In this document: one piece after another, positions 1-64,000 of the stretch
How the letters are laid out: every line of letters begins with the position of its first letter
Position numbering within the stretch: the first letter of the stretch is position 1
Notes under the pieces: model-generated
Seen by the model: the letters and a program-made list of their open reading frames with translations, nothing else
Told to the model about the DNA's origin: nothing
Database searches by the model: none
Translations under genes and position numbers: made by a program
Source of the DNA: Eledone cirrhosa
Lineage: Eukaryota
NCBI GenBank assembly: GCA_964016885.1
Contig: OZ024743.1
Span: forward strand, 189,720,001 to 189,784,000
DNA length: 64,000 nt
Reading direction: 5' to 3'

Positions 1-267
1 TGCCACAAAAGTGTGTGTGTGTGTAGGGGGGGGGGGGGCTGTATAGTTTAAAGTGTTTATATTTATCTAAAAACCCCTCATCAGAATTATATGTATGAAC
101 GTTTGTTAAATTTTGTCCCAAAGACCAGCTTAATAATGAGAAAGTTAGCTATTCTACTGCATCCATTCAAATTCTTGATTATTTTCAAAATTATTTGAAA
201 ACCATAGGCCGTTTCTTTCATTAAAAATATGGTAATATGTTGATGATGTAACAAAAGAAGTAATATA

Positions 268-468
268 GTTTTCTGATTTAGGCACAAGACCAGCAAATTT
301 TGGGGGAGGAAAGCTGATTACATCGAACCCAGTGTGTTACTAGTACTTTATTTTATCGACCCGGTAAGGATGAAATGTAAAGCTAAGCACAGTGGGATTT
401 AAACTCAGAATATAAAGGGATGTAACTCTCTGCCATAAAGCATGTTCGATGCACTACCAATTCACCAA
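268..468 (-). mobile_element. tRNA-derived SINE family A (MetaSINE-like central domain), degenerate copy
   Basis: Reverse complement matches the copy at 46536-46726 (tttcatccttac..gggtcgataaaataaagtac..., 3' end cttgtgcctaaa). Confidence 0.75.
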
Positions 469-562
469 CCTTCAAAAGAGTTAATATTTTATGTATAATG
501 TAACAACAATCAAAGAGTAACTGAAAAAGCACTCAATACATGTGTTTTTGTGTTTATATATA

Positions 563-3140
563 TAACCCCACATTTAATGATCATAAAAATAACTTCGAAA
601 CTGACCCCACTATTAGATTAATATGCCCAACGAAATCGGATATAGGTAGAATTAGCAAGTATATACTAGATAGAATAATAGCACAAATTAAAGACAAACT
701 AATAATTAAGCTATGGGGTAACACTAACGAAGCAATAGATTGGTTTAGCAAAATAGACAATAAGGAAACATCCGACTTCATACAGTTTGACATCAATGAC
801 TACTAGTCCTCCATTTCCCTGGTCACCCTAAATAAGGCACTAACCTTAGCACAGAAAGACTCGGACTTATCCCCTGATGAAATTAGAATAATACTAGCTG
901 CTAGGAGAACTATCATTAGGTTCGATAATAGTTACTGGGAAAGAAAAAAACAAACAGAATAGCTTCGATATCACTATGCGATCTAGCAACTCACCTCAGG
1001 TAACAGACATAGTTGGAATATATATATAGCGCATAACTTACATAAGGAATTTAATAACCTCCAAGGAGGAATTTATAGAGACGATACACTCCTTTTAGCT
1101 AAAAACTTAAATAATCAAAACTTGGAATGATTAGGAAAAAACAGAATCTTCTTCAATAAACTAGGCATCACTTTCGAACTTAACTCTAAAAAAGCTAACT
1201 TCTTAGATGTAACACTCAACCTAAACTCAGGACTAATAGAGCCATTCCATAAAAATAACGAAAATCTAGGATATATTAGTATAACTCAAACTACCCTCGC
1301 TCCATAATTAACTCCTTAGCACATAGTGTATCCCTCAGAATTTCACGCTTATCTTCTAACCTAGAGATTTTTAATGAACACGCAAAGTACTATAACATAG
1401 CTTTACTTAAGGCAGGCTACAAGGAGAGGCTCAAATACATACCAGATAGAGACAACAACACACCTAATGACAGCTACACCACCCACACCTATAAAAATAG
1501 CAAATATAGGACTAAGCATAGAAATAGACAACAAGCACTAGAAATAAAAATGAACCGAATACTAATATAAGGACCCCTAGGAACTATAGAAAATCCAGAG
1601 ATAGGAAATACTTATGGTTCAATCCAATATTCAACTCCTCTATAAAAACTAAACTACCTTCTGCATTCTTTAAACTAATTGACAAGCACTTCCCTAAACT
1701 TCACAAATACCATAAAATCTTTAACAGAAAAACTATCAAACTATCTTACTCTACTGCAGCCAACATAGAATCACACATACATAAAATTAACTATAGAAAA
1801 ATCTCTAATGAAAATAACCTACAAACATACAGCATAACACCAAATACAAAACACAAAACAACATCACAACCACACACAACAGAACGCATCACAACAAAAC
1901 ATCAACAAACCTAAATCTCAACCCATATATAACAATATACAAAACCACAATGGAGAACCTGCACACAAGAGGGCCTCCAAATGTAACTGCCACTTACCGG
2001 ATAAGTGCTCACTACAAAATAGATGCCTGGAATCAAGTATAGTGTACCTGTGTACTATTAATTCGGACAACTTAGCATGGCACTACATAGGTTCTACAGC
2101 TGGGGAATTAAAAAAAAGATGGTATGTTCACAGACATTCTATGAAGAACTGTAGACTAGAGAACACAACAACACTAGCCAATAAAATCTGGCAGCTTAAG
2201 GATACAAACCAAGAATACAGGATTAGCTGGTCAAAATTATCGAGAGCAAATGCCTACAGAGATGGAATGTCCCACTGCAGACTTTGCAATATGGAGCTGT
2301 TCCAAATTTTAAAGTATGACAAAATGCTGCTTAAAAGCAAAATAGAACGATCAATTTTCTGTAGGCATAAAGCAGCTACTAAATTCGCAAATTTCAAACC
2401 AACATGATTCGATCCAACAATCCCATAATCCAAGCTGAACCACTCAGAAACCATTATAATAACTACATACCAAACCACTATTATTAGCTGTCAACAGACC
2501 AACTAATCACTAAATCAACATCATAAATCTCCTAATCTTTCTTTCACTCTCTCTCCCTAAAGCTATTTCAACTCCTCCCTTGTATCCTATCCTGTATCTC
2601 TTTACCTCTCACCTAACTTCTAATTTATTAATTTATCTTTTATATGTTATTTATCATTATATTCTTTCTACCTACTCTAAGCGTCTGTGATTTAACCAAT
2701 ACATATGTATATATTTAATATTTATTTTCATATTAATAGTATTTATACCCTCATCACATCTTTTTACTTACACACCACTATAACTTTAACCACCACCACC
2801 ACTTTCAACAATCATATTATGTTCATTTTTTTCACGTATATAATTTTTTACTTATTTTGGATCATCTTCATTCTAACTTCTTTATTATTATTTTTTCTTT
2901 TTCTTTTTCTTTTTCTTTTTCTTTTTCTTTTTCTTTTTCTTTTTCTTTTTCTTTCTTTATTATTGATGTATAAATACAAACACTGTGTATAATTTTGTCA
3001 GTTATTCCGATGATTTGATTAGAGATACATTGTATTTAAGGTTGAGTGACACAACTTCGAGTGATTAGCAACCTTTAGACATCCTAATCAATGAAACAAT
3101 TGCAAGTAGGGAAAAAGTGGATGTAAAAATGAAATGAATG
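563..3140 (+). mobile_element. Penelope-like element PLE-1 (Naiad-type), 5'-truncated and frameshifted, with 3' UTR/pLTR, in the last intron of the host gene
   Basis: Fragments DHKNNFETDPTIRLICPTKSDIGRISK, FIQFDI, GGIYRDD, FLDVTLNL, CNC..C linker and GIY-YIG (VYLCTINSDNLAWHYIG ... CRLCNME ... CRH). Stops and frameshifts throughout; the ORF ends at 2407. Confidence 0.92.
3001..3113 (+). ncRNA. Degenerate type I hammerhead ribozyme with ~79-nt stem II
   Basis: CCGATGA (3007-3013), stem II ttgattag/ctaatcaa with inner aaggttg/caacctt, then GAAAC aattgcaa GTA. The core has U4C and stem I is weak. Confidence 0.55.
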
Positions 3141-3200
3141 AATGAAATATATAATACATATGTGTTTGTGTGTTTACATATTTTATTTCTTTTCTTTCAG

Positions 3201-3476
3201 AACAAATTCATTCAGAGTGGTCTTTGGAGTATATCACGTCACCCAAACTACTTTGGCGAAATTCTCTTGTGGGTTGGTCTGTACATCACAGCTCAGAAAA
3301 CTATGGTTGACTATGAAAACCTCAGTATATTATCTCCAATGTTTATTGCCTTCTTGCTCATAAAAGTGAGTGGCATACCTATACTAGAAAAGATGGCATT
3401 TAAAAGATGGGGCACAAACCCTTCATATGTTGATTATGTTCAATCCACACGAAAGTTGATACCATTTATTTGGTAG
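3201..3476 (+). CDS. Terminal coding exon of a DUF1295 / steroid 5-alpha-reductase-like membrane protein
   Basis: Polypyrimidine tract plus AG ending at 3200, then a phase-0 exon NKFIQSGLWSISRHPNYFGEILLW...VSGIPILEK...YVQSTRKLIPFIW* (SRHPNYFGE motif). AATAAA near 3692. Confidence 0.9.
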   Translation, partial: NKFIQSGLWSISRHPNYFGEILLWVGLYITAQKTMVDYENLSILSPMFIAFLLIKVSGIPILEKMAFKRWGTNPSYVDYVQSTRKLIPFIW

Positions 3477-3724
3477 ATTTTCTGGAATGGGTGGGTGTTT
3501 AGGTGTATTTTGTTTATTTTGTGTTTTCTCTGTTCTGTTCCTGTCAAAATCAAACAAACCTTCAACATTTAAAAGGAATTTCAGCAGATATACCTAGTGG
3601 GGACAGTTAGCAGATCAAATTAATCAAACAAACTAATGAGTTAAGTTACTGGATCAAGTTAATATAATCAAGCTAGCCACTTGCATTGTATAATAAACAA
3701 TTGACTAAACCTGTAATTGAAAGA

Positions 3725-4320
3725 GCCAGCTTTGTCACACACTGTGTCACACTGAATTTTCCTTAGAATTATATTATGAATGCATATGTCTGTGGAATGA
3801 GCAGTCACACATCAATTTCATGAGCAACCTGTTCCATTGATTAACACTTTCCATCAAATCTCCTTGAGAAATATAAGTACACATATCTGGAGCATGCTCA
3901 GCCACTTTCATGTTAAATTTTATGAGTAGCCTGTTCCATTGACCGAACAACTGGAACAATCATAATAAAAATTAATGTTAGGTCCATCCGAATCTATTTT
4001 TTCAATAAGAGGGGAAGAATTCTGATTTCTTTTGTCTCTTCCTTTTAATGTATTATTTTTTAGTGTAATAAAAAATTTCTTTTGAACATTTGGTGTTCGA
4101 ATTTTCTCTAACAAATTTTATTTAAAAAATCACAATACAATGTTTTTATTTTTTTTATTTTGCACACTTACACATTATTGGTAGGCTGTACCATTGATAA
4201 AACAACTCAAAGACTCATTGTCAAATCGCTCTAAGAATTACATTATGGGTACATGTGGTTGTGGAATACTCAGCCACATACACATTAATTTGACAAGCAG
4301 ACTGTTTCATTGAAGAGGAT
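3725..4320 (+). repeat. Three degenerate copies of a short dispersed (probably SINE-derived) segment
   Basis: The motif cagccac...ttaattt..gagca..ctgttccattga recurs at about 3800, 3900 and 4270. Confidence 0.5.
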
Positions 4321-4399
4321 TGGTAAGTGTTACAGGGTGTGTCAAGAATGAGAGATGAGGCATTAATTACCATCTGATAAATAGTAAAGAAAGCCTTTT

Positions 4400-5330
4400 A
4401 CAGTATGAATCAGCAGTAATGGGTCATAAAAAGGGAAGGATAGAGAGTAAAGAATAGTTTAAGAGATAAGTCTCTACATTGAAAAGAGAAGTTGTAGTAT
4501 GAAAGTATTGAATGACCAATTTAAATTAAAAACTGAAAACTCTTTGGATTGGCTCTCTGCAGTGATCTAAAAAGAGAAACTGTCAGCTCAAGAGCAAGCT
4601 TTCAGTGTTAACTAGTTGATTACAGGTATACTGTATATTATGGTGAAAATGAGTAGTGTTGATTGTATAAAATTAATACAGAAAACGTCACCCACACAGT
4701 GAGTGGCTACAAAATGTTAGTGCAGAAGTAATATAAAAGAACACATGAAATGGTGTGTATGTACTTTCACTGGTCAATGTGCGAAAAATATGGATACCAA
4801 CGGTTTGATAAGTAATATTAGCATGTCCCAAAAGTATCCTTGATGACAGACAAATGCAATATATTTTTGGATTTCATGATCTAAATAGTCTTATGGATGG
4901 AACAGACATGATACTGTAGTTATGAAGAGAAATAGGCATGAATGTCAGATAATTGATGCTACTAACCCAGGAGAGCAAATCATAGCCTTGAAAGAAATTG
5001 CTGGCCTTGTGCCTAAAATAGAAACAATTAAATTGAAATAATAATAACATATATTAATTTGAAGATTGTATTTGCATGATGTGGTCAATATAACCTAAGA
5101 ACTTCAGAAAAATTCCAGTAGTTGTGGAAATTTTCGACTCGATACCAGTAGAATTGAGAGGATGTCTTGACAAAATACACTTCAAAACAGAAATTATTAT
5201 CCTACAAAAACTACCCTGCTTGGCACTGTACATACACTTGAGAAAGGACTGTCTGTCTTAGGTTTTCGTTGATTCTCGACAGACAGCAAATCTAGTAATC
5301 ACCATATTTACTGTGCATACCATTAATAAT
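4400..5330 (+). pseudogene. Highly decayed 3' part of an RLE-type (R4/Dong-like) non-LTR retrotransposon
   Basis: Broken-frame motifs W..L..DLKRET..AQEQA, E.V.H..SG, HW..C.KYG, WDF, IPVVV and LQK...LLGT, ending in a taa-rich tail. Confidence 0.65.
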
Positions 5331-5547
5331 TGTTTCTACTTTTGGCACAAGGCCAGCACTTTGAAGGGGAGGGGAAAGTCGATTAAATCGACCCCAGTGT
5401 ATTACTGGTGCTTTATTTTATCGACCCCGTAAGGATGAAAGGCAAAGCTAACCTCGGTGGGATTTGAACACAGAACATGAAGGCCTGTAACACCATGCTG
5501 CAAAGCAAGTTGTCCGACGCTCTCTCAATACTGCCAATCCACTGCCC
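5331..5547 (-). mobile_element. SINE family A, full length, with target-site duplication
   Basis: Family A body flanked by the direct repeat tgtgcataccattaataat (5312-5330 and 5549-5567). Confidence 0.88.
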
Positions 5548-5894
5548 TTGTGCATACCATTAATAATAGTAATAACTATTATTATTTCAGCCCTGAGACC
5601 TAGAAATACTAGGTTGATAGCTGGTAAGGCTGTTTTTTTCATGGGAGGAATGTGTCTTTAGAGATGGTATTGCATAAAACATTAGTGGTTGTGCAACCTT
5701 AATATTTTCTACCTTGTATAAATGACAAATTCAAATTAATGAGTTATCAAATAATGGTGTGGATGAATCTGAATGGGCCTGGTTATTATTTAATGACTGC
5801 TAGCAATCATTTGATACAAAGTTCAAATAAGGAAGTAAACATGATTGCCATGGAATATTATTACAGAAGCAACCCAATACATGGACAAAGAATG

Positions 5895-6082
5895 ATTTCT
5901 AATTTATGCATAAGGCCAGCAATTTGTGGTGAGTGGATTATATCAACCACAGTATTTTATTCGTCTTGGAAGAATGAAAGACAAAGTTGATCTTGACAAG
6001 ATTTCAACTCAGAATGTAAAGAACAAGAAAAAATACTGCTAAGGCTATGTCTGATAATCTAACCACAGCCAATTCACTGCCC
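5895..6082 (-). mobile_element. SINE family A, degenerate
   Basis: aaggccagcaattt...ttttatt...gaatgaaagacaaagttga...ttcaactcag resembles family A. Confidence 0.65.
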
Positions 6083-6439
6083 TTAAATGAGCAAAGAGGC
6101 CAGTATGAGGATACAATCAGTGACTGCATAGAATAGAGTAGGGTGTTTGTTCAATGCTTTTGAGGTAAAAAAGAAAATGGATAGCAAAATTTAGAAATGA
6201 AATTTGTACAGAACTTCTTCAGGGGACAGCAATATTAGAAACTGCTTTTTTGAGGAAGGTTCTTAAGGCCATGACATGTTTTCTCAGCATAAGACCAGCC
6301 CAAGCTTAAATTTGAAAAAAGGGAATCATCAATTATGTTGACTCAAGTACTTAACTAGCACATTGTTGAGCAGTATTTAATGAAAACAAAACATACTATT
6401 ACAGGAAACAGAAAAGGAAGAAAAAAGAAAATGAAAATA

Positions 6440-7078
6440 AGAAAAAGAAAAGAATCAAGCAAAATCAGAAAGGGAGAGCGACGGACAATACACCCCAGTC
6501 TGAGGGGTAAGTCAGCTGCATCCTGGACAAAATGGCAAAAGCATTACTGTGACGAATGGCCAGAGATACCCACTGCAAAAGCCACCCCACTTCACGAGGC
6601 TCCTTCCTCAAGTGGGTTGCTATCTTTCCAACTTTACAGAGGAAATCAGTAGTGTGGGGACCAAGGACACAATAGGTCTCAAGGGAAACTAATGCAAAGA
6701 GGAAGCAGTTGGTCAGGTCCCTGTATTTAACTAACTCCTCCGCATTGCAGGTAGTGGAACCCAGGTTTGTGGCTGAAGCATCAAGGCTGTGATTTCCCCC
6801 CTCAAAAGGAAAGATGGTTAATTCGTTGAGGTGCTTGCCTTCAACATGGTCAAGGCCAGCCATCTCCAATTGTGATAAGAAACCAGCTACATTGAGGTTC
6901 TTTCCAGTGATGTTGTTTAGAGCAGAATGATGTGGAGGCTAGCCTGTATTAATGTGGCAAGATAATGGGTGCAGACTGAACTCATTGACCATTGCTCCAC
7001 AGCAGCATCTGTGTGGCTTGCACATGCAGAGGCTGAGGTGCTGCGTCACTCCAATGCAGGAAGGAGTGTACCAATTAT
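6440..7078 (-). pseudogene. CRE-clade non-LTR retrotransposon C-terminal fragment (zinc knuckle plus restriction-like endonuclease)
   Basis: Minus-strand C.CG..V....LHPLSC...H.ALN, then LTIFPFEGG, AEELVKY, LET..VLGP, EPRE..WL.Q.VSLAI..SNA, which matches the CRE RLE layout. Confidence 0.7.
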
Positions 7079-7540
7079 TTATAGAAGGGCATAAAGTCAA
7101 AGTTATAAATCAAAGATAGGGACAGCCTTGCTCACCTAATATATGAAAATATTTTCTGTGGTAATCTTCCAGCAACATTTCTTTCTATCATTAAGAGATA
7201 CAACTGTATCTTCTCCAATTACAATGCTTATCCTTTATATCAATATATATATATATGAAACATTATTATTAAACATTTACAAAAATATATTGTTTTGCAG
7301 AAACAAAAACATATAAAAAAAACTGGATATCATGCCAGCAGATTTAAGGAAAAAATGATGTTGTTTACAATATATTTGAAAACCTTAAGATAGGGAATAT
7401 AGTTTTCTATATATCTATTACAATGGCATATATACACACATGTATCATGTATGTTATATAAATATATATATATATAAACTAGCGTGGAAGATGGACATTA
7501 AATGATAATGAGGATGAGAGGATGATGATAATGATGTATA

Positions 7541-7718
7541 ATAATTGTTTTGGCACAAGGCCTGCTATTATCCAAGTGCATTACTGGTACTTTATTTTAT
7601 CAACCCCATAAGGATGAAAGGCAAAGTTAACCTCAGTGGGATTTGAACTCAGACTGCAAATGGTCGTAACTCTATGGCGCAAAGCATGGCATCCGGCGAT
7701 ACTGCCAATCCACCGCCA
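7541..7718 (-). mobile_element. SINE family A
   Basis: Reverse complement of the family A body with a B-box (gagttcaaatccc). Confidence 0.8.
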
Positions 7719-8356
7719 TTGATGATAATAATAATATGTATATCGTGCACCATCATGGCCTCAGCCTATTGGCTGGAACATCTAAGAGTAATAGAGTATA
7801 TACATACATATATACTCTATTCACTGAAAGTGGAAGAGAATGATGAATCCATTGGCACTAAGATAATGTTAACCTGTGATTGCATCAATTATGTTACATC
7901 TAGGAAATATGCCTTGGTAATGTGTTTACTGTTATCTTAAGGCTTATGTTATGAAAGGTAGATATTAGTTCTTTACATAAGTTAATGTGTGACCACAATG
8001 CTGGAAAGAATTAACACCTTCTTCCTGATAAGGACCAACATTGTGATTAGGAAATTTGGACTTCAGTAGGGCCACACTCATCATATATAAGCACTGTCTT
8101 TAAAACATCACATAGATCTTCTAGTTTAGTTTTTCTTCCAAACAGACCTTATATTGACGAGCAGGATCCTGTGAAGATACACAAGGCAGCCTCAGAGTAC
8201 AACAGTTAGCAGCTGAAAATGTAAAGATGTTTAACATCCTTCTACTCCCTCCAATATTCAGGAACAGACCCAGAAATGTCATCTGGAGTACTACTGCTAT
8301 GTCTTACATGGGGGTTAGAAAACAAAAATAAGCAATACAATATCAAATGGAAGGTC

Positions 8357-9724
8357 TATAGCGGAAATACTAGCGGTGTATTAATGTAACAAGGAGACAT
8401 GGTTTGTGTGTATAATATTTAATCAACAATTTAACAGTATAGTTGACATGTCAATGAATAAACGAAAGAATGAAGCAAAGTTAGTAGTTACCGTTTTGAT
8501 TACCAAGCAAACGCGGCTGGCAGGAGACGCCTGGCGAAGGCCAGGCACCGGAAGGGCAAATGCGGCTGGCAGGAGACGCCTGGCGAAGGCCAGGCGCCGG
8601 TAGGGCAAATGAGAGAGTGAGAACTTAAAGTTGTTAGTTTTATAGGGTTCTGACCGGAAGTTACAGAAAGGGTTCTACTTCCTGTATAGATGGTGTTGTG
8701 AGTGTCACAACAAGGGAGGCACTGCTACATAATCTCCCGCCAGAATTTTAGAATATTAAAATCGAATGAAATATGTAGCAAGTTGGCGAGAATGTTGTAA
8801 CAGGCATGAAAATTACGACAAAAGAATGTTTGCAAAAATCAATGATAGATATCAAGGTAGCCAACCGCTCTTGGCCAGAGAACGACTGGACATCTATCTA
8901 TCCATCACCCAAAGATACAATGTAATAAAGTAAGAGAAGAGCTCAAAATTCAAATGTACAAAATATAGTTCACAGGTGTGCAATCACATGACAGCAGGAA
9001 AGAAAGTGTGTTCCAGAGAATGAATGGAGGTGGTTTCTGTTCTGTGGTATATCGTGAAATTTTCAACCTCCGAATGGATTTTCTCACAGGAAGAGTGCTG
9101 CAAAAATAAATTCTCTGGCTTGTTCTGCTGGTTTTGGTTGTTGGTGAAGCTGTGTTTCTGTTGATGTTGTTGTCTCGCGGAGTGAGCGTATTCGGTGTTT
9201 AAATTCACAGTAAAAAAAAAATTTTCGGAAAAAGTGAGTTGCGCAAAGTGCTAGAAATCACAGCCGAAGTTGATGGTCGATGTTGAGAATGCGTTGACCT
9301 GGAATGGTCAAGAGGCTAGCGACCAAAGAAATAAGCATTCTGAATAAATGCGCAGTTTTCAACGGCAAATTTACGTGGTAAATTTTTAAACCGGCAAATA
9401 GGAGAATATAGCTTAAGGCTGAAGAATCATTGGTGAGAAACGTTATCTCTGGCGTGCGGCTATCTCTGTGAGTCGAGATATCTCCGTGAGTTGAGAATTT
9501 GTGCTGCCTACACGTGCCAATACAAGGTTAAGTTAGGTTGAAAAAATAATATTTCTAACGCACGAGAAAATGATAGTGCAAGTGTGAAAGTGACAATGAT
9601 GAAAAAGAAAGTGAGAACTTAAAGTTGTTAGTTTTATAGGGTTCTGACCGGAAGTTACAGAAAGGCTTCTACTTCCTGTCTAGATGGTGTTGTGAGTGTC
9701 ACAACAAGGGAGGCAACTGCTACA
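8357..9724 (-). mobile_element. Non-coding LTR element (TRIM-like or internally deleted): complete LTR 8357-8729, partial LTR about 9610-9724
   Basis: Direct repeat about 8615-8729 vs 9610-9724. ggtc TSD at 8353-8356 and 9725-9728. Purine tract ggcgggagatta abuts the LTR on the minus strand. Terminal IR tatagc/gctaca. No gag/pol ORF or PBS seen. Confidence 0.75.
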
Positions 9725-10189
9725 GGTCCTTACAAACCTAACACCTACATTAACAGATGCAGCAGATATAGGTTTTACACCATTGAAAATTTATCCTTCA
9801 AGAACTGAAATCCTCTAATGAATATCTTGATTCTAAGAGCAATATATTGTTGTTTTGCATTATTATAAGAAATACCTACTGGAAAAATGATTCATATAGG
9901 TATATTCTTGTGTGTATTTATGTATATATGACTTGAATATCTTCAAATATATATCAATTCTATTTCTCTTACTTTCCTACATACATTCATATAATATATA
10001 TATACATGTATGTACAAACCCATAATACATGATCGAATCAAAGGGGCAGAGTAGTGATATATGACATGTATTAGTCATTTTAAATTTGTCTGACCCCTTA
10101 CCCTCTCCAGATGTGAACAGTCGATTTCTTCCAGAGAAGAAGAGAGAGTGAGAGAGTTATAGAGAGTAAGTTGGAAAGAGATATAGAAG

Positions 10190-10341
10190 AATCAACCCCC
10201 AGTCCTGAACTGGTACATTTTTATTGATCTTCAACGAATGAAAAGCAAAGTTGACCTTGGCAGGATTTTAATGCAGAAGGACAAAAAGGATACAGTAAAG
10301 CATTCTATCTAACGTTCTAACAACTCTGCCAATTTGCCACC
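10190..10341 (-). mobile_element. SINE family A, degenerate
   Basis: ctggtac.ttttattga...gaatgaaaagcaaagttgaccttggcaggattt...ctgccaattt. Confidence 0.65.
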
Positions 10342-10575
10342 TATACAGACATAAATATACACTAACATGTATATATAAGTATATATAAGTGAGAGAATAA
10401 ATACATGTAAAATTTGTATTACTCTTTATATATCATTTATTCTTTCTAAATGAAATAGAGGATTCCACTTTTGCACAGTAATCGAACAATTACTATATTA
10501 GCCTTTTGCAAGTCAATTTGTAAACCTCCACATGCTTCTTTGATCTACTAGAATAATAATTCAAAGTTCCCTTAA

Positions 10576-10798
10576 CCCTTTAGCATTTACATTGCTCTAT
10601 ATATATACTATTATATTTTCATGGCAAAGGTATTACCTCACATAATTATTTCACATAATATTGAATCTATGAGATTTTGATATTATTTGTTTTGAGAACA
10701 ATACCTTAACATTAGTATGAGTGACCAGTTACATCCTGTTTGAAAAAAAAGAGGTGAAAGAATTCTGACCAGTTACAGCCAGTTTAAATGCTAAAGGG
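10576..10798. mobile_element. piggyBac-like MITE
   Basis: TIRs ccctttagcattta / taaatgctaaaggg with TTAA on both sides. Confidence 0.75.
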
Positions 10799-11525
10799 TT
10801 AAACCACATTAGAGTGTTTCATGAAAGGACACATTATATGCTAGAGTTTGGAGTATGTTATACTTTGAAAAATAAAAGATTATTTTGTCTCAGCAATAAC
10901 CTTTGATAATAAATCTTACTATGACAGCTTTGACTTGAGACAAATCTACAACTGGCATATCATATTAACACACCAAATTTCAGCTTCTTGAATTTTCTCC
11001 ACTTTCAAGTAATGTATTCCATGCATTATTTATTCTGCAAGGGGTTACTTAATTCACTAACCCCTTTGGTGTATAAACTCTTAATGCTCAAACCAAAAGG
11101 ACTTTGAAATATTGTTCATTTGACTATACATTTTTGTCTGTCAGTATGTATGCATGTGTCTATGTATGTAAGTAGATAGGTTAATAGGTATGTATGTATG
11201 AATGTGAAAATATAAATATTTATGGGAAGAATTTTATACATAACGTATTCTAAAATCCTTATAAAAACTATGTCTCTGAAGTTTCTAGTTTTGATGGCAG
11301 CAAATGTTGTTATTTTTAGCTGTTTTAGTATTCATTTCCCATGCTTGCTTGGATACAAGGCTTCTTTTCCTTGTTAAACCAATTGATTTTACAGCTGCAT
11401 GCACTGCTTACAGATAATCATTCATTTAGCAGGAAGAAACCTCTGCATAGTTGATCAGTACCTACTAGAAGTAGCTGCCAAAGCCCACTCAAATCTCATC
11501 TTACTCTAAAAGAAGAAAACATGTG

Positions 11526-11819
11526 ATTATATAAATATAATTCCTTAAAAACTGAAGAGAAGGTGATTATGATTTGAACGTGCCCTTATATATATACTAT
11601 CCGGGAGTATATAGTATATAGTATATATATATACTATCCGGGAGCTTCCAACAGAAATGGTCGCATTCTCTAAGGGTATGTCAATATTTATTTATAAAAC
11701 TGATCTATATTATATTTTATCTGATGAAAGCGCACCATAATTTAACTTGGTGTCCTTGAAATATGTATAATAAAATAAATATGGTTTTATAAATATAGTT
11801 TCCATTTGTTAATATATCG

Positions 11820-11877
<58 letters not shown>

Positions 11878-11939
11878 AGTGCACGTTCAAATCATAATCA
11901 CCTTCTCTTCAGTTTTTGAAGGAACTATATTTATATAAT
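11526..11939. repeat. About 65-bp inverted repeat (11526-11590 / 11874-11939) enclosing a pLTR-like HHR fragment
   Basis: attatataaatataattcctt.aaaaactgaagagaaggtgattatgatttgaacgtgc and its reverse complement. Confidence 0.8.
11715..11775 (+). ncRNA. Type I hammerhead ribozyme
   Basis: ttttat CTGATGA aag.gcacca...tggtg.cctt GAAA ta-tg-ta TA ataaaa. Stem I extends into flanking tatttataaaac/gttttataaata. Confidence 0.75.
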
Positions 11940-11941
11940 AT

Positions 11942-12303
11942 CATGGCTTAGTGGTTAGAGCATTGGCCTTGCAATCGAAAGGTTGTGAGTTCAATTCTCA
12001 GACTGGGTGAGCAAGACACTTTATTTCACATTGCTCCAGTTTACTCAGCTGTAGAAATGAGATGTTAGGGACTGGGGCCCCTATCATTCCTCTGCAAAGT
12101 GGTCGTGGAGGTGCCACAGCAAAAAATTACCCAGCCCACACTGTACAGTGGTCGTGTAGGTGCCACAGAATAAAAGCACCCAGCACTCACTGTAAATGAG
12201 GTTGGTGTTAGGAAGGGTATCCAGCTGAAGAAAACAAGCCAGAATCAGTTCCCGTCCCACCCTTGCAAGCAGGGAAAAGTGGACGAAAAATGATGATGAT
12301 GAT
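11942..12303 (+). mobile_element. tRNA-derived SINE family B with RTE-type 3' tail
   Basis: A-box tggcttagtgg, B-box gagttcaattc, gagcaagacact core, ~43-nt subrepeats, and a tail cccgtcccacccttgcaagcagggaaaag..(ATG)n matching the RTE end at 21546-21613. Confidence 0.88.
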
Positions 12304-12344
12304 ATACATATAAATATATATTTTACTAATATATATATATATAT

Positions 12345-12729
12345 AAATTAATAAAAATAATGAATAAAAACAAAGAAACAGTTCCTTATATTAAAAAATT
12401 AATCATTTTACAATCGTTTCTAGGATATATATGTGTGTGTGTTGGTATGTATATCATATAGATCTATGTAAAGTTTTTACAAACTATCAGAGGGAATATA
12501 CATACCTACACATATATATGCTGTCTTCTGAAGACAGCATATATATGTGACAGCATATATATGTGTAGGTATGTATATTCCCTCTGATAGTTTGTAAAAA
12601 CTTTACATAGATCTATATGATATACATACCAACACACACACATATATCCTAGAAACGATCGTAAAATGATTAATTTTTTAATATAAGGAACTGTTTCTTT
12701 GTTTTTATTCATTATTTTTATTAATTTAT
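12345..12729. repeat. About 185-bp-arm fold-back palindrome of a pLTR-like sequence, axis at 12529
   Basis: The left arm 12345-12528 is the reverse complement of 12530-12729, apart from a 16-nt duplication and a few substitutions. Confidence 0.9.
12528..12668 (+). ncRNA. Hammerhead ribozyme core with ~100-115-nt stem II (5' strand of stem I lost at the inversion)
   Basis: CTGAAGA (12528-12534), arms atatatgtgt..ggtatgtatat / atatacatacc..acacatatat, then GAAAC gatc GTA. Confidence 0.65.
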
Positions 12730-12867
12730 CTTGACGCTGTTTTCCTGTGTTTTTCATCGAAAAAATTTGAATACATCTTCTCTTTTCATGATATTTGGAT
12801 TACATTGAGTTCTTCATACGGATTGGATACTACCGTATATTTTGGTAGATTTATCTATATATATATA

Positions 12868-13127
12868 TATATTAGTAAAAGGAAAATAAAATGCTGACAC
12901 ATTTTTCCCAGTGAAAAATAGTTTAATTAGGAATAAGTATAAATTAGTAATGAGTATTGGTTAGTATTCAGTTTTAGCTTTAAAACTAAAACTGAATACT
13001 AACCGATACTTATTACTAATTTATACTTATTCCTAATTAAACTATTTTTCACTGGGAAAAATGTGTCAGCATTTTCTTTTCCTTTTACTAATATATCACA
13101 ACTCGTGTGTTACACCTCTATTTTTTA

Positions 13128-13163
<36 letters not shown>

Positions 13164-13350
13164 TAAAAGGAAAAGAAAATGCTGACAAATTGTTCCCAGT
13201 GAAAAATAGTTTAATTAGGAATAAGTAAAAGTTAGTAATAGTATTGGTTAGTATTCAGTTTTGGTTTTAAGTTTTTACCGGTTGCCCATTTCTAATGCTT
13301 TTCAAAAATAATTTTGAGATAGAGCGCCCGTGATGTTTGCTCTAATCTGA
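12868..13350. repeat. Fold-back palindrome (about 12868-13095) plus a third, longer copy (13160-13350) of an unassigned pLTR-like sequence
   Basis: ttagtaaaaggaaa..aaaatgctgacac..ttcccagtgaaaaatagtttaattagg... appears direct, inverted and direct again, between (TA)n tracts. Confidence 0.85.
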
Positions 13351-13352
13351 TT

Positions 13353-13577
13353 AGTTTAACGTCCATCTTCCACGCTAGCCTGGGTTAGAAGGTTTTGTTC
13401 CATTTGATGTGGGAATGGTCGGGAGACCGTGCCTCGCTCATATGGAAGTGTCTCTGGCAGGTTGTTTTTTACCATGTCTCCTAGATGACCACCTTACAGT
13501 GTGGACTGTTGTGTCATTGACACAGTGGACGCAACAGAAAAGGGAGGATGGGGTAGGGTGTGTGGGGTGGGGTGTAC
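13353..13577 (-). mobile_element. RTE LINE 3' UTR fragment
   Basis: gtttaacgtccatcttccacgctagc.tgggttaga is the reverse complement of the family-1 RTE tail. Confidence 0.7.
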
Positions 13578-13606
13578 ATTTATATATATATATATATATA
13601 TATATA

Positions 13607-15055
13607 ACTTTTAGCGTAAAAGTTGGCGTCCATCAGGGCTCTGTTCTCAGCCCCCTACTATTTATTATTGCCCTTCAGGCTATAACAGAGGAGTTCATGG
13701 AACTCCTATACGCAGATGACCTGACACTCATAGCTGAATCAATGGCCGAGCTAGAGAAGAAATTCCAAACATGGAAGCACGGCCTAGAATCAAAAGGCCT
13801 TAAAATTAACCTGGCTAAGACTAAAGTTCTAGTTTGTAGGAAAGAAAATAAGGCGGCGGTCCCTTCCGGGAAATGGCCATGCTCAGTGTGTAGGAAAGGC
13901 GTAGGTAGAAACTCCATTTTATGTCCCAAATGCAAAGTATGGGTGCATAAAAGATGTAGTGGGATCACAGGTAAGCTAACTAAGAACTTAGATTTTACAT
14001 GTGGGCGGTGCTCTGGTGCAATAAGTAGCAGCGAGTGCCCACAAAATACTAACTCTTTCAATTGCGCAGAGGGCTTTATAGAAATAGTGGACAGCTTCCG
14101 TTACCTGGGTGACAAAATCAGCAGTGGGGGAGGGTGCTCCGAAAGTACAGTAGCTAGAGTCAGAACTGGATGGAAAAAGTTCAGAGAGCTTATACCACTA
14201 TTAGCCGCTAAAGGGTTCTCCCTAAAAATGAAAGGCAGGTTGTATGATGCTTGCATACGAACAGCAATGTTGCATGGCAGTGAGACCTGGGTATTTTGCG
14301 CAGAGGATATACGCAGACTAGAGAGGAACGAAGCTTGCATGCTCCGCTGGATGTGTAATAGTAATATACGTGAACGGCAAAGCATAAACGAACTAAGGAA
14401 AAAATTAGAAATAAGAGGGATCAAATGTTGTTTACTCGAGAGAAGGCTACGTTGGTACGGACACGTGATGCGCATGAAAGTCGATAGCTGTATAACAAAG
14501 TGCAGGGCAATAAAGATAGACGGTAGCCACGGAATAGGCAGACCTAGAATATCCTGGGACGAGCTGAAAAAATCCGACCTCACACACTTACACCTCTCCA
14601 AGACAATGTCACTGGACCGAGACCTTTGGCGGTACTCAGAAATAGAGAAGACCCGCCTTACCTAAATACATACTAAAACCTACTACAGCCAGTAGGCATC
14701 TCTAACAAAATACACCCCGTCCCACCACCCACACCCCATCCACACAACCCCCTCCTATGTAAAGTTATGTTGGTGCCACAACATCCAGGCCGAAACAAAT
14801 GAGATCGTGTAGGTGTCACGACAAAAAAACACACAGTCCACGCTGTAATGTGGCCGTGTAGGCAACACGGTAAAAACCTCCCAGACCCACACTGTAAATG
14901 TGGTTGGTGTTAGGAAGGGCATCCAACTGTAGAAAACCTGCCAGACAGTCCTATACGAGCAAGACAATCACTCTTGCTTCAAGTGGGAATACCCCCGTCC
15001 AAACCCATGCAAGCATGGAACACGGACGTTAAACGTTGATGATGATGATGATGAT
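13607..15055 (+). mobile_element. RTE-clade LINE family 1, 5'-truncated (RT, PHD-like finger, thumb, 3' UTR, (ATG)n tail)
   Basis: GVHQGSVLSPLLF, YADD, FRYLG, LHGSETW, RRLRWYGHVMRM, GRPR. The true homology starts right after the (TA)n at 13607 and the ORF ends at 14665. Confidence 0.93.
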
Positions 15056-15057
15056 AA

Positions 15058-15109
<52 letters not shown>

Positions 15110-15116
<7 letters not shown>

Positions 15117-15738
15117 TATATTACTAAAACAGAGAATGTCTGTTTGTCTGTCTGTCTGTCCAATCACTAAAACTCGAGAACCACCCAACCGATTGTTTTC
15201 AAACTTTACACATGTAATACTTATGGTCGTGTGAGTGTTGTTACAATGCCCTAAGGACCGCATTAGGCGATTTAGTGATCTCTTTCTCTCTCTCTTAGTC
15301 TTTCTCTTTTTACATAGATATAACGTTGCATCTTATAATATCTGTCTGTATGCCTGGCTGTCTGCATTACGTCATTATGACATGGTGTGTGTGTGTGTAT
15401 GTGTGTGTTTATGTATATATAATGTGTGCATATATATATATATATATAGTGTGTAACGGTTTTCGAAATATTTACTTCTGCGTTCACAGATTTATTATTT
15501 TAGTTTCAGAAGATCCCGTTAAGGGTGAAAGCAGCGATTCTTTGCTTAAACTTTAATATGTTATTTTAATATATATATATATATCGTTTCTGAATTTGTT
15601 TAGCAAGATTCTTTATCTGAAAACGTGTGTTGAAACCGAATTTATAAATTCCTAAATTTATAAATTTAATTTATAATAAATTGAAGTGAAAGCAAGTGGT
15701 GCATGTGTTTCTTATTGGCAACATGACCCTCCCAAAGA

Positions 15739-15800
<62 letters not shown>

Positions 15801-16130
15801 TATATTCGTGTACAGATATTTTTGCATACACATATAAACCAAAGTATTGATTTCGCGATGAAGTATTGATTTTCTTCGAACGGAAAAAAACCCTGGTAAT
15901 GTACAATCGATTTTTTTTATAAGCACAAAATGTAGACACCAACCCGAGACTGAGGTATTCCGTACTTCTCTATACTGTTATTTATATATTCGTGTACAGA
16001 TATTTTTGCATACACAATAACAAAATATAAACAAACGTATTTACTTCACGAGGCTCGAAAAGGATAGATATAAATCAAATATATAAGAACCCTAGAGCAA
16101 ATCACGATCAACGCCGGGCCATTCTGCTAG
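15110..16130 (+). mobile_element. Non-autonomous Helitron-like element with nested insertions
   Basis: 5' part tatattactaaaacagagaatgtctgtttgtctgtc..ctcgagaac.acccaaccgatt; 3' end caacgccgggccattctgCTAG followed by T. Confidence 0.65.
15502..15552 (+). ncRNA. Hammerhead-like motif with variant core CAGAAGA (solo pLTR fragment)
   Basis: agttt CAGAAGA t ccc gttaa ggg t GAAA gca gcgattctt tgc TT aaact. Same sequence as 38387-38437 on the minus strand. Confidence 0.6.
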
Positions 16131-16289
16131 TACATATATATATAAAATAAGTTGAGGGAACTAGCATGGATTTCACTGCTAGTACCAGTTGTATCTCAGC
16201 GTACTCAATAAGTAATGTTAAGTAAACTTCCAGAGTAGGCACATAGTTATTCGCTTCAACACAACGCATGTAAGTGGGTACCTTTAATC

Positions 16290-16400
16290 TTTTCCTGTAC
16301 TCGAGTTTCGAGCACACTTAATGCAGCAATAGAGTGCACACCATCTACTGTCTGCATTTATTATACAACAATGCACAATTGGTGCATGTGTCTTCATCGG
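16290..16400 (-). ncRNA. Hammerhead-like motif with ~84-nt stem II (no stem I pairing visible)
   Basis: Minus strand CCGATGA agacaca...gtgtgctc GAAAC tcga GTA. Confidence 0.4.
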
Positions 16401-16681
16401 TATGTTTCACCTAACCAGTAACCGATCGATTGAAAGAATTTGATTCCAGTTTGTGTTGGCTATGAATATGTAACGGCCAACACAGTAAAACGATAGCAAC
16501 TGAAATCCCTATGCATCATTACAATTGGTGTTCACCAATTGGCCACTGATTTAGAAATTTACATCATGGCAAGAGATGAGATTCAAATAGTTCTGCACAA
16601 ATATAGGTATATATATATATATATATATATATGTAAATATGCACACAAATATATGTGTGTGTATATATATATATATATGTA

Positions 16682-18365
16682 TGACAACTACAGGAGAAGT
16701 ACCTAGCTAAAAGTAAACCCCTCTACTTAGCTTTTGTTGACTTGGAGAAAGCCTTTGACAGAGTCCCCCAGCTCCAGTATCTGGTGGGCCCTTAGAAAAC
16801 TAGGTGTAGATGAATGGCTTGTGAGAGCTATACAAGCCATCTATACAGAAACAGTCAGCAAGATTAGAATTAACAATGAATATAGTTAAGAATTTAGCGT
16901 AAAAGTTGGAGTTCATCAAGGCTTTGTCCTTATTCTCCTCCTGCTTATTATTGCCCTTCAGGCTATAACAGAGGAGTTTAAGACCGGCGCCCATGGGAAC
17001 TTCTATACGCATATGATCTAACTCTCATGGCTGAAACTGTGGCTGAACTAGAGAAAGAATTCCAAACATGGAAGCATGGCCTAGAATCAAAAGGCCTTAA
17101 AGTTAACTTGTCTAAGACTAAAGTTCTAGTATGTAGAAAGGAAAATAGGGCACAGGGGCCCTCTGGGAAATGGCCATGCTCAGTGTGTAGGAAAGGAGTA
17201 GGTAGAAATTCCATTTTATGTCCCAAGTGCAAACTATGGGTACATAAAAGATGTAGTGGGATCACAGGTAAGCTATCTAAGAACGTAGATTTTATATGTG
17301 GCCAATGCTCAGGTACAATATGTAGCAAGTGCCCACAGGATACTTGCTCCTTCTACTGCCCAGATGGTTCTATAGAAATAGTGAACACTTTCTGCTACCT
17401 GGGTGACAAAATCAGCAGTGGTGGAGGATGCTCTGAAAGTAAAGTAGCCAGAGTTAGAACGGGATGGAAAAAGTTTGGAGAGCTTATACCGCTGTTGGCC
17501 ACAAAAGGTTTCTCTCTAAAAATGAAAGGCAGATTGTATGATGCCTGTAAACAAACAGCAATGCTACATGGCAGTGAGACATGGGCATTACGTGCAGAGG
17601 ACCTGTACAGACTGGAAAGGAATAAAGCATGCATGCTCCGTTGGATGTGTAATAGTAATATATGTGAACTGCAAAATATAAATGAACTAAGTAAGAAATT
17701 AGGCAGAAGAGGGATCAGATGCTGTTTACTTGAGAGAAAACTACTTTGGTATGGTCATGTGATGCGCATGAAAGATGACAGCTGTATAGAAAAGTGCAGG
17801 GTGGTCAAAATTGATGGAAGTTACGGAGTAGGTAGACTCAGAAAAACCTGGGATGATTTGATAAATTCCGACCTTACACACTTGCACCTCTCTAAGACAA
17901 TGTCACTGGACTGAGATCTTTGGCGCTACACAGTAATAGAGAAGACCCGCCTTGCCTATGTACAAAGTGAAACCTACAGTCAGTAGGCACCTCTTAACCA
18001 AATATACACCCAACCCACTACCCCTACTCCACCACCCACTCCCACCAACACCACCCTTTCTTTGTAAAGTTATGTTGGTACCACAACATCCAGTCCAAAC
18101 TAATGAGGTCGTGTAGGTGTCATGACAAAAATAAACACACAGTCCATGCTGTAATGTGACCATGTAGGTAACATGGTAAAAAGCTCCTAGTGCACACCGT
18201 AAATGTGGTTGGTGTTAGGAAGGGCATCCCGCCGTAGAAAACCTGCCAGATAGTCCTATATGAGCGAGACACTGTCACCCAACCAATCTTGCCTCAAGTG
18301 GGACAATTCCCGTCTAACCCATGCTAGCGTCGAAGATAGACGTTAAACGATGATGATGATGATGA
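16682..18365 (+). mobile_element. RTE LINE family 1, 5'-truncated, decayed
   Basis: QLQEKYLAK..LAFVDLEKAFDRVP, PHD-like finger, LHGSETW, 3' UTR and (ATG)n tail, bounded by (TA)n. Confidence 0.92.
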
Positions 18366-19887
18366 TATATATATATATTATGTGTTGGTGTTTCTCAAGC
18401 AACATATTTGTATGTATAATGGATTGTGTACTTTTTTGTAATGTGTGTAGTTCAGGGCAAGGTAAGAAGAGTAAGCTATACGGAGCTGAGAGGGAGAAGC
18501 TAGAATATAATAAAATAAAATGAGCGAGATAATTTACAAAAATAATCACTTGCTTTCTTTAGTGATAATGAAATTTCATCATCAAGGATGTTTGCTATGT
18601 TAACTGCACTGCCTAAATACACAAATTTATTCACTATCTTTAAGGTTTTGCCATACACATAAATGCTAGTGTCAGTGAAATCCTTGCCTGGAGCAGGTTG
18701 ATTAGAATATTTGAAATAAAACCAAATTTTACTAAAAAAAAATTTATAAGAAGTTAAAGTTTTTACATTGACTTAAATTTAATTCAAAATTTTAATGAAT
18801 AAGATCTTAATTTTGTTTTGAATTTCTATGTGTATGATATTTTATATCTAATAAAAAAAAAAAAAAAAAATGTTTGCACCAAAAGCAAATTTTTTATTCA
18901 ATTTTTATCAGAATATGTAATGCGCAGTGTTTTAAAATAAATTTTCTAAATATTTCCTTCAAAACTATTGCTGGGAGCAAAAGAATGATGTGAGTAGGAG
19001 TACTGTTATAACAACAATGTGGACGCTTCAGTACCCATCTTGAAGTGGAGGATGACAAACTCATGAACTCAACACTGACTCACAAACTATGACATTAGCA
19101 CACCAGAATTTCTGTCACATTGCTTCATAGAATGATCAAAGGCAGCAAGATCAGTGTTGTGCACTAGAATGGAAGGGTTAGATATATGAATGATTCTATT
19201 TCTTGCCAAAAGCAGAATTTGCCAAAATATATTGATGCAAAAACTTTACATTTTGCAAGTGAAAACTTAATTTTGTTTCAAACATGCTTATATTTGTAGA
19301 TAAATTGAAAGGGAACTACAAACTCTGCAAGAAATTTTATTGCTAATGACAATTTTCTAGGCAGTTTGATGCTAGTGTATGTATGCATATGTGTGCATGT
19401 ATTTTGTAATCTATCAATGTATACAAATGCATGGAAAGTGAAAACTACATTTGTCACATGCAAATGATACAAACATTTACCAATATATTTCTTCTTGCAG
19501 TTTATCTAACATAGCACAGTAATGTTTATTCTCTACAAAATGGGGACTTTTACGTAATTAAACAAAGATATGAACCATTAATAATCTGAGGCATGATTAA
19601 AACAGCCTAGTTTGGCATCTCCAATACAATTTGAACCTGTACCAGTTTTCAAATGAAAAAATTAATTTTTATGAAGCTTACATATTCCATTGACTATATT
19701 CTAGGAGAGTGCTGTGTAGCAAATCATTTATGTTTAAAAGCCAAAATTACTTTCCTCATGAAAGAACAAGATGATCATGCAATACCATATCTGATTTTGC
19801 AGTTAATTTATTTTAATACCTCAGCACAACATTTAAAATTACTGAAACTAGAAAGCCATGCAGACACTTAAATTCACTCTTATTATT

Positions 19888-20297
19888 GGCAGAATTATTA
19901 GAGCATCTGACAAAATGCATTGTAGCATTTAGTTACGGCCCTTTTCATTCTGCATTCAAATCTTGCTGAAGTTAGCTTTATCTTCCATCCTTATGAAAAG
20001 AGTATAAAATAAAGTGTACTGGGTCAATTTAATCGACTTTCCCACTCCACAAAATTGTTGGCCTTGTGCCTAAATCAGAAACCATTATTATATATTTCCA
20101 TCAGGGTGGTGGATTGGCAGCATCAATAGAGGATCAGATGCCATGCTTTGAAGTATAGAGTTACAACTCTTTATGGTCTGAGTTTAAATCCCGTCGAGGT
20201 TAACGTTGACTTCATCCTTATGGGGTCGATAAAATAAAGCACCAGTAATGCACTGGGGGTAATTGCTGGACTTGTGCCAAAAGTAGAAACAATTATA
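19888..20297 (+). mobile_element. Two adjacent SINE family A copies (about 19888-20090 and 20103-20297)
   Basis: Each has tggcag..., a B-box-like ttcaaatc and a tail ccttgtgcc.aaa..agaaac.att. Confidence 0.75.
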
Positions 20298-20713
20298 TAT
20301 TTCTATGAGTAAAATATTTTATATGTACTACTATTAAAAGATGAAACAAATGTGTGCCACTATACTATATATTTCCTATAGATTATATATACATTAAGCA
20401 ATATATATTGGTAGAGCTGTACAGTAGGCTAGCCTCACCTTAATTGTTTTTGTTTTCTTTATAGAATGTTTCTTTACAAAAAGTTTTTTTAAAAACATTT
20501 TTTAATTTCAATTTTTTTTCAATTTTTTGTGGCCAACCTAGACTCTCTCTGGCAGAGTACACTAACATCCATGACGTTTTCATTACTTTAACTTTTCCCC
20601 ATTTAAAAATTGTTTATTTGTTGTAAATGTAATTTGTATAAACAAAAGAAAGTATGATTATGCAATAAAACATTAATTAGATTTAGAGTTAGGATTAGAA
20701 ATTTACAATCAGA

Positions 20714-20747
<34 letters not shown>

Positions 20748-20756
20748 TATATATAT

Positions 20757-21613
20757 ATTCCGTCAGGGAAATGGCCATGTTCGATATGCAGAAAAGGAAC
20801 TGGCATAAATTCTATAAAATGCACACAATGCAGGTCCTGGGTACACAAGAGATGTAGCGGGATAGCAGGCAAACTAACAGGTAGGGAGAAATATGTATGC
20901 AGTAGATGTACAGGGAAATTAGACAGTAGAAGTCGCACTGATAGACACATTTTTCAAATGCGAGAGGGCGCTATAGAAGTGGTGGATAGCTTCCGGTACC
21001 TAGGAGATCAGATTAGCATGGGAGGAGGGTGTTCCGAGGCCATAGTATCTAGAATAAGGACGGGTTGGAAGAAGTTTAGGGAGCTGCTTCCTCTGTTGAC
21101 GAAGAAGGGTTTCTCCCTGCGTACGAAAGGCCGGTTGTATGATGCCTGTGTGAGGAGCGCGATGCTGCATGGTAGTGAGACATGGGCAGCAACCGCTGAG
21201 GATATGCGACGGCTGGAGAGAAATGAGGCAAGCATGCTCCGTTGGATGTGCAGTGTAAATGTGCGTGAACGACCCAGCATAAATGTGTTGAGAGAGAAAC
21301 TGTGTCTGAGAGGGATAGAATGTAGTGTACGGGAGAGGAGACTGAGGTGGTATGGACATGTGATGCGCATGGAGGATGACCGATGGGTGAAGAAGTGCCA
21401 GGAAATGCCAGTTGAAGGAAGACGTGGTAGAGGTAGACCACAAAAAACATGGGCGGAGGTGGTGAGAACAGACCTCAGATCATTGAAGCTCACGGTGGAG
21501 ATGACAAGGGACCGTGACGAGTGGAGAGATGCTGTACTGAATAAGACCCGTCCCACCCTTGCAAGCAGGGAAAAGCGGACGTAAAATGATGATGATGATG
21601 ATGATGATGATGA
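20757..21613 (+). mobile_element. RTE LINE family 2, 5'-truncated, apparently young
   Basis: Open frame from PSGKWPCSICRKG to NKTRPTLASREKRT*, followed directly by (ATG)n then (TA)n. Almost no 3' UTR. Confidence 0.93.
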
Positions 21614-21755
21614 TATATATATATATATATATATATGCGGATTACAGCTGACAAAGGATTCTTTCTTCTTTTCTCCTCTTGTCCCGTCCAAACCACCATC
21701 CTAAACCATGTTTTTAGTAACCACGCAGCTCCTTTTGTTTCTTATCATTATATAT

Positions 21756-22153
21756 GTGGATTGGCAGTATCGGTAGAGGGTCAGACGCCAAGCTTTGCAG
21801 CAAAGCGTTACGGCCCTTTATGGTCTGAGTTCAAATCCCACTGAGGTTAACTTTGCTTTCATCCTTACAGGGTCGATAAAATAAAGTACCAGTAATACAC
21901 TGGAATAATTGCTGGCCTTGTGCCAAAAATAGAAACAATTATTATTCTTTCTGATCTAGAGCGGTGCATTGGCAGTATCGGTAGAGAGTCGGACGCCATG
22001 CTTTGACGCATAGAGTTACAGCCCTTGCCATTCTGAGTTCAAATCCCGCCGAGGTTAACTTTGCCTTTCATCCTTACGGGGTTGATAAAATAAAGTACCA
22101 GTAATACACTGGGTAATTGCTGGTCTTGTGCCAAAAGTAGAAACAATTATTAT
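21756..22153 (+). mobile_element. Two tandem SINE family A copies (about 21756-21946 and 21960-22153)
   Basis: A-box tggcagtatcgg and B-box gagttcaaatccc. Both copies are followed by attattctttctgatc, a TSD-like repeat. Confidence 0.88.
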
Positions 22154-22529
22154 TCTTTCTGATCCCATATAAGTAATGACCTTATTATCACATCTTATAT
22201 TTGAACAGAACACTTTTAGATTTTATGCAGGGGTGACTTCTAGTCTTCCACAAAAACACCTTGCTCAGACTTGTGCCTTGGAAATGAAACTTTCTAGGTG
22301 CAAATCCCATTGCCATTTGTGACTGAAGGGTGTCATTACCGTTTAATAAATATTCTGTAGAATATTAGGCTTCATCTACACAGATTTAGCTTTCACACCA
22401 TTATATAAAGATACTACCCTTACTGCTAACTTAAACATTTATTCTGTTACAAGCATAGCTGTGTGATTAAAAGGTTCATTTTCTTATCTCTGCATGTGAT
22501 TTTACAATAAATTCTGGTTGTCCAATACT

Positions 22530-22960
22530 TTCTTCTTCTTCTTCTTCTTCTTCTTCTTCTTCTTCTTCTTCTTCTTCTTCTTCTTCTTCTTCTTCCTCCT
22601 CCTCCTCCTCCTCCTCCTCCTCCTCCTCCTCCTCCTCCTCCTCATCCTCCTTTGTCTTCCCCCTCCTCTTCCTCCTCCTCCTTCTCCTTCTTCCTCCTCC
22701 TCCTCCGCTCCCTCTTCCTGCTCCTTCTTCTTCTGTGCCCACTTATTCCTGCGATGGGCGTGAGGGCAAAGTTCTCAAACACACCGTCTAGAAAATCCTA
22801 TCAGAAGCAACTGTCTCCACATGATCTGGATGGATCTCTAAGCAAAACATACTGAGCTTATGGATGTTATCGAACTGTCTTGTTCATTGTCTGCCTTTGG
22901 TTTTCCTACTGATTTGCTTTGCATATAAAGAGCAGGCTTCTTTTAATGCAAAGGAGTAGC
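22530..22960 (-). mobile_element. Ancient LINE (RTE-like) 3' fragment with expanded (GAA/GAG)n tail
   Basis: Minus frame GRQ*TRQFDNI...VETVASDR.F*..C...LPSRP runs into a long (GAA)n/(GAG)n tract at 22530-22735. Confidence 0.5.
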
Positions 22961-25900
22961 AACTGTACCTGGAATGATTCCCTAATCTCTGAGCTACAAA
23001 CCCCATCAGTTAATGTTACTCCAAAAATTGTTGTGTGGGAAATTTGGTTGATCTAAACTGTATGGGAGCCCATCGTACTTATATATATATATATATGTGT
23101 ATGTGTATGTCTTTTGATAATACAACTGATAAAATGGGTACATTTAAGTTAACATGTCTTTATTCCCTCCAAGTTATGCCTACACCTACCTTGTCATTCT
23201 TGCCTCTAGGAATACAGTAAATCATTGATTAATTCAAAGATGTAGCTTTTGTGTTCTCCTCTGATCGATCACAGTATGATCAAAGGTTTTCCACTTGTGT
23301 ACATCTGAATTTTTTTTAGTCACAATGTGTCTAAGAATCTCATCCTGTGCATCTTACTTTCCTTAAAGATGGTAGAGCATGATTTAACAATACTCTGTTT
23401 AAATATGGATATAATTAGCATTTGCACATATTGACATTTGCTAAGCAGTCAATTACCTCTAGACCTGTTTTGCATAAGTTTAAAATATTTAAGATAATTA
23501 CCAAGCTCATGAGTAGGGAAATTGATAACACAAAATTAAAAATCATTCAGAAAACTCTTTATAAATATTTAAAATTATAAATTTATTGCTCATATTTGAA
23601 ATTTTATAAGATTTTAACTTCTAACTAACCAATATCTTTGTATAATTTTGTACCCATAATATCATACAAGTTTCATGCAGGCAAAGTCTTATGAGAATGA
23701 TAATTAAATCATCAATAAATTAATATTTATGTAGTTAGAGCTTATTTAATTTGTAGAGTTAACCAAAGTGTAATTTATGAGCAATAAGCCCTTGTTTCTA
23801 TAAATTCTATAACTTACATATATATTCCATCACCTGCAAGGCCAATACAAGAGTAAACCACATGCACTTATATAATCATCAGTATTTTATGCATGCATAT
23901 AAAAACATGTAGATGCCTTGGAGCATCTAAATCTAAATCTTAATGTATATGTGTGCAATTGTGTGTAAAAGAATCAAAAACCAAAATATAAAGCTCTATT
24001 GCTTAAATATTTAACTCACTGAATATAGATTAACAAATTGAAAAAGAAAATGAAAATAGTGGTTTTTAAAATAGCAAGCAAACCTTTAAAAGATAATTTT
24101 AATGTTGGTGTTACGTTTATAAACCTTCGTGACAAACAGCATAAACGTTTTGGATATTTTGATAGAAAAATATTTACTAAAATATTTCTGTTGTCTATTA
24201 TGTTTTGCATATTAATATAAACTGTTTCAGTTCATTAATATTTTATTGCTATTTCATTTTATCAGTTTTACATTTTATTTTTTTGCATTTTATGTTGTAG
24301 AAATAGATGGGCAATTCTCTATATTTCAATATTTGCATAAAATATTGAGGTGGATATATTTTTATAGTTGCATGATATTTCTAGCAATGTGATAATTTAG
24401 AATTTAAATAAATGAGAATTGCAGTCAATTCTTACCTACAGTGAGAATAAGATGTTATTTCATATGTCACACTGGGCTTGTGGCACAGTTTCCATAGACA
24501 AACAATTAAAAGAAAAAATCTTTATGGACAAGAGAATCAGACAGGTTTGGTTAAGTTAGTATAACCTATGAATGCAAGAAGAGTGTAAAATAGAGTTCCA
24601 GAAGCTTGAAGATGCAAACTTCTGTGTTTTATTTGCAGATATATCATGGAGGTGGAACGAAATGTAAAAGTAGTTCAAGTTACTCATGTATAAAGTTAAT
24701 TAAAGTTCAGAAATGCTAAACTTATAGTAAATATACAAGGGATAAAAATACATACAATTTACAAGTGGGCATGCACTTAAATGTTAGTGATCGAAGTTTA
24801 TAGACTTAATTTTAATGTCTGTAAATATAAAATGTTTACAACAATTTGTTTTAGAAAATATATATTGTCATCATCATCATGTTTCATCGAATCCTTCAGG
24901 TATCTAGATATCATGTCAATCTACATGATTTCATTTATATTGGCATGTCACCATAGCAAACTAGACAGCAAACAACTAACACATTCACATAGGTTTGGGT
25001 TGAGTGAATACACTGTGGCAATTAATAGAAGAGGAAATAGATTTCAAAATAAAGCATAAATCAAAAATTTCAATTTTGGAAGAAAATCATTTAGAAAAAT
25101 AATATAAAAAAATATCAACATTTTTCTATCATGTCTAACGTTGCTATAGCAGAAAAGGAAAAATGAGCTGAGTGAATAAAATGTTACATAACAAGCTAAA
25201 AGCTTTTGGGTTAAAATTCTTCATGAACATCTTATTAGGTTGCAGTTGTTGTTTAGCCCCAGGTCAGCTCTTATAAGATTAAAGTATTCAAGCTATGGCT
25301 ATCTCCTCACAAGGACACAAATGTAGAGGCCAACAACTCACAGAAAAGAGTTTCTGTGAAGTGTTTATCGTGTACCTACTCAAGAGTATGAGACACACTT
25401 TTATTCTAAACCATTCCCAACTTAATTAATCAGCTAAGTATTGTAAACTAGTCCATTACACAGTAGGGTCAATGGAAAGTATTCTCTACCTTAGGCAAGC
25501 CTTACAATGTGTGTGCCTTTTTCTTGATTATGATTGTATTCTGAATAAAGCCCGGAGTAGAGCAAATGAAATATATCACATATTATTGTATCAATATTTC
25601 AACTGGTAATGATTCAATTTTCTGAAAATTATTGAGTATTGATTTTTCACTCTAGCCCACACTTAACTTAAGCCAAATCATGCAACAGATCATAATTCCA
25701 TATGACCCTCTTTTCTCCTGTGTCACACCTACTCCTGTTCCCATCTTTATCTGCTTTAAGAGTGACTGCACCTACTTTCTTTATTTCTAACTTTTTATCA
25801 TTTTAGCTAGCTTAAGAAATTTTGTGTATGATCAGAATATGTATGGCACCTCTAAATTATAGTACCTGATACTATCACCTAGTTTGCCTAGTGCTTATGC

Positions 25901-27289
25901 TAGCTGTCTCTATAAGCAAATTCAAACAGAGCAATATTTCAAATTGGAACAAGAAAAGATGCCACTAAATACTGCAAAGATTTTCAACATCTTTTAAATG
26001 TATAGCACCATGAATAAGGTTCTATATATACACCATTAATATTTTAAAGAATTCAGTATATAAAATGGCTGCATGCTTTTCACTTTGTTATAAAGAAATA
26101 TACTTGGCATAAATGTAGTATCAGTGACTACAGTGTGTGGCCACTTGATCTGTCAAATCTTTTTCAAATTACATCCTATCATGTTAAACAAATAACGACA
26201 CATTTGATAATGTAATCTTAGATATATTGTTTGAAAATAAGATCGAATTGTTATAGGTTTTCTCAGTCAAGGATGATCTTTGGTTATAAACAACAGCAAT
26301 TCAAAAAATTATGAGCCTCTGAAAGGTCACAAGGCCTGTTAGAAATAGCAGCTAAATCATCTTTAAATCCCATCCTATTGTCTTAAAAAGAGACACATTG
26401 GACAGTGTAGGTTCTAATATTACTTACTGTAGGTTGGCTGAATTAGAGGTTATCTGAGACTATAAAACAACAAAAAAAGACTACAAGTCAACAAGGGAAG
26501 CTTTAATACCATCACATAATTTGCTAGAAATAACAGCAAAATCTCTTCAATTTCACACCTTCAAAAATGATACATTGGAGAATGTTATTCTATGTACACT
26601 ATGTATGAAAAGAAAGATGAGTTGGCAATGGTTGGAATGACTTTTATGATAAGTCAACTTGATCAAGATCAACAACTGAGAACATTGACTGGAAATACAA
26701 TGAAAATATAATAGAAAAGTTATCAGATAAATATGTCTGATAAAAACATAATTATATTCTCTAAATTTGTTTAAAATTAATTAGTGGAAAACATAAGGGT
26801 GAAAATTAGTTATATATTTATTTGAAATAGAATTTTAATTAATTTTAATCTAAATTAATTTTTCACTCTCTCTTTTATTTTCTTCTCATTACCACCACAC
26901 CTTTGCTACCACAACTTCTATAGATATTATATCATCATCATCATCATCATCATCATGATTATCGTGCGCATCAATGTTGTTGTTATGATCATCATCAATA
27001 TTGTTATCTTGCTCTATTTCATCATCATCATCAACATTATTACTGTTTCAACTACTTTCACTGTCTCTATGTGGGTTGATAACATCACTATTTCTAATAT
27101 AATCATCATTCTTCTGCTTCGAAGAACCATTAACATTGTCACACAAAAGCCATTTCCTAAACAAGTAATACAACAAACTCCCCCCAAAATAGGTAATTAG
27201 ACTACCTTCAACAGTACTATTATACCATCACCACCATAATTACTCAGCTGCCTTCATCAGTAGCCACTCAAACAACACTACCAGCAATA

Positions 27290-27625
27290 TCTCCAATAGT
27301 GGTTGTTTTGGTGATACAACAAAAAGCAAAAAGCACCCAGTCCACACAGTAAAGTGGTCATTTTGGTGCAACATCGAAAAGCACCCAGCCTACACTTTAA
27401 ATTGGTCATGTTAGTGACATGACAAAAAGTGCACCCAGTCCACACTGTAATGTGGTCATTTTGGTTCCATGTAGTTGGCATTAGAAAGGGCATTCAGCAG
27501 TAGAAACCAAGCCAGAAAAACTTCTGTATGAGCAAGACATGGTCATCTGATCTGAGTTGTCTCACAAGGAGACAACTCATCCAACCCATGCAAGCAGGAT
27601 TATGGTAGTGATGATAGTGATGCTG
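27290..27625 (+). mobile_element. Degenerate SINE-B / RTE 3'-UTR-like fragment
   Basis: Repeated aaagcacccagtccacac.gtaa.gtggtc, then gttggcattagaaagggcattcagc and caacccatgcaagca. Confidence 0.65.
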
Positions 27626-28140
27626 ATCACCCACTTGTACCCTCATTAACAACATGGTCATCATCCTCATCAGCAGCAATAATTTTATCAAGCTTCCCCC
27701 CTTATCCTCCTCCTCTTCATCATCATCAATAAAATGCCACCCATCATTATGCATGCATTATCTTCTCTCCTTTCTGCTCTTCACCATCATCATAGCTTTG
27801 CTAGCAGAAGTTTTTCCATTATCATACAAAGCATTCTTCCCAGCACTGACACCAAAACCACAATCCCATAGTCCATCTATTGATTAATTCTGAGACCCTC
27901 ACAGCCTCAAGCTGTGGTTTATTGACAGGTCAGCTACAGCTATCTCAGACACAAACATTTCAAAATTTAATGCTAATTTTGCATCTAAGTTCCAAAATTT
28001 GCATAAGTTTCTCACCCTGTCACTTCCTCAGAAACAATACAGCTAGTCATAAAATATAGCCATGATTGCTCTTGTGTGTCTCTTAGCTACCCCCTCTCTC
28101 TTTCTTTCTCTTTCACTCTCTCTCTCTTGGCATATATATA

Positions 28141-28219
<79 letters not shown>

Positions 28220-28442
28220 ACACATATATATATGTATATGAAGCTGAAAATTCACTTCATCTTTTTGCTTGAAGCAATGTGCAAAGTTGAGAAACTTGAA
28301 ATAAAGACAGGGTGAAATATCAGTTTCAATGAACTCTATTAAAATGTATTGAATGTTCTTTATATATATTTATATATATATTTATATACAATCATATAAA
28401 TATTTATATATATATATATATATACATATTTATATATATAAT

Positions 28443-28522
<80 letters not shown>

Positions 28523-28962
28523 ATCACATATATATACACATTATTTTCAATATCATTAACATCATCATCACTTATTGCCCGTCTTCCTTGCTAGCAAATG
28601 TTGCATGAGTTTTTCCTGACTGAGGCAGTTCTCAAGAGGAGCTACTGACCTCTCAGATGAACTGAAGGCCTCCATCTTGCTTATATATGTTCTTGCTCTC
28701 TACTACCTTCATTTTATCATGGTGCCAGTACTAGAGAGGTTGTCATGTATTTGATGCAACTGACCCTTTATGTTACAAGTTTCCTATAGATGGATGAAGT
28801 TTGGGAAACTTTAATATATTTATATAATTACACATTATGTGTTAATTGCTCTTTTCATTTTTGTTCCATATATATATCCCTATATATCCACCTCCTCTAC
28901 CTCCTCATCATCATTTAATGTCCCTTTAAATACACAGACATATTTTTAGGAATGTATGTATG

Positions 28963-29017
<55 letters not shown>

Positions 29018-29574
29018 ATATTTGTATGTATTTATGTATTTGTTTAACACACACATACACACATATATATATGATTTTGTGACTCATTTGGAATCCAATA
29101 TAATGAAAGCCTAATACAAAAACAAAAACTCTCACTGCATGATCTCGTTAGAATTATTACTTCTGGACTACATGGAGTTCTAACAACATTATTGACCCAA
29201 CCATAGACTAATATATATATATATATATATGAACATTAAGAATATTAGTGTTTAGAAAGTTGAATTCACAATCATGAGTTTGTGAGATCGATTCCTGAAT
29301 CAGGCAATGTGATATGTTCTTGAGCAAGACACTTAATTTTACATTGCTCTTTTTACCAGAAGTTGTCGCCGGTGGCCGTAGGTCGTATGGAAAGACCAAC
29401 GAAAACATTCTTTTCTTGGTCCAATCTGACATGTTCCATCTCACTTGATAAGCAAATGACATCTTATAAAAAAGAAAAAAAGAGTTAATGGCTTCAACAC
29501 TCTCTATTGATTTCAAAAATAATCTAATAATTGGGACATCAAAACCCTTGCAGGCAGAAAAAAGTGGACGAAAT

Positions 29575-30898
29575 GCAGTTCAGTTTCATGCGTTGGGAAA
29601 GTACTACTGTTACCCTCTTCTTAGTGAGACAACTACAAGAGAAGTTCCTAGCCAAGAATAAGCTATAATATTTAGCTTTTGTTGAAGTAGAAAAGTACCT
29701 CAATCTATTATCTGGACATCCTTAAGAAAATTTTGTGAGAACACTGCAATCCAACCATAGAGGAGCTGTCACTAAAATGGGAGTAGGAAATGAGTTTAGT
29801 GAGGAATTCAAGATAGAGGTAAGTGTTCATCAAGATTCAATTCTTAGTGTAATGTTGTTCATCTTAGTTCTCTAGACCATAACAGGGGAGTTTAAGACTG
29901 GCTGTCCATGAGAACTTCTCTATGTAGATAATCTGGTCCTTATAGCTGAATCCATAAGATAACTAGACAATAAGTTCCAACTATGGAAACAGAACTTGGA
30001 ATCAAACGGTCTGAGAGTAAATGTAGTCAAAACTAAAGTGCTAGTAAGTAAGAAAGAAGATAGGAACCTGATTCCCACAGGGAAGTGACCTTGCTCAATA
30101 TATAGGAAAGGACTTGGCCTAAACTCTATACGATGTACACAATGTGAATCTTGGATACACAAGAGATATAGTGGGATAACAGGTAGATTAACAGAAAGGG
30201 AAAACTTTGTATGTAAAAGATGCACAGGGGTAATTAAGGGGAAGAGCGTCAGTAATATAAACCTTTTCCAAGCAGATGAAGGATTGATAGAAGTGGTTGA
30301 TAGCTTCTACTATCTAAGTGACCTAATTAGCAGTAGAGGAGGTTGTTCTAAGAGCATAATAACTAGAATAAGGATAGGATGGAAGAGATTTAGAGAGTTA
30401 CTCCTAGTGTTGACAGCAAAAGGTTTCTCCCAACATACAAAAGGACAACTGTATGATGCTTGTGTGCAAAGTACAATGCTGCATGGCAGTGAAACATGGG
30501 CAGTGGATGCAGAGGCTCGAAAAAGCAGTCATGCCTCATTGGATGTGCAATACAAATGTGAGAGATAGGCAGAGCTTGTATGAACTGAGGGAAAAGAAAT
30601 TGGTTTTAAGAGAAATCAGAAGCAGTGTACAAGAGAGAAGATTGTGTTAGTACAGACATTTGATGCATATGGATGATTATCGCTGGGTGAAGTGCCAGGA
30701 AATCCCAGTGAAAGGAAGTTGCTGTGGAGGTAGACCAAGGAAGATGTGGATAGATGTGGTGAGAGTTGATCTCAAATCACTTAGACTCACAGAGGAGATG
30801 ATGAAGGAATGCAGTGAGTGGAGAGATGTTATGCAGAACCGACTCATTCAACCTATGCAAACATGGAAAAATGAACGTAATGTTGATGATGATGGTGA
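29575..30898 (+). mobile_element. Old RTE LINE fragment with many stops and frameshifts
   Basis: QFSFM..KST, QLQEKFLAK, LYVDNL, PHD-like remnant, LHGSETW, GRPRKMW and an (ATG)n tail. Confidence 0.88.
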
Positions 30899-31133
30899 TA
30901 TATATATATAAGGAAAGCAAGAAAGAGAAATATTTAAATACGTATATATTTAGAGTTGTACTTGTTTGTAAGTTGGAAAGAAGACATGTTCTTTGTACTA
31001 TCAGGGAAACAGTTGTGTTCAATATGCAGAAAAGAGTTAGACTGGAATAAACAGGTGCTTTTTCTAAAAAAAATGTATTTTCCATTCCTTTCTCTTCTCT
31101 TCTATCTAACTATTTCATCTTTTATTCCTCATG

Positions 31134-31175
31134 CTATTTTTGATGAAGGACTAGTGTCCGAAATGTAAAAATTAT
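31134..31175 (+). ncRNA. Degenerate minimal hammerhead (related copy at about 44520-44555)
   Basis: tattt TTGATGA agga ctagtg tcc GAAA tGTA aaaa; the 44520 copy reads tatttt CTGATGA aggactaacctcc aaaa. Confidence 0.45.
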
Positions 31176-31432
31176 TTTCTTACTATAGCAAGCGTTAACT
31201 ACATACATTTCTTCATTGTACTGAGTTGTGTGCTTTGTTGTTCTGGTTTACTATTTGAACACACACACATACATACACATGCACCGACACAGATACACAT
31301 ACACACATGCACACACACTTACAGACACACACATGCACAGATAGCCCCCCCCCCCCCCCTTCCACACACACACATTCTCAAAACCTGCTGTTTCATCATA
31401 GTAGTGGATCACAATTTTACTTTAAAATATAC

Positions 31433-32468
31433 TAGCTGACGTACCCAGCTTCGCCCGGGTAAACAGATGATAAGAGAAGACAGGTAAAAGAGAAAATGAC
31501 TGTATTGCATGTTTGTCTGGTTACAGTATGAGGCGAGTCTGTGGTGTCTGTGTGATACAAAAAAACATAAAAAAAAATCTTTCAGATATACCAGATTTCA
31601 GACGTGGTTGTTCCACGTTTCTCAAAAGGATGATGGAAGTTCCAAGCTTTTATATTATATGTAGATATATATATAGATAATTAATATAAAAGATGTCCGT
31701 CAATGTAAAAAAGGTCCCTATTTACTTGAAATAATTTATACAAATGCCAAATTAATATGGATATGGATAATATGCTTATCTATAAGTGGTCAGCTATAAT
31801 AATAAAACAACAAATTATATGACAAAAATTTATTCAGTAATTTCCAGGCTCTTAGCCACTGAGTAATATACAGTCAATGTTGCCCAGAGTTCAACTCGGG
31901 GAGGTGGCCTGGTTTGAACTCCAAAAGGCGGATCCTTCTACTTCGAAAATAGAATCATTTTTCAATATTACTCTAAACCTGGCCGACCATAGGATCCAAC
32001 CGTTTTGCCAGACTCAGCATATGATGAGGTTTTATTACCGCCACAATCAGAAGTGACGCACGCAAACTTACACACGCACCCGTGCACTTACACACGCACA
32101 CACTCACACATGTTGATAGTTTTTACTTTCTGTGGAATGCTGCACGCACGCACACACACATAAACATACGCGCACGTACATACACACGCACACATGTTAA
32201 TAGTTATTGCTTTCCTTCCCCTCTTATTTCCACACACATCACACACAGACATGTCTCTACACTGACACATATACATAGTGTATCCAACACAGCGTTCATT
32301 TTACCTCTCTGTTTCTTACTCTCCCCTCCCACTCTCTCATTGGCATTATCCATATTAATTTAAGTTTGGCGTCGTTGAGGTGGGCGGAGTCGTTTGAAAC
32401 CTATGAACCAATGATAATCGAGAATTATGACACACGGAATACTGACATTGTTGAAATTAATATATAGA
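31433..32468 (-). mobile_element. Non-autonomous Helitron-like element(s)
   Basis: Minus-strand 3' end acccgggcgaagctgggt (hairpin) acgtcagCTAG-T at about 31433. TC-starting 5' ends at about 32468 (tctatatattaatttcaac) and about 31666. Confidence 0.7.
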
Positions 32469-33720
32469 TAAACACTTTTCTGAATCTGATGAATTATATT
32501 TGTAATTAAATCAAATTTACATCATGAATCAGATAAGAGGTCAGCAATATATGTCTTGTTATTTGAACTATATTATATATGTGGTCAACGCACTTAACTC
32601 TCAAATAACACAGGTCACCGAGTTGTAAAGAGTCAATGATGGAAACAATTTGTTGTTCCAGACAATTGTATCACTGAAAATTTTGCTATGCTTTGCAAGC
32701 TTGTAATCTTGAATTCAACTGTTCCTGCATATCTAATTTTGAGGAAGCTTATTTGCCAAAAGTAGATTAAAAATTACTGAATATAACCTACAGGGAATGA
32801 AAAACGTTAAGAGACTTGCTTCTCAACAAACACACTCATATAACACTACCACATTTGTATTATGTGACTTTAGTGGATTTTACTGCTTCAGGCATGTGAT
32901 CCAGATCTCTAATCTATGGATTAACTTCTCTTTCTACCAACAGTCTTAAAGCAGATCTTCCATTATAGTTTTGGGATTGGAGGGGCTTAAGTATATATAC
33001 TGTACATGTGTATTATTATTATTAGTTCACACATTTTTATCACCAATACGAAATTAAGAAAGAAATTTAAACATGATCATTCTAACATAATTAGAGTCAA
33101 TAACAAATCAGTTTAGTAAAAAGAAAAGCACAAGTATATTGAAACAAATTATTTTAAATCATCATTGACAAATGTTCCAAATATGCTGTAATGATCACAG
33201 TTCTAGGAAACAAAATAGTTTCCAACAGAGAAATGTACTTGTTACTTATTTGAACAGTAATACATCATTTTTAACTAACAAAACTTTAAGATCATTCAAT
33301 ATGTTTCCACATTATTGGAAGGGCTTCAGCCTCAAAATCTCCTTAGTACCAGAAGGCCTGGGAAGACACTGAAAATATCTAATAGCACTACCATTCTTCC
33401 TCTGACTAAGCCATTAAAAGATTTAAAAAAAAAAAAACAGGGTGAAAGGATCAATTGTGTAAGCAGCAGGAGCTCAGTAAAAGCAATATCAATTTCTGAT
33501 GTCTTACAATGCATTGATCTTTCATAAGGCTTAGCCAAACATGCATTCTTCTGATCATAACTTATTCTAAATACATTACGAAAAAATCTCTGGTTAATTG
33601 TATATATTATCATTAAGCCAGTTACTATTTCATCTATTTCATCTTGGAGATGGTTTTGTTTAATTATTACAGCTATTTAATATTTATAAGCTTCTCTGAG
33701 ATATATTCTAAATGAATAAA

Positions 33721-33920
33721 TGTTTTTACTTTAGGCACAAGGCCAGCAGTTACGGTAGAGGATCGGACGCCATGCTTTCCAGCATTACGCCGCTTTACGA
33801 TCTGAGTTCAAATCCCGCCGAGGTTGACTTTGCCTTTCATCCTTACGGGGTCGATAAAATAAAGTACCAGTAGTGCACTGGGTAATTGCTGGCCTTGTGC
33901 CTAAAGTAGAAACAATTATT
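33721..33920 (+). mobile_element. SINE family A whose 5' end is replaced by an inverted copy of its 3' end
   Basis: 33721-33753 is the near reverse complement of 33882-33914. Confidence 0.8.
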
Positions 33921-34439
33921 CATTGAGATGTAATGTATATTACTGAATAAATTTTAAATATGTATTAATGGCAACACCTTAATAGTCAAGTTGATAGATG
34001 TTTTTAAACTGACAGCTATTTCTAGCGAAAATTTGTACTTGTCACCTATTCAGTTCTGTACAAAGTTTGCCTTGGTTTTAATTCGATGCATGCACGTCTT
34101 GTGCACCATGCTGGATTATTTCGAGAACATAAGCCCAACAACAGGTTAATATATCTTATCTCTCATAATTCTAGGATCAGAAATTCCCTCTCTAACAATC
34201 AAGTCATTTCTCGCAGTAATTGGCCATCTTAATTTATTAGGGTGGTTGATTCTGATATTTTAACTTGTGAAACTTCAGTTATAGCATATAAAAAAATTTG
34301 TTATAGGAATGTTTTGCCTCTCGGGATGTGCTAGTGAGGTTCTATATTTTAAAATGCTTTACAGCGATCTTCCCTGTCATCAACTCTGAGCCTTAATCGA
34401 GATGGTTCTATATTTGTATGTATATATATATATATATAT

Positions 34440-34440
<1 letters not shown>

Positions 34441-34477
<37 letters not shown>

Positions 34478-34797
34478 TTTACGTACGCTTTTCCCTGCTT
34501 GCAAGGGTGGGAGGGGAACTAATTCGGGCTGGATTTCTACAGCTGGATGCGCTTCCTAACACCAACCTCATTTACAGTGAGTGCTGGATGCTTTTTTGCC
34601 GTGGCACCTCTACGGCCACTTTCCAGTGGAATGATATGGACCCCAGTCCCTATCATCTCATTTCTACAGCTGAGTAAACTGGAGCAATGTGAAATTAAGT
34701 GTCTTGCTCAAGGAAACGACACATCACCCGGTCTGAGAATTGAAATCACAACCTTTTGATTGCAAGGCCAATGCTCTAACCACTAAGCCATGTGCCT
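34441..34797 (-). mobile_element. SINE family B, full length
   Basis: Minus strand ggcacatggcttagtggttagagc ... gagcaagacact ... ggtgttaggaagcgcatccagc ... cccacccttgcaagcagggaaaagcgtacg (ATG)n. Confidence 0.88.
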
Positions 34798-35067
34798 CCA
34801 GCCAACAAAATAGCCCCTCTACCTCCTTCCCACCCCACCCCTAATCCTCCTCAACCTGAAACACGGCACTATGGTTATGTAAGTAATTCTTACCTATCTA
34901 CATTTTCTGCTTGTAGAGCTGTTTTTTATGTGCCTGTGTATATGTTATATGCGCATATTTATGAGTACATGTTTGTATGTATTTGTATGAGTGGCCGTTC
35001 GTTTGTATGCATATCGCGGTGTACGTGCGTTCACAAGTACCGGCATATGGGCATGTTTGTGTATGTT

Positions 35068-35110
<43 letters not shown>

Positions 35111-35115
<5 letters not shown>

Positions 35116-35310
35116 AACCAGTAAGACCCCGACAGCTGAGCTCAAGCCGTTTCGACGGCTAATTCTGGCGTCCAGAATTAGCCGTCGAAACGGCTTGAGC
35201 TCAGCTGTCGGGGTCTTACTGGTTCCTATTACCCACTCTACTACCCCAAGTATTGAGTACTTTGGTGCGTTATGGTCCACCTGGTTCCTTACCACATTTC
35301 CTTCGTTATA
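35111..35310 (+). repeat. Solo pLTR fragment with a perfect 58-bp-arm hairpin (35111-35229) containing the 3' half of an HHR
   Basis: Arms 35111-35168 and 35172-35229 around the loop cgt. Contains GAAAC ggc ttgagctca gct GTC gggg. Homologous to 41881-42020 on the minus strand. Confidence 0.88.
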
Positions 35311-35340
35311 TATATATATATATATGTGTGTATATATGCG

Positions 35341-35372
<32 letters not shown>

Positions 35373-35378
<6 letters not shown>

Positions 35379-37179
35379 AATACGAGTTCTAACCATCCAC
35401 TCTCTATAATTAAATCCATCCCTAGAAATGTTTCTCTTAGAATCTCCCGCCTATCGTCCAACCAACAAACCTTCAAAGAACATGCCGAGTATTATGATGA
35501 TGCACTTAGGAAAGCCGGTCACCTAGATAATATAGAGTATATAGTCAATGATCACCAAAACACCCAAAATAAATCACATAGGAGTAGAAATAGCACAGAA
35601 TCACCACCATACATACACTACCGCAATAGACACAATAATAGTCGCACACCACCAAACAGAAGGCGATGTAAGGAGTATATCTGGTACAACCCGGTCTATA
35701 ACAAATCTATTAAAACCAATCTACCCTCAAAATTCTTTCGATTAGTTAGAAAACACTTTCCAACATCACATAAATATAATAAAATCTTAAACCCTAACAC
35801 CATCCGACTTTCATATTCAACCGCCCCTAATATTGAACAACATATAAAAATGCTTAACGCAAAACGGTTGTATAAACGCCTTCCAACACATAACAATACA
35901 CGTAAAACATTAGCTATAACATCACAAAACAACAAACAACATCCTGTCCTACATAAGCAACCTCATCAACCCATCCATGGCAATACAACAACGCAAAATT
36001 GTAATTGCAACTGTGTCCAACCAGGAATGTGTCCGTTGAACAATCAGTGTCTTGAACGCAACATCGTATACAAATGTACTATCGAATCGGATAGACAGAA
36101 GTGGTACTATGTGGGATCTACAGCCACCTCCTTTAAATCACGCCTTTATAGACATCGTTATTCGATAAAACATGAAAACCAGCGTTATGTAACAACACTC
36201 GCAGACAAGGCTTGGCAGCTGCGTGAAAATAACCAACAATTTCACCTAAAATGGGATATAATAGCGGCTGCCCCCCCCATATCCAATGGACAGGAATTTT
36301 GTAAATTATGTAATGTAGAATTATTTTGTATTATGAAATCCAAAAACATTTTATTAAATAACAGAATAGAGCGATCGTTATACTGTAACCATCGCTTAAA
36401 ATCTACATTTTCATATTATAAATACTACCAGGATTGAACGCCTGTCTCTATCCCCGTTTGATTGTCAAAATAGATATGAACATTCTTTATTAGTCTTAAT
36501 TCTATCAACTCTTCTATTATTTACCTTTTAATACAAACTGCTATAGATAAAATGAGATTTCTGATTTCTTGATTCAATTCCCTAGTGCAAATACCAGCTG
36601 ACTACTAGCATTGATGTTATTTAGTAGCAATCGAAATCTCCCCCTTCCCCAATTGACACTTTATGATTAATACTACTGCACCAAATGACCAGCCCTGTCC
36701 ACTGTCCAGTTGGTCAAGTAGAGATTAAAATCGGCACTCCCAAAATTCTTATTTAGATTTACTCATGGTATTCTCATTAAAAACCCATTATATACTTGTT
36801 TAGCAGTAAATTATTTTACCATCTGTCATATTCTATCCCCTCTGTTCCTTCCTCTTTTACTAATATAAATACTTCAATTTTTCTGATTTTATCCAGTTTA
36901 TCCAAAATCTCTGAAGAAGTGACAACTGATTATACATTTGCTATCGAATACTTGCTAACATTATATGATTACGCAAGCAGCGATACATAGGTATTCGGTC
37001 TGTTACAGAAACATATGTCAATACCTAATAAATTCCTTTTTTAACAAAAGCACTTTCATTTTATATTCATCCTTTCTACATTTCTCCGGAATATAATTTA
37101 TACTCGTTGAGCAAACCTGCACGTACGCTGTTCATCTCTAACGTAACGATATATTATCACTACATTATTGATAACCTGA

Positions 37180-37185
<6 letters not shown>
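35373..37185 (+). mobile_element. Penelope-like element PLE-2 (Naiad-type), 5'-truncated; open frame 35373-36437
   Basis: YVNTSSNHP..SLRISRLSS, IWYNP, IRLSYS, CNCVQPGMCPLNNQC, IVYKC..YYVG, CKLCNVE, CNH, followed by a 3' UTR with an HHR. Confidence 0.93.
36907..37023 (+). ncRNA. Hammerhead ribozyme with ~90-nt stem II
   Basis: CTGAAGA (36911-36917), nested pairs gtgaca/tgttac, actga/tcggt, atac/gtat, tatcg/cgata, cttgc/gcaag, then GAAAC atat GTC. Stem I is poor. Confidence 0.65.
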
Positions 37186-37257
<72 letters not shown>

Positions 37258-37278
37258 GTATGTGTATGTGTGTATATT

Positions 37279-37321
<43 letters not shown>

Positions 37322-37390
37322 GTGTATATTTATGTATATATATATATATGTGTGTATGTATATATATATATGTGTATGTATGTGTATATG

Positions 37391-37488
<98 letters not shown>

Positions 37489-38084
37489 TGTTTGAATATG
37501 TGTAGTAAAGCCAAAATAATACAGGTATGGACATAGAAAAAAGAATGCAATTGTAAAACTTATTGTTGACAATTCGTCCTTTACCTTAGATTTATTTAAA
37601 TGTCCTTAATTTTCGAGATAATATCTCTTCTTCAGAGGGAAATAAAGGTCTCAAACCAGCGTTCTAAATATCTTGCCAAGCCTTATCTTCTCACACTCAC
37701 ACACACTCACATACTTACACCTTCATGCATTCTCCCACACACTTATACAGGCATGTATATAAAATAAAAAAATAAAATAAAAAAAACCCTAAACAAACCC
37801 CTTTTAAAGGGAGACTACTCTTTATCCACCTAATTTTAACTCTTTGACATTAGAGATAGAACAGATACTCTATACTATTTCCTGTCAGCATGGCTTGGCA
37901 AGATATTTAGAACGCTGGTTTGAGACCTTTATTTCCCTCTGAAGAAGAGATATTATCTCGAAAATTAAGGACATTTAAATAAATCTAAGGTAAAGGACGA
38001 ATTGTCAACAATATCTTTTACAATTGCATTCTTTTTTCTATGTCCATACCTGCATTGTTTTGGCTTTATTACACATATTCAAAC
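37489..38084. repeat. About 194-bp inverted repeat (37489-37682 / 37892-38084) of a pLTR-like sequence carrying a minimal HHR candidate
   Basis: The arms are near reverse complements. cct CTGAAGA a gaga tatta tctc GAAA at TA agg lies at 37936-37970. Confidence 0.8.
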
Positions 38085-38129
38085 GTTTATACCTCATTAC
38101 ACAATGCTTCAAGTGAACTATAACCTCCT

Positions 38130-38268
<139 letters not shown>

Positions 38269-38281
38269 ATGTGTGTGTTTT

Positions 38282-38312
<31 letters not shown>

Positions 38313-38386
38313 GTATGTATGTGTGTGTGTATATATATATATGTATGTGTGTATGTATATATATATGTATTAAAATAACAGATTAA

Positions 38387-38437
38387 AGTTTAAGCAAAGA
38401 ATCGCTGCTTTCACCCTTAACGGGATCTTCTGAAACT
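38387..38437 (-). ncRNA. Hammerhead-like motif (CAGAAGA core) in the PLE-3 pLTR
   Basis: Identical in core and stems to 15502-15552 and in the sense orientation of PLE-3. Confidence 0.6.
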
Positions 38438-38514
38438 AACAAAGTCAATCTGTCAACGCAGAAGTGAATATTTCAAAAAACGTTGCAACCGGAGGAAGAC
38501 AGGAAGACGATACT

Positions 38515-38795
38515 TTGGTTCGTGGAAACGTTCCCTGGCAAAGAACGGGAAAAAACGAATATAATACGTCATTATTTGGATCGGTGAAAAACAATTACAT
38601 GCAAAGACAAAACCACGTTTATGGTATAAAAGAAGTCGTAGACTAATATTCTATTATGTGGTTCATAGAGACGTTCTCTGGCAATGAACGGAAAAAACGA
38701 AGAAAATACGTCATATGTGGAGCGGGGAGAACAATTGCGCGCAAAGACAAAACCACGTAAATGGTATAACTGAAGTCGTAGACAAGAATTCTAAC
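38515..38795 (-). repeat. Diverged ~145-bp tandem duplication in the PLE-3 3' UTR
   Basis: acgttc.ctggcaa.gaacgg.aaaaacga...gcaaagacaaaaccacgt..atggtataa..gaagtcgtagac occurs twice. Confidence 0.8.
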
Positions 38796-41686
38796 TAGGA
38801 AACCTAATGATTCTCGGTTTCAGAGTTAAGAATAAAATAAATAAAATACAGAGGTAATTGAAATTAAATAAATACATACAGGCATACATAAACGTACATA
38901 CACAAGCATACGCGAAAACACTCGACATAGGTATACAAATACACGCACGTACACACAAAAAAAAACCGCACGCACTTGCAGAACCCACGCAACGCCTGTA
39001 ACCGCACGCATACGAATGTATGCACCAAGTACACATAAAAATATATATTAAAAAAATATATATATATGTGTGTGTGTGTGTGCGTGTATACATATAATTA
39101 AATAAACGTATATAAAAAGCGCACACACATACCTACATGTAAATACACATATGTTCGGAGACGTACGGCAACCAAAACACAAAGCACACATATACACACA
39201 CCCTACATACGTACGAACTCGCATACTAACACAAATGCAAAACTCATGTATACACATAACCAAAAGTATATCTACCAGAATATATACGCCATAACATATA
39301 CAAGCAAATATACGTACGTGAAAGTATACGTACCTTCAGAAAACATACAGGTAATATATACTTACCTATACAAATAAGTAGTGGTATAAACATAACATAT
39401 ACTTAGCTACCACATCAAGACGTTAAATATCCACGTATAGTTCGTACTATCCGTTAGGGTATAATGTGGGGCTGTAATACAGGAGAGTTTTGTGCAATTT
39501 ATGTTTACAAGTCGAAATTGCCTCAGATTTTTTGTTTAAGATGTGGTCTTTGGCGTAGAATATTTCCAGGGCCTCAGCGGTGCAGAGGTCACATGGTCTT
39601 TTATTTCCGTTATACGATCTAGCCCTAACTAGGATCTCCCAGTGTAACTTATATTGAGCGTGGTTGTCTTTTAGACTCCAGATATAAGCTGAAAGTGACG
39701 TCATATTCCTTCTTAAAGGGTAACGAAAAGAATGGGTATGCATGTAAAGACGCTGCTTGAATCTATTGGCGGTTAACCTATGTAGGCCCTACGGGACGAG
39801 GGTGTTTCAACCTTACATTTGTAGACAATGTTGCTAGAGAGGCATTTCCCGGATAGCGGGCAGTTAACCCGATTCCTACAATTACAGTTAGTACTAACTA
39901 CAGGGTTGCACGTGTTCCTACGGCTAGGTAGTTTAGCTAAATTTGAAGCTGTGATGTTATGTGCAAGGTTAGGAGTCGTAGAGTAAGAAATTTTAATAGT
40001 ATTTCTATTAAAAATGTTACTATATTTATGTGTTGGGAGAAAATGCTTCGTAATAAGGGATAGAATGATCTTAGCTAATGGTGTGGTCACCTCCATATTA
40101 TATGGTGGGTTATACCATATAATGCGTCGGGATCTATTTCTTCTAGGTCTATTCTCGTACTCTGTATATGCTACCTTATCGACAAATCCAATCCGAGCAA
40201 CAGCTTCATTGTAATATGTGGAATAGTCGTTGAAAATATGCTCGTTAGTAGATAGACGGGAAAGCCTCAAAGAAACGTTTCTTACGAGGTTCTTGGTTAT
40301 GCTGGCAGGATGGTTAGAATGCTTACTTATGTAATTAAGCGTATCATTCGGCTTTCTATACGGGTAATTCAAGCCATTCAATAAATTGAGGGTAACGTCG
40401 AGGCAATTAACGACCGTGAGGTTGGCCTCAACCTGTATGGAGAGGTTGAAGCCTTTAAAGAAGGATGTGAGTTCTTTTCTGAACCTGTCGCAAGCACGTG
40501 GGCCACACTTAGTCATGGTCAAAAGACCATCATCACGGTACAAACCACCGCCCACGTTGGGGAATTCTTCCTTGATAGAGAAAAGAAGGAAAAGGCCGAT
40601 AAGATCAGTAACCTCCGCAGAAACACTGGCGCCCATATTCACGTCGAATGGGGTACTATTAGATTTTTTAATCCAAATAGAGTCGTCGAAATTAATCACC
40701 GACTTACGGGCATTGAGGATGACATCAACTTCGAAATCCTTAACCACTGTGAGCGTTTTAGCGAAATTGATAGCTCTAAGAAGAAGTGGTAAAGTGATGG
40801 AGGAGCAGTAATTATTGATGTCGAATTGGATAAAACGGCAATGATCCTTGTTGCATATGCCGTTGAACCAATCAATCACCGCGAAAGAATTGTTCCACAG
40901 TGCAAGAGGGGCCAAACTTCTAATTTCAGGTATAATTCTATCAAGAATCCTTTTACTAAGTCTACCTAAATCGGACTTCGTAAGGTTAATAAGCCGAATA
41001 GAGAGGTTGTTCGAAAAATGTGTGATCCTTCAGGGTAAAGTGGGGAGAAATAGGGTCCAGAGGTTCAGTCCTGTCCAGGGTGTTGAGATCAGAGGTGATT
41101 TTAAACCCAGCATCGTTGATTTCATTAATGACGCTCCGATTAGTTTTACGGTAATCCTTAGTTACAGCATTATGTAGCAGTTGATGGTAAGTACTGCGTT
41201 CCATTTGATATAGATTGCCAGTTTTGTCGGAATGGACGTGCACGGCATTATAATCCTTAATAGAACGAATTCTATTCTTCAGGTCCTGCTGGAAGAAATT
41301 GCTCCTATTCCGAAATTTGATACTCCATATGAGTTCCAAAACATCATTTTCGAAGGGTAGCAATGCTGGGTTACTCGGAGGGTTATTATAGGTTTTAAAC
41401 CAAAATTGATCCTCTTTGTTGTCTGCTTTTCCCTGATTATCGAAATAAAAGGCACGCCAACGCAACCTTTTAATGGACGCGTCTGTTTTCTGTATCAGGA
41501 GTTTTAGGTATGTTTTTCTGCTTGCTACATGTATATTCTTTGTAGAAATATTCAGATGTTGTTTCTGCATGATGAATATAAGCCAATAGAGTGCTCAACC
41601 GAAGGAGCCAAATAGTAATAATAATAAATTTGAAGACTAGTGTGTATGTGTATGTATGTATATGTGTATATGTATGTATGTGTATG

Positions 41687-41779
<93 letters not shown>

Positions 41780-41786
41780 ATGTGTG

Positions 41787-41833
<47 letters not shown>

Positions 41834-41840
41834 ATGTGTG

Positions 41841-41880
<40 letters not shown>

Positions 41881-41883
<3 letters not shown>

Positions 41884-43005
41884 CAAAGGAATTGTGGTAA
41901 GGAACCAGATGGACTATAACGCACCAGAGTACTCAATACTTAGGGTAGTAGAGTGGGAAATAGGAAAAAGTATGACCCCGACGGCAGAGCTCAAGCCTTT
42001 TCGACGGCTATTTCTGGACTAAATTGGAATTTTTAGCCTGGTGAATAAATAGCCGAACTTGTCAAGGGGGTACTTCCTTATATGGGGAGATTGTAGTTGT
42101 CAAGAGGATTGGTTAAAAGTTGTTGTAAACACAAATAAGTCTATCATGGCATTTGGTGGGAGGTAGGTGTGGCTGAACTTGCCTGTAGAACAATAGGGGA
42201 GTGAGTGGACCGGTCAAGCGTTGAAAGAGATATGTATACAGCAGATTCTAAGTATAGTGTATGAATTGGAGGAGGGAGGTTATAGAATAGGTAAACCGAA
42301 TGAGAGTAGGAGATAATAAAAGATAATAGAAAAAAAAAAATAAATAAATAAATAAAAATATATATAGTGAGAAAAGAATAAAAAAAATCACAATACTATC
42401 ATACAATTACAGGTGAATAAGTTGAGAATAGAAAAAATTTGTAGGAATTGAGTAGTACCAGAACTGATACAAAACTAAAGGGGTTTAACACGTCTGCTAT
42501 AAGTAGTTAGTAAAACGTATTCGGCCAATTCTATCTTAAAATTACGGGGGTGGGGAAAGTGATGCTACAGAGGCCCGACGGGCTGCATCGGAGTAGGCGA
42601 AAGGGGAAAAGTAGACGAGGAAGAAATAGGGTGTGGAAGAAAGCGATAGGATGAGACAGGGGGAAGACGAAGACAAAGAGGTAAAGAAAAGAAAAGAGAT
42701 ACATCTACCTAAGTAAGCTGGGGTTTCCCGTAACTTATTCGGTAAGTGGTTTGAGGGTGAGTTATGGGGTTTGAGGGCGAGGTAAGTCCTACGCAATCTG
42801 TGTTTGCATGCGGTTACCTGTTCGTCATTCTTGTTTAGTAGTTGGTCTTTCGAAAACAGCATTTGTAATGTTTCCTCCGAGCATAAGTTACATGGACGGC
42901 GTCCTCTCGTGTAAGAGTTAGCTCTGGACAGTAAGCTCCAAGTGAGATTGTAGGTTTATATTATTATCTTGGAAATCCCAGATGTGGCCCGAAAGTGTAG
43001 TGGCA

Positions 43006-43006
<1 letters not shown>
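41881..43006 (-). mobile_element. Penelope-like element PLE-4: endonuclease C-terminal fragment plus pLTR
   Basis: Minus strand [38 protein letters not shown], then a UTR and HHR. Confidence 0.85.
41975..42070 (-). ncRNA. Hammerhead ribozyme, U3:A8 variant with ~56-nt stem II
   Basis: cccc TTGACAA g ttcggctattt..ggctaaa..tttagtcc..aaatagccgtc GAAA aggc ttgagctct gcc GTC gggg. Confidence 0.75.
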
Positions 43007-43846
<840 letters not shown>

Positions 43847-43854
43847 AATGTGTC

Positions 43855-44430
43855 TGTTGACACCTGGAATAGAGCTTAAGAGAAATATGACAATAATGAT
43901 ATGATAGGCACTCAATATTTTGAACTGGTTTCTAGAATTCTCTTGGCCTTTGTCACTCTAAGTAGAGCTTTAAAGAATTAGCTTTTAAAGAATTTCCCTT
44001 TTCTTTAAATCCATCAACCATGACCGACCCCCAACCATCTTATAGACACCTGAAATATAGGCATTGTTAGCTTAAGAGAAACTTAAAAATATGGAGTGGC
44101 ACCCCATTCTGAACTTGTTTATAGAATTCTTTCTGCCATTGTCACTCTAAATATAAATTATAGCCTTAAAGAATTAGCTTTTAATGAATTCCCTTTTCTG
44201 TCAACCAATGACCTCCACCCATCCCACTCCCCACCCCCTCACACCACATGAAAAGATATAAATACCACAACATTTATTTTTGGAAAGCCAGATTCCTGAT
44301 GATTTCTAAAGTATGAAACAGTTCTAGTCCTGTAGAATCTCATCTATATTAAAACTTTTATACTCTGCTATGTATTGAGTACCTTGCTTATTGTGGTTAC
44401 CTCCGATTCAACCCGGAATAACTTACCTAT
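43855..44430 (+). mobile_element. Non-coding pLTR/retrozyme-like unit: diverged ~187-bp duplication followed by an HHR
   Basis: gacacctg..agcttaagagaaa..gaact.gttt.tagaattct..tgtcactctaa..ttaaagaattagcttttaa occurs twice (about 43859 and 44045). Confidence 0.55.
44290..44340 (+). ncRNA. Canonical type I hammerhead ribozyme
   Basis: agattc CTGATGA tttctaaagtat GAAA cag ttctagtc ctg TA gaatct, with a 6-bp stem I, paired stem III and a weak stem II. Confidence 0.8.
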
Positions 44431-44569
44431 ATATATATATTTGTCCATTTCAAACATTTTGTTCCATTTTTTCCTTCTCCCACTCTCGTTTATCCTTCTT
44501 TTTCTTCTCTCCATCATACTATTTTCTGATGAAGGACTAACCTCCAAAATTGCAATATGTGTATGGTCA

Positions 44570-45403
44570 ACACAAAACTTTACACTAAGAGTTTTCTCCT
44601 TCAAAGTAATCCCCCTGAAGTCTAATGCACTTTTCCATCCTTTTCTGTCACGCTTGCATGCATTCCTGGAAGGATCCTTCCGGGATTCTCCGCAGTTCTG
44701 TCGTCACGGCCTTTTTGATGTCGTCCACATCTGCAAAACGGGTCCCCTCTGCGTCGTACTCGAAGATCCATGACTCATCACCGGTGATGATTGTCCCTAG
44801 CAAGTCTGGTTCGGTTTCAAGACGCAGAGGATGTCCTGGCACACTTGCATGCGTCGACCCATCTGGACATCGTTCAGCAGTTTTGGCACCATCTTGCGCA
44901 GACTTTCCACATGTCCAAATCTTCAGTGAGAATCTTCCAGACGCTGTCCTGATTCATGCCCAGCTCATTTGCTATCAGTCGAACAGTGACGCGTTCAACG
45001 TTGACCTCAGTCCTGGTTGTTGAGGGCCTTCCTCTCATGGGGTCATCTTCCACGTGCTCGCGTCCTTCTTTAAACCTCTTGCACCACTCAAAAACACGTG
45101 AGCGTGACATCGTCTCATCTCCATGCACTTGCTGCAGCAATCAGTGCTTCTGAAAGAGTTTTCTCCAACCGTACCCACCAGAAACTTTAAGTTTGTTCGT
45201 TGCTCTGTGCTCATTGCTTGACGACCTGAAACAGAGGACATGTATATAAAACTATGGAGAAAAAATTTGATCGCTGCAGAGAGCTAAATTACAGTTACAT
45301 ACTCTAGGGTGATTCCTTTGAAGGAGAAAACTCTTAGTGTGAAGTTTGGGTTTGAAATAAATATTTTGTGACATCAGTCCTGGAACTTTTCTGAAACACC
45401 TCA
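44570..45403 (-). mobile_element. Tc1/mariner (mariner) transposon relic with internal deletion
   Basis: MSTEQRTNLKFLV, MSRSRVFEWCKRFKEGREHVEDDP..GRPST, IITGDESWIFEYD, GTRFADVDDIK. TIR gaggtgtttcagaaaagttcc.ggact next to TA; the subterminal IR cactaagagttttctcc is present at both ends. Confidence 0.9.
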
Positions 45404-45418
45404 TATATATATATATGC

Positions 45419-45631
45419 CAGACTGAGGTGGTATGGACATGTGATGCGCATGGAGGATGACCGATGGGTGAAGAAGTGCCAGGAAATGCCAGTTGAAGGA
45501 AGACGTGGTAGAGGTAGACCACGAAAAACATGAAGCTCACGGTGGAGTAGACGAAGGACCGTGACAAGTGGAGAGATGCTGTGCTGAATAAAACCCGTCC
45601 CACCCTTGCAAGCAGGGAAGAGCGGACGTAA

Positions 45632-45665
<34 letters not shown>
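45419..45665 (+). mobile_element. RTE LINE family 2, short 3' fragment
   Basis: Nearly identical to 21340-21613 with a deletion; (ATG)n tail, flanked by (TA)n. Confidence 0.9.
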
Positions 45666-45666
<1 letters not shown>

Positions 45667-46355
45667 ATATATATATATATAGAGAGAGAGAGGTGTATGC
45701 AGAGTGGGAGAAAGAAAAGTGCATGAGTTACATAATAACAGTTTTTACATTTCATTTTCATTAAAGAAATAGTCTATCGATTGTTAGTGTGTTGATATAC
45801 GAAACAAATCTGTATTTAATCCAATTTATATTTGGTGAATTAGTACACAAATGTCACGTACTTGATCAAAGCAAGACCTAATTATAACAGGAAAATGTAC
45901 TGAAAGACTTGATGATAGGAATAACATAAGTGAATAAAAAATACAATAATTAAAGAGATAACTGAATAAAAACATCAAAATATAAATAGATGCTAGAAAA
46001 TACTAATAGCAATTGTTATTTGATAATTGCAAGCTTTTTATAGCATACTTCTGAGTCTTTTAAAAGGGAAACGTGTGTTGCAATCACTAAGTATGAAGGT
46101 GCCATTTATATTTCTTTTTCTTTACGTAGTTTGTCTAGGATTCTTATATTGGATATGATCTATAACCCTGCATGAGTATTGTAAACATTTAAAGAGAAAA
46201 AACTAGTTTTTGCATACAAAAGTAATAAGGAATATATAGCACTAACAGCAATGATGAACACACCCTCAAGAAAATAATAAATACAGAAAGAAAATTTTCA
46301 TTTCAAACAAGCATTAAGGCTGAAAGGAAGTATCACACACACACACACACAACAT

Positions 46356-46388
<33 letters not shown>

Positions 46389-46535
46389 CATATACACAAA
46401 TACACTCACATCTATATATATGTGTATATATACATATATATATATACATATACAGAAATATACTTGTGAAAAATATATGTTTATATATACATGTATATGT
46501 ATGTATGCACATATATCTGTATACCTCTCATTATT

Positions 46536-46726
46536 GCGGTGGATTGGCAGTATCGGTAGCGAGTCGGACGCCATGCTTTGCAGCATAGAGTTACGGCCCT
46601 TTATGATCTGAGTTCAAATCCCGCCGAGGTTAACTTTGCCTTTCATCCTTATGGGGTCGATAAAATAAAGTACCAGTAATGTACTGGATAATTGCTGGCC
46701 TTGTGCCAAAAGTAGAAACAATTATT
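46536..46726 (+). mobile_element. SINE family A, well-preserved copy
   Basis: A-box tggcagtatcgg, B-box gagttcaaatccc, gcctttcatcctt..ggggtcgataaaataaagtaccag central domain. Confidence 0.9.
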
Positions 46727-46731
46727 GTCTC

Positions 46732-47138
46732 TAACTCCCTCACGGTAGAGTAACCACGGAAGTATAGTGACTGCTTTCAAGCAAACACTATATACACATC
46801 TAGTCAACCTTACAACCCCTCTGTAGCCTCTGTATCATATTAATATCACCCTCCGCCTTCTGAGATATTTTTCACTGCTACAAGGGATTAATCCCCTTTC
46901 TTGACCGGTATATCACGTGATAGAGTCTCCCTCCACCTTTTTGAGATTTTCTCGCTTGCTACGGACGTATGTAGTTAGGGCTCTTCCCCGAGGTGCTCCC
47001 TTGATAAGCTGGCTTACCTCACAACAATGTTACATATCTATGATATAACATTTTCGCATAGTGACCAGCGAAACTGTACAGTCGGGACGAAGAAAACATA
47101 GGTATATTGTGTCTATTATTCCTTATTTTATAATATTT

Positions 47139-47140
<2 letters not shown>
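46732..47140 (+). mobile_element. pLTR/retrozyme-like unit homologous to the 590-bp repeat at 61325-62640
   Basis: Shares taactccctc, the doubled ccctcc.cct motif, tttct.gaccg.tatatc.cgtga and a TTGATAA HHR. Confidence 0.75.
46997..47087 (+). ncRNA. Hammerhead ribozyme, U3:A8 variant with 62-nt stem II
   Basis: tccc TTGATAA gctgg...aatgtta..taacatt...ccagc GAAAC tgtaca GTC ggga. Predicted cleavage after 47083. Confidence 0.85.
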
Positions 47141-47190
<50 letters not shown>

Positions 47191-47260
47191 GGAGGTGAGT
47201 TTTATTGTAGTACAATAATTGGATACCTTTTGATGGTCTTTTACCTTTTTCTTCTACAAC

Positions 47261-49648
47261 ATGGATTATTACAACATAACCAATTCAACTAAAAACATTC
47301 CTATACCTGGTAAATCTGAATTCACCAAACTTCTAATTGAAAAAACTGACTCCTTTGTAAGAAAGCTTAGATGGATAGCTTATTTCTATGATCAGCGCCG
47401 AAAAGGGAACTTTTATACCAAGGAACATAACTTCCTCGATCATCTATTTAACTCTAGAAGAAATCCTCCTTCCAACAAAAATCTAGTGCAATTCGAGGAA
47501 GAGTTAACAAAAATTATAAAAAATCTTAAATTCAAGAGATACCCTTACAAAGGACAAGAGCACCTTGTAAATCTCAAGAACACAATTTCAAACCTAAATT
47601 TCTCAAAAAATGTTTTAGTCCACTCTGACAAAACCAATAATTTATATGGCATTTCCAAGGATAACTATAACAACCTTATCCTAAAGGAACTTAGGAAAAA
47701 ATATCGTAAAACCAACCATGATAATTTAGAATCCATAAACTTTGAAGCTTCTGAGATTATGTTAAAACTTGGCATCGGAAAAAAGACCGAACCATTCCTC
47801 CCAAGAACTCCGAGGATAAATCTCAAGGATCACAAAAACAATTTTCGTACTGAACTGCCTGTTAGATTAATCGCCCCCTCTAAATCAGATCTGGGGGTTG
47901 TTAGCAAAGCCATCTTGGCTAGAATTATCCCACAGGTTCGTTCTAATTGCTCTTCTTTGAAGTTAAATTTATGGTTTGGTACTTCTGAAGTGATTGGCTG
48001 GTTCAACAAATTGAATAATAAAAACAAACTAAAATTTGTTCAATTTGATATTGCCAGCTACTATTCTTCTATTTCGCCTTCACTTCTCAACAATGCTCTA
48101 TCTTTCGCATTTAAATATTCTGACATCACCACAGATGAACTTCACATCATTCTCACCGCACGTAAAACCATCCTAGAGTTCAACAATGAATATTGGACCA
48201 GAGCTGATACCTCTAACAACTTCGACATCACAATGGGAGCATCCGATTCATCCCAATTGACAGATTTAATTGGTATCTTTATTTTGAACTCTTTGAGTCG
48301 CAAAATTCCTCAACTTCGCGGTGGAATTTATCGTGACGATGGACTCTTTACTATCTTAAATTGCAACATAGTTAACCTTAATATTATTAAGAACAATATA
48401 CGTAATCTCTTTAACCAACATAACTTAAAAATTGAATTTGATAACAGCATCAAACTAGCTAATTTCTTGGATGTATCTCTTAATCTTGACACTGGCCTAT
48501 ATTACCCTTATCATAACAAAATGAGAACCTAAATTATGTTAATTTTAAATCTAACCACCCCCACTAATATTAAGAATGCTATAGTTAGTAATATTGGAAA
48601 AAGAATATGTAACCTATCTTCTAATAAAAACATCTCTGATGCTAACGCCAATTACTATAATAACGCGCTTTCTAAAGCCGGCTATCCTGATAAAATCAAA
48701 TATAGTAATGAAACAAATTCTAGAAGATCTTACAGTAGAATAATTAATCATGATCATTCTAATAACTTTAATAAAAGACCTAGATACAAAAACATAATCT
48801 GGTATAATGCTCCTTTCTCCATCTCTATTAATAATAATATTCCTAAATTATTCTTTAGTGCCTTCAATAAATGCTTCCCCCCCTCACATATCTATAGTAA
48901 AATATTTAACAAACACACTATAAAATTTTCCTATTCGACCTCCTCCAACATTTCCAACATTATCTCTAAACACAACAATAAAATACTAAATACTAAATCT
49001 CTTCCATCCAACACTGAATATCATAATAATAGTAATAGTACTCTCGACGTCATTGTAAACTCTAGGCTAATTTCTGCAAACCCAAATACAACGTCAAACA
49101 CAACTTCGCTAAATCAAGAAACTATTATTCCTATCGTAAATAACTTCTCCAATCCAATTCCTTCTATAGATAACACTAGGTCACTCGTTAATAACTCTGC
49201 TAATCTCTCTAATCGCAATTGCAATTGCCCTGTTAAAAATAAATGTCCTCTCAACAACCATTGTCTTGAAAAAAACTTAATCTACGAATGTAAAGTTATA
49301 ACTGACACCAATTCCTTCACCTATTTTGGCTCCACTTCCACCTCCTTTAAAGCTCGTCTTTATAATCATCATTCGTCTTTTAAATACCAATTTAAAAGAA
49401 CCAACACGGCACTCTCAGAACTCATATGGTCCTTGAAAGACAAAAATATTAAATATAACATCTCTTGGAAAAAGGTTTCTTCTGCTTCTCCATACTTGAA
49501 CAGTTCTCTATCCAAGACTTGCAATCTCTGTTTAAATGAAAAATTTACCATTATTTCTAATTTAGATTCTATAATAAAGAGACGCACTGACTTGTTTTCT
49601 ATCTGCTTGCATAAATTCCACAGAACATTCCATAAAGTATACAGCTAA
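47261..49648 (+). CDS. Penelope-like element PLE-5 RT + GIY-YIG polyprotein (Naiad-type), nearly intact
   Basis: STKNIPIP, KLRWIAYFY, HSDKTNNLY, FVQFDI, MGASDS, GGIYRDDGL, CNCPVKNKCPLNNHC, LIYEC..YFG, CNLCLNE, CLH. The two listed ORFs share a frame and are broken only by a compensated -1/+1 indel pair at about 48514-48562. Confidence 0.93.
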
Positions 49649-50086
49649 TATCTAATTCTTTATCAATTTAAAATCCTTTTCTCAAAGGCACTTATTTATA
49701 TATACCTATTTAAAATATACCCACCTTTCTACCTTATTTCAAAGTTATTTATTATACATTATATAATACTAGTTACTCATTCTATATCACTCCTATTTAT
49801 CACTTCCCTTTCTTCTTTTCCTTTTCTTTTCCTTTTTCTTTTAATTTCTAACCCCTAATCTGTACCTTTTCTCATTGTGCCTAACATGGAAACAATTATT
49901 ACACAGTACAATATATTCTTACTTTATATCACCTTCAAAAAAATCCTTCGTAAACATAAACATTTTTTTGACGTTAGATTATTCATCCTCAATTCATTAT
50001 TTTTTCTCCCTTTCATCTAACTTATTCATCCTATCTTCTACTTCTTTCACAATATATCCTTACTTACATTACTATTGTTTTTTTTA

Positions 50087-50260
50087 ATAATACATATCAA
50101 CATTTTCTTTCCATCGCACATATTATTAAACCCTTAAATATTATTCTTAATACATATTAACATTTTCTTTCCATCGCACATATTATTAAACCCTTAAATA
50201 TTATTCTTAATACATATTAACAATTTCTTTTCATCGCACATATTATTAAACCCTTCAATA
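50087..50260 (+). repeat. 60-bp tandem repeat (about 3 copies) in the PLE-5 3' UTR
   Basis: aacattttctttccatcgcacatattattaaacccttaaatattattcttaatacatatt repeated. Confidence 0.9.
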
Positions 50261-50717
50261 TACAAACCTTAACTTAACATTATTTTTCTCTTCGTTAATT
50301 TTCAAATTCTTTTAATTTATATATTATCTTCCAACGGTTTTTCAACCTCTCTATGTAAAACAATATATTTTCCTCAATTATAAAAGCTATCCTTCTCTCT
50401 CTATCACCCATCTCTCCTCCTATCTCATCCTTCCTCATTATACTCCTCCCCTCCACTTTTTACTCTCATCTCCTCCTCTTTTTAATCCTTTCCAACCTCC
50501 CCCTCCTCAAAAAATCTTTTTTCCCAATATCACACATCAATCTAAAACTACTTTTCATATGTTGATTTAAAACTGCACTATTCACAAGTGTTTTTTTAAC
50601 CTTCATATAATGTCTTCCTATTTTATCTGTTGAAAACACAAATGTTATTGCATGATGAAATTTGTTTTTGAAATGCGCATAATAAAATACATGGAACTCT
50701 TTTAACCATCTTTTGAT

Positions 50718-50801
<84 letters not shown>

Positions 50802-50810
50802 TACATATGA

Positions 50811-50895
<85 letters not shown>

Positions 50896-51087
50896 GAATG
50901 TTTAAGTATCGAGAGAGAGAAAAAAGGGAAGATAAGCGATGCAAATATTTAGTTGCCAATAGTTTGTGCAAATGTGCTCAATACTTGTGCCTACAGCACA
51001 TGTACTCAAGCGAAGAATGAACTCTGATGTGAATTTAACCTTAAATCCCCTGCTGGGTTGCGCACTGATCATTTTTTTTTGTTTTCT

Positions 51088-51133
51088 ATGCCCTTGAGAA
51101 GCCCGTCCTGGGCGAAAACGTACGTAGGTGCAT
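51088..51133 (+). ncRNA. Hammerhead ribozyme, U3:A8 variant with short stem II
   Basis: atgccc TTGAGAA gccc gtcct gggc GAAA(A)C gtac GTA ggtgcat, with one extra A in the GAAA box. Confidence 0.7.
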
Positions 51134-51260
51134 TCTTATATAAACAGGTTTTAACGGTATTTATTCCTTTGTATTCATTTCTTTTATATATACATATATA
51201 TACGCATATATACATATATATATATACATATATATATTCACACATATATATATATATATA

Positions 51261-53227
51261 TCATCATCATCATCATCATCGTTTAACGTCCATATTCCAC
51301 GCTTGCATGAGTTTGAACGGGAGTTTTCCCACTTGAGGCAAGAGTGGTTGTCTTGCTCGCATAGGACTGTCTGGCGGGTTTTCTACGGCTGGATGCCCTT
51401 CCTAACACCAACCACATTTACAGTGTGGAACTGGGAGGTTTTTACTGTGTTACCTACACGGCCACATTACAGCGTGGACTGTGTGTTTTTCGTCGTGACA
51501 CCTACACGACCTCATTTGTTTCGGGCTGGATGTTGTGGTACCAACATAACTTTACATTGAAAGGAGTGGTGTGGATGGGGTGGGGGTGTATTTTGTTAGA
51601 GGTGCCTACTGAATGTAGTAGGTTTCACTTTGTACTTAGGTAAGGCGGGTCTTCTCTATTACTGTGTAGCGCCAAAGATCTCGGTCCAGTGATATTGTCT
51701 TGGAGAGGTGTAAGTGTGTGAGGTCGGAATTTATCAAGTCGTCCCAGGTTTTTCTGGGCCTGCCTACTCCGTGGCTACCGTCTATTTTTATTGCCCTGCA
51801 CTTTTTTTTATACAGCTGTCGTCTCTCATGCGCATCACGTGACCATACAAACGTAGCCTTCTCTCGAGTAAACAACATCTGATCCCTCTTAATTCTAATT
51901 TTTCCTTAGTTCGTTTATGCTTTGCCGTTCACGTATATTACTATTACACATCCAGCGGAGCATGCAAGCTTCGTTCCTCTCTAGTCTGCGTATATGCTCT
52001 GCACACAATGCCCAGGTCTCACTGCCATGCAGCATTGCTGTTCGTATGCAGGCATCATACAGCCTGCCTTTCATTTTTAGGGAGAACCCTTTAGCGGCTA
52101 ATAGTGGTATAAGCTCTCTGAACTTTTTCCATCCAGTTCTGACTGTAGTTACTGTACTTTCAGAGCACCCTCCCCCACTGCTGATTTTGTCACCCAGGTA
52201 ACGGAAGTTGTCCACTATTTCTATAGAACCATCTATGCAATGGAATGAGCTAGTATTCTGTGGGCACTTGCTGCTACTTATTGCACTCGAGCACCGGCCA
52301 CATATAAAATCTATGTTCTTAGTTAGATTACCTGTGATCCCACTACATCTTTTATGCACCCATACTTTGCATTTGGGACATAAAATGGAGTTTCTACCTA
52401 CTCCTTTCCTACACACTGAGCATGGCCATTTCCCGGATGGGACCGGCGCCCTATTTTCCTTCCTACAAACTAGAACTTTAGTCTTAGACAGGTTAATTTT
52501 AAGGCCGTTTGATTCTAGACCATGCTTCCATGTTTGGAATTTCTTCTCTAGTTCGGCCATTGATTCAACTATGAGCGTTAAATCATCTGCGTATAGGAGT
52601 TCCCACGGGCAGCCGGTCTTGAACTCCACTGTTATAGCCTGAATGGCGATAATAAATAGTAGGGGGTTAAGAAGGAGCTCTGATGAACACCAACTTTTAC
52701 GCTAAACTCTTCACTATATTCGTTGTTTATTCTAACCTTGCTGGCTGTTTCTTTACACATGGCTTGTATAGTTCTCACAAGCTATTCATCAACACCTAGT
52801 TTTCTAAGAGCCCACCAGATAATGGAACGGGGGTGACTGTCAAAGGCTTTCTCCAAGTCAACAAAAGCTAAGTATAGGGATTTACTTTTAGCTAGGTACT
52901 GCTCCTGTAGTTGTCGTACAATGAAAAGAGCGTCTGTGTTACTTTTGCCTGACACAAACCCGAACTGCATTTCATCTAGATCAATTCTCTCTCTGATGAG
53001 TTGCGCTATTACTTTTTCTGTGACCTTCATGATCTGGTCGATTAATTTAATGCCTCTATAGTTACTCCTATCTAGGGCATCACCTTTATCCTTGTATCAG
53101 TTAATGATGATGCTGCTACGCCAGTCCTTCGGAACAAACCCATTCTGTATGACTTGGTTTACTATCCGAGTGACCATGGTGTGTCCCACCGTTCCAGAAG
53201 CTTTCAGCATTTCAGCAACCATTTCCA
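51261..53227 (-). mobile_element. RTE LINE family 1, 5'-truncated
   Basis: Minus-strand LDEMQFGFVSGK, AFVDLEKAFD, YADD, PHD-like finger, 3' UTR and (ATG)n. Confidence 0.93.
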
Positions 53228-53265
53228 TATATATACATATATATTTATAATCAAATATATATATA

Positions 53266-56200
53266 ATCATCATCATCCTGGTTTAACGTCCACTTTCCAC
53301 GCTAGCATGGGGTAAACGGGAGTTGTCCCACTTGAAGCAAGGTTGGTCGGGTGACCGTGTCTCGCTCATATAGGACTATCTGGCAGGTTTTCTACGGCTG
53401 GATGCCGTTCCTAACACCAACCACATTTACAGTGTGGAACTGGGAACATTTTACCGTGTTACCTACACGGCCACATTGCAGCGTGGACTGTGTGTTTTTT
53501 TCTCGTGACACCTACACGATCTCGATCTCGATCTCATTTATCTCATTTATTTGGACTGGATGTTGTGGTACCAACTTTATAGAGAGAGGGTGGTGTTGGT
53601 GGGAGCGGGACAATAGGGTAGAGGTAGTGGATTGGGATGTATATTTGGTTAAGAGGTGCCTACTGACTGTAGGTTTCACTTTGTACATAGGCAAGGCGGG
53701 TCTTCTGTATTACTGCGTAGCGCCAAAGATCTCGGTCCAGTGACATTGTCTTAGAGAGGTGCAAGTGTGTAAGGTCGGAATTTATCAGATCGTCCCAGGT
53801 TTTACTGGGTCTACCTACTCCGTAACTACCATCAATTTTGATCGCCCTGCACTTTTTTTTATACAGCTGTCGGCTTTCATGCGCATCACGTGGCCATACC
53901 AACGTAGTCTTCTCTCGAGTAAACAGCATCTGGTCCCTCTTATTCCTAATTTCTCACTTATTTCATTTATGGTTTGACGTTCACGTATATTACTATTACA
54001 CATCCAACGGAGCACGCATGCTTTCGTTCCTTTCCAGTCTACGCAGGTCCTCTGCACATAATGCCCATGTCTCACTGCCATGTAGCATTGCTATTCGTAT
54101 ACAAGCATCATACAATCTGCCTTTCATTTTTAGAGAGAAAACTTTTGTGGCCAACAGCGGTATAAGCTCTCTGAACTTTTTCAATCCCTTTCTGACTCTG
54201 GCTACTGTACTTTCAGAACACCCTTCACCACTGCTGATTTCGTCACCCATGTAACGGAAAGTGTCTACTATTTCTATAATACCATCTGGGCAATGTAATG
54301 AGCTAGTATTCTCTGGGCACTTGCTGCTACTTATTGCACCAGAGCACCGGCCACATATAAAATCTATATTCTTAGTTAGCTTACCTGTGATCCCACTACA
54401 TCTTTTATGTACCCATACTTTGCATTTGGGACATCAAATTGAATTTCTGCTTACTCCTTTCCTACACACTGAGCAAGGCCATTTCCCTGAGGGTACCTGT
54501 GCCTTATTTTCCTTTCTACAAACTAGGAATTTAGACAAGTTAACTTTAAGGCGTTTTTATTCTAGGCCATGCTTCCATGTTTGGAATTTCTTTTCTAGTT
54601 CAGCCATTGTTTCAGCTATGAGCGTTAGATCATCTGCGTATAGGAGTTCCCATGGGCAGCCGGTCTTGAACTCCTCTGTTATAGCCTGAAGGGCAATAAT
54701 AAATAGGAGGGGGCTAAGTACAGAGCCTTAGTGAACACCAACTTTTACACTAAATTCTTCACAATATTCATTGTTAATTCTAACCTTACTGATTGTTTCA
54801 TTATACATAGCTTGTATAGCTCTCACAAGCCATTCATCTACACCTAGTTTCCTAAGAGCCCACCAGATAATGGAGCGGGGGACTCTGTCAAAGGCTTTTT
54901 CCAGGTCTACAAAAGCTAAGTAGAGGGGTTTATTTTTAGCTAGGTACTTCTCTTGTAATTGCATTTCATCTAGATCTTGTAATTGCATTTCATCTAGATC
55001 AATTCGCTCTCTGATTAGTTGCGCTATAACTCTTTCTGTGACCTTCATGACCTGGTCAACTAACTTAATGCCTCTATAGTTTCCTCTATCTAGAGCATCT
55101 CCTTTACCCTTGTAGCAGTTAATGTTGTTGCTGCTACGCCAGTCTTTTGGTATGACCCCATTCTGTATTACTTTGTTAACTATACGGGTGACCATAGTGT
55201 GTCCCACCATTCCAGATGCCTTCAACATCTCAGCAACTATCTCCGAAGGCCCAGCTGCTTTGCCTGTCTTCATATCTTTGATTGCCTTACTTTTTATACT
55301 ACTTTTAATTTGCACCGCTGGTCCTTCTATTGGATCGATTTGGGGCAGACTATCTTTTTCCCACTTATTCTCCTCATTTAATAGTCTCTCGTAGTGACAC
55401 TTCCAGGCTATCTTCTTATCAGCATCAGTGAGGGCAAGTACACCGTTATCATTACGGACACACTTCTCCCCAACAATATCACGGTTTTCCTTGACACATT
55501 GTCTAGCAATCCTGAACACCTCGCGTATTTGGTCCTCGCGTTGTAGAACATGGTTGAACTTTCTATCCTCTGCTTCCCTTTTTGCAAGGTACACTTGTCT
55601 CCTAGCTTTTCTCCTGGCCACTTGATACTGCTCTCTACTTCCCCCATCCTGCCATACTTTCCAAGCCTACTTTTTGGCCTTGATTGTCTCTTCTACCTTT
55701 CTGTTTCACCACCAAGTTACTCTCCTCCTGCCAATAGGTCTGCTCCAGCTACAGATTTCATCCGTTGCTTTCAGCATGTTCACTTTCAAGAATTGCCACT
55801 GTTCCTCTATATCGCACGTCTCTAATTGCTCTTCCTTATTGTCAAATGTATAACAAGGTACTGGTATGTATGACTATAACAAAACACTAGGTTGTGTATA
55901 TAACGTTTAATTAACAAGTTGAGGTTATGTAGAACAGTATAGTTGACATGTCAATGAGTAATAGATGAAAGAATGAAGTAAAGTTATTTGTTACCGTTTT
56001 GAAGTTAGCTCGCAAGAGGCCATGTTAGGCTTGCCAGACGAACGCGCCTGGCCGAAGGGCCAGGCAGGTTAGAAGGCCAGGAGCCGAAAGGCAAATGAGA
56101 GATAGAGAGCTGAAAGTTATTCCCTTTATAGGTCCTGGGACGGAAGTGACAAAAAGGGCTCTGCCACCCCAACGGGAAGCAACTCCAGCTACTTTCTGTT

Positions 56201-57345
56201 TAGAGAGCGTTACTCTATTGGTGATGTGATCGTCACAACAATAGAGGCAACTCTTGCTACAAAGGCATCAAGTAATAAGCTTTTAAATTTGTCACTGGCT
56301 ACGGGGTCCTTCAACTTCCATATTCTTCTCCTCAAGGTAGGCCGCCTCTGTCGTCGAGTATGTCTATTTCTGACTGTGAGGTCACTAACTACTAGGCTAT
56401 GTTGGGAGGTGCAGTCTTCACGGGGAGGGATTTAGTGTTTACAACAGACACTTTGTCCCGTCTTCTAGTAAGGATATAATCTATCTGGCTGGCGTGTTCC
56501 TCTGATATATAGGTGATCAAGTGGTTTTCACGTTTTTTGAAGTTTGTGTTACAGATAGTCAGGTTATTGGCGTCACAGAATTCCAGGATTCTGAAGCCTT
56601 CTTCATTTCTATTTCCAACCCCATAGACTCCATGGATTCCATCATAGCCATCACTATGTTGTCCAACGTGGCCGTTTAGATCGCCAGCAATAATTAGGTA
56701 GTCCCTGTCGGTTATTTGGGAGGTAGTGTGCATTAGCGTCTCATAGAACCTGTCCTTTATAACGGCAAGTAGACCAGATTGGGGTGCATAAGCGGATATT
56801 ATTGTCACAGTAGTTTTATTTAGAACTAGCCTTATTTTAATTATTCTGTCATTCACTCTATTTACGTCAATTACCTTATCTACCCATTTTTCAGCTAACA
56901 TAATTCCTACTCCACCCAGTCCGTTGTCGTTTCCCACCCAGAAAAGTTTATAGCATCGTTTTTTACCCACGATGAATCTGGCAGATCCCCCCCCCCCACA
57001 CCACTTTCCACCTAGTCTCTTGAATACAACAAACATCAACTTCTTTACGTTCAAGCATCTCTACAACCTCATTTCAGCGACCTTTCAATGTGCCTACGTT
57101 CATGGTACCAACTCTGAAGTTGGGAGGGTGGGATGGATGGGATGGAGGGGCAGGGGGTGGGGGTGTAGGAGACGGAATTTTGTTGGTCATCCGTGTCTGA
57201 AATAAAGAGAGGCCTTGCAGCGGGAGGTGACATTGTCATTGAGTGCTTAGACTTTTCAAATTTCCACAGTCAACCCATCAAACCGGTCTAAACTTAAGGA
57301 GTAGTAACCGAGGTGGTAGCTTTGCTATACTGATTTGTTAGAGAA
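53266..57345 (-). mobile_element. Near full-length RTE LINE family 1 (APE endonuclease + RT), decayed and interrupted by a solo LTR
   Basis: RVGTMNVGTL, SAYAPQ, IAGDLNGHVG, SQIDYIL (APE); KAAGP, YRGIKL, YADD (RT); 3' UTR and tail. Confidence 0.93.
55847..56261 (-). mobile_element. Solo LTR related to the 8357-8729 LTR, inserted in the RTE
   Basis: Shares aacagtatagttgacatgtcaatga, gttaccgttttga, the gcctggc..gccaggc hairpin and gtcacaacaa..gaggca..tgctaca. It interrupts the RTE codons LLDAF/DNKEE. Confidence 0.85.
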
Positions 57346-57496
57346 CTTACTAAAGCCGCTGAGTTCTGATTGGACCATATAGCAATGGTGGTAAGTGGGG
57401 GGGGGGGGGGGGTAACTTTAGGAGAAGGTTAGTTTTTAGGAAGGGTCCAACAGCCAACAGATTGAGACATATTAAAAAAACATGTAAATATCTATA

Positions 57497-57547
<51 letters not shown>

Positions 57548-57548
<1 letters not shown>

Positions 57549-57900
57549 AAGGCGCATGGCTTAGTAATTAGAGCATTAGGCTTGCAATCGAAAGGTTGTG
57601 AGTTTAATTCTCGGACCGGGTGATGTGTTGTTTCCTTGAGCAAGACACTTTATTTCAGTTTACTCAGCTGTAGAAATGAGATGATAGGACTGGGGTTCCT
57701 ATCATTCCACTGTAAAGTGGTCGTGGAGGTGCTACGGCAAAAAAGCACCCAGTCCACACTGTAAAGTGTACGTATAGGTGCCACGGAAAAAAAGCATCCA
57801 GTATTCACTGTACATCCAGCTGTAGAAATCAATCCAGAATCAGTTACCATATGAGCAAGACAAGGTCAGCCGACTGGACACTGCCCATAACAGGACAACC
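57548..57900 (+). mobile_element. SINE family B
   Basis: ggcgcatggcttagtaattagagc, ccttgagcaagacact and the subrepeats. Confidence 0.85.
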
Positions 57901-57939
57901 CGAATGTTATTATTAATATTCGAAAAACTCAGATTACAT

Positions 57940-57983
<44 letters not shown>

Positions 57984-58114
57984 AGGTACTATATATATAT
58001 CTCAAGGAAATAAATAAAATGCAATAAAATAAGTAAAATGTTTCATTGAGATATGGAAATTCCAGTAGAATTTTTCTAGTCTATCTCAGTTAGACTTCGC
58101 TTCTGTTTACTTAG

Positions 58115-58296
58115 GGGAAATTAAAAGAAAATAGTTATGAATTCGAAACCGAAATTGACAGTAAGCCGAATGGACAGAGCAACTGTCAAGACTCTGTGAA
58201 CAAACAAGACGTCTATAATGTTTCAACAGATTCTAAGAACAATACTATGAATGCAACCAATCTCTTGAGAAATTGTTCCTGCTTTGAAATGAAATG
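58115..58296 (+). CDS. Possible host exon (unknown product)
   Basis: Acceptor-like ttcgcttctgtttacttAG, then 71 open codons (GKLKENSYEFETEIDSKPNG...) in non-repetitive DNA, and a weak donor at 58297. No homology recognised. Confidence 0.3.
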
Positions 58297-58525
58297 GTTA
58301 ATAACTAACATCATATATATTTGTTGTTGATGCTGAGATTTTTTTCTTGATGTTATTATGTTATTATTGTTAGTCTTAGTGCTATGCTATGTACACTCTC
58401 ATTCTCATGGTACAATTTACAAAACGTTACACTAAAATACCACAAAAAGTGAATACACAAATAAATCATTCAGCATAGTGGTATATATATGATATCTACT
58501 ATTCAACTCTCTGTTCTCTTTGCAC

Positions 58526-58633
<108 letters not shown>

Positions 58634-59793
58634 GAATAACCTAACTATCTGTAACACAAGCTTCAAAAAATGAGACAATCACTTGATCACCTATAGATCA
58701 GGGGAACACGCCAGCCAGATAGATTATATCCTTACTAGAAGACGTGACAAAGTGTCTGTTGTAAACACTAAATACCTCCCCCGTGAAGAATGCACCTCCC
58801 AACATAGCCTAGTAGTTAGTGACCTCATAGTCAGGAATAGATATACTCGATGAGAGAGGAGGACTACCATGAGGAGAAGAATATGGAAGTTGAAGGAGAC
58901 CACAGCCAGTGACAAATTTAAAAGCTTATTACTTGATGCCTTTTACAATAAGGAAGAGCAATTAGAGACATGCAATATAGAGGAACAGTGGCAATTCTTG
59001 AAAGTTAACCTGCTGAAGGTGAGGGATGAAATATGTGGCTGGAGCAGACCTATTGGCAGGAGGAGAGTAACTTGGTGGTGGAACAGTAAGGTGGAGAGGT
59101 CAATCAAGGCCAAAAAGTAGGCTTGGAAAGTATGGCAGGATGGGGGAAGTAGAGAGCAGTATCAAGTGAGCAGGAGAGAAGCTAGGAGACAAGTGTACTT
59201 TTTAAAAAAGGAAGTAGAGGATAGAAAGTTCAAGCATGTTCTACAATGTGAGGACCAGAAACGTGAGGTGTTCAAGATTGCTAGACAATGTGTCAAGGAA
59301 AACCGTGATATTGTCGGGGAGAAGTGTGTCCATAATGATAATGGTGTACTTTCCCTCACTTATACTGATAAGAAGGTAGCTTGTAAGTGTCACTATGAGA
59401 GACTACTAAATGAGGAGAATAAATGGAAAAAAAGATAGTCTTCCCCAAATCGATCCAATAGAAGGATAGCGGTGCAAGTTAAAAGTAGTATAAAAAGTAA
59501 GGCAATCAAAGATATGAAGACAGGCAAGGCAGCTGGGCCTTCGGAGATAGTTGCTGAGATGTTGAAAGCATCTGGAATGGTGGGACATACTATGGTCACC
59601 CGGATAGTAATACAGAATGGGGTCGTACCGAAAGACTGGCGTAGCAGCATCATCATTAATTGCTACAAGGGTAAACTATAGAGGCATTAAGTTAGTTGAC
59701 CAGGTCATGAAGGTCACAGAAAGAGTTATAGCGCAACTAATCAGAGAGCGAATTGATCTAGATGAAATGCAGTTTGGGTTCGTTTCAGGTAAA
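58634..59793 (+). mobile_element. RTE LINE internal fragment (end of APE to start of RT)
   Basis: SQIDYILTRR, VTWWWN, DIVGEKCV, KAAGP, YRGIKL, MQFGFVSGK, then an abrupt switch to PLE sequence. Confidence 0.9.
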
Positions 59794-60805
59794 ATTCTTT
59801 GAAATTCTACATAAACATTTTCCACCAAACCACAGATACCACCAAATATTTAACAAATATACTGTTAAATTCTCATACTCTACATCAAACAATCTCCAGC
59901 AAAAAATAAGCAACTACAACATTTATAAACTTAAAGATAATATGACTACAGCACCACAACATAATTTAAATAGGACTGCACCTTTTAAAAAGACAAATAA
60001 TACAATCCTTCAACCTGGAAAACACAACCACCCAAATCACCAACACAAAAACAACAGAACACAAAATCACAATACAACCCTAGCACCAAACCACCCACAA
60101 AGCAACCTTCATTCTCCTGCTAACATTAATTACAGTAGGAATAGCTCAAGGATTAATGAGAATAGTATAGGCACCCCCAACAACCATCTTACGTATGGCT
60201 GTAATTGCAGAAATAGAAGCATTTGCCCCTTAAATGGCAACTGTTTGATTATCAATGTAATATATAAATGCACTATGTCTACTACAGACTCCAACAAAAC
60301 ATATATAGGATCTACATCAAACACATTTAAGGACAGATTTTACGCACATCTAGTAGTTTTAACAATACTAAACTAGCTAACACCACATCTTTAGCTGAAG
60401 CAGTAAATAATTACAAAAAGAAAAAAATAGATTTCAAGCTATCGTGGAACACCATTCTAGAAATAACTCCATATCTTGGGAACAGGAGAGAATGCAGATT
60501 ATGTTCGGGGGAGATCTTGGAAATTACTAAATCTAAGGACGATTTATTAAATAAAAGAGAGGAACTGATCATAGTTTGTAATTACCGTATACGAAGAACA
60601 TTTAAATACTATAAACCTAATTAAATATTCTAAATAGCAACTCACTATAATTCTATATAGAGTAACATTTGTTAGTACCCCTCTCCCCTAATTATATGCA
60701 TTCATGCTTATCTTTTACCTTTTAATGTTTAAGCTTCCTTAGGTTTATGCGTTAATGACTAAAGGCAACAAGGTACACAACCACCCGTAATTGCATGAGT
60801 AAATA
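59788..60805 (+). mobile_element. Penelope-like element PLE-6, 5'-truncated (linker + GIY-YIG)
   Basis: KHFPPNHRYHQIFNKYTVKFSYS, CNCRNRSICPLNGNC, VIYKC..TYIG and, after a frameshift, ECRLCSGE..LLNKREEL. Confidence 0.9.
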
Positions 60806-60854
60806 TATATCTATGTATGATATGGGAATATATTTATGTATGTGTATATATGTA

Positions 60855-60910
<56 letters not shown>

Positions 60911-61129
60911 ATATATTTAGAAACACACAGATACATGCGGACACACACATATATACATGAATGCATCCGCACCCAACCGTGAGTTAAGGGTGCCAATGAA
61001 TGACTGGGACAGACCAATTCAGTTGAACCAGACTGAACCAGTATCAGAGTTAAAAATACATTATGAAGAGAGAAGAAACATTTAGATATAATTAGTAATA
61101 AAATGTATCATACCTAAACTGCTCCTAAA

Positions 61130-61219
61130 TTCCTCGACTACGTAGTTTCGTGGCATAAACAAAAACAATATATCAAAGATATAGAGTCCCTGCGAGGTCT
61201 GCCGACTTATCAAGAGGAT
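61130..61219 (-). ncRNA. Hammerhead ribozyme (U3:A8) in the inverted arm
   Basis: Reverse complement of 61888-61975. Confidence 0.85.
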
Positions 61220-61887
61220 ACCTCATTTTACTAGTCTCAAGAACGCGTCTACACGACGTGAGAAAGAATCCCAAAAGGCGGAGGGGGAGATAGTCACGCG
61301 ATATAACGGTCGAGAAACAGAGCTAGGGACTCTATATCTTTGATATATTGTTTTTGTTTATGCCACGAAACTACGTAGTCGAGGAATTTAGGAGCAGTTT
61401 AGGTATGATACATTTTATTACTAATTATATCTAAATGTTTCTTCTCTCTTCATAATGTATTTTTAACTCTGATACTGGTTCAGTCTGGTTCAACTGAATT
61501 GGTCTGTCCCAGTCATTCATTGAGCAACATCGGTGAAGTTGGCACCCTTAACTCACGGTTGGGTGCGGATGCATTCATGTATATATGTGTGTGTCCGCAT
61601 GTATCTGTGTGTTTCTAAATATATTAATAACTCCCTCTGGTCGAGCAATCTTTGAAGTGTGGGGACAACTGGAAAGCTTCCATTACTCATACTTCTCGCC
61701 TTCTTCACTACCTCTTCTACGGCCTCGATATGAATACCCCCTCCGCCTCCGTGGTATTTTCTTCGTGGTTATAAGAGGCTTAGCTCTGTTTCTCGACCGT
61801 TATATCGCGTGACTATCTCCCCCTCCGCCTTTTGGGATTCTTTCTCACGTCGTGTAGACGCGGTCTTGAGACTAGAAAAATGAGGTA

Positions 61888-61975
61888 TCCTCTTGATAAG
61901 TCGGCAGACCTCGCAGGGACTCTATATCTTTGATATATTGTTTTTATTTATGCCACGAAACTACGTAGTCGAGGA
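61888..61975 (+). ncRNA. Hammerhead ribozyme, U3:A8 variant with 57-nt stem II
   Basis: tcctc TTGATAA gt.ggca...atatc tt tgatat...tgcc.ac GAAAC tacgta GTC gagga. Predicted cleavage after 61970. Confidence 0.88.
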
Positions 61976-62477
61976 ATTTAGGAGCAGTTTAGGTATGATA
62001 CATTTTATTACTAATTATATCTAAATGTTTCTTCTCTCTTCATAATGTATTTTTAACTCTGATACTGGTTCAGTCTGGTTCAACTGAATTGGTCTGTCCC
62101 AGTCATTCATTGAGCAACATCGGTGAAGTTGGCACCCTTAACTCACGGTTGGGTGCGGATGCATTCATGTATATATGCGTGTGTCCGCATGTATCTGTGT
62201 GTTTCTAAATATATTAATAACTCCCTCTGGTCGAGCAATCTTTGAAGTGTGGGGACAACTGGAAAGCTTCCATTACTCATACTTCTCGCCTTCTTCACTA
62301 CCTCTTCTACGGCCTCGATATGAATACCCCCTCCGCCTCCGTGGTATTTTCTTCGTGGTTATAAGAGGCTTAGCTCTGTTTCTCGACCGTTATATCGCGT
62401 GACTATCTCCCCCTCCGCCTTTTGGGATTCTTTCTCACGTCGTGTAGACGCGGTCTTGAGACTAGTAAAATGAGGTA

Positions 62478-62565
62478 TCCTCTTGATAAGTCGGCAGACC
62501 TCGCAGGGACTCTATATCTTTGATATATTGTTTTTGTTTATGCCACGAAACTACGTAGTCGAGGA
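62478..62565 (+). ncRNA. Hammerhead ribozyme (second tandem copy)
   Basis: Same as 61888-61975; predicted cleavage after 62560. Confidence 0.88.
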
Positions 62566-62705
62566 ATTTAGGAGCAGTTTAGGTATGATACATTTTATTA
62601 CTAATTATATCTAAATGTTTCTTCTCTCTTCATAATGTATATATATATTTATATATATATATATAAATTTTATCACGTGATAAAATTTGCTTCGGACATA
62701 ACACC

Positions 62706-62796
62706 CGTGTCTGAAAGAACCCGCAGAAGTAGAATCAGCCAGATCCATACAAGGACCATGACTCGAGCTACATGCCGGTGAAACATTTGTAACACG
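62706..62796 (+). ncRNA. Hammerhead ribozyme of an unrelated family with ~61-nt stem II and one extra A in the core
   Basis: cgtgt CTGAAAGA acc.gca..gtag...ctac.tgc.ggt GAAAC attt GTA acacg. Confidence 0.7.
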
Positions 62797-63244
62797 AAAT
62801 AAACTAAGTCCAGATGCATCACTGATTTTTCGTTTTCTTTATAATACATATATATATATATATATTGTTATACTTGGGAAGGGTCATATTTGTGTAATAT
62901 TGCCAGAATTAATATCAGAACACACTCACTGTTTGGTTGGTTTTCGCTTTTCGCTTCTGTGTCTTTTATATCGGTAATCTAATTTATTCGGTCCTCAATG
63001 TTGCCATTGACTGACCAACGGTCAAAAATAATACAGATACAATATCGACACAAACACATATATATAGTTTATCAAAGTTCTTTCGTTGCACATCTGCAAC
63101 ATCGTCAGTGGTGCTATTGTTTCCTCTCGTTACATTGTATCTCTACGCCATCTTTATTTAGTCTGTTTATATATTTAAGTATAACAATATTTGTTTCGAC
63201 ACACGATTTCATATAAAAAACCTCGCAAAACTAATTCATCGCCG

Positions 63245-63354
<110 letters not shown>

Positions 63355-63362
63355 TATATATA

Positions 63363-63603
63363 ATCATCATCATCATCATCTTCGTTTAGCGTCCATCTTC
63401 CACGCAAGCATGGGTTAGACGGCAGTTGTCCCACTTGAGGCAAGGTAGGTCGAGTGACCATGTCTCGCTCATATAGGACTATCTGGCAGATTTTCTACGG
63501 CTGGATGCTCTTCCTAACACCAACCACATTTACAGTGTGGAACTGGCAACTTTTTACCGTGTTACCTACACGGCCACATTACAGCGTGGACTATGTGTTT
63601 TTT
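63363..63603 (-). mobile_element. RTE family 1 3' UTR fragment
   Basis: Matches 53266-53500. Confidence 0.88.
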
Positions 63604-63645
63604 TTATTTCTTTTTTTTTATATGTATAATATATATTTATAATAT

Positions 63646-63677
<32 letters not shown>

Positions 63678-64000
63678 GTATTAATTATACTATTTATGGT
63701 TATGTAAATACAAAAACCTTTTGCAGTTATATGTATTTTTTTATACAAACCTAAATAGTGGTAGGCAGTAATATATTACTAACTTATTACCAGTAAGTTA
63801 AGTAGCTCAATGTAAAAACATGAGATGATTTACAGAGCAGTTATATGAAATATAAGAATCAAAGAACTGTTCAAAACATTTTTGTGCTTACAGCTGTTTC
63901 CTCCAAACCGAGGTTTGGATTCTTCGGAGCAATTTATTAATGAATGGACAGTTATATGACCTCCTTTTCAGCCAAGAGACATACAGATACATATGCAAAT

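Follow-up and report, generated by a model that had tools for sequence, protein, structure and literature searches.

The eight motifs described here are, judging from their sequences, type I hammerhead ribozymes that Hydra-clade Penelope-like elements (PLEs) carry at their 3' ends, and the genome harbouring these PLEs is likely that of an octopod. They lie within one 64,000-nt stretch of DNA (the window). Their stem II is 56–117 nt long and predicted to fold back, compared with the usual 10–25 nt. The predicted long arm is a departure from the clade norm, because stem II measured 10–25 nt in 49 of 50 sense matches from 78 related marine loci. Hammerheads were already known in this clade; a stem II of 56–117 nt in them is new.

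Structure of the long-armed hammerheads

A preliminary description of this DNA had listed motifs at positions 3007, 36911, 42065 (minus strand), 47001, 61893, 62711 and 16400 (minus strand), with arms of 79, 90, 56, 62, 57, 61 and 84 nt, respectively, and all were recovered with these lengths. The arm of the eighth, 12528, had been put at approximately 100–115 nt and measures 117 nt in the forward copy and 103 nt in an inverted twin. The core boxes CUGANGA (or a U3-A8 variant), GAAA and NUH are exact in 47001, 61893, 36911 and two further copies, 62483 and 61213, and deviate once or twice in 3007, 16400, 42065 and 62711. The U3-A8 core occurs in three families (47001, the 61893 family and 42065). 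The three stems, open at stem I, are complete in 47001, the 61893 family (family B), 42065, 62711 and 3007, with a stem I of 4–5 bp, a closed stem II and a paired stem III; the proximal part of stem I is absent from 36911, 16400 and 12528. Only 47001 and family B (61893, 62483 and, on the minus strand, 61213) are undamaged throughout the core and in all three stems; of the eight named motifs, six show a changed core or a disrupted stem I. Most copies are located 39–230 nt upstream of the (TA)n target. With a stem II of 56–117 nt, the motifs do not have the 4-bp stem II and loop 1–loop 2 contact of canonical metazoan (Schistosoma-like) hammerheads, and no arm-flank pairing common to the families was found.

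The family A hammerhead 47001 (46997–47087, plus strand) is intact, with a palindromic stem III, a 62-nt arm (47008–47069) and a predicted cut after C47083. It sits in a solo 3' piece of ~410 nt ending at (TA)n. A tightly cut monomer is predicted to adopt a non-hammerhead fold (z −0.25), and with longer flanks the predicted minimum is the hammerhead fold. Family B forms a non-coding tandem that likely originated from a PLE end and has two consecutive intact units at a period of 590 nt, with one hammerhead in each: 61893 (61888–61975, plus strand; 57-nt arm, palindromic stem III) and 62483 (62478–62565, plus strand; arm z −3.1). A third intact and near-identical copy, 61213 (61131–61218, minus strand), lies within an inverted 5' copy (60908–61324), and a fourth, 61325 (61325–61385, plus strand), is truncated within stem II at the inversion junction. 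The family D hammerhead 62711 (62706–62796, plus strand) has a 5' box longer by one base and a 5-bp stem I.

The remaining loci are more worn. In 36911 (36911–37019, plus strand) the core is intact, the arm is a 90-nt rod (z −4.3) and proximal stem I is broken. The 42065 motif (41975–42070, minus strand; arm z −5.3) has a longer stem III and a C15.2A change, while a truncated sister keeps the C (35187). This sister (35170–35213, plus strand) retains the 3' part of the arm, the GAAAC box, stem III and GUC, and forms the right arm of a palindrome (35111–35229) whose centre is inside stem II. The 3007 motif (3002–3109, plus strand; stem II 3014–3092) carries U4C and U16.1C; this PLE 3' end lies ~95 nt upstream of the last coding exon of a DUF1295 gene on the same strand. 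The 16400 motif (16298–16400, minus strand), with U4C, is in an insert of ~480 nt flanked by (TA)n runs. The 12528 motif (12528–12663, plus strand) is 5'-truncated. The axis of the inverted repeat 12343–12729 runs through its 5' box, part of which is therefore made by symmetry, and a 16-nt duplication prevents its forward arm from closing. The arm of the inverted twin (12405–12528, minus strand) closes as a single rod (z −4.6).

Six hammerheads with shorter arms, and the copies 62483, 61213, 35170 and 61325, had escaped the preliminary description. Four are short-armed: 44296 (44288–44343, plus strand; 12 nt), 15507 (15499–15556, plus strand; 14 nt, U4A), 38432 of the same family (38383–38440, minus strand; 14 nt, U4A) and 63927 (63880–63935, minus strand; 20 nt, U4C). 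The two middle-armed ones, each with an 8-bp stem I, are 11721 (11713–11778, plus strand; 30 nt, U15.2-A16.2) and 50627 (50619–50690, plus strand; 36 nt, A6U, 39 nt upstream of (TA)n). The published short stem II of the Hydra clade (3–7 bp, 3–10-nt loop) fits 44296 and 15507/38432 and nearly fits 63927, but not the long-armed motifs, which fall into about seven to eight sequence families. Arm lengths in this one window thus run 12, 14, 20, 30, 36, 56, 57, 61, 62, 79, 84, 90 and 103/117 nt, a range that does not support the earlier proposal of a distinct architecture. This series, together with sequence common to families A and B only, suggests that arm length has drifted and that the arm is no fixed module.

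Detection and folding of the arms

A strict scan (core boxes, paired stem III and a closed arm of 40–160 nt), to which two core variants were added post hoc once the candidates were known, gave six matches from four sequence families, against a mean of 0.27 and a maximum of 2 in 200 block shuffles. Requiring a stem I of at least 4 bp left five matches from three families, against a mean of 0.01 expected. A loose descriptor returned many false matches, of which 32486 (149 nt) may be one. Folded alone, the arms have z scores of −1.5 to −5.3 relative to dinucleotide shuffles, seven of eight at −2.1 or lower; only 2 of 120 random window segments combined such a score with end-to-end closure. The predicted structures are imperfect rods with bulges, containing 16–33 pairs and longest unbroken helices of 4–9 bp, whereas the integration palindromes are 93–97% perfect. 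Departing from the rod-like stem II of the preliminary description, the 16400 arm is predicted to form two hairpins, and the forward copy of 12528 stays open. The term cargo hairpin finds no support, as the arms match nothing else in the window, and a clear match between arms was found in only 1 of 45 pairs (A with B).

Rfam returned no hammerhead family among 140 matches (E ≤ 5). This is a weak test, because in ten control loci with short-armed Hydra motifs the same search missed all sense-strand motifs and recovered only two minus-strand ones, both in a single locus. A model built from short-armed relatives recovered none of the eight named motifs, in agreement with the earlier expectation that searches capping stem II would miss them; the descriptor published by Cervera and de la Peña (PMC4209133) allows at most 7 bp plus a 10-nt loop. 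Covariation was strong among 19 short-armed relatives, with double changes in 10 of 12 pairs.

Elements carrying the hammerheads

Hydra-type ORFs accompany several motifs. A frameshifted, 5'-truncated ORF (540–2407, plus strand) precedes 3007; a 5'-truncated one with thumb, linker and part of the GIY-YIG domain (35388–36437, plus strand) precedes 36911; and a C-terminal endonuclease fragment (42542–42955, minus strand) precedes 42065. Two are near full-length. One (39447–41594, minus strand) is frameshifted, and no hammerhead was found in its own 3' flank; the other (47261–49648, plus strand) has a single break near 48530, and its own 3' hammerhead is 50627, not 47001. A further fragment (59780–60625, plus strand) is 5'-truncated and broken. 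The ORFs at 47261 and 39776–41594 contain LRW/LRWR (RWK-type), DKT (in place of DKG) and YRDDG, as in Hydra-clade reverse transcriptases, and the C-terminal GIY-YIG features are present as a CNC..CP linker (CxCX5C-type), CxLC (a CxxC motif) and CxH. With these RW, DKT and CxC-x-C motifs the ORFs align at 31–42% with Hydra-type proteins; Pfam gave no family for any of the seven PLE pieces. Insertion at (TA)n, partial tandems and inverted 5' copies, all characteristic of the clade, are present, and perfect inversions are frequent. In a tree of window and metagenome sequences all window ORFs grouped together in one PLE clade; published Hydra consensus proteins were compared by eye. Motif anatomy and the link to these ORFs agree with the earlier assignment to type I hammerheads of Penelope-type repeats. 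These repeats had been called unrelated, which the single clade and the homology of the 47001 and 61893 families do not support.

Sequence change within families A and B

The two families keep a similar arm length (62 and 57 nt) despite sequence change. Compared by eye in these two families, double changes are seen in stem I (C-G/U-A), stem II (second pair, C-G/U-A) and stem III (G-C/A-U), where the palindrome is preserved. The arms have in common a similar tip hairpin and a short 5' stretch. Family A has a high copy number according to read depth (~1600–2700 in two RAD runs of one organism). Among the 40 variant rows listed, with 126 more outside the list, the conserved core bases, the first 5 bp of stem II and stem III were unhit; the constrained part carried two variants (N7 and a C-G to U-G change), and 7 of 52 arm positions were variant. 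The difference has a Fisher p of 0.29 with those two counted and 0.018 with both set aside post hoc. Arm length is held among the family A copies: one row is a 1-nt deletion (~5% of reads), and no joint in these reads deletes the arm.

Of the six frequent variants in the arm, two each disrupt a predicted pair (ddG +3.6 and +3.1). Singly, the variants 47036 A>C and 47045 A>G make the tip more stable, and together they would give an 11-bp hairpin (ddG −8.6). The mean ddG of the six is 0.03 versus 1.03 for random changes (P 0.11). For the earlier statement that arm structure is kept while sequence diverges, covariation in the long-armed motifs gives hints only, namely the by-eye double changes between A and B and unlinked read variants. 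Three of four opposite-strand RAD joints have one side in the arm, a count that is biased because joints are visible only near the restriction site.

Origin and possible role of the long stem II

We think it fairly probable that these are 3'-end hammerheads of Hydra PLEs, likely cutting tandem transcripts, and that their stem II, likely lengthened in one family after another to 56–117 nt, must stay folded but probably has no task of its own. Cleavage would occur after NUH, and in families A and B two copies would pair by way of their palindromic stem III, as the literature describes for hammerheads of other PLEs. A long stem II would be tolerated because it is directed away from the active site and loop I–loop II contacts are missing from these motifs. 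The element's reverse transcriptase may have extended the arm through errors of duplication and fold-back, in favour of which the fresh 16-nt duplication in the 12528 arm counts. Selection would keep the arm closed, because an open loop of 60–100 nt would misfold the core. Counter-evidence is that most copies are worn, that the tight 47001 monomer folds otherwise and that two arm variants break pairs; in addition, the hammerhead of another PLE needs protein and is dispensable for insertion in vitro, as reported in PMC11167929. Stem II has lengthened repeatedly, in about seven families within a single host lineage, and is paired over most of the arm; this exceeds what pure tolerance requires, and the arm may have a function.

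Such a function could be that of a working module, a platform for the element's reverse transcriptase/endonuclease protein that aids ribozyme folding or activation or places the start or end of reverse transcription. We regard this as possible but rather unlikely. The PAc hammerhead cuts only with its own protein and reverse transcription begins in a nearby stem-loop, according to PMC11167929; the tip hairpin and 5' stretch common to A and B, the two tip-stabilising variants and the length held in family A point the same way, as do inversion junctions within arm or core at 12528, 35170 and 61325 and the RAD joints touching the arm, although the restriction-site bias weakens the last. However, no common motif extends beyond A and B, sister families in the window manage with arms of only 12–36 nt, and the variant ddG is not clearly below random. 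We are more doubtful still about the wider proposal that in octopod Hydra-type PLEs stem II is a dedicated arm of 60–100 nt to which the element's protein (or host dsRNA enzymes) binds and which gates cleavage or reverse transcription, with long-armed forms constituting a large hidden class that explains why some PLE clades, such as Naiads, are reported without hammerheads.

ADAR editing is extensive in coleoid cephalopods. With a likely octopod host and 16–33 predicted pairs per arm, the arm might target ADAR or Dicer as a decoy, switch or silencing trigger, and family B has four G-U pairs on the strand where family A has several A. This reading is improbable: C>T decay makes G-U pairs equally easily, the helices are short for Dicer, and A-to-I editing, which the preliminary description had raised, left no sense-strand A>G excess among family A variants (A>G versus T>C, 13 versus 11, 12 versus 10 and 7 versus 4). 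We give equally little credence to the view that the long arms are relics, fold-back palindromes of integration splitting dead hammerheads in elements that no longer cut. Perfect inversions are common in these PLEs, most named copies are damaged and 12528 is on an inversion axis; nevertheless, the family A arm occurs with a conserved core in a deep multi-copy read pool, three family B copies are intact and near-identical, A and B keep their arm lengths, and the arms are bulged where integration palindromes are nearly perfect. That core-like words came together by chance in AT-rich DNA, as the false matches of the loose descriptor might suggest, is highly implausible in view of the strict scan, the position at element ends and the compensatory changes between A and B. 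For 47001, 62711 and the 61893 family a chance origin is refuted; the worn copies 16400 and 3007 are less sure.

Stem II extension has long been used in engineered hammerheads. If the arm is tolerated growth only, the present motifs provide better annotation and natural examples of such extension. Counts of animal hammerheads are based on descriptors that limit stem II near 24 nt and therefore miss the long-armed form. The absence of hammerheads from some PLE clades (Naiads, several with core halves 35–50 nt apart) can be tested by lifting this limit, and arms of 12–117 nt in one genome offer a natural series for studying PLE hammerhead function and recognition by the element protein.

Comparison with known hammerheads

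The elements resemble the Hydra PLEs of Craig et al. (2021, PMC8557442) in RW, DKT, a C-terminal GIY-YIG with a CxC linker, (TA)n targets and a type I hammerhead near the 3' end with a small paired stem III after GAAAC. They differ in the 56–117-nt arms and in the U3-A8 core of three families. The published Hydra hammerheads have a stem II of at most ~24 nt: all 26 Hydra rows of File S2 give 3–7 bp with a loop of 3–10 nt, including 7 bp + 8 nt for the O. bimaculoides family. As the preliminary description had supposed, the long stem II is thus the norm neither in these published rows nor in the related loci. Long stem II regions do appear in PLE-X1_sMoe and PLE-X1_sTam of spike mosses (PLE-X1_sMoe, 9 bp + 35-nt loop, 53 nt, flagged as deviating), and the 'HHR_half_core' label covers eight Naiads (two cephalopod) with core halves 35–50 nt apart, which were not accepted as hammerheads. 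In the material from that paper considered here, these are single flagged rows from other clades, mostly shorter than the window arms, and no class is described.

The metazoan PLE hammerheads of Cervera and de la Peña (2014, PMC4209133) are likewise type I, lie in pLTRs, have a palindromic stem III and were proposed to act as dimers; the U3-A8 variant, an additional base where stem II begins and low sequence conservation are also found there. Their helix II described as 'larger than usual' has only 7–8 bp, and each of the 56 motifs in Fig. S3 is short. Family B resembles non-LTR retrozymes (PMC7229834; 10.64898/2026.07.22.740005) in being a non-coding tandem with one type I hammerhead per unit, but its unit is 590 nt with a long stem II, versus the ~300–400 nt given for retrozymes (Cervera and de la Peña 2020, PMC7229834; Li et al. 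2026). The PAc Poseidon hammerhead (Frangieh et al. 2024, PMC11167929) is also a PLE hammerhead adjoining the element end. It belongs to a different clade, has a short stem II and is cut 26 nt after the stem II start; its cutting is protein-assisted.

Motif structure and state of the copies

Eight hammerhead motifs with an extended stem II (the arm) had been proposed in the preliminary description, and all eight are present: stem II measures 79, 117, 90, 56, 62, 57, 61 and 84 nt at 3007, 12528, 36911, 42065 (minus strand), 47001, 61893, 62711 and 16400 (minus strand), respectively. When folded in isolation, seven of the eight arms reached a z-score of −2.1 or lower; the arm at 61893 gave −1.5 and that of its tandem twin at 62483 gave −3.1. 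Among 120 random control segments, seven reached −2.1, and two additionally closed end to end. Loose descriptors gave many chance matches. A strict scan, two core variants of which were included only after candidates had been seen, returned six motifs in four families against a mean of 0.27 and a maximum of 2 in 200 block shuffles. With a stem I of at least 4 bp, it returned five motifs in three families against 0.01 in the shuffles.

The hammerheads at 47001 (family A) and at 61893, 62483 and 61213 (minus strand) (family B) are intact. Those at 42065 and 62711 (family D) are each one change from intact, that at 3007 has two core changes, and those at 36911, 16400 and 12528 are without a proximal stem I. 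The 5′ box of 12528 lies on an inverted-repeat axis and its forward arm contains a 16-nt duplication; in its inverted twin, the arm forms a closed rod of 103 nt (z −4.6). The arm at 16400 is predicted to fold as two hairpins. A further candidate at 32486–32660 (plus strand), with core boxes 149 nt apart and a 4-bp stem I, was set aside as doubtful (arm z −1.3, core-open penalty 8.2 kcal, no nearby (TA)n end). The U4C core variant (CCGANGA) was observed in three window families (3007, 16400 and 63927, the latter two on the minus strand) and also in L047:1726, a metagenome motif that is perfect apart from this change; natural tolerance of the variant is therefore possible. The 15507/38432 family has U4A in each of its two copies.

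Carrier elements and layout

The window has 35% G+C and 103 (TA)n runs and is dense in RTE-type retroelement pieces. It also holds six pieces of Penelope-like element (PLE) ORFs with RW, DKT, YRDDG, CNC..CP, CxLC and CxH motifs; motifs of these types are marks of the Hydra clade in Craig et al. 2021 (PMC8557442). A Pfam search of PLE pieces gave no match for seven of seven, and the ORFs stood at 31–42% in alignment with six full-length relatives. In a quick, unrooted tree of the C-terminal part (71 rows, long branches, one row 18% filled), the six window ORFs were separated from the other rows by a branch that had an SH-aLRT of 98%. RTE-type LINE copies with a PHD-finger-like insert past the RT domain are located at 13379–14665, 16685–18385, 20742–21625, 29733–30910, 51185–57060 and 58635–59794, and tRNA-related SINE heads at 11942–12005 (plus strand; Rfam tRNA, 29.9 bits), 34734–34800 (minus strand) and 57547–57815. 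An HDV-like ribozyme motif on the minus strand at 31844–31922 (RF02682, 31.7 bits, gathering threshold 44; E 3e-4 in a 351-nt search) has paired P1 and P2 and one mismatch in P3 and, so far as observed, lies outside the PLE repeats.

The motifs at 3007, 36911 and 42065 are located downstream of the end of a Hydra-type ORF with no intervening (TA)n run, and the remaining long-armed motifs belong to solo 3′ pieces, to tandems or to inverted 5′ copies, all lying between (TA)n runs. The predicted cut is 39–230 nt upstream of the next (TA)n run or tandem unit end in 12 of 14 motifs (35189 excluded), the exceptions being 3007 and the doubtful 32486. Family B consists of non-coding 590-nt units in tandem plus a 5′ copy in inverted orientation, the layout of a putative retrozyme-like derivative. 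The carrier repeats had been regarded as unrelated. This view was abandoned, because families A and B are homologous in the arm (z 4.7) and the upstream DNA (z 14), and a U3-A8 core is common to A, B and the 42065 family.

Families A (46911–46922), B (61801–61812, one base off) and D (62671–62682) each have, 40–95 nt upstream of the hammerhead, a palindrome whose core resembles an E-box and which may be an internal promoter site. A reading of 47001 as the 5′ pLTR belonging to the ORF at 47261 was rejected, because the 3′ end of that ORF bears a different, 36-nt-armed motif. The leader of this near full-length Hydra ORF (47186–47260) begins with the splice-donor-like word GTGAGT and has a pyrimidine tract before the ATG; 5′ introns are known in PLEs. 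The element carrying 3007 has the same orientation as a DUF1295 gene and ends approximately 95 nt upstream of that gene's last coding exon (3002–3200). This exon (3201–3473) has 84% identity to a DUF1295 protein of Octopus bimaculoides, the best among the 120 matches listed, and on this basis an octopod is the likely host. The two core changes in 3007 are as would be expected if a live intronic hammerhead were harmful.

Possible constraint on the arm

Family A was mapped against four read runs, two of which are RAD runs of one organism. Its depth in these two RAD runs was approximately 1600–2700 reads, and therefore the long form is common to many copies; contig depth was also highest over the motif. 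Among the 40 variant rows listed of 166, none fell at a conserved core base, in stem III or in the initial 5 bp of stem II; the constrained part varied at N7 and, in stem I, by a single change of C-G to U-G, and the inner arm varied at 7 of 52 positions. For these listed rows, the comparison of the constrained part with the inner arm gave a Fisher p of 0.29, or 0.018 when N7 and the U-G change were excluded post hoc. Double changes between A and B, compared by eye, preserve pairing in stem I, in the palindromic stem III and at the second stem II pair. The read-variant pattern and these double changes suggest that the core is constrained together with the stem II base; for the rest of the arm there are only hints of constraint. 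One variant in the arm represents the majority letter, with a fold better by 2.5 kcal. The other six comprise two that stabilise the tip, two that are neutral and two that break a pair; their mean ddG of 0.03 is not clearly lower than that of random changes (1.03, P 0.11). If linked, the two tip-stabilising variants combine into an 11-bp hairpin (ddG −8.6).

The term cargo, applied earlier to the arms, is not borne out, as the arm sequences match nothing else in the window. No arm-to-flank pairing common to the families was found; 36911 alone has an 8-nt match just past the cut site. Junctions of 5′ truncation or inversion fall inside the hammerhead arm or core at 12528, 35170 and 61325 and in family A read joints, with a junction at arm position ~16–17 in both A (47024) and B (61915-equivalent). 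They may mark pausing of the reverse transcriptase, in a sample that is biased.

Proposed role of the long-armed motifs

By analogy, these motifs probably function as other PLE hammerheads do, with a tolerated growth of a closed stem II. They would cut tandem or read-through transcripts near the element end, and PMC4209133 and the review PMC6765202 suggest that motifs with a short palindromic stem III would do so as dimers. Because such motifs would act without a loop I–loop II contact, stem II would be free to lengthen while it remains closed. Growth may have arisen from duplications and fold-backs by the reverse transcriptase of the element; one fresh duplication was observed in the arms. 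However, some tightly trimmed monomers, such as 47001, are not predicted to fold as a hammerhead, and most copies are damaged.

The arm might instead be a platform for a protein, an attractive reading that we nevertheless regard as unlikely. The PAc hammerhead of the Poseidon element requires its protein, according to PMC11167929, and inversion junctions lie in or beside the arm at the three window sites 12528, 35170 and 61325; however, no arm motif is common beyond A and B, and sister families manage with short arms. Less likely still, and to a similar degree improbable, are an editing or small-RNA role and the reading of the long-armed motifs as dead relics. The suggested imprint of A-to-I editing was not seen, since the family A reads show no strand bias towards A>G (13 vs 11, 12 vs 10 and 7 vs 4). 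A job for the arm itself is not in evidence, and tolerated growth is the preferred reading.

Comparison with known hammerheads

Short arms are the norm in two published sets: all 26 Hydra rows of File S2 of Craig et al. have a stem II of 3–7 bp with a 3–10 nt loop (PMC8557442), and all 56 motifs of Cervera and de la Peña are short, with a descriptor limit of 7 bp plus 10 nt (PMC4209133). We further compared 78 related marine metagenome loci, taken from the best 80 of 118 confirmed. A hammerhead match was obtained in 41 of the 78, and the sense-strand arms were 10–25 nt in 49 of 50 matches, the exception being one doubtful 145-nt arm. The long matches in L045 (145 nt) and L034 (168 nt) were judged to be chance because of their weak stem III. 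Of the 37 matchless loci, 26 were inspected under relaxed criteria; 12 of these had short arms, and none of the 26 had a long arm that closed. No related locus was found in viral contigs, where the long-arm pattern was unmatched. A tandem hammerhead pair in one metagenome locus (L021:2636–2682 and 2917–2963, minus strand), 281 nt apart and on the strand opposite the Hydra PLE, is retrozyme-like and above the Rfam Hammerhead_1 cut-off.

A covariance model was built on 19 short-armed relatives with strong covariation in their stems. In the window it recovered five motifs with short or middle arms (E < 0.005) and missed every long-armed one, which shows a blind spot and not an absence. The Rfam search of the window gave no hammerhead match, and controls show that Rfam is uninformative here. 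Arm lengths in the window (12, 14, 20, 30, 36, 56, 57, 61, 62, 79, 84, 90 and 103/117 nt, 50627 included) form a range, not two classes. The U3-A8 core occurs with short arms (11–16 nt) in marine Hydra-type loci (L013:2400, L024:2103 and L060:1769); therefore, it is not tied to long arms.

No description of a long stem II hammerhead class in PLEs was found in the literature compared, outside which lies the possibly relevant Lunse et al. 2017. The accessible parts of PMC3088659, PMC6765202, PMC10085705, PMC13725137 and PMC6466107 describe no such class, and the 'long helix II' in that of PMC13725137 is 6–8 bp. The long-armed form exposes a real search blind spot and offers a natural test series. 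The association of PLEs with hammerheads is already known, and single examples of a long stem II are already in print. In Craig et al. 2021, a spike-moss PLE in File S2 has a stem II of 9 bp plus 35 nt and is flagged as deviating, and the core halves of eight Naiads lie 35–50 nt apart.
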